Assembly: GCF_964204865.1 (NCBI RefSeq)
Contig: NW_027556749.1
Location: forward strand, 124,001-187,270
Length of the DNA: 63,270 nucleotides
DNA from: Styela clava
Taxonomy: Eukaryota
Reading direction: 5' to 3'
This document shows positions 1 to 63,270 of this stretch, piece by piece (position 1 is the first letter of the stretch; every line of letters starts with the position of its first letter). The notes beneath the pieces were generated by a model, which was not told where the DNA came from, ran no database searches, and saw only the letters and a program-made list of their open reading frames with translations. The position numbers and the translations under genes were made by a program.

Positions 1-1541
1 TTAGAACTTAAATATAATGTACTGTTAGCAGATTTAACATTTATATAATTCATTAAGTGAACATAATTTATAGTATCTACTTTTAAACCATCGACAGCTA
101 CAGCTTTAAGCTCATGAATTGAGTCAGAATCCGTAATTTCTCTAATAGTTTTTAAAACATTTGCTTTACCAATTCATCCCTTATCTCATATTTTAGAATC
201 AAAAGTTTCAGCTACTAAACTTCCTCGGTTGTGTCGTTTATCGTTAGGATTGAAATTTATCTCTTGGTCTTGCTTTCAATTCAAAGCATAATTAATAGAA
301 GCAAAATTACCATCAGGTATAATTAAATGTTGTTGTTCATATTGATAAGTTTTTGATAGTGGAGATACTTTAGGTTGTAAAAATTTTTCAATTCATAATG
401 GTGTAATAATATTTATTATTGATGGATCTTTTTCTTTTTTATGTCCATATATTTCACAAGACAATAAAGCTACAGAACCTTCTACTTCTAATTGTAAAGA
501 ATTAACACCTTTAACTTCTGAAAAAAATAGAGGCTCATAATCTTCATCCTCTTTCATATTTTTAATATCATTATCTATATCTTCTAGTGTAGGTGCTCTT
601 TTAGTTTGTGGAATTTCGTCATAAATTGGATTGTTATTTATATCATACATAATTTCGCCACTATCATTTGTTTTTAATTCTAATTTAGCACTAGTTGAAA
701 TAACATTTGGTTTAAAAAAAGTTTCACCAGGTTGACCAAATTGAATAGATTGTATAATATTCTTTCCTACAGTACGTAAACTTTCATTTACACTTTTAAA
801 AGTAACATCATGTCACATATAATCGTTTGTTTTAGGATTTGTAAAAACTTCAATGCTTTGAATATAGAATAAATCATTACCATTAATTTCTGGACATAAT
901 CACAAAAGTGTCATATTATCTTTTTTTATGGTATGAGAATCTGCTCTTCAAATAAAACTTTCTATATTTTCTGTATCTTTTTGAGTATCATCAAATCGAG
1001 CTCTTATTGTACTTTGTAATACTTGACGAACATAACCATCATCATCATGTGTAAAAGTACTAGAATAATTAATTGGAGGCAACGGTTTACCAACAACATA
1101 ATAACCTTCTTTGAATATTTTTTTTCCTTTACAATTTTTTATTTTTGCTTCTATTATTTTATATGAATCATATTGTTTTTTTTGTTCATCATATGTTAAT
1201 CTAAGTTCATCAAAAGTGTCTAATGTATCATAATTTTCAGGTTTAACAGGTTCTTTAGGAGATATATTTTTTAAAATATCAACATTTATAATAGTTGACG
1301 CATCATCTTCTACTGGATTGATAGGGTCTTCTCAACCTAAAGGTTTAACTAATATAGTTTTTTTACCTGTAAAAATACGCTCTCTAATTAAAGAATTAAA
1401 CCTTAAATTATCATCAACATCTGTAGCACCAGTAGCAAAAACATAAGGAAAAAAATAAAGATCTCTATTTTTATCTATTTCAACTTTTAAATTATCAGTA
1501 TCAGCATCTCGGTATACAATTTTATTATTTAGATCCAGCAT
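1..1541 (-). CDS. 5' part of the 1807-aa structural protein (full copy at 42458..47881)
   Basis: ATG at 1541 with GGAGG upstream; the frame is interrupted only by TGA and runs off the window edge. Confidence 0.8.
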
Positions 1542-3015
1542 CTGTCTTGTTTCCTCCTAACCCGTCATTTGATGTTCTCATTTGAGCATGTGATTTTGGA
1601 TTTGAATCGCGTGAATTAAAGTTACTCACTTGATTAAATTTTTTCAATTTGCCGTTTTGAGCATCATTCATAATTTCATTTTTTCCTTTCTCTTTTTCAA
1701 AGTCTAAGAATTGTTTTCTATTTTCGTCAGCATCTTTGTCAACTAATTTTTTCATTTCAACACTTGATGCTCGGCCAATTTCTTGAACGTTACTAATAGT
1801 TGTTATTCTATCTTGGAGTCCATTATTTAATTTAGCAATTTCAGCATTGATATATTCGATTGTATTTTTATTATTTCCATCTCTAATAGCGAAAGAAAAA
1901 TTTACATCACCAAAACCAGCACAATAGAACATTTTTTTCAAGAATCTATTAATCAGTTGATTAAACATCATTCTTTTAGAAATAATAGTTTTAATTTCGG
2001 CTGCAGAAACATTTTTAATATCTTCAGCTACGTTTGCTTCTAACTTACTATTCAAACTAATTCCAATTAAAGAATACAATAAGTGAAATTTTTCGAGCAT
2101 AGTTTTTTGGAGACTTTCTCAGTTGATGTTTGGGTGAATAGCTTGAATAGCTTGATCTTCGGAAGGAAGTTCACTAACCAAAACAGCTCGTGGAAGAGCC
2201 ATGTTATTTTTAGTTCTCTTGTCTCAATCTTCTAATGTGTCGGGGTCTAAGTTTCCAACGTACATGATAGTACGGTTATTAAGACGTTCTTTTTCAATTC
2301 AATCATAGAAATTAACGATGTCTTTAATAACGTTAGTACATTTTAATCAGTCGGGTCTAGGTGTTTGAGATGTGTGAAAAAAAGTTGTGAAATGTTCGAA
2401 CGGTATAATAGGAATTTTTCTACCTTTAATTTCTTTGTAAAAGGGGTTTCTGTCATTTTGAGGTTTGAAGTAGTAGTTAGGAATCATAGCACTTAATTCA
2501 CCTAGAGCTATCTCTTTACTATTATAGATATATGTTCTTTTGATTCGACCGTCATGTGTTCATGTTTCTCTAATAATAATAGGAATAACTGTATGTGTTT
2601 CTTTTTCGGCAAATGTTGAAATACTTACAATTTCTTCAAAACTCTTTTGTTGTCATATAATAAATTTTGGACGATTTAAATATACTCTAAATCCTTGATC
2701 GTCTTCAATAGAGTTTTCTATTTTATCAAAACCTAAAATCGCCTCACCATATAAAGATGTTTGGAAAATTAATTTAGATAAGAATTTGTCTCATTGAGCA
2801 TTAACTTTAAATGTATTTCAAAACTTTAGTAATTTTTCGTTGTCAGTATCAAATACGTAATGTCTATTATATATAGCATGTGTTAAGTGCTCAGCTATAA
2901 CTATTGGAAAATCACAAAATTTGTTTAAGTGATTAGTAGTTCTTTCACCATTTTTATCGTGTAACATGTTTCAATACTTAGAAACTTTATTAATATCTAG
3001 TTCTCAACTTTCCAT
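1525..3015 (-). CDS. Portal protein (496 aa, SPP1/A118-like)
   Basis: Open frame in code 4; typical portal size; segment 'QTSLYGEAILGFD'; lies in the structural operon. Confidence 0.7.
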
Positions 3016-3026
3016 TATATTTTATA

Positions 3027-3191
3027 TTATTCCTTTTTTGTTTTTTTACAGTCACATGAAATCTTTTTACAGATGTCATTTTTTTGAGTTTTTGTAGCAT
3101 ATTTATTAATAATATAAATTGCCACTTCGTCTATTTGTGATTTCGCAAAACTCATTACGAAACTAATTATCATTTTTAATGTTTTGTTCAT
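3027..3191 (-). CDS. Small hypothetical protein (54 aa)
   Basis: AAGGAG RBS before the ATG; fills the gap upstream of the portal gene. Confidence 0.6.
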   Translation of the reverse strand: MNKTLKMIISFVMSFAKSQIDEVAIYIINKYATKTQKNDICKKISCDCKKTKKE

Positions 3192-3540
3192 TGTTATTTT
3201 CTCCTTTGTTATTTTTGTTAATAACTTCCATAATTTTTTCTAGCTTGCCATTAATTCTTTTATCGATTCATTTTTTTAAATCTTCACTTTGTTTTTCATT
3301 CGCCTTTTCAACAGCCAAATCTTTACTTATATATTTCCTGTCATACATGTAAGCCAGAGTAACACATATTATTACAGTGAGTGCTATAAGCGCAGGAATA
3401 GAAACAATTAAAGCTGAATAAATTGTTTTATTATTACTTTCACTATTAGCAAAGTGGATAAATTGCGACAAGCCAAAACCTCCTACGGTTGCGCTTATCA
3501 TTTTTCAATATATTTTATCTCAATTCATAAATTTTATCAT
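3163..3540 (-). CDS. Holin-like membrane protein (~125 aa)
   Basis: Hydrophobic segments (ISATVGGFGLSQFIHF; IYSALIVSIPALIALTVIICVTLAYMY) followed by a charged C-terminus. Start codon uncertain. Confidence 0.5.
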
Positions 3541-3550
3541 TTCTTTTCAT

Positions 3551-6500
3551 CTAATGTCCGCTCTCTCTTCTAACTGATAAGTTAAATTTTGTTGGGAAGA
3601 CCAAATTATAATTACCATTAGCGTTAAATGTTCATTTTATATCGTTTAAAGCAACATTATTTCTCATATGGTAGTAAACGTAAAATGGATGACGATAAAC
3701 GTCGTTATTTGTTAATCATCATATATCTCCTCAATATAATAAGTCGCCAGTTGCTTTTGTTCATTTAATATTCCCTTTAATATTAACACCTGTTTTTGTT
3801 GCGAAATAGTGGTTGTAAAGATTTGCGTTCAATTGTCATGGACTCGCTGATTTTAACGTTGAGTGAAAATATGTTTTTGTTGTTGATGAGGTTGCGTTGT
3901 AATTGTCAGTGGTTACTAAATATTGAAAAGTTTTGTTTGTTGTGTCGCCAGTTTGTTTTGGTACTAAAAATGAATGTCATCTAACATTAGACGTATTAAG
4001 AGGCGGTTCGATATGAATATCAAAAGAATACAATCCATCTTTAAATTCTTTAGAATTACCAGTATTTAAGGTAACAAAAAACGAGTTACTAAAGTATTTT
4101 AATTGGGATCCTACTCTGTCAATGATTGGAAAACTTGTTTTTTTTCCAACTCCAGCGAAGTAAGTATTAGCTTCAATGTTGTTTGATGAATCCATTTTTG
4201 TAATTGTTGAACCAGTACCTATAACGTCTACTCATGGGTGGGGAGTGTGTAACATTTCAAGACGACTACGTGCTGTTTCGAATATTTCGGTACTCCCTAG
4301 ATCTTTAAATTGAGAATCTGTTATATTGTCATTACCAATATTTTCGATTAATGTTTGACCTTCCACTTTTGCTTCATATTGTGTAATTAAATGTCTGAAT
4401 TGTGCTTCTGTAAGACCATGTGTTTCAGAATATGCTTTAGGTGAGTTTTCACCAAATATTGAATTATAATCATCTGTTCCTTTAGTTCATTGAAAGTCAA
4501 CATTTGCTAAAACAGTTTCAATTTCTGATACACTAATAGGTTTATAATAACCATAAGAAGCATATAATTGACGTCTAGAATCAACATGAGTTATTCGTTC
4601 TAATATAGTTTTTGTGTCTTTATAATTTAATCCAGAAGTATATGTTTCAACTTTTTCGAATGGATAATACTTATATATTTTTAAATGTGAATTATCACGA
4701 ATATAATATGAGTTATTTATCGAATTAATTCGTGATGAGTAAGAGACAGGTGCTTTTAATATGTCAATCAATTTATCTTTTTGTGAACCTGTTGGTCTGT
4801 CAGTTCATCTCAAACCTTCAGCATTATTATCCTCATCGTAAGGTTCCATTTCTGGATCAACAATTTTTGTTTCTAGAGGTGCCAATCGGTTCTCTAATAA
4901 TGTATCTACTTGATGCTTTGTATAATGAGCTCCAATTAGAGCGAAGTAATTTTTCAAATAATCATAACCATCAATCCCAAAAAATTTTCCTTTTTGATTA
5001 GTGAAAACAGGTATTGAAGGAAAGTTTGATCTTGATGGATCTAGATAAGTGAAACGATTTTCTCATGATTGAGCAATTTCGTCTTGTGGGTCGGGATTTG
5101 AAATAACGTGATTTTGATAATCTTCAACGAATGAGTACACAGAATTAACATACTTTATGCTAAGATTAGCACCATCAGTATTAAAAGGTTCTTCAACAAA
5201 TTGACCATGAGATCCAATTAAATCAGAACTTCCGTCTTTGCTAAATTTTATAACAGCATAGTTTCTTAGTAAATTAATACAGTACAAACTAGGGTCAACA
5301 ATGTTAGCAATAATATATAATTCGTCATCTTGAACAAACAAGTCATAAACTTTGTATGTATCAAACTTAGTCATGTCAAGATCTGGTACTTCAGCTCTTA
5401 TGAAGTCAATTTGGTCGTCTCTCAACTGTTCATTTCAACCATGAAAAGATTCAATTGACGCGTTATTAACAGCTTTCACGCTTAGAGATTTGTCAGCTAA
5501 TAAGTCATAAAATTCATCTTCTGTTAAATGATTCAATAATGAATATTTTTCAGGAGTACTTGCTATGTTTAGTACGTTAGTTGCCCGAGTTGTGTCAACG
5601 TCTCTAAATTCTTTATAAATTTTTCCTAAATCAGATCTTTTTACATGAATAATATGACTTAATACACTAGTAGTTCCATCTTTTCTTATGTAATTACTTA
5701 ATGTATAGTTAGAACCACATAGATTATTAATTCAAGTCAATAAAGCAAAATGTTTTTGATAATCTGTTAAATCATTTCAATCAGTAGGTCCTCTGTAATA
5801 TTGTCAAATATCACGAATTACACAACTTTCTTCTTTGAAATTACAAATTTGGTAAATATCAACTTTGTCATTTATATCAAGAGAAAGAGGTTGCGAAATT
5901 ATATTACTTCCATATCCTTCTTGAACAAGACTATAATATTCAGCTTCTGTATTTAAAACAGTAACTAAAGTTTGAAGCTTCTCAGTAGTTGGAACAGTTG
6001 TTCAAGGAATAGTGTCTCTGTTTAATATTAAATCTTCTGTTCTGAGTATTCCATTAAATTTTGCGTCGATTTGAGGTTTGTTATATGTATCTGCTATTTT
6101 AGCATATAATTTGTGGTTAATTTCATCTGGTAAATTAGTAAGGGCTTTAAATTCTCTAAGAAGATTGAAAAATTCAGTTTGAGATAGACTGTTATAAGCA
6201 GAATAAAATTTAGGAGCACTAGCTCATACATTTGGACTACTAGTACTTTTATAATATCGTCCACTATCAATCAATTTTTGAATATCCCCAGTTCTTCAAT
6301 AAATAGGTTGAACATCATTATCATAACTTGTTCCTAAAATGTCATTTATTCTATAAATTCTTTTTAGTACAGTAGATAATTCATCTAAAACATCATGTTT
6401 AATACCATCTTTAGTAAAAGGTACTCGTTTATCTATATAATCATCATAAGCTATTATATAAGCTGTTTTGTGATTATTTTGACTATGATTACCATATCAA

Positions 6501-9500
6501 TGATCTGGTTCACTTAAAACCGCTAATAATTTTTCACGTTGAGATGCTGTAGGTACTTCTTCTCATTTCAATCCTGTAGGATTTGTATTAACATCATAAG
6601 GTAATAATTCAATATTAGTTACCTCAGTTTCTAATTCTGATAAACGATTATTTAACTGAGCGTCTATTTGTTGACGAGTATATATAGTATCTTTTGTAGC
6701 AAAAAAATTTTTAAGATACTTAAATCCATTAATACCAAACATTTTTCCTTTTAAATTTGTAAATACGGGCATTGTTGGAAAATTTGAAGCTTCTGGTACA
6801 TTATAATTAAAACGATTATTTCAAGTACTTGTATCATAGTTATCATCTTGATCTGGGTTTGAAATAACATGATTGTAACCATCTTCCAAAAAAGAATAAG
6901 TTGAGTTAACATAATTTAGACTTAAATTAGCATTGTTTTCATTGAAAGGTGCTTCAATTGTTGTAACATAAGTATTTCCTGTAACAGCTCGAATATCACC
7001 AACAGTAAATTTTAAAGGAGCAGTATTACGTAATAAATTTAAAGCTATAATACCTGCTTGTGTCGCATATTTATAAGAAACAATATAAAGGCTATCGTTA
7101 TAATCAAATAAGTCATAAATTTTATATTCATTTAATTTGTTTTCGTCATAGAAGGAAACTTCTCCACGAATAAGATCAATCTGTTCATTTGTAAATGGAG
7201 CATTTCAATCTTCAAATGACTCGATTGTAGTATGTGATTTTATATCTGTTTTTAAAGCAAAAAACTTTTTTAAATAACTATACGCTTTAACACCAAAAAT
7301 CTTCCCCTTTCTGTTTGTAAATACTGGTAGTGTAGGATAGTTTGAATATTCTGGTGTTATATATTTTAATCTAGTTTCTCAATCGCCAAATACTGATCCA
7401 CCTGGTATTGGGGTAGAAATAGCCTGATTATCGTGGTCTTCAATTCAACTGTAAATTGAGTTTATATATTTTAAGTTTAAGTTTGCCAGCTCAGTATCAT
7501 AAGGACCCATAATTGCTTTTACGTGATCTCCTTGAATAGCTATTAACTCTGCAGTTTTATTAAATATTCTAACAGCTTGGTTTCTTAACAAATTAATAGC
7601 AAATATATTTTCATTATTTAAAAGACGAGCACAAACGAAAACCTGATCACCAAAAGTAAATAAATCTAATACTTTGTAATCATCAAATTTGGCTCAATCA
7701 AAAGCATGAATATCTTCTTTAATAATATCAATTTGTTCGTCTGTCAATTGTGTTTCTCAATCAATAAAAGAATCCATTGACACTTTAGTTAAGTTTTCAA
7801 TTTTCCCTCTAAGTAAGTTATAAAAATCTTCTTGTTGTAAATGATTTTTTTCGCTATAAAGTTTTGGTGTTTTAACAATACCCTCTTCTTCGGCTACATC
7901 ACTATCATTATCTGTTTCAAAATGTTTGAAAAGCAAAGCTAGATCTGAACGTTTTATATGTACGATGTGACTTAACTCTTCAACTTCGCCATTTGGTTTT
8001 GTGTAATTACTTAATACATAAGTTGAACTACATATATCATTAATTCAAGCTAATAAAGTTGCTCGTTTTTGATACTCAGTCAAATCGTCTCAATCACCAG
8101 GTCCTTTGTAGAGACTTCATGCGTCTTTAATAGCATAAGTTTTTTCGCCAAAGTTAACGATTTTATAGATATTTATTTTGTCGCCAACATTTAAACTCAA
8201 AGGTTGTGTTGCGTAGTCACCTCCATACCCTTCTTCTTCTAAAGCATAATAAGTTTCAGGAATTTTAAGAGTTGATAATAAGGCTGTTTTTTGAGCTTCA
8301 CTTGGTGTTTTTTCTCAACCTAATGTTAGTTCTGACAATAAAGGATTTGTAGTTCTAAAAATAGAATCAATTTTTGTATCAATTTGAGGTCTAGTATATG
8401 TGTCTTTTTTTGTAGCATAAACGGTTTCGCCTGTTTCGATTTGGTGTAATTTAGCAAAAGAATCATTTAAAAAACCTAGAGCATTTACACCATATATAGT
8501 ACCATCTTCAGTAGTGAAAATAGGAAATGTTGGTAAATGACCTTCTAAGAATGTAAATCTTTTATTATAACTTTCAACAATATCTTCAGGTGTTGAGTGA
8601 GAAATTGGATGCGTTTTAACATATTTAATTCAAGATAAAATAGAACTAATGTATTGTAAATTTAAATTTGCGCCTCTTGTATTATAAGGACTTGGTAAAG
8701 TATCGTCATATGGAATAATACGTACTTTATTACCATTTCTTCTAATTTCAAAAGGTGATAAATTTTTTAATAATGGAGCAATAATTCAGTCTACATTATC
8801 TGGTGTTTTACTAACAAAAATATATACTTCACCATCATAAAAAATTTTATCAAAAAGTTTATAGTCACTATATTTAGTAGAATCATAATTTTTAACATTT
8901 CTAGCAATATCATCAAGTTGAGAGTCGGTTAGTTGTTGCTTCCATCCTGCAAAAGAATCTAATGCAACATCAACACTACTAGATTTTACCATATTATCAA
9001 CACGTGTGATAATTGTGTTTTTAACAAAATGATTATAAAACTGCTCTTTTGTATAACCATATTCGTCAGATCATTTTTGTGGTGTGCTGAAATTAGACTC
9101 AAATGAATAAACTGGTGGTTGTTGTGAATTTATAAAATATTCATAAAGTTTTCCTAAATCGCTTCTTCTAATAGGATTAATATGATCTAATTTTGTAACA
9201 CTACCTCCAATATGTTCAAAGTCACTTCTTTTATAACTAGATCCACATCTTCTATTTACAAATTTTAAAGCTTCATCGTGTTTTTGATCTTCAGTTAAGT
9301 CATCTCAATCTGAAGGAAATTCAACAGTATCTTTTTTTCATAAACTTCAAATATCTTGAATAAAAGTTTGTGGTATACCAAAGTTATTAAATTTATAAAG
9401 ATAAACTTTTTCTTCTGTACGGAGCGTTAAAGGATTATGAGCTCAATCACTTGATCATTTTCCAACGTTTAATCCATAAAAGGTTTCGGGGACTTTAAAA

Positions 9501-12007
9501 ACGTCAGCTAAAACTGCTCGTTGGTCGTCTAATGGTACTGATGTTCAAGGTAAAGTAGTTTCGTTTAAAAGTAAATCATCTAATCGTAATAAACCTTCAA
9601 GTTTACTATCAATTTCTGCTTTATTATATGTATCTCTTTTATAAGCAAACGTTATATTATTATGTAAAATAGAATGTATAGTGTTAAGCCCTGAATCTGA
9701 ATATAACAATTGTTTAACATCACCATTAACTTGTTTCAAATACATTTTACCATCTTTTTCAAAATAATAAAGTGAATCCAAAAATGTTGATGTTCTGTCG
9801 TCTGATGCTAAACTTTCAATTAAAGGATGATGTAAAACTGTGCTATGATTATCAGCACCTTTTATTGTTGGATCTATTAATGCTATTCCAGTGTCAGGAG
9901 CACCTGTTTCAAAACCAACAATTGTATGACCCGCTGTATAAAAAGGAACAAATCCATGTTCTGTATCTTCGCCATTATAAACACTTGTAAGTAAGTCAAT
10001 GAAAAAATTTTCGCCCGAAGTATCAACAGTTGGCGCGTGTTTTTTAACGTACTCAAGAGCTAAAGCAGTTTCTTTAACTGTCAAAATACCTTTAGTTCCA
10101 TTTAGTTCGTCGGGATGTAATGTACTTGTATGTCTTCAAACTTGACGTTTATATTTGTTTATAAGATAAGTATAAGTACTATCTTTAGCAAATGTAATAT
10201 AAATTTCACCACTATAATAAACTAAATCATTTACTTTTAAGTTACTTAATGAATTAACATCAGTATCATCATAAATTACAGAAATTAGTTTATCTAATTC
10301 AATCAACTCAGCAACTTGACTGTGTGATACATGATTTTCAATTTTAAAAACGTCAGTCTGTGATGGACTTATTTCATCTTTTTTTACAAAAATACTTGAT
10401 AAGTACTTAGTAGCATTAATACCTATAATAGTGTTACCTTTTCCATTAATAAATACTGGTAACATTGGTGTATTACTATCAAGAAATGAAAATCTAGAAT
10501 TATAATCTAATTGTGTTCCTTGATTAGTTGGGTCTGAAATTGGGTGATCATATATATCTTTAATTCATGTTAAAATAGAATTAGTATAATGTAAATTTAA
10601 ATTAGCGTTATTTACGTTGTAAGGGCTAGGTATACTAGAATTATAATCAAGTAATTGACCATTAAAATTAGCTCCTTGTTTTACAATCGTAATAACTGGT
10701 TTATTTCTATATAGTGGAACAACTGTCAATTGTGATGTCGATACATTTGTAACAACATAAGTATCACTACCATAAATAAATTGGTCAAATACTTTATATA
10801 TATCAAATTTAGTTAAGTCGAATGTATCAGTTGATGTTTGAAGATGTTCAATTTGTTCATCTGTATATTGAGCTTCTCAGTCACCAAAAGATTCTATATA
10901 ACTTTGTTGAGACGAAATTTCTGGTATTTCGTGAGTAGGATGTTCTAGATTTTCATCTAATAGATTAGTACTTTTTAAATACTCAGTTATTAATCTATTC
11001 ATGTCAGCTAATCCAACTTTCTCATTTCAAGCACGAACAAATTCTATGTAAGTGATTGGTCGTAATTCGAAGTTAGACAACCCTTCTATAATTTCACTAT
11101 CTTGGTCGTTTACATTAAAAGGTGTCGTACAATTTTGCCCTATGGGATCTATTAATGTAGCTTTTTTAACTAATCCTGCAGCCACTAATAAATTAACAAC
11201 TTCTTTTGGTAAATAACCAATAGGTCATGAGTTGGCTACATTTTCAGAAAGTCCATTAACAGATTCAGAAACTTGGCGCCCTTCAAAATTGATTCCGTGT
11301 TGAATATAATAAGCAGATAACAATACTAAAGCTTTACGTAAAAACTTAACTTTGTCTTTAGTAGTATGACTTAATAAAGTAACATAAGATGTAATTTTAC
11401 CTTCTGTTACAGCGTCAATACGTTCATAAGCATTATAAATAATACGTTCGTATTGTTCAGTTTTATATTTTCTATTAATTAATGCTTCAACATCTCTAGC
11501 ATATATATAAGGTGCCGACTCGGCTCTTGAATCGTTTAAACTTTTCTTATATAAAATAATATTACTACTAGAAATCAAACTATCAATTATTAATTTAATA
11601 TCACTATTTTCTTTATTATACTCAATATTAAAATTTGCTATTGACTTTAATTCGTTATCAATATCACGTCGTGTAACTATAGTACTAAAATCATTATTGT
11701 TAGCTCTCTTTATAAAAGGATAAACATTTTCATAATTAATAACCCTTTCATAATAAGTTTTCCTTAAATTTAATCATTGTAAAAAATCATTAAAATTTGT
11801 AGGTGCTATAAGGTCATCAGTAAAAAGTGCTATAGAAGTGTTATAATTTAAAGTATATGTATTAATAGTTGATATTTCATTAGTTACTTGTATTAATAAT
11901 TCAGTTAAAGTTTTGTTTTCACTGTTATTTATAATACTTGACTTGAAAGTTTCAATATTGTCAAAAATAGAGTTATATTTAGTTTGAAATTCTAGTAATG
12001 TTGTCAT
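3551..12007 (-). CDS. Giant repeat-module fibre/adhesin (2818 aa) with N-terminal head-tail adaptor-like domain
   Basis: Nine track ORFs share one frame separated only by TGA, and the gaps I read contain no TAA/TAG until 3551. Two module types repeat internally. Confidence 0.8.
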
Positions 12008-12009
12008 AA

Positions 12010-12612
12010 TTAATCGAGTTTATTTAACTCCGCATGTAATTTTTTCTTTTCGTCAACGTCTATATATGTTGAATTTATTGTATCTAATACTTTATTAAAA
12101 GCATTTCTTGGTAAAAAGATATTTTTTAAAAGTGAATCTAGTTTATTTTTCATTTCTGCTTGAACATGTTCACAATACATATTTGTTTTAATAATAATAG
12201 GTAATGTTTCATATTGTCAAGAAGCTCTAGTTTCACGTAAATGTTGAGATAATTCAACAAGGTCAGATAACACATCAACTACAATATAGTGAATAGTATT
12301 ATCTTTTTCATCCAAAACGTCTGAAATTTTTAAATAAGCTTTAGTAATTTGTTTATAATCTTTAATTACTTCTTGTAACGCATCGTTGGCTCTAATGTTG
12401 ATAGTTCCTTTAGGTGTGACTTTAAGAACTGTAGTTTCCGCTATTTCAATAGCTGTTTCATTTCTACGATTATTATTAGCATTATTAACAACGGCATTTT
12501 TTAAAATTTTATTTTGTTTTTCTAACAAACTTAAACGTTTTTCTTGTTGTTCTAATAATTTTAAACGTTTTTCTAAATTTTTAATATTAATTTTATTAAT
12601 TTGATTTTTCAT
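12010..12612 (-). CDS. Hypothetical protein following capsid (200 aa, coiled-coil N-terminus)
   Basis: GAGG RBS; code-4 frame closes at TAA 12010. Confidence 0.75.
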
Positions 12613-12675
12613 ATTTTTCCTCTGTGAGGCCTTTTTGATAAATAGAAGACCTCTAAACTATTTAGACCTTATATT

Positions 12676-13988
12676 CTAAGATCCACCAATGTCATAAATT
12701 GTTTTACCTGCTGGTAATTTAATACCATACAAGAATTTTTGACATAATCCCTTTCATTTAGAGATTCCATACAAAGCTTTCAACCCTGTAACAATATTAC
12801 CTGTTTGTGGAATTATAGCTGATCACACATAAGGTGCCCCCGCTAATACCATAACTGGTGAATTTTTTTCAGGCGAAATGTATTGTAAGATCGCAATATA
12901 TTGAGATAAGTCTGCTCCTAAATCTCCAGTAATTGCTGTACTATATGTTGGCATATAAACTGCGTTAGCTGGTGACGAAGGAATAGTAGCTAATCCTGTG
13001 TTTGCGTCTAGTGGAAGGGTGTCTGCAGCCGAAGTACTTGTAACTTCTGAAAGACTGTTAGCAATTTCAGTATAAGTAGCTCCAGGTTTTCCTTTAGGTC
13101 AGATTTTACCTAAAAGGATTGATACTTCAGCTTTCAAACCTCCAATTTTCAAGTTATTATCCTCGAATTCTTGATAGTTGCTTGTATCTAATCCAACTTT
13201 GGCGTTTACGATAGCTAATAAATTTTTGATGTGGGGTGCTACAATCAAAACTAAATTAGTTCCCACTTTACCATAAAGACTTGTACGTGTTTTCAATGAT
13301 TGAATCATGTTTAAGAATTTATGAAGGAAAGTGATTCCCGCAAAACGTGAGTCAGCATTTGTGGCTGCAATATCTTCGTCTGTAAGTTGTAAAACGTTAC
13401 TTTTAGCTTCTGAATCAGTTTCAAGAGCTTCGATAACTGCTTTAAAGTAATGAAGATTAACACGATTTTTATAATTACTTCATCTTTGTGCCAAAAGAGC
13501 AGAATAGACGAATCCACTATGTAAAAATAATGATTTGTCTAATTGTTCCATAGGATTGAATTCAAAGTGCGAAAATGTCATTCCAATAGTTTTTTTATCC
13601 ACTCCTGGATATGTTGGATTGACAGGTGCTGTTGAATTGAACCCATTAGAAAGAGCTAATTGGTGTGAATATGATGAAGTTCCATGCCCAGATGCTAAAA
13701 CTCATGTTTTTTGGAGAGTTCCATTTTGATCTCTGTGCATGTTAACAATCCCTAATTTGAAAATTGTGTCATAATCAATATTTGGAATTGTTGGGATTTG
13801 AGATAAATTGATTGATTGAACAATTTCATTACCTTTAAATGAATATAGAATAACGAATGATTTGTATCGGTAGATTCCGCTGCAATTAATTGTGATTCTG
13901 TTAATGTTTGCCCTGGAATTCCTTCAATAGCAGATTTAGTAGTCGCATTGATAGTTCCAAAAGCTTGGTCTTGACTTAGTGTTGCCAT
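12676..13988 (-). pseudogene. Major capsid protein, frameshifted in this copy
   Basis: Lacks CCTT at 13840/13841 relative to the intact copy at 59016..60332. Confidence 0.75.
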
Positions 13989-14015
13989 AATTAATATTCT
14001 CCTTTATTATTTTAA

Positions 14016-14624
14016 TTATTTGTTGCTCAAGTCATCATCAATAATAATACCAGTTTGGGGATCTACTCTACGAGTAGCTTGTCTTATATATTCATTAACG
14101 GGTTGGTTTAAATTTGTCACATTAGGCACATTAGGTGTCTTTTGTGTCATGTCCCCATTATAATTAGTAGTTGGGAGCGGTTCAGCCTTTTGAACAAATA
14201 AAGAACTTAATTCGGTTTTTAAAACTTTAAACTCGTTAATCAAATCTTTGTCTTCTAACTGAGCAGATTTATTGCCTAATAAGGTCAAAACATGTTTCAT
14301 TTTAGATTCATCGCCACCTTCTTTCTTAAATAATTCCTTAATGTGGTTATGTCTTAATGATGTTTGAGCTTGTATGAACTTCCCTTCAAGATCCTTATGA
14401 GCGAGCTCTCTATTTTTCAAATTTTCGCCAAGAGTGTTTTTGATTTTCTCTAAGTTTGAAATTTGGTCGACAGCTTTTTCATATTGTTTCTTCAAAGTAT
14501 CATACTTTTTTTCTCACATATTAAACTCAGCTACACTTACTTTAGTGTCTTTGTCTGTACTTGTGCTTTTCTCAGTATTTTGCACTTCTTGTGTTTCCAC
14601 AGTTTCTTTTATGTTATTTTCCAT
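14016..14624 (-). CDS. Capsid scaffolding protein (202 aa)
   Basis: AGGAG RBS; charged coiled coil with a Pro/Asn-rich tail; immediately upstream of the capsid gene. Confidence 0.75.
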
Positions 14625-14709
14625 AAATTTCTCCTATTATATAATAAGAAGGGATCTTAAAGTTGATGACGATAAGGAGGTACTAGTCGAAATAAACTTT
14701 ATACCCCTT

Positions 14710-14758
14710 CATATATATATATGTACAAAAACACTAAAAAAGATTTAATTATTTTTAA
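14710..14758 (-). promoter_or_regulatory. 49-bp putative late promoter (identical to 27295..27343)
   Basis: Exact reverse complement of 27295..27343; lies 85 bp upstream of the scaffold ATG. Confidence 0.7.
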
Positions 14759-14852
14759 TTATTTTGAATTATTTTTAAAAACATCGAGTTTTACGTCTGA
14801 GAGCGCGAGAATAAAAAATCTTACTATAAGTTGAGGCTGTGACAAATTGAGT

Positions 14853-15008
14853 TACCCTAGGACCCTAAAAAAAGCTTGGGATATCCTCGGGCTTGACTTT
14901 CTCGCGTTCTTGTGATATAATAAAAGGGGGTACCCTAGGACCCTAAAAAAAGCTTGGGATATCCTCGGGCTTGACTTTCTCGCGTTCTTGTGATATAATA
15001 AAAGGGGG
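14853..15008 (+). repeat. Tandem duplication of a 78-bp unit, each containing a sigma70 promoter
   Basis: Units start at 14853 and 14931; TTGACT-17bp-TATAAT at 14893..14921 and 14971..14999. The second genome copy has a single unit. Confidence 0.92.
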
Positions 15009-15051
15009 TACCTTTTCACGTTCTCGATCGTTGAGATAAAAAAAAAAGTAC

Positions 15052-15080
15052 TTGACAAAATAAAAATTTTAATATATAAT
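15052..15080 (+). promoter_or_regulatory. Consensus sigma70 promoter
   Basis: TTGACA-17bp-TATAAT exact match. Confidence 0.8.
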
Positions 15081-15258
15081 AAACGGGGAGCCTTTCGCCG
15101 GCACAATTCGCACGATTGAACACGTTAAAAATGGGCTTGCTTTTTCTTCTTTTAATACTAAACCACGTTTAAACTCGTTTAGGCCCTCAAATGGCAATTA
15201 TTTGAATATTTCAGCGCTACGACTGACACAATCCGCAAGCTTTCAGATTTCAACAGGC

Positions 15259-15291
15259 AAAAAAAAGACCGGGAACATCTAAGCCCCGGCC
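15259..15291 (-). terminator. Intrinsic terminator after the 102-aa gene
   Basis: GGCCGGG...CCCGGTC stem followed by T8 on the minus strand. Confidence 0.75.
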
Positions 15292-15316
15292 CTAAATAAT
15301 ATTTATTTATTTATTA

Positions 15317-15625
15317 TTATTTATTATTTGCACCCTCCTTTTTCATCTTTGCCAAAATCAACCGGATTTTTAAAAATTCAATTTCTTTTTTGGCCTGTAA
15401 TTCTTTCGCCTCAAAATAATTTAAAAATTTTTTTATAATTTCGATTAAGTCGACCGGCTCCATTTCGAAGCTTGCCAAATTGTTTAAATTATTTATAATT
15501 AAATTATTTATAATTTTTTTGGCGTTGTCTGTTTCAAATGTAATTTTTTCGAGATTTTCGAAATCGTTTTTGTTGTCAAGTGTCGAGAAAATGGCCAATA
15601 ATTTATTTTTTTGCTTTATTTCCAT
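15317..15625 (-). CDS. Hypothetical protein (102 aa)
   Basis: AGGAGG RBS; TAATG overlap with the upstream gene. Confidence 0.75.
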   Translation of the reverse strand: MEIKQKNKLLAIFSTLDNKNDFENLEKITFETDNAKKIINNLIINNLNNLASFEMEPVDLIEIIKKFLNYFEAKELQAKKEIEFLKIRLILAKMKKEGANNK

Positions 15626-16314
15626 TATTCTGCACCTCCTTCGTCACGTTCGAAATCTTCAAGCATTCGTGCCAAGTTGATTTTATCCGCTAAATCGTTT
15701 TGCGTCTCGTCGTCCTGCGTCTTGTTCTCTTCAGATGTTGCGAGGTCGTGGGATTCTTCGCGTATACTTTGCGCGGTAATTCCGCAACTTCTCAAAATTA
15801 AATCTTTTCACGTCGCGAAATCTTCAGGCTTCAAGTCTTCGGCTTGAGTGTATCCATTTAACGCGTTCCAAATCTCCCCATCTTCTACCTCGTCGCTGTC
15901 GGTGAACAGGTCGCGCGCTCTATCCTCCACATCTTCGGTGCAGTAATGTGCCCAATTTAATTTATCATTTAAACCAGTAAAGGAGTTACAAAATTTAATT
16001 TGTTCTTTTTTCTCTTCTTCTGCTTCTTTTGCTTCCTCTTCTTCTTCGGCCTCTCTTTCGTCTTCGTCGTTGTTATTTGGTCAAATAATCACGTATTGCG
16101 CCAATTCTACACGGTCCGCGTCGCAGTCTTCACGTGCTCCGCTTGTGCATTGGTGGCGGTTATAATTAATTTTTTTTAATAATCGGTTTTTTTCGTCCTT
16201 TATGTCTTGATTATCGAAACAGTCCGCCAAAAAATTATCGATTTTTTTTTTGCTTAAATCCGTACATTTTACGACTTCAAAGCGTCCAAGTCTATTTTTT
16301 TTTGTGTGTGTCAT
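15625..16314 (-). CDS. Highly acidic hypothetical protein (229 aa)
   Basis: GAGGAGG RBS; open in code 4; D/E-rich C-terminal two thirds. Confidence 0.8.
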
Positions 16315-16583
16315 TGTGGCACCTCCTCAATATTATAATAATAATTAAATATATATTAATTAATTAATGCATTTATCTTTTACGTTTCAATTTAATTATA
16401 TATTATTATTTTTTTTTTTGTTATTTTTTTTTTTACTTATTTTTTTTTTAAAATTTTTGCATTATACCACAAACGACAAAAAAGGGGTAAAGTGTTAAAA
16501 TAATATTATAGAAATTAAAAAATTGATTTTTGAAAATTTAAAATAAAAATTAAATAAAAAATTGCCAAAAGCTCGCCCAATTA

Positions 16584-16612
16584 ATTTTAACATAGTTTTT
16601 TTTTTTTGTCAA
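16584..16612 (-). promoter_or_regulatory. sigma70 promoter for the leftward two-gene operon
   Basis: TTGACA-17bp-TAAAAT with a TG extension on the minus strand. Confidence 0.65.
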
Positions 16613-16792
16613 GTTTTTTTTTAAAAATTTTGAAATTTATTTTTAGACGAAATAAAAAATTTGAAAGAGAAAAAAATTTTTTTATTATTCTCTATGTAAG
16701 GACTTATTTTTTTGAAAAGCTTGATTATCTTACTGACAGAAAAAAAGGTGATTTTTGCATATGGGACCGTGGGTTAGACTGGAAGAGGTGAA

Positions 16793-17050
16793 TTTTTTTG
16801 AGCTAAAACTTTTACAACTTTTCCGGGCTGAAAAACACGAGTTTTACCTGTCGTAGAACCAATACAGAAAAAAAGTAAAATATTTGCAAACTCTTATGAA
16901 AAACAAAAAATATTATACTATTATTACTTATTTATTTTTTTTTTTAAGCAGTAGTAGAGATAAATTTACTTTTTTAACGAAATGGCTTAAACACTGGGTA
17001 AAGTAGACTTTTCGAGGCCGGAAAAGTTATAGAAATTTTGACTAAAAAAA
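16793..17050. repeat. Imperfect ~42-bp inverted repeat
   Basis: 16793..16834 is complementary to 17009..17050 (core AACTTTTCCGG/CCGGAAAAGTT). Confidence 0.65.
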
Positions 17051-17175
17051 ATTGAGCTAATTTTTAGTAAGATTTAGAACACTCAGTAAGATTTTGACGA
17101 CTCGCAGGCGTAGAACGACAAAAACACACTGGCGAAATTTGGAATTTTTTGGAGGTCACAGTAAGGTATCGAATA

Positions 17176-17317
17176 TGATATAATAATAATAGAGAAAAGG
17201 AAATAAAAGAATGGAATTACATACATTAAAGAATTGTAAAGCAAAAGAACAAAATGCTATTTGCTTATATTGTTTTGTTAAAAAAAATAGAAAGACAAAA
17301 TAAAAGTATGATATAAT
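17176..17317 (+). promoter_or_regulatory. Two extended -10 early promoters
   Basis: TGATATAAT at 17176 and 17309; the same motif recurs at 18786, 18811, 22196 and 22506. Confidence 0.6.
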
Positions 17318-17345
17318 AAATATAATAGAAAAGGAGAAAAGAAAA

Positions 17346-17729
17346 ATGGAAATAGAAAAATACCACAAATTATTAGATGAAAGAAAAGAAAAGATTGGTA
17401 AAATATTTGAAAAGATTGGTAAAGAAGCAAATAAGTTCAATGATAAAGTAGAATTTACAGGAATTACAATTAACGATTCAAGTGTGTCAAATTCAACATA
17501 TTACACATTTAATTATCAAAATAAAGAAGACGATTGTTTGGAATTGAATTTTAAAGTTAAAGTTTCAGATCATGACAAGCATTTCGGAAATGAATTTAAA
17601 TTTATTTTTGAAAAATTTACAAGTGAAGAAGAAAATGAATATTGATTTGAAACATTCGATTTTAATTATTGAAATGATAAAAATTTAATTGCTTGTTTAA
17701 AAGAATTTTTGGAAGAAGAATATTATTAA
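17346..17729 (+). CDS. Hypothetical early protein (127 aa)
   Basis: AAGGAG RBS; code-4 frame. Confidence 0.75.
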
Positions 17730-17747
17730 AAAAAAAGGAGAAAAATT

Positions 17748-17960
17748 ATGAAAACAGAAACAAAAAACAAAATGTGAGGAAATGATTATCTTTTCTTAGA
17801 ATGTTCAATTTGAATTAAAGACGAACATTTAAAAGATATTGATTTTACAAAAGAAATTGGACCAAATGACGACGATAATAATGATGCTTATGATGATTAT
17901 GATATCGACGCTGATGAATATTACCACGACGACAACAATTGACCGCGTGAAGATTTTTAA
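17748..17960 (+). CDS. Small acidic protein (70 aa)
   Basis: AAGGAG RBS; Asp-rich C-terminal half. Confidence 0.7.
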
Positions 17961-17977
17961 ATAAAGGAGAAAAAATT

Positions 17978-18427
17978 ATGATTACTACACAAAAAGAAAC
18001 AGCAAGACAACGTTTTAATGCTATTTTGAATAAAATTGACAATTCAGAATATATATATGACATAGATGAAGAAGTTAATTATCTTGATGATATGGGGGCG
18101 GGATCACAATTTTATTTTAGAAAGAATTTAAATAAATTGTTTAAAGAATTAAATTATAAAGATATGGAAGAAACTTATTTTAAAATAATGAGCAAAAACA
18201 AAGATTGAGCGCAAATTAAATTATATTTAGATGATGACGTAAATTTACAAGATGAAAAGATTTTTGACAATTTCAAGAAACAAACATACGATTTTTTTAA
18301 ACACATCCAACGAATGATTGACGAAATTTTGAAAGATGATTTGATAAAGTTTAAAGCATATTGTGCGAAAGATATGGAGCGAAGTTTACCCATTATTAAA
18401 GGATATTTAAAAAATAATTGAGTATAA
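17978..18427 (+). CDS. Hypothetical protein (149 aa)
   Basis: AAGGAG RBS; code-4 frame. Confidence 0.75.
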
Positions 18428-18439
18428 AAGGAGAAAATT

Positions 18440-18781
18440 ATGAAAAAAAATACAATTGATTTAATTTTTAAGTTAGTAGGGATTATTAGCGAAGAAAAAG
18501 GTAAAGGGAAAGGTGAAAAAATTTTGGCGAAAAATATTTTGAAACATTTTGAAAGCGATATTAGTGTTAAATGTTTTAATGATCGTTGAAATTCGTTTAA
18601 AGATCGGCGTCGGGAAATTTTAGAAGTAAATTTGAAACAATTTAAATTATCTACATTAATATTGATTAAACATAGTTTAATTGGTGAAACTAAAAACAGT
18701 TGTAAGATCCAAAAAAACAAAGATATAGTTGTTTATTATAATAAATTGTTTTACAAAGGTTGTGATGCCAACCTGGGTTAG
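18440..18781 (+). CDS. Hypothetical basic protein (113 aa)
   Basis: AAGGAG RBS; code-4 frame. Confidence 0.7.
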
Positions 18782-18850
18782 GATATGATATAATAAAATA
18801 AAGTTGAATATGATATAATAAAAATAGAAGAAAACAAAGGAGAAAAAAAA

Positions 18851-19243
18851 ATGAATAATTGAAGATTAAAGATTATTAAAGAGTTTAAAGAATATTTGGA
18901 AGCTAAAGAAGCTAACCGATTAACACCTGAAGAGAAAACAATTGCTTCAGATTTTTTAAACATAATGGGAAGTTTTAGCCGTTCAACCGACTTTGACAAT
19001 TTCGAATTTAAAGGACGCGACGGGTTAAATTATTACGAAGAAATGGCGTTTGCACACTTTAGAAATTGAGAAAATGACAAAATTAATTTTAAAAAAATAA
19101 CATTTAAAACAAATAAACATTTTTTAGATTGAATTTTAAGTATCAATAAATTTAAGTTGAGTCGACTAAAAACAACAATTTCGAGACTTGAAGAAATGAA
19201 AAAAAAAGAGGTTTATCGTGATAAAAAAGGAGGTAAAAAATAA
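18851..19243 (+). CDS. Hypothetical protein (130 aa)
   Basis: AAGGAG RBS; preceded by two TGATATAAT motifs. Confidence 0.7.
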
Positions 19244-19244
19244 T

Positions 19245-19538
19245 ATGAAAAATAAATTAGAATATGAAAGTTATTTATCAAACGCAAAATCTTTAATAAG
19301 AAATGATAAATTAAGCGTTAAAGATTTGGAAAAATCATTCAAAGTTGTAAGTAATAATATACTAAAATTAAAAAGTGAAATTTTAAAAAATGTAGTAAAA
19401 GGCGAAAGCGTTTGAGTTGATAATCATAATAAAGAAAACTATGAAAGTATATTAAAAGCTATCGAGTACTGCCTTTACAATTATAATTTAATTAAAGAAG
19501 GAGAAGATAAAGAATATGATGAACAAGAAACTAGTTAA
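19245..19538 (+). CDS. Paralog-family small protein (97 aa)
   Basis: AGGAGGT RBS; C-terminal KAIEYCLYNYNLIK motif. Confidence 0.75.
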
Positions 19539-19725
19539 TTTTTTAGCAATAGTTGTTACAATGATATATTGCTCACATTTGATTTGCTCAGTTGTAGTAC
19601 TAACAACAATTGAGACTTTACCAAGTTGATTAGCTTTATTACCACTGTTAAATCCAACACTAGCTTTAGCAGTTTTTTCATTTTTTGATAAAATTGGATG
19701 ATTAGGAGGAGAAAATAATGAATAA
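19516..19725 (+). CDS. Small membrane protein (69 aa)
   Basis: AAGGAG RBS; two hydrophobic segments. Confidence 0.6.
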
Positions 19726-20023
19726 ATTAAAATTTTTTCTAAAAAACATAGTTGATTTTTTACTTATATTTATGGTTGTAGCGTCAATATTATTTATATT
19801 AGCATCAAATTATATTACTTATTTTGGGTGACTTAATAATATTGGTGTGTTGAAAGTTAAGAAACTTATTACAATCTATATATTATTAATTATAATATTA
19901 AGTATTGGAACACCAATTGTTTTATATTTTAGTGTAGAGTCAATTAACATACAATATAAAATTATAAAATATTTGTGAAAATTTAAAAAGGAGAAAAATA
20001 ATAATGACAAAAGAACAAATTAA
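19718..20023 (+). CDS. Small membrane protein (101 aa)
   Basis: AGGAGGAG RBS; two hydrophobic segments. Confidence 0.6.
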
Positions 20024-20333
20024 AGAAATAAAAAAAGATGTCGATAATTTAAAACATCTTGACGTTCCAAGAGCGATACGTCAAAATATGCCAGAAGAAT
20101 TGAAAGATATTTGACGTTGTGAAAAATTTGACGATTTGACAGATGAAGACATAAAAGAAATACATAATGCCGTTGTGACAACTGTAGACTCATGAATAGA
20201 ATTAACGCAAGAGGCCCAAAATTCTAGTGGAGGCTTCAGCTCAGACGTTAAGATGTTTACATCGTACCGCGAAGACTTAGAAGATTTTAACGAAAAGTGA
20301 GAAAATAAAGGAGAAGGAACACAATGAATATAG
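20004..20333 (+). CDS. Hypothetical protein (109 aa)
   Basis: AAGGAG RBS; code-4 frame. Confidence 0.7.
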
Positions 20334-20767
20334 ATTTAAAAGATACAATTGAAACTTTAATTAATAATACTATCGAAAAAAATTTTGGAAAAGACAGAGC
20401 TTTAGAAAAGGGTATTAGAGAAAACGAAGCAGGAGTTGTTGATTTCTGAAATTGTTTTGGTCGAACAGCATTACATGTAATAGTTCACGAAGAAAAAAGC
20501 GGAAGGTTACATATACGAATTCCAGATACGGGAGACAAATTGACGCAATGTATTTTTATTAAACAAAATAAAAAAGGTTGAAAAAAATTAGAAGATCATA
20601 TTATGTTATCACTGAATTATCAAAGAAAAAAATTAAAAGAACACATTGAAGAAACTCATAAAAAGATAGCGCGTTTACATGAATTAGACAACCAACGAAG
20701 AAAAGATATTGAGGCGTTTTATAAAAAATGGTTTGTACTTGAGGAGAAAACAATACATGATGAATAA
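20324..20767 (+). CDS. Hypothetical protein (147 aa)
   Basis: RBS present; code-4 frame. Confidence 0.7.
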
Positions 20768-21665
20768 ATTAGATAAATATTATACAAAACAAAAAATAGC
20801 TAATAAGTTAACAACATATATATATGCGGTTTTAAAATATTATAAAATTGATTATAACAATTTAACATGAATTGAACCTAGCGCCGGCGAAGGAGTGTTT
20901 GTTGACGCTTTAGAACAAGTATTAGACATAAAACCTAAAATTCTGTGCTATGATATTGATGAAGATTTAAAGAACAAAAGAGTCATTAAACAAGACTTTT
21001 TAAAGGTTAATCTAAAGCATTCGGCGAAAAATATAATTTTTGGAAATCCACCATTTGGTCGATCTGGACAGTTAGCAATTGACTTTATCAATAAGGCTTC
21101 AAAAATTGCTGATATTGTTTGTTTTATAGTACCTAATACTTTGCGACGATATTCAACTCAAAAAAAATTAAATAACGACCTAAAATTGATTGTAGAATTA
21201 ACTGTTGATCAAAATGCTTTCGAGTATAAAAACAAAACAAAAAATTTCAATTGCTCATTTCAAATTTGAGTCAATAAAAATCGAGAAGAATTTAAAGACG
21301 GAAAAAATTTGAGATTATTAGAAAAACAACCGTTTCGAGTTCCTTCTGTAAAGACGTTTATTTACAATAACACAAAAAAGACTGTCAAATTTTTTGATAA
21401 GGCTAAATACAAGTGGGACGTGGGTATACCTCGACAAGGTTTTTGCGACTACTCAAAATTAATTACAGATCAAAAAGAGTTAAAGACAACTCAACAGTAT
21501 ATGTTTATTAAATATAATGATGAGTTAGCAAAAAAAGTTGTTGAGTTAATAGATTTTGAAGAACTGTCACATAGTAATACAATTGTACCAGGTTTTTCGA
21601 CAACAGATTTTATAAAAGAATATAATGAGATCAGGAAATTACAAGGAGGTCATAATTATGAATAA
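20757..21665 (+). CDS. N6-adenine DNA methyltransferase (302 aa), orphan
   Basis: DKYYT, motif I EPSAGEG and motif IV NPPF; the two track ORFs join across TGA (FQIW). Confidence 0.88.
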
Positions 21666-22203
21666 AACACCCATAATTTGCGTTTTTTTAGGTAATGATT
21701 CAAAAGAGTTATCAAATACTAGACATAATATTGGTTGACTTTTTTGCGATTTTATGGCTTTAATAACGGAAAATACATTTATTGAAAAAAAACATTATTA
21801 TTACTTTAAAGATTACATTTGTACTGGTATTAGTCCAGTTTATTTTATTAAATTGAAAACACTAATGAATGATTCAGGAAAGATTTTGAGAAAAATTTGT
21901 CAAAAACAAAAATGAAATTATGATCAATTAATTATTTTTGCCGATAATACGGATTTAAAACTAACAAAATTTAAAATAAAAAATCATATATGTAATAATG
22001 GTCATCGTGGAACACACGACATAGTTGAACAATTCAAAACTAATAAAATTAAAATGTTTTACTTAGGAATAGATAGACAGAAAAATTTAAAACAATGAGT
22101 GTTGTCTCAATTTGAGGATAAAGAAATTTTGTTTTTGAACAAATATATTTTTCCGAAACTTTGAAATAAATTTGAAGAAAGTTTAAAGTTGAATATGATA
22201 TAA
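21658..22203 (+). CDS. pth: Peptidyl-tRNA hydrolase (181 aa)
   Basis: LGN..TRHNIG, KTLMNDSG, DNTDL, GHRG, LGIDR and VLSQF in canonical Pth order and length. Confidence 0.88.
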
Positions 22204-22218
22204 TAAATATATATAGAA

Positions 22219-22542
22219 ATGAGAAACGAAATTAAAAAAAGTATATTGATATTTTTATTTATAGTAAATGTTATTTTTAGTATTATTTTGATTAAAAGTA
22301 ATTTAGAATTAAATAATGATAAGTCAAACTTAGAAACTAAATTAGTAGAATTAGATAATGAGAAGACAAAACTAAACGGAATTATTAGATCTCAAGAAGA
22401 TTTAAAAATAATTATTGGGAATCAAGAAGAAGAATTAGAAAGATTAAGAACACTTACTAGACTTCAAGAAACAAACCTAATTAAATTAGAAAACAAAAAT
22501 AAATGTGATATAATAAATATATGGAAAGTTATGAAAATTTAA
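22219..22542 (+). CDS. Membrane-anchored coiled-coil protein (107 aa)
   Basis: N-terminal hydrophobic helix followed by heptad repeats. Confidence 0.6.
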   Translation: MRNEIKKSILIFLFIVNVIFSIILIKSNLELNNDKSNLETKLVELDNEKTKLNGIIRSQEDLKIIIGNQEEELERLRTLTRLQETNLIKLENKNKCDIINIWKVMKI

Positions 22543-22575
22543 AAAACAAGAAGAAAAAAAGGAGAAAAAAGAATA

Positions 22576-22782
22576 ATGAAAACATATAAAATTTGAATGA
22601 AAGATAAAAAAGAGTTGGATAAATTGGAAAGTATACTATGAGATTTAAAAATTGAATATGATGCTAGAACTAGTATTGAAAGTACAATATTATCACCAAA
22701 AGGGGACAAAGACAATACTATTTGAGATAAAAAAGGTTTTTATGTAACAATTAAAACGTTTGAAAAAGGAGGAAAAGAATAA
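22576..22782 (+). CDS. Hypothetical protein (68 aa)
   Basis: AAGGAG RBS; code-4 frame. Confidence 0.65.
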
Positions 22783-23537
22783 TGAATAATTTTTCGGATG
22801 GAAATGGAAAATATAAAAAAATATCTAGTGACGAATTAAAACAATTAGAAAAAAAAATGGAAAATACACTTATTAGTGCTGTTGAAAAAATGAATTGCGG
22901 TGTGGTTTATTGTGATTGAATGAGATGGGATGAGTCACCACATGAACCTTTGAGAGGTCGTTTTGTCGTCACTATTGAGTCTATGGGTCATAGATTTGAC
23001 TTTGTAAACTTTAATATTCATATTTTAGAAAAAAAACCTAGACGATGATATCATTTAGAAGATAGTGATAATGACAAAATCGAAGTTTATTTAATACTTG
23101 AGGATTTTGAAAAATTAGATGATTATCTTGAAGAATTTAAAAAAACTATTAGAAAAGAAATGCGTTCAATTATACGAGCTAAAAATTGAAACCAATTGTA
23201 TAGTTATAATTTTGAAAATATTCGTATTAAAAAAGTTTGAGAAATTGGAAAAAAATATTTTGGTGATAATGATTTGACAAATACTTACCTCGAAGGTAAA
23301 GTTTCACGTCGCGCTTTCAACAAATATCGAAAAGCACTTATTAAAATAGTAAACACAAGACTTTCAAATTGAAAAAAAGGCGATGACCCTAAAATATTTA
23401 TTGGCGTATATGCTATTTTAGATTGAGAAAAAGAAAACGTTGAAAAAATAAAGACAATTAATAGAATTAGAAAAGAAATTGCTAATCAAAAATTTACGAA
23501 AAAAAGAGGATCGTATAAATATAAAGGAGAAGAATAA
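22782..23537 (+). CDS. Hypothetical protein (251 aa)
   Basis: AGGAGG RBS; TAATG coupling; code-4 frame. Confidence 0.7.
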
Positions 23538-24475
23538 TGACAAATAAAGAAAAAGGAAAAAAAATTAAAGAAATGACAGAAAAACAAAGAGAACGCGAAA
23601 GATGAAAATTATTTTTACGAAAATATATTTGATTATCAAATCATAAAGACATAAAATATCATAGTAATTTGACAAATCGAATTTTAAATTGTAAACATAT
23701 TAAAAAAGATGAAGACAAAAATAAAGTAATAGATGTTATAAATGGAGAACTTAAAATGTCTGATATCGAACATGATTTGTTTCTTTTATTAAGAGATGAA
23801 ATATTTTTTGATTTAATTAATGTTATTAGAGATAATAATAAAATTGAAGAAGATAAAACAAAAGAACGGAAAAGATTAGAAGTAGTAAAATTACTAAAAC
23901 GTTTTAAACAATATGAATGATCATGAATTACTATGAAAAACATGGAAGCTTTAGCAGAAGAAGTAAACAGACAAAATAATTATGATAAAGATAAATTAGT
24001 TACTTTAAATGACAGATTTTATGATAAAGATGTTCATGGTAGCGAAACATCAGATGATACTACTCTTTTTTATTTTTTAATTGGAAAAAAAGATGAAGAT
24101 TATAAATATGCGACAGATGTTTCAATTTGTGTTTATAGAGGAGGTGATATTAAAGTTAAATATCCCGACATCACAAACTTTACAGAATATGATGACGATG
24201 GACATAAAACTATGTATTGTAAAGTAGCAACTTATTTTGATATCCATAACGATTGAGATGATATTATTGATAAAATTAAAAAAACTATAACATATTTAGA
24301 AATAAGAGACAAAGAAGAAATTGAAGAAGCTGAAAAAAAAGAAGCTGATAAATGAAGAGCATTACGAAAAAAAGAGGAAAAGAAAGAGCTTGAAGCAAAA
24401 AGAAAAGAGATGGAAGCAAAAATATTAAAGGATATAGCAAAAAAAGCTAAGAAAAAAGCAAATGACAAAATGTAA
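23537..24475 (+). CDS. Hypothetical protein (312 aa)
   Basis: AAGGAG RBS; joins two track ORFs across TGA. Confidence 0.7.
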
Positions 24476-24569
24476 TTATTGTATTAAAGAACCTAAAGGC
24501 ACATACTGTTTAGAGTGTTTTTTAAAGAACGAAAAAGAGCGTAAAAAAAATGTTAAAAAAAGAAATTAA
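24462..24569 (+). CDS. Tiny CxxC-CxxC peptide (35 aa)
   Basis: CNYC...CLEC; bridges the gap between the neighbouring genes. Confidence 0.4.
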   Translation: MTKCNYCIKEPKGTYCLECFLKNEKERKKNVKKRN

Positions 24570-25209
24570 AAAATTTTGAGATTTAAATAAAATATTGGCG
24601 AAAATTGGCAATGTCGAAAATGTTACTGTAAGCCCTAAACTTGACGGAGTTGGGGCTTACTATGATAAAACATCTAACAGTTTAGTTATATGTCGATCCT
24701 CGGCTAGAGTGACAACATTTTCTATAAAAAAAGATGATAGAGTTGAAGGCTTTGGCGAATTAGTTTTAAATAAAGAGTTTGGAAATCGGCGTGATGTTGT
24801 AGGTCTTATTAATAGAAAGTTTTATGATAAACGCCACGACTTGTTAGAATTTATTAACTACAAAAGAGTTGAAAAAATAATTAAATTGAAAGATTTGAAA
24901 AAGTATATTGAACAACAGAAAAATATTGATTTTTACACTGATGGTGTGATTATTGAACGTAAATATGCGTTTAAATTCGAAGGACCTAAAAGTTGTGGAA
25001 CAATAGATAAAATAACAAAACAAATTGGCAAAAAAACGGGCAAAATTTCTTATATTGCTTGATTAAAACAAAGTATTAAATTGAATGAAATTACTGTCAA
25101 GAAAGTTAATTTGTCAACTAATAAAAGTAAATATAAAGTGGGTGACCATGTCGTTATTGAATTAAAAGGACAAACGGTTCCTATCATAATAAAAAAGGAG
25201 AATATATAA
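24550..25209 (+). CDS. Minimal NAD-dependent-type DNA ligase (219 aa)
   Basis: KLDG, GE, DGVII and AFKF motifs; OB-fold segments QIGKKTGKIS and VGDHVVIELKGQTVP. Confidence 0.75.
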
Positions 25210-25210
25210 T

Positions 25211-25834
25211 ATGAATAAATTTATAGTAGTTGAAGGTATTGATTATTCAGGTAAATCAACCTACATAGAAAAATTGAAAAAAAAATATAAGAAAGAAGGA
25301 AAAAGTGTTTATGTGACGCGAGAGCCACGAGGAATTAGTTTTGGCGAATTATTAGCTAAAGAAGTCTTTTTTAATGACAACCTCAAAATTAGTTCGATCA
25401 CAAAAGCAATTTTGTTTATTAGTGTCGGTTGAGAATTATATAATAAAGTATTGGCTAAAAAGTTTAAGAAGTATGATATTGTGATTTGTGATAGGTATAT
25501 ATTTAGTACGTTTGCTTATCAAGTATTTGGAGGTGATAAAACAATTAATCAAAATCAATTATTGACAATGTACACTTACGCGATGCCAAAAAATTATTTA
25601 CCTCACGAAGTACACTGAGTAGATTGTTCGACTGCCGAAATTTTAAGACGAGTAAAAATTAGATTACCAGCTAATAATTACGACGCAAAATGTTTAAAGA
25701 AAAGTTATGTTAATAAGATTAGAAAAGCCTACAAAGAAACTTTTGAGTTTTTTACGTATAACACTATCTATTTTAAAAAACGTATCGAATGAAACGTTAT
25801 TGTGTTTGAAAAGGATGACAAAATTAATGAATAA
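25211..25834 (+). CDS. tmk: Thymidylate kinase (207 aa)
   Basis: FIVVEGIDYSGKST, TREP and DRYIFSTFAYQ. Confidence 0.92.
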
Positions 25835-26402
25835 TATTTTTAAGAGTTTGGCGCAAATGCGCGATTTGAATATGTATGAAACAGATGAGTTGAAATTGAT
25901 GCCTATCAATGAGGCAAAAAAATTAAACAAAACTATTATTGTTTTAAATTACAAATTATTTTATAATGACAAAAAAGCTTATGCTGTCGTTTTGAAGAAC
26001 ACGAACAAGTTTAAATATTTTGAAAGTAACAGTTGGGGCGAAAAAAAATTTTTTGCTAAAAAAACCTTTGTAAAGAACAATAATTTAAAAATCAAGTTTA
26101 ATTGTCTTGACGGTGATTATGGATTTGTAGCGATTGACACGGTGGGTTCGAAAGCCCACTTTGTTAATTGAAATGAAATTTTAGATAGTCAAGTCCATAA
26201 AAAACAAATATATAAAATTAGATTTAGTATTAACTATAATTTTTCAATAGATTTTTTAAACGATTCTTGACGAAAATTTCGAGCAACACATTCTAATCTA
26301 TATTTTAAAAATTTTAGAAACGAAGTTGATAGATATATAATAAATTTAAAGTTTGTAAGAACATTTATAAATAACATAAAAGGAGTAAAAGAAGATGTTT
26401 AA
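25827..26402 (+). CDS. Hypothetical protein (191 aa)
   Basis: Code-4 frame coupled to tmk. Confidence 0.65.
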
Positions 26403-26781
26403 AAATAATAAAGAAAATAATGATTTAGGGGTATATAGTGATGATATTGATATTATGTTAGAAGTTGCCAATGAAGTATTTTGTAGAACAGTATCGTTAA
26501 GTTGAAGTACATGACAAAAAGTTCATGGTTATCAGAGTGCTACCTTAGTAAAACATTCATCAAAAATGAATACGTCTAAATTGTTAAATACTCGACGAAC
26601 TATTTTGACATGTAAAGCAATTTGATCACTATCGAAAAATATTTTAAAATTGGAAGATAATGATAAAAATAGAATAAAATGTTATAGAGAAGGGTTACGT
26701 TTTTATGTTACAGTGTGACCACCTACTATGTCATGATATCGAGAATTTAAAGGATTTTTAAAGAAATGAAAAAAAAAATAG
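26395..26781 (+). CDS. Hypothetical protein (128 aa)
   Basis: AAGGAG RBS; code-4 frame. Confidence 0.6.
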
Positions 26782-27308
26782 ATATATTATATAATAAGTA
26801 TGTTGAAACAAAAGACAAAAAAATTCTAAATAGAATCAAATATGAGATGATGGATATAGCAAAAAAAACATGTAAAGTTGTTTCACATATAAAAACAAAA
26901 GGTTATAGTGATCCAAAAACAATGTACAGTTTCTGTTTTGAACGGTTTGATAAAATAATAAACGATTATGAACCTACACATAAAACAACGTTGAGTACAT
27001 ATACTGCTATTTGTCTTTGAAATTATTTAAGAAGTAGACAATATCATAAAAGTTTAGACATTACAAAATCTAGAATTTATACAACACGATCATTAGATAC
27101 TTTTAATAATGACAAATTAAAGTTAGATTTAAAGAGTATTTTAGGCGATACTTTTGATTATAAATTAATATGTGACTATATTGGACTCAATGGAAAGAAA
27201 TTAAAAAATAAAGAATTAGCTAAAATATATAATAAACCTTTAGGTTCTATAAAAACAAGACTACGAACTATTGAAAAGGAACTTAGAAAATATTTTAAAA
27301 ATAATTAA
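26766..27308 (+). CDS. RNA polymerase sigma70-family factor (180 aa)
   Basis: Region-2-like DKIINDYEPTHKTTLSTYTAICLWNYL; region-4 HTH IGLNGKKLKNKELAKIYNKPLGSIKTRLRTIEKELRK. Confidence 0.78.
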
Positions 27309-27343
27309 ATCTTTTTTAGTGTTTTTGTACATATATATATATG
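27295..27343 (+). promoter_or_regulatory. 49-bp putative late promoter upstream of the tRNA array
   Basis: Identical to 14710..14758 in inverted orientation; overlaps the sigma stop codon. Confidence 0.7.
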
Positions 27344-27550
27344 GAGGGTCTCAAAAAACCTCTAGTCCTAAATACATAAAATTTAAGAGTAACAAACTCC
27401 GCCTTGTTACTAAATTAACTTTTTGACTTTAAACTGTTAGACACGGGTGCGTCTTTAACCACACTACAGTTTGAAAAGGTACTATAACCTTTTAGTCAAG
27501 TCGTGACTTAAACCGACTTAACTACCTCTGTTAACGCGGAGGTGGTTTTT
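27343..27550 (+). ncRNA. Structured leader/ncRNA ending in a terminator-like hairpin
   Basis: Several stems: AGTAACAA/TTGTTACT, AAACTGT/ACAGTTT, AAAAGGT/ACCTTTT, TTGACT/AGTCAA, AAGTCG/CGACTT and ACTACCTCTG/CGGAGGTGGT followed by a T run. Confidence 0.5.
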
Positions 27551-27626
27551 GGGCCTGTAGCTCAATAGGGAGAGCATTTGGTTTGCAATCAAAAGGCAGT
27601 CAGTTCGAATCTGGCCAGGTCCACCA
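27551..27626 (+). tRNA. tRNA-Ala(TGC)
   Basis: Cloverleaf, G3:U70, encoded CCA. Confidence 0.92.
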
Positions 27627-27630
27627 TAAT

Positions 27631-27707
27631 AGAGTGTTAGCTCAGCAAGTAAGAGCGCCTGTATTACAAGCAGGAGGTCAGTGGTTCAAGCCCACTACAC
27701 TCTACCA
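27631..27707 (+). tRNA. tRNA-Val(TAC)
   Basis: Cloverleaf; anticodon loop ATTACAA; CCA. Confidence 0.9.
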
Positions 27708-27713
27708 TTTTTT

Positions 27714-27790
27714 GCTGGTTTAGCTTAATTTGGCAAAGCACCCGTCTTGTAAACGGACGAGTAAAGGTTCGAGGCCTTTAACCAGCACCA
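27714..27790 (+). tRNA. tRNA-Thr(TGT)
   Basis: Cloverleaf; loop CTTGTAA; CCA. Confidence 0.9.
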
Positions 27791-27793
27791 TAT

Positions 27794-27869
27794 AGAGCTA
27801 TAGCTTAGTGGTTACAGCGCACGCCCTATAAGCGTGAGATCTTGGGTTCGATCCCCAATAGCTCTACCA
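27794..27869 (+). tRNA. tRNA-Ile(TAT)
   Basis: CACGC/GCGTG stem; loop CCTATAA; Ile-like body; CCA. Confidence 0.85.
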
Positions 27870-27872
27870 TTT

Positions 27873-27948
27873 GGATCTGTGGTGTAATGGATAACATGCC
27901 TCTCTGTCTAAGAGAAGATAGCGAGTTCGATTCTCGTCAGGTCCGCCA
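27873..27948 (+). tRNA. tRNA-Asp(GTC)
   Basis: Loop CTGTCTA; G73; CCA. Confidence 0.82.
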
Positions 27949-27949
27949 C

Positions 27950-28035
27950 GGAGGAGTAGCGAAGTGGTTAAACGCGTCTGACTGTAAATCAGATTCTTTT
28001 TAGATACGGGAGTTCGAATCTCTTTTCCTCCACCA
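27950..28035 (+). tRNA. tRNA-Tyr(GTA)
   Basis: Loop CTGTAAA; long variable arm; CCA. Confidence 0.92.
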
Positions 28036-28039
28036 TTAT

Positions 28040-28115
28040 CGGAAAGTAGCTTAGATGGAAAAGCACTCGGTTTGGGTCCGAGAGATCATAGGTTCAAATC
28101 CTCTCTTTCCGACCA
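28040..28115 (+). tRNA. tRNA-Pro(TGG)
   Basis: C1:G72; loop TTTGGGT; CCA. Confidence 0.92.
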
Positions 28116-28119
28116 TTTT

Positions 28120-28210
28120 GGAGCGATACCCAAGCTGGTTTAAGGGGACTCATTGCTAATGAGTTAGGTTAGTTTCTGACGCATGGGTTCGAATCCCATT
28201 TGCTCCGCCA
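28120..28210 (+). tRNA. tRNA-Ser(GCT)
   Basis: Loop TTGCTAA; long variable arm; G73; CCA. Confidence 0.92.
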
Positions 28211-28211
28211 C

Positions 28212-28288
28212 GCCCGATTAGCTCAGTTGGTTAGAGCGATTGCCCGTTAAGCAAGAGGTCACAAGTTCGAATCCTGTATTGGGCGCCA
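28212..28288 (+). tRNA. tRNA-Asn(GTT)
   Basis: Loop CCGTTAA; G73; CCA. Confidence 0.88.
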
Positions 28289-28289
28289 C

Positions 28290-28365
28290 GCCTTGTTAAC
28301 TCAAACGGTAGAGTAGTTGCCTTTTAAGCAAACGGTTAAAGGTTCGAGTCCTTTACGAGGCACCA
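28290..28365 (+). tRNA. tRNA-Lys(TTT)
   Basis: Loop CTTTTAA; CCA. Confidence 0.9.
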
Positions 28366-28370
28366 TTTTT

Positions 28371-28447
28371 GCCCACGTAGCTCAATTGATCAGAGTAAGG
28401 GTGTTCTAAGCCCTAGGTTGAAGGTTTGAATCCTTCCGTGGGTACCA
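28371..28447 (+). tRNA. tRNA-Arg(TCT)
   Basis: AGGGT/GCCCT stem; loop GTTCTAA; CCA. Confidence 0.87.
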
Positions 28448-28582
28448 TTTTATTTATCTGGTCCAAAAATCCAAGGACCAGCTCTACAGACTCAAGGCTA
28501 GTCAAAGGTAGCACTATATTAGTGTAAGCCTAGTTTGCCACCACTGTCTCTACAGACCATTTTGACATGTGGTAAACGTTTC

Positions 28583-28656
28583 GCAGATGTAGTTTAGTGG
28601 TAGAACCTCAGATTTCCAATCTGATTGCGGGAGTTCAATTCTCCCCATCTGCTCCA
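28583..28656 (+). tRNA. tRNA-Gly(TCC)
   Basis: Loop TTTCCAA; U73; CCA. Confidence 0.92.
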
Positions 28657-28659
28657 ATA

Positions 28660-29060
28660 TTTCAATGTCATTTTTGACATTTTCAGGAACAACGACGTCT
28701 ATAACGTCAGATTCCAAATGTGCCGAGCATCACAATTTAAACTGCTCATTATTTGAGGTGATCAAAATGAAAACGATATGCGTCAAAAGAAACATGACTC
28801 AAAGTGAAAAACTTTTAGTTTTAAGACAGAAGAGGCTAGTTTTAATATCACAAATAAAACACGTCAAACTTCTTTTTTTCTTATGTTTGTTTGTAATAAT
28901 CATACCTTACTATTTATATGTAAAGTGTTATCGAAACGTGAAAATTATAAACAAAATAAAAAAAATTAATACTAAAATAGTAGAGCGAGGTGGGTACGAA
29001 ACTAGCGTACAAAAATTATATAATCCTCATACTACGAAAATCCCTTGAAAAAGTCATAGT
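28660..29060 (+). ncRNA. Candidate ~400-nt structured ncRNA
   Basis: Nested helices (ATGACT/AGTCAT, TTTTAGT/ACTAAAA, TTTGTTTGTAAT/ATTATAAACAAA, GTAG-GAGG/CCTC-CTAC, GTACG/CGTAC); no gene with a convincing RBS. Confidence 0.4.
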
Positions 29061-29158
29061 TAAATAATAATATTACTATGGACAGAGAAAAAAAGAAAAA
29101 GAAGATTGAAGACGAAAATGATATCGCTGATGTTGTTATTGTTTCAGTTTTTATATAA

Positions 29159-29458
29159 ATGACAAATGAAGAAAAACGAATGTATGATTGATACATTTGA
29201 TCAGTTTCAACAATGATACAAAAAAATATGATTGATTTAAGAACTCTAAAAAATCAAGTAAAAGAGTTAAGATATATGTTAATGGCTGATTTTGAAGGAC
29301 CACCTCCACATTGAGAGTCTGAATATGTGAATCCACGATATTTCACAATCTTAGAAATTGTAAAAAAGAAAGAAGAGGCTATGCAGTATGGTGTTGATAA
29401 TTACGACAAAATAAAACAAGGTAAAAAAATGAAAGAAAAATGAGATGACAACAGATAA
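29159..29458 (+). CDS. Paralog-family small protein (99 aa)
   Basis: EAMQYGVDNYDKIK motif; N-terminus similar to the 30646 gene. Confidence 0.7.
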
Positions 29459-29482
29459 GATTACATCTTAGGAGAAAAAAAT

Positions 29483-29797
29483 ATGTTATATAGAATAGAA
29501 AAATATGATATGATTCATAGAGATTGAGCAAAACACGCAACATCACAAATATATAATGATTATGTTAAATATTGTGAAATATTAATAGAAAAAGATGACT
29601 TACAATTAGAAGATCTTAAAGAATCATTAGATTTAGTTAAATACTCTATATTGAATTTGACAGAAACAATTTTAAAATGTATAAAAGAAGGGCAATCAAT
29701 TATGCCACACAACAGTCTTTTAGAACATAAAATTGAAATTAAAACAGCTTTAGAATATTGTATTAAAAATTTTAATAATATTAAGGAGGTTTGATAA
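29483..29797 (+). CDS. Paralog-family small protein (104 aa)
   Basis: AGGAG RBS; TALEYCIKNFNNIK. Confidence 0.75.
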
Positions 29798-29799
29798 TA

Positions 29800-30003
29800 A
29801 TGTTGACAGATGCGCAAGCTAAAGAAGACATGAAGTTTTTAACAGAAAAAGGAAAAGTGGAGTTACTCACCATTAAACATTGAGTAGAAGAAAAAGATTT
29901 TAAGTTAAAAAAATTGTTACAATTATCACTTAGAGTTGAAGAAACAAATAAAGCAATAAAATATTGTATTAAAAATTATAATAAAATAAAGGAGAAAAAA
30001 TAA
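29800..30003 (+). CDS. Paralog-family small protein (67 aa)
   Basis: AAGGAGGT RBS; KAIKYCIKNYNKIK. Confidence 0.72.
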
Positions 30004-30656
30004 TGAAAACAACAAATGAAAAATTAATAGGAACTATAATGACATTACTAATAGAAGAAGATGGGCTAAGTTGAACTAAACAGTTAACAGACAAACAAAT
30101 TGATTTAATCAAAAAATATATACCACAATATGATCCAAAAAAAATATACAAACAATTTGATACTTTTGTATATAAAGATGTAGTTTGTGTTGTAGAAACA
30201 TATGATCTAGGTTATATGTGAGCGTATCCTTTACTAAAGAATAGCGCTGAAAAATATAGTAGCGCAGGTGATGGAACATTAATTAAACTTTATGATGAGT
30301 ATGATTCAACATTACCAAAACCTTTTAACAAACTAGATGCTAATTTAAATTTGGAATATATGAATTCGATTTATAACTGAATTGGAGATGGCGCACCTGA
30401 ATCTTTAAAATTTAAATATATTAACACAAAAAAAACATTTAAAAAGTTAGATACTATACATGAAAGTCATAAAATTTTAGGTGTGGCATTTAGTAAAGTA
30501 ATCGACGTTTATTTGAAACCAATTTTAGAACGTATTGAAAAACTTGAAAAAAAAGTAGAAGATTTACCAACACGTGCCGTAATTGGAGACTGCTTATATC
30601 CAATAGGTAAACGTATTGAAAAACTCGAAGACAAGGTTAAGAATAATGACAAATAA
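30003..30656 (+). CDS. Stand-alone copy of fibre repeat module A (217 aa)
   Basis: WTKQLTDKQIDLI...YKQFDTFVY...PLLKN...YDSTLPKPFNKLDANLNLEYMNSIYNWI matches the modules of 3551..12007. Confidence 0.8.
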
Positions 30657-30915
30657 TGATATATATAAAAAATTTATCAAACATGTTTCAGTATTAGTGA
30701 TAAATAATTTAATTAATTTAGAAAATTTAAAAGATATGTTGACTATAACAAAAAATGAAATATTAGAACGTTCAGAAGAAATTATTAAAAAGATGTACCG
30801 CAGAGAATGAGGAGAAATAACTTTCAACGAAGAAATACAATTAGAATGTATTATGATTAAAAAAGCATTGGAACATTGTATCAAAAATTTCGATAAAATC
30901 AAAGGAGAAAAATAA
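30646..30915 (+). CDS. Paralog-family small protein (89 aa)
   Basis: KALEHCIKNFDKIK. Confidence 0.75.
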
Positions 30916-31283
30916 TGATTAGAGATTGAGAATGAGAATATAGCGAAAGAGAAAAATATTTAGAAAAAAATAGAAGATTTGTATTATCAAGTAATGATAG
31001 ATTTTATAATAGTAACGATGAATCAGATTATAGAATTATAGAAGACTTGATAATATATGAAATATATAATAAACATATGACTATTAAAGATCTTAAAAAA
31101 TTATTTTATGAATATAGCACGCGAGAGTTTGAAGAAAAAAGAAACCATTTTAAAAAATTTCAAATTACATCATTAGAAAGTGTACGACAAATAGGTATAA
31201 TTACTCGACATTGTGAAGCTATGAAGAATTTATTAAGTTTTCATATTATTAAACAAGAAGAAAAAAAGGAGAAAAAAGAATAA
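30915..31283 (+). CDS. Hypothetical protein (122 aa)
   Basis: AAGGAG RBS; TAATG coupling. Confidence 0.7.
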
Positions 31284-31588
31284 TGTATTACGACCCAGAA
31301 ACAGATGTAACAACATCACCAAATATTGATCGTGAAGATTCACCATGAAAAATAGAATTAGAAAGATTTTATAATGAAAATAAAGAATTAAAAGAAAAAA
31401 ATAAAGAATTAGAAGAAAAAAATGAAGATTTGAAGTTTGAGATGTACTGTATGAAAATGAACAGATGTCCAAATATAATACGCCATTATAGATATTATAG
31501 TCGTTGTTGTAAGGATACTTGTTTTAGTTTACGAAAAGATCCTCATTTTAAACGATATTATAAATGTCGTTGCTGAACGGTCAACTAA
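31283..31588 (+). CDS. Coiled-coil, Cys-rich hypothetical protein (101 aa)
   Basis: AAGGAG RBS; TAATG coupling; seven Cys in the C-terminal half. Confidence 0.65.
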
Positions 31589-31589
31589 A

Positions 31590-32189
31590 ATGTTAGATTT
31601 CAGAGGACAAAATTTATACAACTTAGGGCCAATTTTTTTAGTTACTGGCCCTATGTTTGCCGGAAAAACGGCTTGAGTACAAAGAAAATTAATTGAATGA
31701 GAGTGTGAAGACGCACCTATTTTTCAACGTGAAGATACTATTAGAAAAGAAAGACAGATTGAAAATGTGATTCCATATAAAAATAACGTTGATTTAAAAT
31801 CGAAATTAGACGAAGTTCTTAATAAAATTTTAAATAAAAAGTTACCCCAAATCATCGTTTTTGAAGAATGTCATTTCTTGCCTCTTGAATTCTTTAACGA
31901 TATTGACAAATTAATCAGCTGAGGTATTGTATTGTTATTTTGTGGTCTTAGATTACTTAATAATGATGTACGCCGTTTCATGATGAAAACATTAGAAGGA
32001 AAAGCAGATTTTATTGTCAATTTAGAAGGTACTGATTTTTGCTCATCATGTGAAGATATGCCAGATTACTCTTTGTCATATCGAAAATCAACTAAATCAA
32101 CAAGCTATGTTGGTGGATCAGACACTTACCAAGCATTATGCATGAAATGTTTCATAAAAAAAGAAAAATATAAGGAGAAAAATATATAA
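31590..32189 (+). CDS. tdk: Thymidine kinase (199 aa)
   Basis: GPMFAGKT, EECHF (DExQF-like), CSSC and VGGSDTYQALCMKC. Confidence 0.9.
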
Positions 32190-32191
32190 AA

Positions 32192-33103
32192 ATGAATATG
32201 AACGAAAATAATAATATCGAACAAAATAACGCACTAAAAAATATCGAGTATTATATGTGACAAAATATTTTTAAAGGTGCTTATACTGGAGTTTCATTAC
32301 TCTCAATACCAAAAGTTTTTGATTTCGATTTTAAAAAAATGTATCAAGACAAACCAAAAAAAGGTAAAAAAGAAAAGGATTCAGATTTTAACAATAGAAA
32401 AGTACAAGTTACAAATTACAATCAAGTTGTAAAAAGTTATATTAGTACTCACGAAAAAATAATTAAAGATTTTAAAGTATCATTGAAAACATTAAATCCA
32501 CTAATTTTGACTGAAATCTTAAAAAAAATAAATGATGGAATTGTGTCTTGATATACAATTAATAAATTAGATTTCAAAGTAACAATTAACGACTTACCTC
32601 GTTTGTATGGAATAACTTATGATAAAGAAAATTTCTTAAAAATCATGGGTGAATTATTTAATAAAGATATCAAATATAGTATTAATGAAGAAAAAATTGA
32701 TATTGAACTTTCAAATGAGTATAAAATTCCAACAAATGAAAAAATGACATGAATTAAAAAAAAAGTAACAATTTCAAAAAAAGACTTTGATAATTTAGTT
32801 CAAGGACCTTCTCACATAAATTTTATTCACAATCTTTTTGAAGTGTTTAAAGGAGTTGTGTTATTTGACATTATAATTAGCGCAAAACCTCATTTAACAA
32901 CAGCTGAAAAAATTAGTGACGATTTAGAAATTGACTACATTTTTGAAATTATTGGAGCACAAACAAGTAAAAAAATTAATGAAAATAGAATTTTGATGGC
33001 TGAATATAAATATACACAAGCACAATCAACAATTCATAAAATGGACAAATTAGTAGCTAAGAAAAAAGAATTAGAAAAAAAAAATAAGGAGAACAAAAAA
33101 TAA
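32192..33103 (+). CDS. Hypothetical protein in the recombination module (303 aa)
   Basis: AAGGAG RBS; joins two track ORFs across TGA. Confidence 0.7.
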
Positions 33104-34005
33104 TGAATAACTATAACTACAACCAAAACCAAAACTATAATCAAGGAATGAATAATCAAAATTATAATCAAAATCAAGGAATGAATAACTATAACCAAAA
33201 TCAAGGAAAACAATACTCATTACCTAATATTGTTGCTGAAAGAGCAAGTACTATTTCAATGGCGTTTAATCCTAAAATTTTAACTCAATTTGGGTTAACA
33301 TTAACATTTGACGTTTACTTTACAATTCCAAATATTGGATATAAACGTGTTAATATGAAAATGTCGGCAAATAAATTTAAACATATTGAATTGCTTAATT
33401 TCTTACACAAAATGATTGGCGAAAATCGCTTTAATACACCTATTTTTGGGATCCGTAGTGTAATCATTCAACAAAAAAATTATACTGATAAAAATACTGG
33501 TCAAATTAAAACAAGTTTTTATTCAACTTTAAGATTTAAAAACCAAATCATCCCTCTTGCCGAAAATATTAGTTGACGTGATCGTGATGCTCAAGTTGGG
33601 CCTTTATTACGAAATACAAAAACTTATGCAATTGAATTTAATAATGATAAAGATATTTATACTAATCTTGATGGTTCACCTGTTCAAGGACAACCTCAAC
33701 CTCAACAATATCAACCACATAATCAACCTCAACCATATCAACAATATAATCAAGGACAACCTCAACAATATCAACCACATAATCAACCTCAACCATATCA
33801 ACAACCGCAACCTCAACAATATCAACCTCAACAATATCAAGGACAACCCCAACAATATAATCAACCACAAGTTCAACAACAACCTCAACAAGATCCTCAA
33901 ATTGAACAATTAAAAAAGTTGAATAACGATATGAAGTTGAATGAAACAATGAAAACTGAGGTTCAAGTACCAGAAGAAATCCAAAAAGTGAAGGTAATTA
34001 AATAA
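33103..34005 (+). CDS. SSB-like protein with N/Q/P-rich low-complexity termini (300 aa)
   Basis: Beta-rich core with KNYTDKNTGQIKTSF; low-complexity arms; replication-module context. The SSB call is an inference. Confidence 0.5.
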
Positions 34006-34352
34006 TGAATAATAGTTTACAAAATACTTTAGATACAGCTTGCGCAAATTTAGTTAAGATTAAACAAAAAATTGACGAATTGCGTAAAACTGAAACTGAA
34101 TATAAAGATATTTTAGTTGCTGTTATGAAATCTCACGACTTGAATAAATATGTGTCAAATAACCACTCATTTAATGTGTACAAAGAACGTAAAACAAAGA
34201 GATTGAACACAACAATTTTTAAAAAATTAGTTCAAGAAGAACTTAAATATACAAATGAACAAATGGCAGAATTAATTGAAAAATCTTCTGGTGAAACAAT
34301 TACAAAGTCATTTATTAAAATTAGTGCTGTAAAGAATGATACATCAAAATAA
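34005..34352 (+). CDS. Hypothetical protein (115 aa)
   Basis: TAATG coupling; helical N-terminus. Confidence 0.7.
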   Translation: MNNSLQNTLDTACANLVKIKQKIDELRKTETEYKDILVAVMKSHDLNKYVSNNHSFNVYKERKTKRLNTTIFKKLVQEELKYTNEQMAELIEKSSGETITKSFIKISAVKNDTSK

Positions 34353-35016
34353 TTATAAGAAATATATAGTACCTCGTTTTAATGTTGAACAATTTGAATT
34401 TAACATGGCGAATTTGAAATTTGAAGAAAAAACACATAAATATCTATTAGTAGATAATCCATATCTTCAATTATCAAGTGTAAGTCAAGAATTGTCACAT
34501 TGTAATAGATACTACGCCAGACGAGGTCAATTAGCTTCTAAAAGGATTCTTCAAATTGCGTCCCTAACAGGTAAAATTATTCACGGCGCATGTGAAAAAA
34601 CAATATGAAATGAAGAAGTAGATTTGAGATCATCCGATTTTGATACAATACGAAATCGAATCAAACCTTGAATTGAAGAGCTAAAAAAACATTTCGAAAA
34701 AAATGATTATTTAAAGATCATAATGACAGAAGTCCCGTTGGTTTCTCGAAAAGAAAAACTGGCGGGCACTGCCGACTTGATATTATGAAACGACAAAGAT
34801 AAGTGTGTCGAAATCTGAGACTGAAAAAGTGGAAAATATTCGTCTTATGAAAGCACTAAATGAAAATATTCGGCGCAACTTTGAGGTTACATAATGTTAC
34901 TAAAAGAAAACTGAAAACCAAAAAACGAATACCAAAAAATTAGAACTTTTGTTGTTCACATGAAGGGAAATTTATTAATAAAGGAACAATTAAACTATGA
35001 AGAATTATGACAATAA
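34336..35016 (+). CDS. PD-(D/E)XK exonuclease (226 aa)
   Basis: FEEKTHKY, SVS, GKIIH, TE, LAGTADL, IWDWKSG and AQLWGY. Confidence 0.85.
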
Positions 35017-35473
35017 ATATATTATAGCAATTGACACCGCACTCAAAAGTGGATATTATGGGAGATTGGGAAGGTTAGGTTTTATTAAAGGACACGGAAC
35101 ATTTAGTGACGTTTTAAGAAAAATAAAATATCACATTGACATTATAAAACATCAAATTTCACCAAACAATCCTCTCATATTAATCACTTATGAAGATGTT
35201 GGAAGAAATCACAAGACAACAGCAAAATTACACGAGTATAAGGGAAAACTTTTACAAACAATAGAAAACACAGTTATTCATTATAAATATGAACGTTTTA
35301 ATGAAGTTAACGTATTTAACTCAATTTTGGGGAAAAAACAAAAATGATTAAGAGTTGATAAAAAAGCATTTTCTAAAGATTTGTATAATAAATATAACGA
35401 AGACAAAACAGATAATGATGACCTAGCCGACGCCTTCGTTTTATATAAATATTATGATGAGTATCTTGAGTAA
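34997..35473 (+). CDS. RuvC-like Holliday junction resolvase (158 aa)
   Basis: IIAIDT, YED and NDDLADA acidic motifs. Confidence 0.75.
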
Positions 35474-37821
35474 TGGACAAAAAATGCTGTATTATAGACA
35501 TTGAAGTTTATAACACTAGCAATAAGCAAGGTCATCTATTAATAGGCTTATTACCTTTATATGGCGACGAAGCATTAATCTACGATAATCCGTCGAGAGA
35601 AAAAGTTAAAGAGATTTTAGAAACTCACAATTTTATTTCTTTCAACGGTTATCGATATGATTTTATTGTTTTAGAAGATTACATAGAAGGAAAAAGTGTT
35701 CTGACTTCAAATAACAAAATTATTAAAGGAGGGAATGTATATTTAGAAAATAAGTTGGGTAAGTATACTCACAAGTATTGAATGAAAAAAGCTTATCGTT
35801 CTTACGATTTGGCTGAATCTCAATTTGTAACAACTGGCTCAATCGGAATGTCTTTGAAAAATAAGTACATTAAAAAATTTAAGCACGATATTTGAGAAGG
35901 TGAAAAAGGAGATAAAAAACAATTTGAAGAAGTTGATTATATCTATAAAAACAAAGATAAATGTATACAATATCTTAATCGAGATTTGTACGCAACAAAA
36001 AGATTATTTAAACATCATGATAGAAATAGTTATTTAAATATTGCTAAGATTGTCAACCCTACATTATCAAAACGAGTTTTACAATGATTATTATTTAATA
36101 AAAAAATTACTTTAATTGTTCGTAGCTTGTTAAAAGGCGACAAGAATCCTTTTTGTAGAGCATCAAACGTTGTCACTTATAAATCTGATAACGATTCTCG
36201 AAATTACAATCCACCATTTATTTCATACCAAAAAGACTGTATTTCAACGTCGACTGAAACAGATGGAGGAATTCATAATGCTATTCAAAATAAACTATTT
36301 AAAAGTGATGGCGCCGGAAAAATTTTTTCATTAGACTTTACATCACTTTATCCTAACATTTTAATACAAGGACAAAATAAAAAACAATTTCGTATCTTCA
36401 ACGACGACTCGCTTTGACTATATAAAAGTTGATTAGAAAAGGCGACGAGATGAAAATTTGGGACCGCCGATGAGAAAGAACAAAGAAAACCATTAAAATT
36501 ATTGTTAAACAGTACTTATGGTATCCTTCAATATATCTGTGTAAACAACTCAATTGGCGAAAAAATTAGAAAATGAATTTGTAAACAAGGACGTATTTAT
36601 TGTATAAGCCTCGTTGATAAATTTAACAAAGAAGATACTATGATTAATATTAACACTGATGGTATTTTTGTTAAAACTAAAAAAGATGTTAATTTAATTA
36701 GAGAAGAAATTGAAAAAGCGGTAGGGATTGGTTTAGTAGCAACAGAGTTAAAATGATTCTTATCAAAAAATGTTAACGAGTTTTGTTATGAAACTATTGA
36801 TGGACAATTTGGATTAAAAGGTATTTATAATTATACTAAAATTAAACCTAATATTATTGATGGTAAAAAATTAACCGAATATGATATTAGAGAAAGAAAA
36901 AGATGAATTGAAGACTTCTCTAAAAATAAATATGAAAATTTGCCAAAAGATTATGCGTTATTTGGATTCGCTATTAATGATGAAATAGATGAAAAATGAG
37001 CTAAAAGTAACAGAGAAGCAATTACTGAACTTCATAGATTAGGATTAGATTTAGATTGTATTCAATGAACACAGACAGTAGTTAAAAGAAACAAAGATAA
37101 TACTAAGTATGTAAGACATCGAAGTAAAGATTGAACAATTGATACAACAAAAGTTAATGCTTATGAAAAAATAAGTCCATACGCGTCTCAAAATAAGAAA
37201 ATGAAGACGTTTGAAAAATTTAACTGTATTAGTGTTAAAGGAAATGGTAAATATACTATTTTTGATGTCGATGGTCCATGTATGTTGACTGACAAATTAA
37301 AAAAGTTTAAAGACAAAACACTTATGATTAAATCAACAAACAACGACGAAGATCATTTTAAATTAATTTTTGAAAGTAATAATATAATTTGAGAACTTCG
37401 AGAAAATTATAAAAAGTATGACAAGATAGTTGAGTTAAGACCATTTAAATTTATGACAGTTTATGATGTTAAAAATATAGAATATAAAAATAATGGAGTA
37501 AAAATTGCTAAATTACCAAATGATCTTAAATTTTTCTTGGATGATGTCCACATTTTGAAAAAAGACTACAAAATATGTGACGAAATCGAAGAGCAATTGA
37601 TCAAGAAAGGGTTTAAGTATTCACGACACGCTTTACACCCCTATATTTTGACTATTCAACCAAAATGCCACGCAAGCGGTAAAAGTGACCACCACAATAA
37701 AGTAAAAAAAGGCTTAATATTGAGTGTAAAGAGTTTGGGTAATAAATTATATGTAAATTGTTGATGTGGAGATGAAAAATGTAAAGATGAATTTTTAAAG
37801 GAAATTGAATATAATGAATAG
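35473..37821 (+). CDS. Family B DNA polymerase with a C-terminal primase-like/Zn-binding extension (782 aa)
   Basis: Exonuclease motifs DIEVY, FNGYRYD and YLNRD; polymerase motifs DFTSLYPNI, KLLLNSTYG and NTDG; continuous code-4 frame. Confidence 0.88.
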
Positions 37822-39379
37822 TAAAACAAAAAAAGATTTATGTACTGAATTATTACACATTTGTATTGAACGTAATAAAAGAAAATGACCTGACATTATA
37901 GATCATTTAAAAAATTGTTTTCCAAAAACGCCTTTTAAAGCTAATGAAATTATAATTCAATTTTTTATGGATTATAAATTAAAAAGATTTTATAAAGAAG
38001 TTGTAAGTAAGTATTTTTTATATAAATATGATATTGTTAAAATTGGAGTGTTTACATATGTGTTTGATAAGAAAAAAAACAAATGGCAAAATTTTGAAAT
38101 TAACGAGTTCATGGATTTATTAGACAAAGAAGAAATTCCCGAAGATTCAGCTCAAAATATTTATGATCACATCATTAAAAAATTACCTGATGGTTCAGAA
38201 GGTTCGGTTAAGTTAAGAAACATTTTGATAGAGTTTGCTGATAACTGTCACAAAGACGGCGGTTATTTTTTCAGCAATAACAAAGCTTATAAAATTGAAA
38301 AAGATGGGGATGGTGTCGTTTTGAAAGAACATGATATACCGCTTTGGGATACTAAAAAGAAGCAACCAATCCCTTATTTTCAAAATTTACCTTTTAACAA
38401 AAGTATTTATAATAGATTAATTGAAAAAGGGGAAGCTAGTATAGATAAAGACGTTTTGAATATGTTTGGTGGTTTATTTGAAAATAATAGTGAAGGGCGT
38501 TTAAATATGATTGCTTTATTTAAGTGTACAGCTAAATTATTATTGAGATACTCATATTTAGGGTTAGTTTTTATTATTTATAATTCGGTAGGACGTAATG
38601 GAAAATCTAAATACTTGGAACTTCTAGACAACTTATCGCCAGAAACATCAACTTCTAAGTCAGCAATTAATACTATTATGAAATATGAGTTTGATATTAT
38701 CACTAAAATTAGAAATAAAACTTTAATCATTCAAGATGAAAAACAAAAAATTACAAAAGAAGAAATTGTTTTTTTCAAAAAGACGACAAGTAATTTATAT
38801 ACTGACTTTTTAAAAGTTAAATTTGGTAAACCGTCGATGATGATTTATCCTCAAAACTTCGTAACATCAACTAACTATACAATGGATTTAGAAGAAGATA
38901 ACGATAGTATTAGAGCTAGATTTAAATTCATGCTGTTCCCCAAAAATTTCAAAGGCGCCGATTCAAAAGACGCTATGGATCCTGACAAACTAGATAGATT
39001 AATGAGATCAAAAAGTTTTTTAGAAGAAGTATTTACAACATCACTATACTATTTAATGGCGTACAAATGTAAAATTGAAAATACTAAAGCGATGGAAGAA
39101 TTGTATAATAAGAATATCAGCAGTCCAATTAAAGATTTCTTAGAATGATTGCTAGGTGATGGTAAAAGTAAATATTATAAACCTTCAGAACTACGCGATG
39201 AATATAGAATTTGAAAAACTGAAAGTGACATGTCTATTATAGATCGCCGACGTTTACCTCAAGTTTCGAAATTACTTAAAGTATTATATGACTCTTCTTT
39301 CTCTGAATACAGCGTTTATAAAGAAACTTCTTCAGGTGGTCAAGTGTGTTATAATATATCTAAAGTAATTAGAAGATAA
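37814..39379 (+). CDS. D5-like SF3 helicase (521 aa)
   Basis: Walker A GRNGKS, Walker B IIQDE, motif C STN and Arg finger IRARF. Confidence 0.82.
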
Positions 39380-40861
39380 TTAAGATCTAATAATACTTCC
39401 GTGTCTGATGTTAGACATACGCATTGATCTTTCTCTATTTCTAATACCTTTAAGATAACCAATACGATTACCTTTAATTTCTCGCATTAGACCATAACAC
39501 ATTGCGTCGAAAGGATCGTTAAATCCAACACTATTATCTTCAACAAGTTTGTTAACATCATTAGCATCATGTTTATATTTCATGCTGTTTAAACATTCTA
39601 AAAGAACTGGACATTTATTTTTCAATACATAAAATTTAGCTACAGACATAACTTCTTTAATCGATGTAATTCTAATCTCACGTTTAAAACTATTTGAGTT
39701 TTTACTTTTTACTGGAACAAAATATATGTTACTTCGAGCTTTAGCATACATTCGTAAATTATGGACTAAGTTAGGTTCGTTATCGTCGGTATATACTGTG
39801 GCTGCACGATTCATATCAAAGCCAAATTTTCTTAAAGAATCATGAATAAAAGTGAAAATAGTTGTCTGTAAAGAGGTCGAATTATATGCGCGGTTTTTGT
39901 GTATTATTTTTTTTTCACATAACGTTATAACACTAGTTCGATCTCTAGAAACAATACCCATTCAAACATAAGTCATGTTTATCGTTCGACCAAAATCGAC
40001 ACCAATTCGGAAAGAGCCACCTTCAAATGTTTTCTCAACTTGGAGCAAATTATCAATATGGATAATTTTTTCTGTTGGGAATATAATGTCTGAAGAAACA
40101 GCAGGTTTACCATAAGCAATAACTTCGGCGTTGTGGGATCCAGATTCGGCGTCTTTTAAAATTTCCTCGATTTGTTGTTTAGAAATATAACCTTCATCTT
40201 TAGTTTTGAGAATATTAGTTCAATGGTAAATCGTGTGATCTTCTTCACTAATATAAAACTCTTCACCTTTAGTCATCATTTTAGCTCGATTTCAAGGCAA
40301 TACTTTTTCAAGTGTTCTAAAGAATCAACATCCGGGGAAGAAGGGGTTTGATGTGAAGAAACGAATACTTTCTTTTTGACCGGCAATAGCACCTTTAATG
40401 GCTGATAAGTCGGATTCGTCTAATTCACCAGCTTCGTCGTAAATTGAAATAACATAATCACAATAACCTCGAGGGAGTCCTACGTGCGCAATTTTACGTT
40501 GTGAAGAGTCTTTCAATCCTAAAGCTCTAACTGTGTAGTTATTTCCTCGAATTGTTGAGTTTGAATAATTGATATTAAGTCCATTTTTTTTATATCAAGG
40601 TGGAATTAAATTAATATACTCTTCAAAAATGTATTTAATATTTTTTAAAGTTTTACGAATTAAATAAATACGAAATGATTTTTCGGGCATAAAGTCGGCA
40701 CACATCATCGCAAAAACTAATGCGTTTGCGGTTTTACCTGTATAACGACCCCCACCAAACATAAATTTATAAATATTTAATTCTTCACCTCTTGACATCT
40801 TTAACATAATGTCGTTTAAATATGAAAATGTTGGTGATAATCCAAATTTATTTTTATTCAT
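39380..40861 (-). CDS. terL: Terminase large subunit (493 aa, PBSX-like)
   Basis: GGGRYTGKT, IYDEAGE, TSNP, IGVDFG and NDPFDAMCYG. Confidence 0.92.
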
Positions 40862-41254
40862 CTATACTTTTTTTCCTGATTTATTTTCTACATTAATAGT
40901 ATATTTTGGAGCTTCGTCAGAAGTTATAGTTATTTTATTACCTATATCGTAACGAGAAGCTGTTGATAAAGCTCGTCTCATAACAATACTTTTTAATTGT
41001 TCTGAAAATTCACGTCAATTACTATCACGTACACAAAATCCTAATTCAAATTTTCATTTCTTATATTTTTCAATAAGTGATGGAATTGATCCAGGATCTG
41101 CTAATAGAACTAGAGTGTCGAGTTTTTGTTTCTTTAAAAAATCTGTGAAACAAGTACAAGGCCCAACCTCTTTATGTGTTATCTTTTCAATTTTACGCCC
41201 ATTTTTTTTAATATTTTTCTTGGGTCTAATTTTCCTTGATTGTATTTTGCTCAT
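40862..41254 (-). CDS. Putative terminase small subunit (130 aa)
   Basis: AAGGAG RBS; directly upstream of terL; fitting size and KITITSD tail. Confidence 0.55.
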
Positions 41255-42453
41255 GCTTGACTCCTTATTTGTGTTTTTTTATATTTAACTCTCTTTCTTA
41301 TTTCTCTCTTTAAGTTTTTCTTCCCATATTGTTTTCTAGCATTTTTAACTTTTAGTGATATATCTTTTTTAGCATTTATTTTAGCAGTCTTCAACTGTTT
41401 TATATTAGTTTTTCTTAATTCAATATCTCTATAATATGATCTTAAATTTTGACGTTGTCATGTTTTTAGAACAGATTTTGTAGGTCTGATAACATCCATC
41501 CTTGTATCGCTAACGTGAAAGTCACTACCTAAAACATCACTGAAAACAAAGCCAGTATAATCGACGTTTTTTTTAGCTTCTGCTTTTAAAACACCAATCA
41601 TTTCTCTTCTTCTTTTTCGTCATGACTTATTTATTTGTGCTATAGCTCATTTTTCAACTTTCTCTCTTTTTTTTTCTGTTCATTTTTTTCCTTTAGCAAC
41701 AGTTGTAAGTAAAGCTTGACCTAATTCAGGATTTTTAAAAAAGATTCCAGTTTTTCACATAGCGGTTCCAATTCCACTACCACTTCCTTTACCTTTTATT
41801 TTACTATAAGTAGATCCAAAAGCAATTTTTGAGGGATTTAGACTTTCTTCATAAATTCTTTCTGGTATTTTAACTCAAATATATCATCTATTGTGAGCTC
41901 TAATTCATAATTGTTGGGTAGTATGTTCATATCTAAGTCCTTGAATTCAAGAAGAAGCTACTCCTTTTAAATTTTCATAAGTTTCTAAGTTACCAACATT
42001 ATATTTGACAGCTACTTGCTGTTTATTAATAACATCACCTTCTCGCGTTATATCTGTTTGTTTATTAAGATAATCTTCTTTGTCAAATTGGATTGATTTA
42101 ATTTCATCATATAACATTTGTAATGCTTTGTCATAACCTCCTTTAGTAGCTATACCTAAAATATTTAGATGTTCTATTTTTTCTCTAAAGGCTTTTGCGT
42201 AAGCACTTGACATGTGAGTTTCAATTCTATCAACAGCTTTATCGATTTGGATTCTTATTAATTGACGTAATGCTTTCCGATCTCAAGGATTTTTTATATA
42301 ATAATAATATATTATAGATCTTGCCTTGTTGATTGTAGCTGTAATACCAGGTTGAAAAGCTCTAATGTCTGGTACCCCAGCATATCTATCTCTTTTTATT
42401 ACTTGATAAAATGAATTTAAACGTTTATTATAATTTGTAAAGTTATTATTCAT
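41179..42453 (-). CDS. Basic protein with a central KTSC-like domain (~424 aa), possible minor head protein
   Basis: SSWIQGLRYEHTTQQLWI...YIWVKIPERIYEE...SGIG; Lys/Arg-rich C-terminus. Confidence 0.6.
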
Positions 42454-42457
42454 AATT

Positions 42458-45400
42458 TTATTTTACAGGATTCAATCTTTTCAAAACTAAAGTACTATTT
42501 TCACTTAAATCATAACCAAACGTATTTACTAAGTCATAATCGCTAATTGTTGTTGATACTATATTATCTTCAGCGTCAACAATTGTATTATAAACACTTG
42601 ATCCTGTTGTTATAAGTGAAGTAGCTTTTACATTCAATTTTGAATTTGTTGGATTATAAGTAGTATATACTGTTAAAGGTCTAGACAATATATTAATAAT
42701 ATGTCTTTTAAAAACATTAAAGAAAGGATGCGCTGATATATATTTAACAACAGGTTTATAAATGTCTTTAAATAATTCATATCATAAAGATTCTGTATTA
42801 TAACTTATATTATTTTTATATTTTTCTAAAATTGTTAAAGGTTCACTATTTACGATATTTAAAGTATTTTCAGATGCTCAAAAATCAGCTGTAGTCATAG
42901 TCATAGCATCTATATAAAATTGTTTTAAACGTTTTAAATCTTCTAAAAGTATTGAAGGTGTTGTATATTCAAGAGAACTAAGATAAAATACAGGTTCATT
43001 CATCTTTGAATCATCTTCGAAAAAAGCACCAGTACCAAATGAATAATAACCACTACTTTGTTGAGATGTACTTTTTTTCTTATAAGATCGGAGTGAGTTT
43101 ATTGAAAGAACATAATAATTATCTGAAATTATTTGGTCATAGCAAAAAGAAAATCAAGGTTCTTTTTTATGTGGATTTATATTATATAATCAAGTATTTT
43201 CACCGTTAGGTTCTGCGTCTTTCAAAATATGATTATTTATAAGTTTCTTATCTACAGCTTTATTATAACCATTTATAACAGTTTGAGCTCTATATCTTGA
43301 CATTGAAATAGAATAATCACCTTTATATTTTCCTACATCTTCTAAAAGAACAATTGGTTGTATATTAGAACTTAAAAGACTTTCTCATTTCGGTAAACTA
43401 GGATATTGTTCAAACACAGAAATTGTAGGTTTAAATTTTATTAAGTTAGGATCTATATATTGAACTATTTCTTCTTTTAATTGTAGATTAAATCTATAAG
43501 CATTAATTTGATTTTTAGATCGACCATTAATAGATGCATTAGATGAAGCTGTGTTTCAACCCGAACCTTTAAGATATCTTAATCTAGCACTTCTAGCATT
43601 ATATCAAAAAGGAAATCCATTATTTTTATGAGTTATGGAATGATATTTACCAGTTAAATTTAAAAATCTATAATTTCTACCATCCTCATATAAATCAACT
43701 AAGTCTTTAAACTGAATTCCTTTATTAGCAGAATATAAATGATTTAAAGTTAAAGGTTGTAATGTGTTATATTCAGCTTGAAAATAACTTTTTCAGTTTG
43801 TATAATCTTCTGTTGTGAAAGGATAATCTGTCATATTACCCGATGGTTTTATAGAATTAGTAATAGGTGAATAACCAACATATTGATGTTCAGTATTTAT
43901 TAAGTACAAATCACTTACTGTTTTTTCTAATTCACTTTTAGAATAATAATATGTTCTTTTTTTATAGAATAATGAATACAAAGAACTATATACTGTTGAT
44001 GATTTAGTTGATATAATAGAATCTTTTTTGTCTCTTATATATATTTCTAAATATTGCTTTAATTGTTCCATCGTTTTTGTTTCATCTATTAAACGTTGGT
44101 TTGCTACTGTTTTCATAGTTTCGATGTTAGTGGTTGATTCTTTATACAAATGACCACTCATATAAGTTTCTAAATCGCTAGAAACATCTGTTAAACTTGA
44201 GAGACTTATAGCTGTAGTATAAATCTTATTATATGCTGTTTCACTATTTGTAAAATTTTCATCTCCTATAATATCACTATAAATGTCTACAACCGCTTCA
44301 TCTTCTCTACTACTATTATATTCACTCTCTATTATATTTACTGTCTTTACTTTTAAATCATCATAAAAACTATTTAAATTAATTATTTTAGCATCCATGT
44401 AATTATCAACTTCTTTTTGTAAAGAACCTATTAATTTTTCTTTTGCTCTTGTAAAAATTTCATCTATAAAAATATATTTATATTTATCATAATCAATACT
44501 TGTTAAAGTATTAAAATTATTAGGTTTGACAGGATAAGCATCACCTACAGGTAGCCCATAATATTCTACAGCATCATTAATAATTTGACCTAGTTTTTTA
44601 TAATCGGTAACTATAATAGGTGATGTGTTTAAAGAATTTATAATTGTATCTTTATATCAAGTGCTCAAATCTAATAATCTTTGATCTAAGTCCCTTATAT
44701 TAGTTAATTTTTGACTATTTGATAAATTAGTATTATCATTAACTCTAACTTTAAGATCTATAATATCTTGAGGTTTAGTAAGACCATCATAGTTAAAGTC
44801 ATCATTAGAACTGTCGACAGTAAATAAATTTTTTAAAGCAGTTATTTTTAGCAAATTTTTATATTTTTCAATATTATATAATAAATTCTGTTCAATATCA
44901 GTAGGAAAATTTTTTAACTTAATATCTTTTTCTTTATTCTCTAAATAGTGTGGAAATGTATATTGTTGTTCTATCTCTCTAATAATATTGTCAGATTCTA
45001 TAGTATAAAGATTTAGTAATTTGGTATCAACCAACAATATTAACTTATCTTTTAATTCTTTAGTAATATCTTTTTTAACAATATCTATATTAATATTGAC
45101 ATCTTGAACATCTTCAAGTGTAACTGTAAATACAGTATAAGTATTTATTGAATTTTTTTTTTCTAATAATTGATTTATTGTTTTAAAAGTTTCAATTTCT
45201 TGGATATCAGTTATATAAGTATAATTAATATCATCTAATATAGAATTATATAAAAATTCTTTAGTTTCTAAAGGAACTATTTTTTCTAATTTATCAACTG
45301 TAATTGATTGAGCCGTATCATCTATAACAGATTTGTTTTTATAAGATTCCAAATTTGAATAATTATCAGTACTATAATTAAACAATACCATGTTAGAAAC

Positions 45401-47881
45401 TTCTCTCATATTTCCACTTCACTCAGATTGTGTTTGGGTTTCATAATAGTATATAATATTTCTATCATCATCCATAAAACTAACTTTAACATTTCTATTA
45501 CCTATTGTTTTTAATAATATACAATCAATAACAAATTCTGAATCTTTGTCTTTAGGATAAGATATTGTAGTTTGATTATAACCTAATTTAATTTTTTTTT
45601 CACCTTTAATTACTTTTTCTAAATTGATTATTTCATTTCTTTCGTCACCTTCTTCTTTAGAATCATAAATCATAACTTTATCTGTAAGTTGTCAATGATA
45701 AACATCTCTAAATTGTGTTGTGTCTAGTATTTGTGAAAAAGGATTTTCGTCTGTTGTAAACATTATAAGAGGTATACCAGTAATGGCTCTTGGAAGATTT
45801 GAAAGCATACCATTCATTACTGAACGACTAATCATATAAGGAAATGAAAAAGTTAGTCCATTACCCATTACAGATCTAAAAGTAGCTCATTCAGCAGGTA
45901 TAAGACTTGTAATTTGTGGAGCAATTTGTTGAGCTAAAGCACCACCTACTAATTTAACTATACCTCCTACTGGGAGAAATAACATAAAAAATGAAGCAGA
46001 AGAAACAACAATTTTTAATCAAGCTGTATAATAACCTCTATAATCTTCTCATTTAACTCTATAAGGTTCTAAAGTAACTATTTTTTTATTAATGAGATTC
46101 ATATAATTTAAACAGTCTGCTTTTGTAGCATTAGTAAATATAGGCAAATTACTTGAATTGTCATCTCTACTTTCATCAATTATAGATCCTGTTGAATCAT
46201 ATATTATTTTACCGTCAACATCAACCGATTTGTCAAAAAATAAATTTGTCGCCGAAGATAATGTAGCAAATTTATGTCTTTCTCAGTTTTCTTCTTTAAT
46301 ATCATAACCACCATGAAATCTAATATTTGAAACATCATTATTAGAACTTAAATATAATGTACTGTTAGCAGATTTAACATTTATATAATTCATTAAGTGA
46401 ACATAATTTATAGTATCTACTTTTAAACCATCGACAGCTACAGCTTTAAGCTCATGAATTGAGTCAGAATCCGTAATTTCTCTAATAGTTTTTAAAACAT
46501 TTGCTTTACCAATTCATCCCTTATCTCATATTTTAGAATCAAAAGTTTCAGCTACTAAACTTCCTCGGTTGTGTCGTTTATCGTTAGGATTGAAATTTAT
46601 CTCTTGGTCTTGCTTTCAATTCAAAGCATAATTAATAGAAGCAAAATTACCATCAGGTATAATTAAATGTTGTTGTTCATATTGATAAGTTTTTGATAGT
46701 GGAGATACTTTAGGTTGTAAAAATTTTTCAATTCATAATGGTGTAATAATATTTATTATTGATGGATCTTTTTCTTTTTTATGTCCATATATTTCACAAG
46801 ACAATAAAGCTACAGAACCTTCTACTTCTAATTGTAAAGAATTAACACCTTTAACTTCTGAAAAAAATAGAGGCTCATAATCTTCATCCTCTTTCATATT
46901 TTTAATATCATTATCTATATCTTCTAGTGTAGGTGCTCTTTTAGTTTGTGGAATTTCGTCATAAATTGGATTGTTATTTATATCATACATAATTTCGCCA
47001 CTATCATTTGTTTTTAATTCTAATTTAGCACTAGTTGAAATAACATTTGGTTTAAAAAAAGTTTCACCAGGTTGACCAAATTGAATAGATTGTATAATAT
47101 TCTTTCCTACAGTACGTAAACTTTCATTTACACTTTTAAAAGTAACATCATGTCACATATAATCGTTTGTTTTAGGATTTGTAAAAACTTCAATGCTTTG
47201 AATATAGAATAAATCATTACCATTAATTTCTGGACATAATCACAAAAGTGTCATATTATCTTTTTTTATGGTATGAGAATCTGCTCTTCAAATAAAACTT
47301 TCTATATTTTCTGTATCTTTTTGAGTATCATCAAATCGAGCTCTTATTGTACTTTGTAATACTTGACGAACATAACCATCATCATCATGTGTAAAAGTAC
47401 TAGAATAATTAATTGGAGGCAACGGTTTACCAACAACATAATAACCTTCTTTGAATATTTTTTTTCCTTTACAATTTTTTATTTTTGCTTCTATTATTTT
47501 ATATGAATCATATTGTTTTTTTTGTTCATCATATGTTAATCTAAGTTCATCAAAAGTGTCTAATGTATCATAATTTTCAGGTTTAACAGGTTCTTTAGGA
47601 GATATATTTTTTAAAATATCAACATTTATAATAGTTGACGCATCATCTTCTACTGGATTGATAGGGTCTTCTCAACCTAAAGGTTTAACTAATATAGTTT
47701 TTTTACCTGTAAAAATACGCTCTCTAATTAAAGAATTAAACCTTAAATTATCATCAACATCTGTAGCACCAGTAGCAAAAACATAAGGAAAAAAATAAAG
47801 ATCTCTATTTTTATCTATTTCAACTTTTAAATTATCAGTATCAGCATCTCGGTATACAATTTTATTATTTAGATCCAGCAT
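42458..47881 (-). CDS. Large structural (tail/ejection?) protein, 1807 aa
   Basis: Six track ORFs share one frame; the gaps I read have only TGA. Spans the repeat junction. Confidence 0.78.
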
Positions 47882-49355
47882 CTGTCTTGTTTCCTCCTAA
47901 CCCGTCATTTGATGTTCTCATTTGAGCATGTGATTTTGGATTTGAATCGCGTGAATTAAAGTTACTCACTTGATTAAATTTTTTCAATTTGCCGTTTTGA
48001 GCATCATTCATAATTTCATTTTTTCCTTTCTCTTTTTCAAAGTCTAAGAATTGTTTTCTATTTTCGTCAGCATCTTTGTCAACTAATTTTTTCATTTCAA
48101 CACTTGATGCTCGGCCAATTTCTTGAACGTTACTAATAGTTGTTATTCTATCTTGGAGTCCATTATTTAATTTAGCAATTTCAGCATTGATATATTCGAT
48201 TGTATTTTTATTATTTCCATCTCTAATAGCGAAAGAAAAATTTACATCACCAAAACCAGCACAATAGAACATTTTTTTCAAGAATCTATTAATCAGTTGA
48301 TTAAACATCATTCTTTTAGAAATAATAGTTTTAATTTCGGCTGCAGAAACATTTTTAATATCTTCAGCTACGTTTGCTTCTAACTTACTATTCAAACTAA
48401 TTCCAATTAAAGAATACAATAAGTGAAATTTTTCGAGCATAGTTTTTTGGAGACTTTCTCAGTTGATGTTTGGGTGAATAGCTTGAATAGCTTGATCTTC
48501 GGAAGGAAGTTCACTAACCAAAACAGCTCGTGGAAGAGCCATGTTATTTTTAGTTCTCTTGTCTCAATCTTCTAATGTGTCGGGGTCTAAGTTTCCAACG
48601 TACATGATAGTACGGTTATTAAGACGTTCTTTTTCAATTCAATCATAGAAATTAACGATGTCTTTAATAACGTTAGTACATTTTAATCAGTCGGGTCTAG
48701 GTGTTTGAGATGTGTGAAAAAAAGTTGTGAAATGTTCGAACGGTATAATAGGAATTTTTCTACCTTTAATTTCTTTGTAAAAGGGGTTTCTGTCATTTTG
48801 AGGTTTGAAGTAGTAGTTAGGAATCATAGCACTTAATTCACCTAGAGCTATCTCTTTACTATTATAGATATATGTTCTTTTGATTCGACCGTCATGTGTT
48901 CATGTTTCTCTAATAATAATAGGAATAACTGTATGTGTTTCTTTTTCGGCAAATGTTGAAATACTTACAATTTCTTCAAAACTCTTTTGTTGTCATATAA
49001 TAAATTTTGGACGATTTAAATATACTCTAAATCCTTGATCGTCTTCAATAGAGTTTTCTATTTTATCAAAACCTAAAATCGCCTCACCATATAAAGATGT
49101 TTGGAAAATTAATTTAGATAAGAATTTGTCTCATTGAGCATTAACTTTAAATGTATTTCAAAACTTTAGTAATTTTTCGTTGTCAGTATCAAATACGTAA
49201 TGTCTATTATATATAGCATGTGTTAAGTGCTCAGCTATAACTATTGGAAAATCACAAAATTTGTTTAAGTGATTAGTAGTTCTTTCACCATTTTTATCGT
49301 GTAACATGTTTCAATACTTAGAAACTTTATTAATATCTAGTTCTCAACTTTCCAT
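47865..49355 (-). CDS. Portal protein (second copy)
   Basis: Repeat of 1525..3015. Confidence 0.7.
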
Positions 49356-49366
49356 TATATTTTATA

Positions 49367-49531
49367 TTATTCCTTTTTTGTTTTTTTACAGTCACATGAA
49401 ATCTTTTTACAGATGTCATTTTTTTGAGTTTTTGTAGCATATTTATTAATAATATAAATTGCCACTTCGTCTATTTGTGATTTCGCAAAACTCATTACGA
49501 AACTAATTATCATTTTTAATGTTTTGTTCAT
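49367..49531 (-). CDS. 54-aa protein (second copy)
   Basis: Repeat of 3027..3191. Confidence 0.6.
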   Translation of the reverse strand: MNKTLKMIISFVMSFAKSQIDEVAIYIINKYATKTQKNDICKKISCDCKKTKKE

Positions 49532-49880
49532 TGTTATTTTCTCCTTTGTTATTTTTGTTAATAACTTCCATAATTTTTTCTAGCTTGCCATTAATTCTTT
49601 TATCGATTCATTTTTTTAAATCTTCACTTTGTTTTTCATTCGCCTTTTCAACAGCCAAATCTTTACTTATATATTTCCTGTCATACATGTAAGCCAGAGT
49701 AACACATATTATTACAGTGAGTGCTATAAGCGCAGGAATAGAAACAATTAAAGCTGAATAAATTGTTTTATTATTACTTTCACTATTAGCAAAGTGGATA
49801 AATTGCGACAAGCCAAAACCTCCTACGGTTGCGCTTATCATTTTTCAATATATTTTATCTCAATTCATAAATTTTATCAT
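49503..49880 (-). CDS. Holin-like protein (second copy)
   Basis: Repeat of 3163..3540. Confidence 0.5.
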
Positions 49881-49890
49881 TTCTTTTCAT

Positions 49891-52800
49891 CTAATGTCCG
49901 CTCTCTCTTCTAACTGATAAGTTAAATTTTGTTGGGAAGACCAAATTATAATTACCATTAGCGTTAAATGTTCATTTTATATCGTTTAAAGCAACATTAT
50001 TTCTCATATGGTAGTAAACGTAAAATGGATGACGATAAACGTCGTTATTTGTTAATCATCATATATCTCCTCAATATAATAAGTCGCCAGTTGCTTTTGT
50101 TCATTTAATATTCCCTTTAATATTAACACCTGTTTTTGTTGCGAAATAGTGGTTGTAAAGATTTGCGTTCAATTGTCATGGACTCGCTGATTTTAACGTT
50201 GAGTGAAAATATGTTTTTGTTGTTGATGAGGTTGCGTTGTAATTGTCAGTGGTTACTAAATATTGAAAAGTTTTGTTTGTTGTGTCGCCAGTTTGTTTTG
50301 GTACTAAAAATGAATGTCATCTAACATTAGACGTATTAAGAGGCGGTTCGATATGAATATCAAAAGAATACAATCCATCTTTAAATTCTTTAGAATTACC
50401 AGTATTTAAGGTAACAAAAAACGAGTTACTAAAGTATTTTAATTGGGATCCTACTCTGTCAATGATTGGAAAACTTGTTTTTTTTCCAACTCCAGCGAAG
50501 TAAGTATTAGCTTCAATGTTGTTTGATGAATCCATTTTTGTAATTGTTGAACCAGTACCTATAACGTCTACTCATGGGTGGGGAGTGTGTAACATTTCAA
50601 GACGACTACGTGCTGTTTCGAATATTTCGGTACTCCCTAGATCTTTAAATTGAGAATCTGTTATATTGTCATTACCAATATTTTCGATTAATGTTTGACC
50701 TTCCACTTTTGCTTCATATTGTGTAATTAAATGTCTGAATTGTGCTTCTGTAAGACCATGTGTTTCAGAATATGCTTTAGGTGAGTTTTCACCAAATATT
50801 GAATTATAATCATCTGTTCCTTTAGTTCATTGAAAGTCAACATTTGCTAAAACAGTTTCAATTTCTGATACACTAATAGGTTTATAATAACCATAAGAAG
50901 CATATAATTGACGTCTAGAATCAACATGAGTTATTCGTTCTAATATAGTTTTTGTGTCTTTATAATTTAATCCAGAAGTATATGTTTCAACTTTTTCGAA
51001 TGGATAATACTTATATATTTTTAAATGTGAATTATCACGAATATAATATGAGTTATTTATCGAATTAATTCGTGATGAGTAAGAGACAGGTGCTTTTAAT
51101 ATGTCAATCAATTTATCTTTTTGTGAACCTGTTGGTCTGTCAGTTCATCTCAAACCTTCAGCATTATTATCCTCATCGTAAGGTTCCATTTCTGGATCAA
51201 CAATTTTTGTTTCTAGAGGTGCCAATCGGTTCTCTAATAATGTATCTACTTGATGCTTTGTATAATGAGCTCCAATTAGAGCGAAGTAATTTTTCAAATA
51301 ATCATAACCATCAATCCCAAAAAATTTTCCTTTTTGATTAGTGAAAACAGGTATTGAAGGAAAGTTTGATCTTGATGGATCTAGATAAGTGAAACGATTT
51401 TCTCATGATTGAGCAATTTCGTCTTGTGGGTCGGGATTTGAAATAACGTGATTTTGATAATCTTCAACGAATGAGTACACAGAATTAACATACTTTATGC
51501 TAAGATTAGCACCATCAGTATTAAAAGGTTCTTCAACAAATTGACCATGAGATCCAATTAAATCAGAACTTCCGTCTTTGCTAAATTTTATAACAGCATA
51601 GTTTCTTAGTAAATTAATACAGTACAAACTAGGGTCAACAATGTTAGCAATAATATATAATTCGTCATCTTGAACAAACAAGTCATAAACTTTGTATGTA
51701 TCAAACTTAGTCATGTCAAGATCTGGTACTTCAGCTCTTATGAAGTCAATTTGGTCGTCTCTCAACTGTTCATTTCAACCATGAAAAGATTCAATTGACG
51801 CGTTATTAACAGCTTTCACGCTTAGAGATTTGTCAGCTAATAAGTCATAAAATTCATCTTCTGTTAAATGATTCAATAATGAATATTTTTCAGGAGTACT
51901 TGCTATGTTTAGTACGTTAGTTGCCCGAGTTGTGTCAACGTCTCTAAATTCTTTATAAATTTTTCCTAAATCAGATCTTTTTACATGAATAATATGACTT
52001 AATACACTAGTAGTTCCATCTTTTCTTATGTAATTACTTAATGTATAGTTAGAACCACATAGATTATTAATTCAAGTCAATAAAGCAAAATGTTTTTGAT
52101 AATCTGTTAAATCATTTCAATCAGTAGGTCCTCTGTAATATTGTCAAATATCACGAATTACACAACTTTCTTCTTTGAAATTACAAATTTGGTAAATATC
52201 AACTTTGTCATTTATATCAAGAGAAAGAGGTTGCGAAATTATATTACTTCCATATCCTTCTTGAACAAGACTATAATATTCAGCTTCTGTATTTAAAACA
52301 GTAACTAAAGTTTGAAGCTTCTCAGTAGTTGGAACAGTTGTTCAAGGAATAGTGTCTCTGTTTAATATTAAATCTTCTGTTCTGAGTATTCCATTAAATT
52401 TTGCGTCGATTTGAGGTTTGTTATATGTATCTGCTATTTTAGCATATAATTTGTGGTTAATTTCATCTGGTAAATTAGTAAGGGCTTTAAATTCTCTAAG
52501 AAGATTGAAAAATTCAGTTTGAGATAGACTGTTATAAGCAGAATAAAATTTAGGAGCACTAGCTCATACATTTGGACTACTAGTACTTTTATAATATCGT
52601 CCACTATCAATCAATTTTTGAATATCCCCAGTTCTTCAATAAATAGGTTGAACATCATTATCATAACTTGTTCCTAAAATGTCATTTATTCTATAAATTC
52701 TTTTTAGTACAGTAGATAATTCATCTAAAACATCATGTTTAATACCATCTTTAGTAAAAGGTACTCGTTTATCTATATAATCATCATAAGCTATTATATA

Positions 52801-55800
52801 AGCTGTTTTGTGATTATTTTGACTATGATTACCATATCAATGATCTGGTTCACTTAAAACCGCTAATAATTTTTCACGTTGAGATGCTGTAGGTACTTCT
52901 TCTCATTTCAATCCTGTAGGATTTGTATTAACATCATAAGGTAATAATTCAATATTAGTTACCTCAGTTTCTAATTCTGATAAACGATTATTTAACTGAG
53001 CGTCTATTTGTTGACGAGTATATATAGTATCTTTTGTAGCAAAAAAATTTTTAAGATACTTAAATCCATTAATACCAAACATTTTTCCTTTTAAATTTGT
53101 AAATACGGGCATTGTTGGAAAATTTGAAGCTTCTGGTACATTATAATTAAAACGATTATTTCAAGTACTTGTATCATAGTTATCATCTTGATCTGGGTTT
53201 GAAATAACATGATTGTAACCATCTTCCAAAAAAGAATAAGTTGAGTTAACATAATTTAGACTTAAATTAGCATTGTTTTCATTGAAAGGTGCTTCAATTG
53301 TTGTAACATAAGTATTTCCTGTAACAGCTCGAATATCACCAACAGTAAATTTTAAAGGAGCAGTATTACGTAATAAATTTAAAGCTATAATACCTGCTTG
53401 TGTCGCATATTTATAAGAAACAATATAAAGGCTATCGTTATAATCAAATAAGTCATAAATTTTATATTCATTTAATTTGTTTTCGTCATAGAAGGAAACT
53501 TCTCCACGAATAAGATCAATCTGTTCATTTGTAAATGGAGCATTTCAATCTTCAAATGACTCGATTGTAGTATGTGATTTTATATCTGTTTTTAAAGCAA
53601 AAAACTTTTTTAAATAACTATACGCTTTAACACCAAAAATCTTCCCCTTTCTGTTTGTAAATACTGGTAGTGTAGGATAGTTTGAATATTCTGGTGTTAT
53701 ATATTTTAATCTAGTTTCTCAATCGCCAAATACTGATCCACCTGGTATTGGGGTAGAAATAGCCTGATTATCGTGGTCTTCAATTCAACTGTAAATTGAG
53801 TTTATATATTTTAAGTTTAAGTTTGCCAGCTCAGTATCATAAGGACCCATAATTGCTTTTACGTGATCTCCTTGAATAGCTATTAACTCTGCAGTTTTAT
53901 TAAATATTCTAACAGCTTGGTTTCTTAACAAATTAATAGCAAATATATTTTCATTATTTAAAAGACGAGCACAAACGAAAACCTGATCACCAAAAGTAAA
54001 TAAATCTAATACTTTGTAATCATCAAATTTGGCTCAATCAAAAGCATGAATATCTTCTTTAATAATATCAATTTGTTCGTCTGTCAATTGTGTTTCTCAA
54101 TCAATAAAAGAATCCATTGACACTTTAGTTAAGTTTTCAATTTTCCCTCTAAGTAAGTTATAAAAATCTTCTTGTTGTAAATGATTTTTTTCGCTATAAA
54201 GTTTTGGTGTTTTAACAATACCCTCTTCTTCGGCTACATCACTATCATTATCTGTTTCAAAATGTTTGAAAAGCAAAGCTAGATCTGAACGTTTTATATG
54301 TACGATGTGACTTAACTCTTCAACTTCGCCATTTGGTTTTGTGTAATTACTTAATACATAAGTTGAACTACATATATCATTAATTCAAGCTAATAAAGTT
54401 GCTCGTTTTTGATACTCAGTCAAATCGTCTCAATCACCAGGTCCTTTGTAGAGACTTCATGCGTCTTTAATAGCATAAGTTTTTTCGCCAAAGTTAACGA
54501 TTTTATAGATATTTATTTTGTCGCCAACATTTAAACTCAAAGGTTGTGTTGCGTAGTCACCTCCATACCCTTCTTCTTCTAAAGCATAATAAGTTTCAGG
54601 AATTTTAAGAGTTGATAATAAGGCTGTTTTTTGAGCTTCACTTGGTGTTTTTTCTCAACCTAATGTTAGTTCTGACAATAAAGGATTTGTAGTTCTAAAA
54701 ATAGAATCAATTTTTGTATCAATTTGAGGTCTAGTATATGTGTCTTTTTTTGTAGCATAAACGGTTTCGCCTGTTTCGATTTGGTGTAATTTAGCAAAAG
54801 AATCATTTAAAAAACCTAGAGCATTTACACCATATATAGTACCATCTTCAGTAGTGAAAATAGGAAATGTTGGTAAATGACCTTCTAAGAATGTAAATCT
54901 TTTATTATAACTTTCAACAATATCTTCAGGTGTTGAGTGAGAAATTGGATGCGTTTTAACATATTTAATTCAAGATAAAATAGAACTAATGTATTGTAAA
55001 TTTAAATTTGCGCCTCTTGTATTATAAGGACTTGGTAAAGTATCGTCATATGGAATAATACGTACTTTATTACCATTTCTTCTAATTTCAAAAGGTGATA
55101 AATTTTTTAATAATGGAGCAATAATTCAGTCTACATTATCTGGTGTTTTACTAACAAAAATATATACTTCACCATCATAAAAAATTTTATCAAAAAGTTT
55201 ATAGTCACTATATTTAGTAGAATCATAATTTTTAACATTTCTAGCAATATCATCAAGTTGAGAGTCGGTTAGTTGTTGCTTCCATCCTGCAAAAGAATCT
55301 AATGCAACATCAACACTACTAGATTTTACCATATTATCAACACGTGTGATAATTGTGTTTTTAACAAAATGATTATAAAACTGCTCTTTTGTATAACCAT
55401 ATTCGTCAGATCATTTTTGTGGTGTGCTGAAATTAGACTCAAATGAATAAACTGGTGGTTGTTGTGAATTTATAAAATATTCATAAAGTTTTCCTAAATC
55501 GCTTCTTCTAATAGGATTAATATGATCTAATTTTGTAACACTACCTCCAATATGTTCAAAGTCACTTCTTTTATAACTAGATCCACATCTTCTATTTACA
55601 AATTTTAAAGCTTCATCGTGTTTTTGATCTTCAGTTAAGTCATCTCAATCTGAAGGAAATTCAACAGTATCTTTTTTTCATAAACTTCAAATATCTTGAA
55701 TAAAAGTTTGTGGTATACCAAAGTTATTAAATTTATAAAGATAAACTTTTTCTTCTGTACGGAGCGTTAAAGGATTATGAGCTCAATCACTTGATCATTT

Positions 55801-58347
55801 TCCAACGTTTAATCCATAAAAGGTTTCGGGGACTTTAAAAACGTCAGCTAAAACTGCTCGTTGGTCGTCTAATGGTACTGATGTTCAAGGTAAAGTAGTT
55901 TCGTTTAAAAGTAAATCATCTAATCGTAATAAACCTTCAAGTTTACTATCAATTTCTGCTTTATTATATGTATCTCTTTTATAAGCAAACGTTATATTAT
56001 TATGTAAAATAGAATGTATAGTGTTAAGCCCTGAATCTGAATATAACAATTGTTTAACATCACCATTAACTTGTTTCAAATACATTTTACCATCTTTTTC
56101 AAAATAATAAAGTGAATCCAAAAATGTTGATGTTCTGTCGTCTGATGCTAAACTTTCAATTAAAGGATGATGTAAAACTGTGCTATGATTATCAGCACCT
56201 TTTATTGTTGGATCTATTAATGCTATTCCAGTGTCAGGAGCACCTGTTTCAAAACCAACAATTGTATGACCCGCTGTATAAAAAGGAACAAATCCATGTT
56301 CTGTATCTTCGCCATTATAAACACTTGTAAGTAAGTCAATGAAAAAATTTTCGCCCGAAGTATCAACAGTTGGCGCGTGTTTTTTAACGTACTCAAGAGC
56401 TAAAGCAGTTTCTTTAACTGTCAAAATACCTTTAGTTCCATTTAGTTCGTCGGGATGTAATGTACTTGTATGTCTTCAAACTTGACGTTTATATTTGTTT
56501 ATAAGATAAGTATAAGTACTATCTTTAGCAAATGTAATATAAATTTCACCACTATAATAAACTAAATCATTTACTTTTAAGTTACTTAATGAATTAACAT
56601 CAGTATCATCATAAATTACAGAAATTAGTTTATCTAATTCAATCAACTCAGCAACTTGACTGTGTGATACATGATTTTCAATTTTAAAAACGTCAGTCTG
56701 TGATGGACTTATTTCATCTTTTTTTACAAAAATACTTGATAAGTACTTAGTAGCATTAATACCTATAATAGTGTTACCTTTTCCATTAATAAATACTGGT
56801 AACATTGGTGTATTACTATCAAGAAATGAAAATCTAGAATTATAATCTAATTGTGTTCCTTGATTAGTTGGGTCTGAAATTGGGTGATCATATATATCTT
56901 TAATTCATGTTAAAATAGAATTAGTATAATGTAAATTTAAATTAGCGTTATTTACGTTGTAAGGGCTAGGTATACTAGAATTATAATCAAGTAATTGACC
57001 ATTAAAATTAGCTCCTTGTTTTACAATCGTAATAACTGGTTTATTTCTATATAGTGGAACAACTGTCAATTGTGATGTCGATACATTTGTAACAACATAA
57101 GTATCACTACCATAAATAAATTGGTCAAATACTTTATATATATCAAATTTAGTTAAGTCGAATGTATCAGTTGATGTTTGAAGATGTTCAATTTGTTCAT
57201 CTGTATATTGAGCTTCTCAGTCACCAAAAGATTCTATATAACTTTGTTGAGACGAAATTTCTGGTATTTCGTGAGTAGGATGTTCTAGATTTTCATCTAA
57301 TAGATTAGTACTTTTTAAATACTCAGTTATTAATCTATTCATGTCAGCTAATCCAACTTTCTCATTTCAAGCACGAACAAATTCTATGTAAGTGATTGGT
57401 CGTAATTCGAAGTTAGACAACCCTTCTATAATTTCACTATCTTGGTCGTTTACATTAAAAGGTGTCGTACAATTTTGCCCTATGGGATCTATTAATGTAG
57501 CTTTTTTAACTAATCCTGCAGCCACTAATAAATTAACAACTTCTTTTGGTAAATAACCAATAGGTCATGAGTTGGCTACATTTTCAGAAAGTCCATTAAC
57601 AGATTCAGAAACTTGGCGCCCTTCAAAATTGATTCCGTGTTGAATATAATAAGCAGATAACAATACTAAAGCTTTACGTAAAAACTTAACTTTGTCTTTA
57701 GTAGTATGACTTAATAAAGTAACATAAGATGTAATTTTACCTTCTGTTACAGCGTCAATACGTTCATAAGCATTATAAATAATACGTTCGTATTGTTCAG
57801 TTTTATATTTTCTATTAATTAATGCTTCAACATCTCTAGCATATATATAAGGTGCCGACTCGGCTCTTGAATCGTTTAAACTTTTCTTATATAAAATAAT
57901 ATTACTACTAGAAATCAAACTATCAATTATTAATTTAATATCACTATTTTCTTTATTATACTCAATATTAAAATTTGCTATTGACTTTAATTCGTTATCA
58001 ATATCACGTCGTGTAACTATAGTACTAAAATCATTATTGTTAGCTCTCTTTATAAAAGGATAAACATTTTCATAATTAATAACCCTTTCATAATAAGTTT
58101 TCCTTAAATTTAATCATTGTAAAAAATCATTAAAATTTGTAGGTGCTATAAGGTCATCAGTAAAAAGTGCTATAGAAGTGTTATAATTTAAAGTATATGT
58201 ATTAATAGTTGATATTTCATTAGTTACTTGTATTAATAATTCAGTTAAAGTTTTGTTTTCACTGTTATTTATAATACTTGACTTGAAAGTTTCAATATTG
58301 TCAAAAATAGAGTTATATTTAGTTTGAAATTCTAGTAATGTTGTCAT
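49891..58347 (-). CDS. Giant repeat fibre/adaptor fusion (second copy)
   Basis: Repeat of 3551..12007. Confidence 0.8.
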
Positions 58348-58349
58348 AA

Positions 58350-58952
58350 TTAATCGAGTTTATTTAACTCCGCATGTAATTTTTTCTTTTCGTCAACGTC
58401 TATATATGTTGAATTTATTGTATCTAATACTTTATTAAAAGCATTTCTTGGTAAAAAGATATTTTTTAAAAGTGAATCTAGTTTATTTTTCATTTCTGCT
58501 TGAACATGTTCACAATACATATTTGTTTTAATAATAATAGGTAATGTTTCATATTGTCAAGAAGCTCTAGTTTCACGTAAATGTTGAGATAATTCAACAA
58601 GGTCAGATAACACATCAACTACAATATAGTGAATAGTATTATCTTTTTCATCCAAAACGTCTGAAATTTTTAAATAAGCTTTAGTAATTTGTTTATAATC
58701 TTTAATTACTTCTTGTAACGCATCGTTGGCTCTAATGTTGATAGTTCCTTTAGGTGTGACTTTAAGAACTGTAGTTTCCGCTATTTCAATAGCTGTTTCA
58801 TTTCTACGATTATTATTAGCATTATTAACAACGGCATTTTTTAAAATTTTATTTTGTTTTTCTAACAAACTTAAACGTTTTTCTTGTTGTTCTAATAATT
58901 TTAAACGTTTTTCTAAATTTTTAATATTAATTTTATTAATTTGATTTTTCAT
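58350..58952 (-). CDS. 200-aa protein (second copy)
   Basis: Repeat of 12010..12612. Confidence 0.75.
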
Positions 58953-59015
58953 ATTTTTCCTCTGTGAGGCCTTTTTGATAAATAGAAGACCTCTAAACTA
59001 TTTAGACCTTATATT

Positions 59016-60332
59016 CTAAGATCCACCAATGTCATAAATTGTTTTACCTGCTGGTAATTTAATACCATACAAGAATTTTTGACATAATCCCTTTCATTTA
59101 GAGATTCCATACAAAGCTTTCAACCCTGTAACAATATTACCTGTTTGTGGAATTATAGCTGATCACACATAAGGTGCCCCCGCTAATACCATAACTGGTG
59201 AATTTTTTTCAGGCGAAATGTATTGTAAGATCGCAATATATTGAGATAAGTCTGCTCCTAAATCTCCAGTAATTGCTGTACTATATGTTGGCATATAAAC
59301 TGCGTTAGCTGGTGACGAAGGAATAGTAGCTAATCCTGTGTTTGCGTCTAGTGGAAGGGTGTCTGCAGCCGAAGTACTTGTAACTTCTGAAAGACTGTTA
59401 GCAATTTCAGTATAAGTAGCTCCAGGTTTTCCTTTAGGTCAGATTTTACCTAAAAGGATTGATACTTCAGCTTTCAAACCTCCAATTTTCAAGTTATTAT
59501 CCTCGAATTCTTGATAGTTGCTTGTATCTAATCCAACTTTGGCGTTTACGATAGCTAATAAATTTTTGATGTGGGGTGCTACAATCAAAACTAAATTAGT
59601 TCCCACTTTACCATAAAGACTTGTACGTGTTTTCAATGATTGAATCATGTTTAAGAATTTATGAAGGAAAGTGATTCCCGCAAAACGTGAGTCAGCATTT
59701 GTGGCTGCAATATCTTCGTCTGTAAGTTGTAAAACGTTACTTTTAGCTTCTGAATCAGTTTCAAGAGCTTCGATAACTGCTTTAAAGTAATGAAGATTAA
59801 CACGATTTTTATAATTACTTCATCTTTGTGCCAAAAGAGCAGAATAGACGAATCCACTATGTAAAAATAATGATTTGTCTAATTGTTCCATAGGATTGAA
59901 TTCAAAGTGCGAAAATGTCATTCCAATAGTTTTTTTATCCACTCCTGGATATGTTGGATTGACAGGTGCTGTTGAATTGAACCCATTAGAAAGAGCTAAT
60001 TGGTGTGAATATGATGAAGTTCCATGCCCAGATGCTAAAACTCATGTTTTTTGGAGAGTTCCATTTTGATCTCTGTGCATGTTAACAATCCCTAATTTGA
60101 AAATTGTGTCATAATCAATATTTGGAATTGTTGGGATTTGAGATAAATTGATTGATTGAACAATTTCATTACCTTTAAATCCTTGAATATAGAATAACGA
60201 ATGATTTGTATCGGTAGATTCCGCTGCAATTAATTGTGATTCTGTTAATGTTTGCCCTGGAATTCCTTCAATAGCAGATTTAGTAGTCGCATTGATAGTT
60301 CCAAAAGCTTGGTCTTGACTTAGTGTTGCCAT
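59016..60332 (-). CDS. Major capsid protein, intact (438 aa)
   Basis: Follows the scaffold; strong RBS; HK97-like segments LVLIVAPHIKNLL, KIGGLKAEVSILL and GLKALYGISK. Confidence 0.78.
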
Positions 60333-60359
60333 AATTAATATTCTCCTTTATTATTTTAA

Positions 60360-60968
60360 TTATTTGTTGCTCAAGTCATCATCAATAATAATACCAGTTT
60401 GGGGATCTACTCTACGAGTAGCTTGTCTTATATATTCATTAACGGGTTGGTTTAAATTTGTCACATTAGGCACATTAGGTGTCTTTTGTGTCATGTCCCC
60501 ATTATAATTAGTAGTTGGGAGCGGTTCAGCCTTTTGAACAAATAAAGAACTTAATTCGGTTTTTAAAACTTTAAACTCGTTAATCAAATCTTTGTCTTCT
60601 AACTGAGCAGATTTATTGCCTAATAAGGTCAAAACATGTTTCATTTTAGATTCATCGCCACCTTCTTTCTTAAATAATTCCTTAATGTGGTTATGTCTTA
60701 ATGATGTTTGAGCTTGTATGAACTTCCCTTCAAGATCCTTATGAGCGAGCTCTCTATTTTTCAAATTTTCGCCAAGAGTGTTTTTGATTTTCTCTAAGTT
60801 TGAAATTTGGTCGACAGCTTTTTCATATTGTTTCTTCAAAGTATCATACTTTTTTTCTCACATATTAAACTCAGCTACACTTACTTTAGTGTCTTTGTCT
60901 GTACTTGTGCTTTTCTCAGTATTTTGCACTTCTTGTGTTTCCACAGTTTCTTTTATGTTATTTTCCAT
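60360..60968 (-). CDS. Scaffolding protein (second copy)
   Basis: Repeat of 14016..14624. Confidence 0.75.
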
Positions 60969-61053
60969 AAATTTCTCCTATTATATAATAAGAAGGGATC
61001 TTAAAGTTGATGACGATAAGGAGGTACTAGTCGAAATAAACTTTATACCCCTT

Positions 61054-61102
61054 CATATATATATATGTACAAAAACACTAAAAAAGATTTAATTATTTTT
61101 AA
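61054..61102 (-). promoter_or_regulatory. 49-bp putative late promoter (second copy)
   Basis: Repeat of 14710..14758. Confidence 0.7.
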
Positions 61103-61582
61103 TTATTTTGAATTATTTTTAAAAACATCGAGTTTTACGTCTGAGAGCGCGAGAATAAAAAATCTTACTATAAGTTGAGGCTGTGACAAATTGAGTTACC
61201 CTAGGACCCTAAAAAAAGCTTGGGATATCCTCGGGCTTGACTTTCTCGCGTTCTTGTGATATAATAAAAGGGGGTACCTTTTCACGTTCTCGATCGTTGA
61301 GATAAAAAAAAAAGTACTTGACAAAATAAAAATTTTAATATATAATAAACGGGGAGCCTTTCGCCGGCACAATTCGCACGATTGAACACGTTAAAAATGG
61401 GCTTGCTTTTTCTTCTTTTAATACTAAACCACGTTTAAACTCGTTTAGGCCCTCAAATGGCAATTATTTGAATATTTCAGCGCTACGACTGACACAATCC
61501 GCAAGCTTTCAGATTTCAACAGGCAAAAAAAAGACCGGGAACATCTAAGCCCCGGCCCTAAATAATATTTATTTATTTATTA

Positions 61583-61891
61583 TTATTTATTATTTGCACC
61601 CTCCTTTTTCATCTTTGCCAAAATCAACCGGATTTTTAAAAATTCAATTTCTTTTTTGGCCTGTAATTCTTTCGCCTCAAAATAATTTAAAAATTTTTTT
61701 ATAATTTCGATTAAGTCGACCGGCTCCATTTCGAAGCTTGCCAAATTGTTTAAATTATTTATAATTAAATTATTTATAATTTTTTTGGCGTTGTCTGTTT
61801 CAAATGTAATTTTTTCGAGATTTTCGAAATCGTTTTTGTTGTCAAGTGTCGAGAAAATGGCCAATAATTTATTTTTTTGCTTTATTTCCAT
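61583..61891 (-). CDS. 102-aa protein (second copy)
   Basis: Repeat of 15317..15625. Confidence 0.75.
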   Translation of the reverse strand: MEIKQKNKLLAIFSTLDNKNDFENLEKITFETDNAKKIINNLIINNLNNLASFEMEPVDLIEIIKKFLNYFEAKELQAKKEIEFLKIRLILAKMKKEGANNK

Positions 61892-62580
61892 TATTCTGCA
61901 CCTCCTTCGTCACGTTCGAAATCTTCAAGCATTCGTGCCAAGTTGATTTTATCCGCTAAATCGTTTTGCGTCTCGTCGTCCTGCGTCTTGTTCTCTTCAG
62001 ATGTTGCGAGGTCGTGGGATTCTTCGCGTATACTTTGCGCGGTAATTCCGCAACTTCTCAAAATTAAATCTTTTCACGTCGCGAAATCTTCAGGCTTCAA
62101 GTCTTCGGCTTGAGTGTATCCATTTAACGCGTTCCAAATCTCCCCATCTTCTACCTCGTCGCTGTCGGTGAACAGGTCGCGCGCTCTATCCTCCACATCT
62201 TCGGTGCAGTAATGTGCCCAATTTAATTTATCATTTAAACCAGTAAAGGAGTTACAAAATTTAATTTGTTCTTTTTTCTCTTCTTCTGCTTCTTTTGCTT
62301 CCTCTTCTTCTTCGGCCTCTCTTTCGTCTTCGTCGTTGTTATTTGGTCAAATAATCACGTATTGCGCCAATTCTACACGGTCCGCGTCGCAGTCTTCACG
62401 TGCTCCGCTTGTGCATTGGTGGCGGTTATAATTAATTTTTTTTAATAATCGGTTTTTTTCGTCCTTTATGTCTTGATTATCGAAACAGTCCGCCAAAAAA
62501 TTATCGATTTTTTTTTTGCTTAAATCCGTACATTTTACGACTTCAAAGCGTCCAAGTCTATTTTTTTTTGTGTGTGTCAT
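61891..62580 (-). CDS. Acidic 229-aa protein (second copy)
   Basis: Repeat of 15625..16314. Confidence 0.8.
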
Positions 62581-63270
62581 TGTGGCACCTCCTCAATATT
62601 ATAATAATAATTAAATATATATTAATTAATTAATGCATTTATCTTTTACGTTTCAATTTAATTATATATTATTATTTTTTTTTTTGTTATTTTTTTTTTT
62701 ACTTATTTTTTTTTTAAAATTTTTGCATTATACCACAAACGACAAAAAAGGGGTAAAGTGTTAAAATAATATTATAGAAATTAAAAAATTGATTTTTGAA
62801 AATTTAAAATAAAAATTAAATAAAAAATTGCCAAAAGCTCGCCCAATTAATTTTAACATAGTTTTTTTTTTTTGTCAAGTTTTTTTTTAAAAATTTTGAA
62901 ATTTATTTTTAGACGAAATAAAAAATTTGAAAGAGAAAAAAATTTTTTTATTATTCTCTATGTAAGGACTTATTTTTTTGAAAAGCTTGATTATCTTACT
63001 GACAGAAAAAAAGGTGATTTTTGCATATGGGACCGTGGGTTAGACTGGAAGAGGTGAATTTTTTTGAGCTAAAACTTTTACAACTTTTCCGGGCTGAAAA
63101 ACACGAGTTTTACCTGTCGTAGAACCAATACAGAAAAAAAGTAAAATATTTGCAAACTCTTATGAAAAACAAAAAATATTATACTATTATTACTTATTTA
63201 TTTTTTTTTTTAAGCAGTAGTAGAGATAAATTTACTTTTTTAACGAAATGGCTTAAACACTGGGTAAAGT

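Follow-up and report, generated by a model that had tools for sequence, protein, structure and literature searches.

The window, by which we mean the whole stretch of 63,270 nucleotides that was analysed, probably contains the genome of a virulent, short-tailed double-stranded DNA phage which has TGA at tryptophan positions throughout and whose host would be a wall-less, code-4 bacterium of the 'Ca. Oceanoplasmataceae' in or on the sequenced eukaryote. The source is a 377-Mb eukaryote assembly in which the phage is a passenger, and three phages were found there: that of the window (phage A), a variant of it and a distant TGA-reading phage (phage B), with modules shared between phage A and the other two. 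Code-4 mollicute phages are few and small: of those listed with an accession in the table of a 2024 review, the largest genome has 24.4 kb, about half the size of phage A (PMC13375369). No described virus of this host family was found in the open-access literature; subscription papers or the supplements of catalogues of the IMG/VR or VIRE type may hold relatives. We tentatively suggest that these might be the first phages known from the 0.4-0.6-Mb 'Ca. Oceanoplasmataceae' and make up a virulent lineage not described before, with a genome about one tenth the size of the host's, a host-matched translation kit (TilS-independent tRNA-Ile(UAU), peptidyl-tRNA hydrolase, mini-AlaRS and tmRNA) swapped by co-infecting phages, attachment to the wall-less cell by a repeat domain of unmatched fold, and a free early copy of this domain which possibly blocks superinfection.

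The 425-kb genome of 'Ca. Spiroplasma holothuricola' contains 76 CRISPR spacers against viruses without description (PMC5861454), and Cas1 is present in all five family genomes. If the assignment is true, the lineage of phage A is the kind of virus that the CRISPR systems of 'Ca. Oceanoplasmataceae' guard against. Phage A also opens two questions to experiment: how a virus that lacks an endolysin gets onto and out of a cell with no wall, and whether a host lacking tilS makes its phage depend on bringing tRNAs and translation-rescue genes. Its features are as follows:

1525..3015, minus strand: portal protein, 496 aa (hhalign 98.7% to the NSRO-P1 portal profile, the portal label being the depositors' annotation)
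3163..3618, minus strand: 151-aa membrane protein of the virion operon, holin-like candidate (hydrophobic window 2.77)
3551..12007, minus strand: 2,818-aa virion protein with five repeats of about 172 aa (repeat analysis)
14016..14624, minus strand: scaffold-like protein, 202 aa (Pfam Phage_scaffold E 0.005, below cut-off; position)
14933..17004, second copy 61199-63270, strand not assigned: likely long direct terminal repeat, about 2,072 nt (contig ends and depth)
14971..15080, plus strand: left-end pair of near-consensus sigma-70 promoters, 11/12 with TG and 12/12 (consensus match only)
15625..16314, minus strand: acidic protein of 229 aa within the repeat, pI 4.45, 27% D+E (composition)
20709..21665, plus strand: type II DNA methyltransferase (PADLOC MTase_II E 2e-61)
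21625..22203, plus strand: peptidyl-tRNA hydrolase, PTH (PF01195 E 1e-29; closest to the proposed host family)
24550..25834, plus strand: short NAD-ligase-like protein (PF03120 E 3e-6, below cut-off) and thymidylate kinase, TMK (PF02223 E 9e-28)
26766..27308, plus strand: sigma-70-like protein, 180 aa (NCBIfam sigma models E 1e-3 to 8e-3, far below cut-off)
27287..27348, plus strand: 54-62-nt element before the tRNA block, repeated at 14705-14765 (minus strand) before the virion operon
27551..28656, plus strand: 12 tRNA genes (Ala, Val, Thr, Ile(UAU), Asp, Tyr, Pro, Ser(GCU), Asn, Lys, Arg, Gly)
30003..30656, plus strand: stand-alone fibre-repeat copy in the early region (profile E 2e-22)
31590..32189, plus strand: thymidine kinase (PF00265 E 2e-12)
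34336..35473, plus strand: PD-(D/E)XK exonuclease and RuvC-like resolvase (PF12705 E 7e-9; phrog_298, phrog_827)
35473..37821, plus strand: family-B DNA polymerase, PolB, 782 aa (phrog_1252 E 8e-26)
37805..39379, plus strand: primase-helicase-like protein, 524 aa (phrog_7601 E 2e-8; phrog_864 E 4e-4)
39380..40861, minus strand: terminase large subunit, TerL, 493 aa (phrog_2 E 6e-25; hhalign 99.9% to NSRO-P1 TerL; tree)
40862..42453, minus strand: 130-aa possible small terminase and 424-aa basic protein (position only)
42458..47881, minus strand: virion protein of 1,807 aa, homologue of the large portal-adjacent protein of NSRO-P1 (hhalign 97.4%) and of the G064 prophage (98.4%)
59016..60332, minus strand: putative major capsid protein, 438 aa (position; 21% to the phage B counterpart)

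The genome unit is 46,340 nt (46.3 kb), and the window reads it 1.4 times, 1-17004 recurring at 46341-63270 save for one 4-nt and one 78-nt difference. The preliminary description, which took 1..46340 for a complete phage, was thus right about the unit length, but base 1 is no genome end. The genome is probably linear with fixed ends and a terminal repeat of about 2.07 kb, because of contig ends and read depth. In detail, contig C347 begins at 14933, this one contig supporting the left end, and C347 and C72 both stop at 17004; three of the ten A-type contig ends lie at one of these positions, while phage-B contigs start at one end in 7/11 cases and at the other in 2/11. Read depth over the repeat was about 2x that of the flanks in runs X1 and X3 and 1.05-1.4x in X4, the summed depth possibly including reads of the variant. 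Circular permutation with headful packaging does not match the coinciding contig ends and the depth step. A 78-nt tandem at 14853-15012 is absent from all three runs covering it, and the three runs that cover the capsid site all carry the continuous form and not the split one of the first copy (12676-13740 and 13752-13988); both are treated as assembly or minor-variant features.

It is unlikely, though worth serious consideration, that the phage is temperate or chronic and persists in a carrier state as a linear or circular extrachromosomal element, with the assembler turning a circle into repeated contigs and a coverage break giving the impression of fixed ends. Contig C90 is indeed an exact circular concatemer, and a review (PMC13375369) calls the mollicute phages on record temperate or chronic. 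In addition, P0004, a TerL of this subclade that is truncated, and a family AlaRS (P0166, which had no match in GTDB) have longest contigs of equal length (306,066 nt), a coincidence that hints at integrated relatives. Against this, the ends coincide across independent contigs of two unrelated phages, depth doubles over the repeat, a full replisome and a tRNA block are present, and no partition family was matched. As observed earlier, neither an integrase nor an endolysin is recognised, no family match having been obtained for them among 47 ORFs (Pfam, PHROGs). We infer a lytic life cycle, in keeping with the missing integrase match, with the 39 TerL matches of the assembly all lying off its rRNA-carrying chromosome-size contigs, and with no TerL or PolB match in the five family genomes.

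Two hallmarks of the Caudoviricetes, the terminase large subunit and the portal, are present (PHROGs, hhalign). A tail is predicted, and it is likely short, because TerL, portal and the large virion protein are distant homologues of those of NSRO-P1; no tape measure or tail tube was matched among the ORFs (Pfam, PHROGs). By tblastn, TerL matched none of 50,697 phage records (INPHARED), and as a single query it found nothing in IMG/VR or a word-indexed protein search, while HMMER over representatives gave 98 matches, the best at about 26%. The TerL family occurs in 41 of 398 genomes of the holothuricola order, 38 of them with in-frame TGA. In the TerL tree, built with large-genome prophage rows left out, the window TerL falls into a clade separate from NSRO-P1.

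The phage-like contigs NSRO-P1/P2 and MSRO-P1 of Spiroplasma poulsonii (OL689227 etc.; SpV3-like) use code 4 as well and share the SpV3-like virion module. NSRO-P1 and phage A both have scaffold, capsid, a gene in the connector position (scaffold, capsid and connector being putative assignments in phage A), membrane proteins, a RecB-type nuclease and RuvC, and neither has a tape measure. However, NSRO-P1 measures 19 kb as compared with 46-48 kb here, differs in block order, has no annotated polymerase or tRNA, and was reported to be headful and circularly permuted, whereas phage A likely has fixed ends. SpV3-like genomes range from 16 to 22 kb (Table 1, PMC13375369), and the 46.3-kb unit lies outside this range. 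Prophage-like loci of the same order (e.g. G064, G265, G021) contain a TGA-read TerL-portal-large protein module, but are integrated and small, and their TerL identity reaches about 26% at most; apart from one weak match, the loci fetched have nothing matching the other window genes.

When examined for an HK97 fold, the putative capsid protein gave no family match (Pfam, PHROGs, NCBIfam), its hhalign match to the NSRO-P1 capsid is not significant (E 0.015) and its single-sequence model reached pLDDT 31. A search with the phage-B capsid matched itself only, and a capsid profile run over the order brought up just the prophage type that had gone into its alignment. TerS homology of the 130-aa protein was not confirmed by hhalign. 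The 2,818-aa repeat protein, 74% identical to that of phage B over 2,271 aa, is likely a receptor-binding fibre or spike. Its repeat domain was modelled at pLDDT 78.7 and had no Foldseek match in PDB or BFVD at E<=1e-3, the best being an uncharacterised phage protein of 72 aa (E 5e-3; 65 columns aligned); no relative was found in IMG/VR. Phage B and the variant each have the stand-alone copy too.

A replisome of the phage's own, as proposed from the first look at the sequence, is borne out by the PolB, primase-helicase-like, exonuclease and resolvase matches. PolB reached 31% over 24% of its length at best among phage polymerases (tblastn) and has no relative in JGI metagenomes; the exonuclease had no match in PDB. 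The sigma factor claimed at the same time can be kept as a conjecture, the sigma-70-like protein lying far under the NCBIfam cut-off and having no PDB match. The 54-62-nt element is likely a late promoter, and the variant has a version of its own in each of the two places. The acidic 229-aa protein, with a promoter-like site at 16612-16584 upstream of its gene, is a candidate early DNA-mimic or anti-defence protein.

An infection might proceed as follows. The 2,818-aa repeat protein would bind the host membrane, and linear DNA with its terminal repeat would enter the cell, where the consensus sigma-70 promoters in the repeat would drive early genes. Acidic proteins and the methyltransferase may counter restriction or CRISPR defence, while PolB, primase-helicase, exonuclease and resolvase would produce concatemers, with synthesis fed by the thymidine and thymidylate kinases. 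The sigma-like protein could then activate the virion operon and likewise the tRNA block through one promoter common to both. The 12 tRNAs, including the TilS-independent Ile(UAU), and PTH (in relatives also AlaRS and tmRNA) would support the host's minimal translation system; the terminase would cut at fixed ends, and small membrane proteins may free the progeny with no need for an endolysin.

T5 and SPO1 combine long direct terminal repeats with tRNA clusters. They would resemble phage A in strong host-type promoters and small acidic genes within the terminal repeat, and in having their own polymerase, nucleotide kinases, a tRNA block and a sigma-like late switch. Phage A is however much smaller, lacks long-tail genes and an endolysin and uses code 4, with no sequence relationship seen for the window's genes.

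The host family is likely that of 'Ca. Spiroplasma holothuricola', wall-less symbionts of marine invertebrates with very small genomes, because PTH, the tRNAs and the truncated AlaRS of the relatives point there. The mollicute host proposed at the outset is thus supported, and AlaRS, PTH, tRNAs and the tilS/tRNA-Ile(UAU) trait narrow it to one family, of which five genomes were used (G001, which is 'Ca. S. holothuricola', G015, G026, G035 and G044). The truncated AlaRS is found in the variant and phage B and is absent from the window; AlaRS and tmRNA are thus carried by relatives of phage A. Named AlaRS matches are mostly Mycoplasmopsis, Spiroplasma and other mollicutes. Both phage copies rank G001, G026, G035 and G044 first among 61 genomes and form a clade with them (SH-aLRT 100), at 45-46% identity and on a long branch (1.45). 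For the window PTH, G026 ranks 1, G035 2, G001 4, G015 5 and G044 9 among 61, with 32-37% identity and motifs plus one deletion common to four of the five family genomes (the G044 row was left out of the alignment).

TilS is encoded in 56 of the 61 genomes; the ones without it are precisely these five, all of which have tRNA-Ile(UAU); the two traits are joined only there. The tRNA-Ile(UAU) of phages A and B is 74-84% identical to the family's, and ATA makes up 32% of Ile codons in phage genes as against 4-15% in fetched family loci. Decoding by this tRNA without TilS is known from Mycoplasma mobile, hemoplasmas and 'Ca. S. holothuricola' (PMC4014445, PMC5861454); the anticodon is the same, but theirs is the cellular case and here it is phage-carried. 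A Latilactobacillus prophage also carries tRNA-Ile(UAU) (PMC10688831). The tRNAs announced by the preliminary description number 12, none of them Trp(UCA), and are of bacterial type, ending in CCA; Rfam gave no family for 27350-27550 or 28450-28582. With two candidates scored per genome, the best two of 398 genomes for the tRNA block were G026 and G035 of the proposed family, ranks 3-6 lying outside it (identities to the family mostly 75-92%).

That the same code-4 phage has another mollicute host, be it a Spiroplasma, a member of some other Mycoplasmatales family or one of a sister lineage not yet sampled, with the likeness due to AT bias or old transfer, appears rather improbable. The TerL family is widespread in the order and, like PolB, had no match in the five family genomes; the identities are low and the AlaRS branch is long, and AT-rich composition can bias similarity ranks. 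TMK ranks are mixed (G035 and G026 first, G001 26th, G015 41st and G044 55th among 57 genomes). Spacers, suggested earlier as a host check, gave no match: 348 from four family genomes, which are distant species with partly fetched arrays (those of G015 and G044 reach the edge of the fetched stretch), matched no better than shuffled ones (best 5 mismatches, 0/348 within 4), and G035 showed no array in the 15 kb fetched. Nevertheless, AlaRS, PTH and tRNA ranks together with the tilS/tRNA-Ile(UAU) trait converge on the same five genomes.

As judged from the sequence, the code is code 4 with TGA as Trp, matched to the host, TAA and TAG staying stops, because TGA occurs in all gene classes, aligns with Trp and aromatics, and no suppressor tRNA was found. 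The earlier observation that fragmented ORFs merge on TGA read-through holds: ORFs of at least 100 aa cover 0.27 of 1-46,340 with table 11 and 0.885 with TGA read-through (TAG 0.30, TAA 0.66). In the fibre repeat, Trp is TGG at 8942-8944 and TGA at 10877-10879, 7757-7759, 7205-7207 and 5435-5437 (minus strand; the positions first given were the lowest base of each codon), and TGA was equally found at 30072 in the stand-alone copy, in DWK at 34822 and in FQIW at 21267. TGA is present in frame in 42 of 45 genes. Against phage B, 71 of 165 columns with TGA in either phage have it in both, and the others most often pair TGA with F (15) or Y (13), W being seen at 2 and G at 1. In each of the four PDB alignments shown for the phage B AlaRS, two conserved motifs have W where the phage has TGA, and TGA never faces G.

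A recoded phage of a standard-code walled host, with a suppressor tRNA for TGA as Trp in late genes, is very improbable and largely refuted. Such phages exist, 65% of them without a detectable suppressor tRNA (10.1101/2021.08.26.457843); the Agate, Jade and Sapphire gut phages share TGA as Trp in a tailed-phage genome but have it mostly in genes for structure and lysis, and a suppressor tRNA often accompanies it. In phage A it is genome-wide and the code equals that of the likely host: TGA accounts for 208 Trp codons in 44 genes and TGG for 11 (95% TGA), and early and replication genes are as dense as virion genes (13-18 per 1,000 codons, as against 6 for the two repeat genes). Phage A yielded neither a Trp(UCA) tRNA nor a release factor or TrpRS, although a divergent tRNA could be missed, and captured genes and TerL relatives come from TGA-reading genomes, not from walled code-11 hosts. 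TGA as Gly (table 25) in a Gracilibacteria/Absconditabacteria host can hardly be upheld on the low GC and the few Gly pairings (3/160 columns against the variant, 1/165 against phage B), since TGA swaps with TGG (4/160 against the variant), mostly faces F/Y and the conserved W of PDB AlaRS, and 555 ordinary Gly codons stand against 11 TGG.

An endogenous element of the eukaryote or an organelle-linked one is scarcely credible despite the sequence's place in a eukaryote assembly, given promoters of the sigma-70 type, tRNAs that are bacterial and end in CCA, captured genes of bacterial kind, fetched phage-contig ends that are phage sequence, the absence of TerL matches from chromosome-size contigs carrying rRNA, and a Hi-C run of the same species label in which the roughly 6% searched gave only 2 partial phage reads at 90-95% identity. 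The host genome of phage A is not in the assembly, where no bacterial rpoB exceeded the cut-off and, among 37 of 1,145 16S candidates scored, only eukaryote-type matches were seen. Assemblies of eukaryotes that have been cleaned of bacteria can retain several complete, unrecognised phage genomes (39 TerL matches here), which annotation by table 11 would shred.

When ORFs of 100 aa or more are considered, table 11 covers 0.27 of the unit at 1..46340 (phage A), compared to 0.885 with TGA read-through, and all TGA and TGG codons cited in the preliminary description, which had proposed that TGA encodes Trp, were found as stated. In phage B, a second and distant TGA-reading phage in the same assembly, the cover rises from 0.35 to 0.89. 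The 44 accepted genes of phage A contain 208 TGA, 11 TGG and 555 Gly codons, and 42 of 45 genes hold TGA. When 16 gene pairs of A and B were aligned with TGA masked, 165 columns held TGA, 71 of them in both phages, the others including F (15), Y (13), S (9), L (8), W (2) and G (1); of 324 Gly positions in A one faces TGA in B. TGA mostly opposite Gly, which would have argued against Trp, was therefore not seen. Comparison of the window with the variant, a close relative of phage A, gave 160 columns, among them TGA/TGA 124 times, TGG/TGA four times and Gly/TGA three times. In the four PDB alignments shown for the alanyl-tRNA synthetase (AlaRS) of phage B, TGA stands opposite W in two conserved motifs and nowhere opposite G; W, F or Y occurs at three of the five TerL TGA positions, where the homologues may be code-4 translations themselves.

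Late-gene recoding, as described in the accessible text of 10.1101/2021.08.26.457843, does not fit the similar TGA densities in virion, early and replication genes (15.1, 18.0 and 13.4 per 1,000 codons). Together with the lack of a detectable Trp(UCA) tRNA in the window phage, this distribution is what one would expect if the phage shares the code of a code-4 host. We regard the use of code 4 by phage A as virtually certain; for such a host the code itself is ordinary.

The host is very probably a mollicute, and several genes point to the family of 'Ca. Spiroplasma holothuricola' (G001), for which four relatives (G015, G026, G035, G044) were also considered. A truncated AlaRS occurs in both the variant and phage B; the two copies, of 409 and 411 aa, share 384 identical residues. 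In the region where this gene sits, the variant has neither the methyltransferase nor the PTH. One cluster among the best global AlaRS matches has members named 'Mollicutes bacterium', and its best match among the GTDB matches listed is 'Ca. S. holothuricola' MT37. When the phage AlaRS was compared with this genome and 60 related ones, G001, G035, G044 and G026 came first and G015 17th, and the same four group with the phage copies in the tree (SH-aLRT 100), although the phage branch is long. The window PTH ranks the five family genomes 1, 2, 4, 5 and 9 among 61 and has the motifs and deletion common to four aligned family PTHs, while TMK places two family genomes at the top and three low. In the tRNA comparison, proposed earlier for host prediction, the tRNA block matches best in G026 and G035 among 398 genomes, four other genomes coming next; none of 348 family spacers matches better than shuffled controls. 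Cas1 is present in all five genomes.

TilS is missing in the five family genomes and found in the other 56; tRNA-Ile(UAU) occurs in all five, and a Trp(UCA) tRNA in three (loci at hand). In phage A, 385 of the 1,211 Ile codons (32%) are ATA, compared to 4–15% in five fetched family loci of 15–20 kb each, so that an Ile(UAU) tRNA would be useful. In L265-L268 (G026, G035, G001, G015) the PTH frame continues into a second domain starting with a GGQW/FGDEGKGK motif, which we take to be adenylosuccinate synthetase-like. The available text of PMC5861454 agrees with the tRNA and TilS findings, and this trait, though rare, is not unique, as far as the text of PMC4014445 and PMC10688831 shows. A 2026 preprint (10.64898/2026.08.10.742674), in the part available, assigns 'Ca. 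S. holothuricola' to 'Ca. Oceanoplasmataceae', with fellow symbionts of jellyfish, corals and starfish; the four relatives would be members as well. Altogether, a host within this family is probable.

The assembly (G000; 376.8 Mb, 380 contigs) has eukaryote-type SSU rRNA on chromosome-size contigs and no bacterial rpoB above the cut-off. Within it, 39 places match the window's TerL gene: nine at 99% (C347 and C90 four times each, C72), two at 97% (the variant on C318 and C216) and 28 at 32–34% (phage B, unit about 45.9 kb). The window covers 124001-187270 of C347, and its bases 46341 to 63270 repeat 1-17004. Contig C347 starts at window-equivalent 14933 and stops at 17004, where C72 ends as well; all seven further A-type contig ends that were examined are internal. 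Four public runs from a single study contain 99% of sampled words. Over 14952-16392 the depth was 201–218 in run X1 (flanks 86 and 72), 162 in X3 (flanks 85–89) and 125 in X4 (flanks 119 and 89). From contig ends and read depth we infer a linear genome of ~48.3 kb with a direct terminal repeat of 2.07 kb. Two sites within this repeat match the sigma-70 consensus at 11/12 and 12/12 positions, and a gene for an acidic protein of 229 aa lies there too. Contigs of phage B start at one end in seven of eleven cases and at the opposite end in two, and three fetched far ends coincide; its end repeat of ~0.8 kb has copies 93–94% identical within one contig.

Phage B lies on C337 (L021-L025) and about 20 further contigs, is ~45.9 kb long with an end repeat of ~0.8 kb, has 8 tRNAs and contains a long TAA/TTA microsatellite near C337:40,990-41,190. 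In the variant (C318, L026-L030; C216) the core is 90–99% identical and the accessory region is replaced; a 424-aa and a 1,807-aa protein are 66% and 56% identical to those of the window phage. At 13839 four bases of the second copy are missing from the first, whose capsid ORF is thereby broken in two; the first copy also contains a 78-nt tandem at the boundary of the repeat (14853-15012). Both features are absent from all three covering runs. At 17108-17744 the commoner form in X1, X3 and X4 has ~550 nt (a 127-aa gene) replaced, which makes the population polymorphic immediately inward of the right end.

The phage had been called apparently lytic, and no endolysin had been recognised. Indeed, no integrase, endolysin or repressor family matched among the 47 ORFs, a soft absence as most have no family match at all. 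Three small proteins have membrane-like segments. The longest contigs of TerL P0004 and of the family AlaRS P0166 are equally long, a hint that integrated relatives exist. A virulent phage with a terminal repeat, taken as one joint claim, seems fairly likely.

The virion module belongs to a type known from mollicute phages. TerL matches phrog_2, and its profile detected homologues in 41 of the 398 genomes from Mycoplasmatales, the order to which 'Ca. S. holothuricola' belongs, 38 with in-frame TGA. Spiroplasma phage NSRO-P1 was reached via a TerL homologue, and profile comparison with it gave 99.9% for the terminase, 98.7% for the portal and 97.4% for the large protein next to it, which scored 98.4% against the G064 prophage. 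Homology was not confirmed for the capsid (E 0.015), the connector (E 0.004), the scaffold or the small terminase. In the tree of TerL proteins, phages A and B form a sister pair (99) nested in a clade (99) with six other proteins; the NSRO-P1 TerL lies outside this clade. No tape-measure or tail-tube family (Pfam, PHROGs) matched among the 47 ORFs, suggesting a short tail; NSRO contigs are tied to short-tailed particles seen earlier, tails being unseen in the paper itself as far as its text is available (10.1101/2021.12.09.471767). The fibre protein (2,818 aa) has five ~172-aa repeats, a sixth copy being a separate early gene; the repeat-domain model (pLDDT 78.7, pTM 0.79) had no PDB or BFVD match at E<=1e-3.

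The cores of A and B are distant (TerL 32%, portal 26%, PolB 34%), whereas the fibre is 74% identical over 2,271 aa, one early gene 83% and tRNA stretches 83–97%, which argues for recombination within a common host. The variant keeps a single tRNA (tRNA-Gly) in the 50/70 kb examined, more than one unit. Small paralogues ending 'LEYCI.N'-like lie at 19188-19538, 29159-29458, 29483-29797, 29791-30003 and 30616-30915; two members are fused in phage B.

An element of 54–62 nt lies in front of the virion operon and again in front of the tRNA block; at each of these sites the variant has a version of its own. The sigma-like gene is 67% identical between window and variant and the adjacent upstream gene 70%, compared to 93–97% for the three genes before those. 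The family assignment of this candidate for the sigma factor of the preliminary description is weak, and for this reason the element can only be proposed as a late promoter. Predicted hairpin runs occur in non-coding 27350-27550, 28450-28582 and 28657-28770 around the tRNA block; these stretches are kept at 86–90% in the variant and had no Rfam match. A tmRNA-like gene of phage B (L024:4030-4318, minus strand) matches the full RF00023 model with E 5e-12; its score of 38 bits lies below the gathering score, which is 47.

According to the accessible text of PMC13375369, code-4 phage genomes with accessions reach 24.4 kb; also listed are the unsequenced genome of an SRO particle (above 30 kb), an Acholeplasma phage of 39 kb without accession and a prophage-like region of 53.5 kb. 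Phages of the 'Ca. S. holothuricola' family were not described in the open-access literature searched. New here are the size, the likely fixed ends, the replisome, the tRNA block and the host family.

Two further proteins may be mentioned. A ligase-like protein of 219 aa (24550-25209) with a KLDG motif and OB fold is far shorter than NAD-dependent LigA and 63% identical in phage B. A 300-aa protein (33103-34005), with no family match, has repeats rich in N and in Q/P at its termini and is possibly a single-stranded DNA-binding protein.

Follow-up and report, generated by a model that had tools for sequence, protein, structure and literature searches.

The window analysed here is a 63,270-nt stretch of the Styela clava assembly GCF_964204865.1 (contig NW_027556749.1, positions 124,001-187,270, forward strand), and it holds 1.37 copies of a 46,340-bp (46.3-kb) phage genome unit in the form of a concatemer. 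We refer to the phage of the window as phage A and compare it with a sister phage from the same assembly (phage B) and with a further comparison phage (phage C). TGA is read as tryptophan in phage A. Opposite the TGA codons of phage A, phage C has TGA 25 times, phenylalanine 10 times, tyrosine 3 times, tryptophan once and glycine never, and these counts point to genetic code 4, not code 25. Gene calling with translation table 11 gave fragmented ORFs and was rejected. Phage A appears to be a small virus of mycoplasma-like bacteria. A search of the assembly for a host chromosome found no sigma region 4, found polymerase genes on large eukaryote-sized contigs only, and recovered no host RNA polymerase gene.

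The phage A genome is organized around a 12.5-kb early region with host-type promoters (TTGACA/T-17-TATAAT and TGnTATAAT) at 14893..22514 (+), and at either end of this region lies one copy of a 49-bp element, at 14710..14758 (-) on the left and 27295..27343 (+) on the right. Beyond the left copy, a minus-strand arm of 21.7 kb runs from 14624 to 1 and on from 46340 to 39380. Its first gene (14016..14624, -) encodes a putative head scaffold, followed by a putative major capsid protein of 354 aa (12676..13740, -), and its final gene encodes the terminase large subunit (39380..40861, -; phrog_2, E 6e-25). The initial annotation had named the first two as scaffold and capsid; the scaffold has a weak match (Pfam Phage_scaffold, E 0.0047, under the cut-off), and the capsid, which has no head or capsid match in Pfam, PHROGs or NCBIfam, is called from position and size only. 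The arm headed by the right copy is 12 kb long and begins with an RNA cluster, after which come small ORFs and genes for thymidine kinase, a PD-(D/E)XK exonuclease, a resolvase, DNA polymerase and primase (28665..39379, +), with a largest gap of 95 nt. A purely late regulon, as had been proposed, is at odds with this content, and with replication genes lying behind the right copy we prefer "post-early" to "late". Host-type TGnTATAAT sites are scarce in both arms (2 in 33.7 kb) relative to the early region (8 in 12.5 kb); on the coding strand there are 8 early, 1 left and 1 right (p 0.002 with a duplicated site counted once). Among 38 phage proteins scanned, no other regulator family, site-specific recombinase family or phage polymerase family was detected.

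The non-coding features downstream of the two copies were also compared between phages. On the left, an 85-nt leader (14625..14709, -) conserved in phage B has a predicted stem from +2 and then a hairpin partly over the ribosome-binding site; a conserved TATAAT just before that site could be usable by host sigma-A. On the right, a structured non-coding stretch (27344..27519, +), likewise conserved in phage B, has a short predicted stem at +1. It is followed by a terminator-like hairpin with a U run (27520..27550, +), directly before tRNA-Ala and absent from phage B; the fold of 27495-27560 has -23.1 kcal/mol and a z of -3.1, and the hairpin is missing from the lists produced by the consensus scans. 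Next come 11 tRNA genes (Ala, Val, Thr, Ile-UAU, Asp, Tyr, Pro, Ser-GCU, Asn, Lys and Arg; 27551..28447, +), a block absent from phage B, and then a structured spacer with tRNA-Gly(UCC) (28448..28656, +), both of which phage B retains. The 12 tRNAs reported earlier for phage A were thus confirmed, and an Rfam scan over 27250-28800 gave only tRNA at the gathering score. In each of the four leaders of phages A and B, a stem is predicted to begin at +1 or +2, weakly so in the two right leaders. Because two-sided compensatory changes are missing from the two-sequence consensus folds (none in 19 pairs and none in 33 pairs), these RNA structures are predictions.

The repeat itself is real: 27295..27343 (+) is the reverse complement of 14710..14758 (-), the copies continue as AAGGG on the left and GAGGG on the right, as had been described, and the exact identity of 49 nt extends on neither side. 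A further match at 61054..61102 (-) is the left copy in the next concatemer unit and not a third site. The two copies lie 12.5 kb apart in inverted orientation and point outward from the early region. When the unit was simulated 20 times with an order-3 Markov model, the longest exact repeat arising by chance was 17-23 nt in every run, against the 49 nt observed. After the copies themselves, the closest site in the unit agrees at 22 of the 34 positions that phages A and B have in common. Short-read unitigs from runs X1, X2 and X4 (one study, possibly of the source sample) break and restart at 27324/27314 and 14739/14729, as expected of an exact 49-bp repeat, so it is not a long-read artefact; one run searched as raw reads matched with only 8 partial reads. 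With TGA read as tryptophan, the right copy does overlap the stop codon of the sigma-like gene (ORF 26766..27308), the first 14 nt of the element lying inside the gene end. In the 377-Mb assembly, the element core has 26 matches, all on phage A or B contigs; each of the 13 sigma stops accounts for one of them, and the element was found there only together with the sigma-like gene. The assembled copies with visible flanks (13 right and 13 left) have a single arrangement, these being consensus contigs and not individual molecules.

The only element-bearing phages known are A and B, both out of one assembly. Annotated phages searched with the phage A terminase, and viral contigs searched by element pattern and with terminase and polymerase alignments, yielded no confirmed relative in short-word searches that probably miss proteins split under table 11. 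Metagenome and genome contigs also yielded none, in a short-word search that does not imply absence. A protein collection queried with the sigma-like protein, the terminase alignment and the peptidyl-tRNA hydrolase gave no confirmed match, table-11-split proteins being probably missed.

The gene at 26766..27308 (+), the last of the early arm, encodes 180 aa with one TGA-encoded tryptophan, and its earlier description as a sigma factor is supported in that it is sigma-70-like, with scores under every family cut-off. The only library hit was entry P0003, in which Sigma70_r2 scores above its cut-off; the hhalign alignment to it has a probability of 96.6%, covers 136 columns from residue 43 and spans regions 2 and 4. 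Region 2 (2.2-2.4) is placed in the N-terminal half by this alignment together with TIGR02937, and a region 4 helix-turn-helix at the C-terminus by residues 129-178, which match P0003, with predicted helices at 148-154 and 159-179 (pLDDT about 80-90). TIGR02937 matches residues 60-176 of the phage B protein (E 1.7e-6), at 27.8 bits for phage B and 14.6 bits for phage A against a curated cut-off of 42.9, and Sigma70_r4 matches the phage B protein at E 0.0019, under its cut-off. For the phage A protein, a Pfam scan returned nothing, region 2 included, and a PHROGs scan no match. Foldseek with a single-sequence model gave sigma entries for all of its top 10, none at E <= 0.001, and with a better model built using P0003, whose alignment contains a sigma, 2 entries at E <= 0.001. 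A wide structural search with VIA-align gave its best Z of 7.6 to an unrelated non-sigma helical bundle, with sigma region 4 at Z 6-7. On these alignments, we take the protein for a divergent sigma-70 with regions 2 and 4, and it would be expected to bind core RNA polymerase.

The element is unlike a sigma-A promoter. As first noticed, it contains neither TTGACA nor TATAAT; nor is there a TAnnnT in its 3' half, that motif occurring only at position 23 (phage A) and positions 14 and 25 (phage B), outside strong host-type sites. None of the sigma-A patterns (TTGACA-17-TATAAT, TGnTATAAT, or TAnnnT near the start) was found in it. The SigK -10 consensus is CATA-n3-TA. The suggested resemblance to this box failed, as CATA-n3-TA and even CATA-n3-T are absent from the elements of both phages, which have CATA alone. 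If transcription starts at the purine after the element, as we infer (+1 at 14709 on the left and 27344 on the right), this CATA would lie at -14..-11, and T-12/A-11 would agree with sigma-A. The A-tract at -49..-40 would then be UP-like, a phage-specific 17-bp block at -39..-23 would contain the -35 hexamer, and the melting region would comprise a conserved T-run and CATATA-NN-TATATG, without the sigma-A -7 T. The conserved 3' part forms the palindrome CATATA-N2-TATATG, and in both phages the two variable bases of the 3' half are the exact centre of this 6+2+6 inverted repeat.

Phage B carries two element copies at the same sites as phage A, identical to each other over 56 nt. Between the phages the element has 15 changed positions out of 49. 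The 17-bp block takes 13 of the changes, and each difference is common to both copies; at the left site the element has changed more than its flanks (15/49 vs 30/190, p 0.024). The initial annotation had suspected a recent duplication, and a duplication is what these data indicate, one that we would call ongoing, as the copies are identical within phage B and jointly changed relative to phage A. Host-type promoters of phage A share only 11-24 nt exactly, one tandem duplication apart, so 49-56 nt exceeds what shared recognition needs. The sigma-like proteins of the two phages are 67% identical, and thymidine kinase, TMK, ligase, exonuclease, polymerase, primase, terminase and portal are 93-99% identical. 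Within the sigma-like protein, segments 29-51, 69-111 and 138-172 are 39-51% identical and segments 1-28, 52-68 and 112-137 are 92-94% identical, with boundaries that were set after the alignment was inspected. By the P0003 alignment, the 2.3-2.4 stretch and the region 4 helix-turn-helix fall within the variable segments, and the changes would cluster in the parts by which a sigma-70 protein should contact DNA; in ECF sigmas, the region 2.3 loop is described as determining -10 specificity (PMC8103513). A 128-aa gene upstream of the sigma gene is equally diverged (70%, dS 0.59), and two structural genes are diverged as much or more (49% and 66%), so the divergence of the sigma gene may be plain mosaicism. 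In phage C, neither a sigma homolog nor the element was found, and the same two units are preceded by a sigma-A-like -10. A 333-aa phage C protein encoded before its RNA cluster resembles neither the sigma-like protein nor the 303-aa protein.

A conserved element upstream of the non-early units that co-occurs with a phage sigma gene is the pattern of a phage-sigma promoter. With a probability of about 0.6, we read the element as such a promoter in a two-step cascade, with its copies kept identical by copying. Host sigma-A would transcribe the 12.5-kb early region, whose final gene is the phage sigma, and this sigma would then fire the two outward-facing copies, the left one opening the virion and packaging arm and the right one the RNA cluster and replication arm, which may also be reached by read-through from early promoters. 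The copies would stay identical because one is overwritten by the other, through gene conversion or a double crossover. The right copy, joined to the end of the sigma gene at its stop codon, would be the likely donor, so that a new sigma allele would carry its matching promoter along. The sister phage, having altered both signals as its sigma diverged, suggests joint evolution of the switch with its targets, as a single unit.

The best-placed alternative, itself unlikely, is that the element serves a dimeric regulator as its operator, or is a host sigma-A promoter that depends on an activator, and that the sigma-like protein is incidental or plainly DNA-binding. The exactly centred variable dinucleotide in both phages, the T-12/A-11 match under the inferred numbering, and the sigma-A-like -10 with which phage C, lacking a sigma homolog, heads the same two units would all suit such a site. 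A TA-rich melting region is easily palindromic, however, the protein aligns to a sigma across both of its regions, no other regulator family turned up among the 38 proteins, and an operator leaves the concerted change of the 17-bp block unexplained. We consider it quite unlikely that the element is the same phage-sigma promoter but that its copies agree by selection alone, each tracking the changing sigma independently through an unusually long read-out. The changes do concentrate in the predicted -35 zone while the sigma helix-turn-helix changed, and long perfect promoter repeats have a precedent in the two 43-bp repeats reported for phage Xp10 (PMC4331800). Against this, the same 15 substitutions would be required twice, spacer positions included, and the Xp10 repeats are described as holding only about 20 bp of confirmed promoter (PMC4331800), an excess of length that points to duplication.

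A strictly late regulon pairing virion genes with a dedicated tRNA supply, as originally proposed, is in our view very unlikely. Of the four decoding groups with the strongest enrichment in virion genes, the tRNA set covers three, Ala, Pro and Thr (p 0.03 for the set as a whole, in one test out of several), phage C likewise places similar -10 boxes ahead of the two units and has a tRNA-His in the leader of its structural unit, and the tRNAs of Listeria phage CKA15 are reported to rise together with head and tail genes (PMC12282133). A tRNA supply is nevertheless not what keeps the element, as phage B has both copies with tRNA-Gly only (11 of the 12 tRNAs missing). The fit of the 12 anticodons to virion codons is weak: their coverage is about that of early genes (0.611 vs 0.594, p 0.10), and codons with an exactly matching anticodon make up less of the virion genes than of the early genes (0.267 vs 0.301, p 0.0005). 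The replication genes behind the right copy and the terminator-like hairpin before the 11-tRNA block also speak against it. Least probable of all is a site for recombination, inversion, replication or packaging, at which a crossover between the copies would flip the 12.5-kb early region: the inverted copies, the symmetric core with its variable central dinucleotide, the concerted evolution and the encoded exonuclease and resolvase would fit it, but the 13 right and 13 left assembled copies stand in one arrangement (in consensus contigs, with unitigs breaking at the repeat), site-specific recombinase families have no match among the phage proteins, and each copy stands precisely where a promoter-poor arm begins, the identity of the two ending where the predicted leaders start.

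The phage-sigma promoter reading has a further extension that we put forward tentatively. The sigma gene and its stop-fused promoter may form a transferable specificity cassette, with the promoter of a new allele, whether taken up or evolved, being copied to the head of the virion operon and the sister phages being mutually orthogonal; if so, sister phages in one host population could not switch each other's post-early genes on. The two phages offer a natural experiment, in which sigmas of 67% identity each come with a regulon of two sites changed in step. Such pairs could show which residues and bases set specificity, and they bear on how a regulator can change jointly with its targets and avoid a non-functional intermediate. 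Orthogonal pairs would also provide compact expression switches for mycoplasma-type cells, which are described as having few alternative sigma factors (PMC5138195).

In phages 7-11 (SaPh711_gp47) and phiEco32 (gp36), a phage sigma-70-like subunit acts on the host core polymerase and early genes use host sigma (PMC8948821). There too, related phages have promoters at similar genome positions whose consensus shifts with the sigma, but the report describes 6-8 promoters with short consensus elements and sigmas 15% identical (PMC8948821), whereas phages A and B each have two putative promoters that are identical over 49-56 bp and jointly changed, with sigmas 67% identical and one copy stop-fused. 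The motif predicted for 7-11 (PMC4331800) differs from the consensus mapped later (PMC8948821), a reminder that repeat-based prediction can fail. SPO1, with gp28 (middle) and gp34 (late), is similar in that sigma-A leads to an early-expressed phage sigma and this to the next gene class in a low-GC host (bioRxiv 10.1101/2021.11.12.468384); the likeness to gp28 and gp34 is one of regulation, the phage A protein having no match in PHROGs, and in the 46-kb genome of phage A one sigma appears to serve both arms. Xp10 likewise has two perfect repeats of more than 40 bp containing phage promoters, but these are described as lying in one intergenic region of a phage with a single-subunit RNA polymerase (PMC4331800), unlike the inverted copies of phage A, 12.5 kb apart in a genome where no phage polymerase family was found. 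With SigK and SigE the likeness is that P0003 scores best with their models, under their cut-offs, and that CATA is present; the phage protein itself is far below the SigE cut-off and has no SigK score, and CATA-n3-T(A) is absent.

Among Mollicutes, partial and lineage-specific sigma-70 homologs are described, with regulation by one reported for M. genitalium (PMC5138195). By that description, the Mollicute alternative sigmas are chromosomal and often consist of the -35 domain only (PMC5138195), and the protein of phage A is set apart as phage-encoded and having both domains. A literature search that covered few subscription papers turned up no account of a sigma from a Mollicute phage, nor of phage promoters changing in concert. 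Phage sigma switches are already known in the SPO1, phiEco32 and 7-11 types, and that proposed for phage A would be a minimal one in a Mollicute-type phage.

A unit of 46,340 bp, here called phage A, fills the window 1.37 times and lies in tandem on three contigs of the 377-Mb assembly. Gene calls under translation table 11 were fragmented, whereas under table 4 genes tile both strands; over 45 phage A genes we counted 211 TGA codons and 9 TGG codons, and in alignments with a distant relative, phage C, TGA stands opposite TGA or aromatic residues, never glycine. The recognised families are terminase, DNA polymerase, primase, exonuclease, resolvase, TK, TMK and peptidyl-tRNA hydrolase. Given these genes and the table-4 reading of TGA, phage A is a phage that encodes a terminase and has a code-4 bacterium as host; we infer that it is tailed and that the bacterium is a Mollicute. 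The assembly yielded neither a bacterial host chromosome nor a polymerase of a host bacterium. The genome divides into a 12.5-kb early region that ends with a gene for a 180-aa protein, a 21.7-kb left arm on the minus strand running from a putative scaffold gene to the terminase, and a 12-kb right arm on the plus strand running from an RNA cluster to the primase. At least four distinct code-4 terminase-bearing elements are co-assembled with the eukaryote genome (contigs C347, C90, C72, C318, C216, C154, C98, C221 and others of assembly G000), namely phage A, its sister phage B, phage C and a small element on C221 whose terminase matches lie 11.9 kb apart. The ORF between scaffold and capsid encodes 78 aa in the first unit (13752-14015) and 96 aa in the second (60042-60332); compared with the second unit and with three short-read runs, the first unit lacks 4 bases here, probably through an assembly error.

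As the initial annotation had reported, the sequence at 14710..14758 recurs at 27295..27343 (+) as its exact reverse complement, and the two copies of this 49-bp element continue with AAGGG and GAGGG. Identity stops at both edges of the 49 nt, and short-read unitigs end exactly there (three runs from one study, perhaps from the source sample). The longest repeats in 20 simulated genomes were 17-23 nt, and just two other exact repeats in the unit reach 40 nt, one a tandem duplication of 78 bp and the other a coding repeat for Gln/Pro. No weaker third site was present in the unit, where the next best candidate matches 22 of 34 conserved positions, and the sigK-type -10, CATA-n3-TA, that had been read in the element is absent from it. 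The element also co-occurs with the sigma-like gene: its core pattern matches 26 times in the assembly, always on phage A or B contigs (reversed control, 0), and 13 of these matches are at the 13 sigma genes.

Phage B, assembled on contigs C318 and C216, has DNA mostly 80-95% identical to that of phage A over aligned blocks, and the paired motif sought in relatives is found there, with two copies at the equivalent sites that match one another exactly for 56 nt. Between the phages, the element differs in register at 15 of 49 positions. Both share the layout TTAAAAATAA, a 17-bp block, TTTTTGTACATATA, two bases (TA or AC) and TATATG, and the block, TTAAATCTTTTTTAGTG in phage A and ATGTAACGTAAAAGTAC in phage B, has 13 differences. 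At the left site, the 15/49 differences of the element compare with 30/190 in its flanks (p 0.024). The same 15 changes at two sites 12 kb apart would be hard to get by independent drift, and copying between the sites appears the simplest account of the identical copies; the suspected duplication is thus borne out to the extent that 49-56-nt identity and shared changes point to such copying. A rival is that selection alone keeps the copies alike. Among the host-type promoters of phage A, 27 of 28 pairs share only 11-24 nt exactly, the 28th pair being the tandem duplication. With copying as the preferred account, selection for a changed sigma factor would explain why a copied element was kept.

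The 180-aa protein (26766..27308, +), annotated initially as a phage sigma factor, had no match in Pfam or PHROGs, and a word-indexed protein search returned nothing. A profile built from the proteins of both phages retrieved a single match among 1.84 billion proteins, P0003 (E 3.7e-4), which has Sigma70_r2 and Sigma70_r4 over cut-off and SigK/SigE as nearest models, with scores below cut-offs; the 180-aa protein aligns to it over 136 columns with 96.6% probability. All NCBIfam matches were to sigma models (4/4 for A, 12/12 for B), none over cut-off, and in Foldseek searches sigma factors ranked first for both predicted models, significantly only for the model with P0003 in its alignment. With VIA-align the best Z, 7.6, was to unrelated bundles, and sigma region 4 scored Z 6-7. 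We call the protein a sigma-70, though a divergent one, that has both region 2 and region 4.

The A and B sigma proteins are 67% identical, with three segments at 92-94% and three at 39-51% identity (segments picked after the alignment was seen). The conserved segments we take to be the core-binding helices, from the known structure of sigma-70 and the P0003 alignment; the 2.3-2.4 stretch and the recognition helix fall within the variable ones, in all three of which dN is about equal to dS. By way of caution, the neighbouring 128-aa gene is 70% identical between the phages and two structural genes are 49% and 66% identical, while no ortholog was found for 4 of 36 genes tried. The diverged sigma patch may have come by exchange rather than stepwise selection, which would fit a cassette without proving adaptation.

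Both arms are poor in host-type promoters. TGnTATAAT occurs on the coding strand eight times in the early region and once in each arm (p 0.002), both stray sites lying inside genes and the right-arm one at the very end of the arm. A looser sigma-70 scan found 169 sites against 90 expected in 13.5-30 kb and 91 against 76 in 27.3-40.5 kb, a stronger enrichment in the former. Because no gap in the right arm 3' of the RNA cluster exceeds 95 nt, no other distinctive candidate than the right copy would serve as promoter of the replication genes too, unless these are served by early read-through; no terminator was found between the sigma gene and the element. The proposal of a late switch for virion genes and tRNAs is partly supported, in that the element heads the virion arm and the RNA cluster, and would have to be widened in that the right copy also heads replication genes.

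All four leaders are predicted to start with a stem at +1 or +2 (folding z -2.4 and -2.8 on the left, -1.7 and -1.0 on the right), which would put the start where identity ends in phage A, at 14709 and 27344. In this numbering the variable block spans -39 to -23, positions -12 to -7 read TATATA or TATAAC, and the sigma-A T at -7 is missing. A TATAAT close to the ribosome-binding site of the left leader is conserved and possibly a host promoter. Back to back with the left element, at 14893-15320, lie three strong promoters of host type, of which one is a perfect TTGACA-17-TATAAT. The stretch that they face lacks any long plus-strand ORF; they oppose the minus-strand unit 16314-15317 and possibly drive a small or antisense RNA. 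The 78-bp tandem duplication (14844-14999) is of a TTGACT-17-TGnTATAAT promoter and is seen only in this genome copy. The sequence stands once in the next genome unit, in all other copies assembled and in unitigs from short-read runs X2 and X4, and the duplication is likely a minor variant or assembly artefact.

Phage A has 12 tRNAs, whereas across 12 phage B loci, together more than one whole unit, only tRNA-Gly was found, kept along with the element, the structured stretch 3' of it and the spacer before tRNA-Gly; a terminator-like hairpin just before tRNA-Ala is confined to phage A. The 12 tRNAs can read 0.611 of the codons in the virion arm, against 0.594 in early genes (p 0.10) and 0.575 in the right arm (p 0.0006), with p 0.03 in a set-level test; codons that match exactly have a lower share in the virion arm than among early genes (p 0.0005). 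The expected fit of late-gene codon usage to the 12 anticodons is seen relative to the right arm and not to early genes, and both the phage B gene content and the exact-match codons speak against a dedicated tRNA supply tied to the element. Behind the putative promoter, the tRNA block rides as a variable passenger that leans at most mildly towards virion proteins. The tRNA-Ile with anticodon UAU (27794-27869) reads AUA directly, and phage C has one too. In place of 11 of phage A's tRNAs, phage B has a tRNA-shaped element (L011 4250-4318) with an acceptor-like stem, a T-loop-like end and a short anticodon loop (z -2.6), uncalled by ARAGORN and Rfam. Structured stretches at 27360-27519 and 28448-28582 (z -3.5 for the latter) are conserved between A and B and belong to no Rfam family; one hairpin unit of the former is repeated in phage B.

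Phage C has the same genome plan as phage A, with a terminase 32% and a portal 26% identical, and carries seven tRNAs behind a tmRNA-like gene (38.1 bits against a gathering threshold of 47) and a tRNA-His within its structural leader of about 370 nt. No sigma homolog (best E 0.18 among 1681 segments) and no element were found in it. The two sites in phage C that correspond to the copies of the element have in common a sigma-A-like box, AGTATA[AC]TAT, present exactly twice in the unit. That the virion operon is paired with the RNA cluster may be a trait of the family at which two routes have arrived; this is only a hint, because the motif was derived from those same two sites. A further phage C gene is for an alanyl-tRNA synthetase in truncated form (Pfam E 5e-76); instead of this gene, the tmRNA-like gene and the tRNA-His leader (L024 2059-3294, L024 7721-8009 and L023 4061-4360), phage A has a peptidyl-tRNA hydrolase. 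A 2818-aa repetitive structural protein (3551-12007; L022 2394-9899 in phage C) is 74% identical between A and C over 2271 residues, which, next to the terminase and portal values, points to recent exchange of its gene.

In the scheme we favour, host sigma-A would read the early region, the last early gene would supply the phage sigma, and this sigma would open both arms through the twin promoters, while the virion promoter would be kept matched by being overwritten from the copy that is fused to the sigma stop. Of this scheme, the repeat and its positions, the concerted A/B difference, the co-occurrence with the sigma-like gene and the promoter-poor arms are observed, and the start sites, the sigma dependence and the copying with its direction are inferred. 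The element might instead be an operator or activator site on its CATATA-N2-TATATG palindrome. Weakest is an inversion or cis-acting site; a single arrangement is seen in all assembled copies with flanks seen, although these are consensus contigs. That sigma and twin promoters form a specificity cassette making the sister phages orthogonal is a tentative reading, to which we give roughly one chance in four.

In the part of the literature covered, we found no report of a Mollicute phage sigma or of concerted change of phage promoters. Published accounts offer several points of comparison. In SPO1, gp28 drives middle and gp34 late genes (bioRxiv 10.1101/2021.11.12.468384), and a promoter repeat of 43 bp occurs in two perfect copies in Xp10 (PMC4331800). 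The loop of region 2.3 determines -10 specificity in ECF sigmas (PMC8103513), and Mollicutes have partial sigma-70 homologs that are specific to lineages (PMC5138195). The motif predicted from repeats in phage 7-11 (PMC4331800) differs from that later mapped, which by analogy cautions against too ready a promoter reading of the 49-bp element. Phage tRNAs increase with structural genes in CKA15 (PMC12282133), are preceded by early promoters in T4-like phages (PMC1524935), and in phage K have abundant non-coding RNAs upstream (PMC11598898). In phages 7-11 and phiEco32, a phage sigma acts on host core, and promoter positions are kept while the consensus changes (PMC8948821), much as the putative promoter sites of phages A and B are kept while their sequence differs.

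Follow-up and report, generated by a model that had tools for sequence, protein, structure and literature searches.

A free-standing gene, S1, in the 63,270-nt stretch of DNA analysed here (the window) encodes a relative of the A modules of a predicted 2818-aa phage appendage protein, P0002. Judged by sequence comparison, S1 is an old paralogue under purifying selection and not a recent copy. Its product may be a soluble, likely trimeric mimic of A cores that titrates away whatever binds them inside the cell, a reading to which we assign a probability of about one in three. Coordinates are listed in Table 1.

Table 1. Features of the window that bear on S1 and its parent appendage protein.
Feature	Position	Strand	Remarks
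Solo gene S1 (P0001)	30003..30656	+	217 aa under NCBI table 4; start overlaps upstream stop (TAATG)
Shine-Dalgarno-like AAGGAG	29989..29994	+	5' of the S1 start codon; read from sequence
A core of S1	30069..30389	+	aa 23-129: helix, five-strand beta-meander, helix
Coiled-coil-like tail of S1	30510..30653	+	two R-h-x-x-h-E motifs, aa 177-182 and 204-209
Direct repeat, left copy	29946..30006	+	paralogue gene end plus ribosome site; 82% over 62 nt vs right copy
Direct repeat, right copy	30859..30918	+	left and right pair encloses S1 and the next gene, cassette-like
Empty S2 site	22764..22784	+	single 21-nt copy; relatives carry S2 between two copies
Sigma-70-like gene	26766..27308	+	just before the plus-strand element; NCBIfam E 0.001-0.02, below cut-offs
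Repeated element	27287..27348	+	likely phage-sigma promoter (putative role) facing tRNA cluster and S1 block
Second element copy	14705..14758	-	98% alike; scaffold-capsid-appendage operon follows after 80 nt
Adaptor-fused appendage protein (P0002)	3551..12007	-	2818 aa; second copy 49891-58347, through the concatemer
Head-tail adaptor domain of P0002	11138..11524	-	phrog_541, E 2.2e-5
Module A1	10373..10900	-	
Module A2	8441..8965	-	module quoted in the original prediction
Module A3	7244..7780	-	
Module A4	6686..7228	-	then neck motif and R-h-x-x-h-E motif
Module A5	4928..5458	-	then neck motif and R-h-x-x-h-E motif

The window is a concatemer of a phage genome of ~46.3 kb (repeat offset 46,340), in which the gene for the 2818-aa protein is present twice. 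When translation tables 11, 15 and 4 were compared, the long frames were open only under table 4. The reading of TGA as Trp is supported by an invariant Trp column, encoded by TGA in S1 and by TGG in module A2. The terminase (phrog_2, E 6e-25), DNA polymerase, primase, thymidine and thymidylate kinases and 12 tRNAs identify a tailed phage, and the genetic code indicates that the host is likely a Mollicute. A peptidyl-tRNA hydrolase (PF01195) is encoded at window positions 21625-22203, instead of a 411-aa protein found at C216:10936-12171 (L010) and C25:29438-30673, which by eye we take to resemble the N-terminal part of alanyl-tRNA synthetase. An 82-nt tandem repeat (14853-15080) has near-consensus sigma-70 promoter-like sites (11-12 of 12), and its copy number varies between the genome copies of the concatemer. 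A capsid-like gene is split (78 + 354 aa) at 12676-13988 and whole (438 aa) at 59016-60332, both on the minus strand; the split in the first genome copy is likely a sequencing indel.

The original prediction of a 217-aa plus-strand gene that escapes the code-11 ORF track was confirmed. The S1 frame is missing from the table-11 and table-15 ORF lists and was found under table 4, with three TGA codons translated as Trp. Its setting was also described correctly (~18 kb from the appendage gene, on the opposite strand, in a paralogue cluster): the distance is 17,996 nt, and small paralogue genes flank S1 at 29800 and 30646. Short-read contigs from four of four runs, representing two samples of one study and possibly the window's own source, span S1 with no differing letters and no gaps, so the gene is not an assembly error. 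The small helical paralogues (29159-30915 and 19245-19538) share a terminal motif like ALEYCIKNF and gave no family match. Many genes on the plus strand between 17346 and 39379 have GGKE, GGQE or KGEK as their ending, since their last codons contain the next ribosome site, and these ~20-nt gene junctions are exchange points for gene cassettes. A 35-nt exact repeat (22544-22578 and 31251-31285) was noted as well.

The S1 core (about aa 23-129) matches all five A modules of P0002 with 34-39% identity (E 2e-16 to 6e-15). Alignment of S1 aa 24-127 with P0002 aa 1022-1127 gave 39% identity and an E value of 2e-16; the Smith-Waterman score of this match is 166, compared with 48 +/- 7 (maximum 80) for 200 shuffles. 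The claimed likeness to module A is therefore significant and the quoted PLLKN match is real, but the five modules match about equally, not just the one near 8780-8625. S1 retains the N-terminal ~107 of ~175 module residues, and the C-terminal third is missing. With eight representative modules as the reference, 21 of 23 conserved core columns are kept in S1 versus 25 of 81 others (p 3e-7), along with one of the ten conserved columns of the C-terminal third. A second solo gene, S2 (197-198 aa, 43% identical to S1 in the core, at a different site), keeps 18/23 conserved columns versus 17/83 others. Thirteen columns, many of them polar, are invariant across 25 aligned copies; all lie within the core and all are kept in both solos. 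Since conserved columns are kept far above other columns, purifying selection appears to act on S1. S1 and S2 are each monomorphic.

Phylogeny of the modules had been proposed as a check for gene conversion. Run on 25 cores, it separated S1 and S2 from every module class by one branch (89/86, not starred), in a tree that is unrooted and in which both solos are long branches. A two-residue deletion is common to S1 and S2. A sister relation between S1 and A2 was rejected (AU p = 0.006), and an S1 + A4 clade was not (p 0.154). S1 and the appendage gene share no exact DNA tract longer than 14 nt, and five unrelated control genes gave 12-14 nt. No S1- or S2-like core was found among 23 appendage modules. 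The tree placement outside the modules and the lack of a shared DNA tract above background point to an old paralogue that is kept as a protein and not as a donor.

P0002 begins with a head-tail adaptor domain, and the "fibre" label of the original prediction is refined accordingly. In this domain aa 9-119 of 129 align with positions 6-122 of 129 of the phrog_541 profile, and four of four aligned members match. Because of the adaptor fusion P0002 is likely a trimeric neck appendage; it is predicted to be of a type common to phages of one host, with a presumptive position in the virion. Head-tail adaptors assemble as 12-mers, so the fusion would yield four trimeric fibres per neck. Adaptors fused to repeat appendages of 1200-2900 aa were also seen at L027, L031 and L036, and the literature searched held nothing relevant on adaptor-appendage fusions. 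P0002 aa 575-625 (window about 10130-10285, minus strand) hold a sixth A-like segment that is partial and degenerate (6 bits).

In unrelated elements of the assembly, the P0002 modules also follow neck proteins of other kinds. One such element is a second large-phage lineage, whose terminase is 32% and whose appendage is 74% alike; module A is also carried by three 12-16-kb contigs and by an 11.9-kb unit that has a terminase and a portal of its own. By eye, we take the three contigs to be phi29-like. These small phages and the 11.9-kb unit (contigs C317, C271, C120 and C221) share appendage modules with the large phages. The unit has terminase, portal and capsid-like genes and no polymerase was seen in it; it may be a satellite. 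C120 and C221 carry ten G-X-Y (collagen) repeats ahead of the shared modules, which may imply a trimer. The window's own P0002 has none.

No outside relative of S1 was found among 238 candidates. A 25-row core profile found none at near lengths and one (P0003) at longer lengths, and a HMMER search of 1.84 billion proteins gave three matches. P0003 is a true appendage relative; P0004, a collagen protein with CBM5/12 repeats, is a weak match; and P0005 was judged a chance, repeat-inflated match and was rejected. The CBM5/12 repeats of P0004 show a weak in-register likeness to the cores: nine of 25 members score above the best of 500 shuffles (S1 is not among the nine), the hhalign probability is 26%, and S1 itself scores -1.6 bits. 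The CBM5/12 profile PF02839 matches 0/25 members and nothing in the assembly. Searches of viral contigs, metagenome contigs, genomes and GenBank phages found no loci; these used table 11 or exact peptides, so the blanks are weak. No family match for the solo was found in Pfam, PHROG, NCBIfam, PADLOC or PDB. The literature searched contains no account of the domain family, nor of a fibre-domain paralogue tested as a decoy. It was concluded that the domain family is without a library entry and has one outside relative; the arrangement of a remote copy has a precedent in Shimadzu orf43.

Comparison of appendage alleles located the swapped parts. The appendages of C25 and C57 are 93-100% identical in most regions, with 61% identity in the A3 core and 87% in the A3 C part. 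Between the window and C216, core and C part are 60% and 86% identical in A2 and 66% and 85% in A3; the A4 core is 49% identical, the B modules 84-92% and the tip 91%. A5, whose position comes closest to that of the small phages' module, is conserved (93-99%). The C1 and C2 regions of the appendage are variable too, so variation is not exclusive to A. As far as these alignments go, the part kept in the solos is the part swapped between appendage alleles. S1 accompanies the window's own A2 and A4 alleles and the A2 and A4 modules of S2 carriers are 91-98% alike, a single contrast. A3 alleles do not track solo type.

Among the 26 contigs of the assembly that have a large-phage terminase, 21 hold exactly one solo gene (S1 in three, S2 in 18, both in none); these come from one assembly and about three backbones and amount to few independent cases. 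The other five contigs (9-26 kb) end before the solo site. S2 is a precise cassette between two 21-nt repeats. Its DNA is identical in 6/6 contigs examined, from a few codons past the start and behind three different upstream genes, and the identical DNA spans backbones with terminases 32% alike, which suggests mobility like that of an accessory conflict gene. In the four small elements, module A is confined to the appendage gene and no solo occurs, with completeness shown for C221 only. Of 682 small ORFs, the solos alone copy part of a long protein, barring three frame-broken pieces of C271's own appendage gene.

R-h-x-x-h-E motifs occur twice in S1, once in S2 and twice in P0002 (directly after A4 and A5), and seven times in 16,960 aa of window ORFs. 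This motif is described as favouring parallel trimeric coiled coils, and has also been seen in some dimers (PMC3653964). The coiled-coil tail of the original prediction thus stands at the motif level, and S1 is predicted to be a soluble trimer through this tail. With a profile of the post-A coil, the solo tails ranked outside the top 15 of 682 ORFs, so homology of the tail to the coil after A4 and A5 is unsupported.

The AlphaFold2 model of S1 has a pLDDT of 75-92 over aa 21-140 and is unsure past aa 145. Its core consists of a helix, a beta-meander and a helix, and a model of module A4 gave a similar core; the two models share nearly one alignment. Foldseek with both models gave E > 0.06 throughout, and in structure searches the best Z scores (3.3 and 4.0) were to Tudor/SH3-like barrels with no clear fold match. 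These searches show neither a known nor a new fold. S1 has no transmembrane segment: its maximum 19-aa hydropathy is 1.22 (at aa 158), and the maxima of the two solos (1.22 and 0.50) compare with 2.3-2.8 in three controls. No signal peptide, lipobox or N-terminal Cys was found in S1, which has Cys at positions 62 and 197 only. For the receptor-masking or exclusion factor proposed originally, a membrane type is therefore not supported, and masking could occur only after lysis.

The window's sigma-70-like gene is 67% identical to its orthologue in C216 (phrog_1740, E 3.6e-5), and C216 has both element copies in its own version. The element (54-62 nt) changes in concert with the sigma-70-like gene and is likely its cognate phage promoter, judging from this covariation, for the structural operon and the tRNA cluster. 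Neither C25 nor C57 yielded the twin element. From the plus-strand element it is 2.7 kb downstream to S1, with no plus-strand terminator-like site in between; in C216 both the sigma gene and the element are downstream of S2. Because the element that precedes both is likely a phage-sigma promoter, S1 may be made together with the appendage. Its place among non-structural genes, as the original prediction put it, is thus an uncertain guide to timing, since the same element also precedes the structural operon.

In the decoy reading, S1 would be expressed before or with the appendage gene and would trimerise through its tail, displaying the A core in the cytoplasm. The A cores of the appendage would contact a host molecule. 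S1 would occupy a protein of the host, or of a co-resident element, that otherwise binds the A cores of new appendages; such a partner might be a defence sensor or an assembly inhibitor. A decoy fits best because S1 would be a cytoplasmic, likely trimeric display of a contact core, present before or with the appendage and located in mobile accessory slots. The presence of module A in all phage types of the assembly would make it a broad target for a sensor. There are reports that fibre knobs set sensitivity to Thoeris II (10.64898/2026.06.04.730250), that Tai proteins target a central tail fibre (PMC11364771) and that DSAD1 blocks DSR2 through tail-tube mimicry (PMC10973363). Several findings count against a decoy. 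The identity of S1 to the modules is only 34-42%, and no higher for those of its own phage than for others; a faithful mimic could trigger the sensor instead of blocking it; A5 is conserved, so not all A cores are variable; S2 may have spread by hitchhiking with a near-identical downstream gene; and the four small elements have module A without a solo, which a chaperone explains equally well or better. The host genome is absent from the assembly, which is eukaryotic and gave no bacterial rpoB over the cut-off. We put forward as tentative a wider claim: in the code-4 community the host would sense a domain common to every infecting phage, and each large phage must therefore carry one decoy, derived from the swappable contact domain of its own neck appendage, fitted with a trimer tail and exchanged as a cassette that matches the appendage alleles. 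If true, this would amount to counter-defence based on self-paralogy, in a domain family not described before.

A chaperone is, beside the decoy, the other of the two leading readings, and both had been named in the original prediction. The solo trimer may instead template or cap A modules during folding of the very long appendage. Large phages, with their 4-5 A modules, have the solos and 0/4 small elements with one module do, S1 follows an element of the structural-operon type at 2.7 kb without an intervening plus-strand terminator-like site, and each solo goes with its own A2/A4 alleles (one contrast). This aid to assembly is nevertheless doubtful: fibre chaperones usually adjoin the fibre gene (10.64898/2026.06.04.730250), whereas the solos are remote (S1 by 18 kb), at two sites and in mobile slots. 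The position of S2 in C216, upstream of the sigma gene and the element, and the independence of A3 alleles from solo type also argue against it.

Trimers freed at lysis could also bind receptor on debris or nearby cells, sparing progeny from inactivation or excluding rival phages that rely on this module. This reading rests on receptor binding by A. The A cores do behave like host-contact domains, the 13 invariant residues are kept in both solos, and the likeness to CBM5/12 sugar-binding repeats is in register. However, that likeness is weak and was picked out of 1.8 billion proteins searched, the C-terminal tip rather than A may bind the receptor, and S1, lacking an export or anchor signal, could act only after lysis. 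We consider such a scavenger unlikely.

It is highly unlikely that the solo enters and spoils the appendages of co-infecting small phages or of the satellite-like element. Module A and the neck after it are common to these elements, and when S1 is compared with all long proteins by BLAST, the modules of C120 and C317 match best (E 1e-17), but the margin over its own phage's modules is small, its own appendage has five such modules that are likely made simultaneously, and the post-A coil profile did not pick out the solo tails. A minor virion decoration encoded outside the structural operon would agree with possible co-regulation with structural genes and with the predicted trimer; no capsid- or neck-attachment domain was seen in the solo and S2 is in an earlier position, which makes this very improbable. 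Scarcely credible is a silent DNA donor for module swapping, as first suggested, or a decaying duplicate, for although A cores are swapped between appendage alleles, S1 shares no DNA tract above control level, its sister relation to the quoted module was rejected, no module is solo-like, the solos share one side of a branch, and the intact frame is conserved at the protein level with its ribosome site and coupled start retained.

Stand-alone copies of virion domains are a recurrent find among the accessory genes of phages. S1 is an unusually well-controlled case, with two old, mutually replacing alleles, an empty site, small phages that have the domain and no solo, and a swapped core that is also the copied core. 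A soluble domain of 107 residues makes the decoy, chaperone and scavenger ideas testable. It could expose a receptor or a defence sensor in TGA-recoding bacteria (likely Mollicutes), whose phage entry is sparsely covered: a review (PMC13375369) mentions 'receptor' twice and 'tail fib' never.

The solos can be compared with several known systems. T5 Llp and Cor are membrane exclusion lipoproteins that neutralise the phage's receptor; the solo differs from them in having no signal peptide, lipobox or membrane segment. Tfa, gp38 and gp57A are tail-fibre chaperones. Two others, A5 gp9 and V22 gp27, are reported to lie in the host-recognition module and to resemble intramolecular chaperone domains (PMC10579305). 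Like S1 in the assembly reading, such chaperones are small trimer-forming fibre helpers, and fibre modules common to unrelated phages of one host are described in the same source, but the solo is remote from the appendage gene (18 kb, opposite strand; S2 is likewise remote) and homologous to an internal repeat. In Roseburia phage Shimadzu, orf43 (the second target of a diversity-generating retroelement) is reported as a gene of unknown function that lies apart from the tail gene and has a variable stretch in common with it (10.1101/575076). The solo differs in having no reverse transcriptase match and no shared DNA repeat, in being monomorphic in reads and in being an old paralogue. S1 was itself considered as a second target of this kind and rejected (no reverse transcriptase among 41 ORFs scanned, shared tract of 14 nt, no variants in S1). 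With Tai/Ati and type II Thoeris, fibre domains are the targets of intracellular defence, which is the pressure that a decoy needs; in the accounts cited here the counter-defences are not described as copies of fibre domains and the hosts are Proteobacteria (PMC11364771; 10.64898/2026.06.04.730250). Closest to the decoy reading is DSAD1 of phage SPbeta, a phage protein that imitates a virion part to block a sensor. S1 likewise resembles a virion protein (module A, E 2e-16), as the adaptor fusion marks P0002 as a virion part. Binding of DSAD1 is proven by structure and the protein is called a mimic, not a tail-tube paralogue, in the source (PMC10973363), whereas S1 is a true paralogue of the appendage module.
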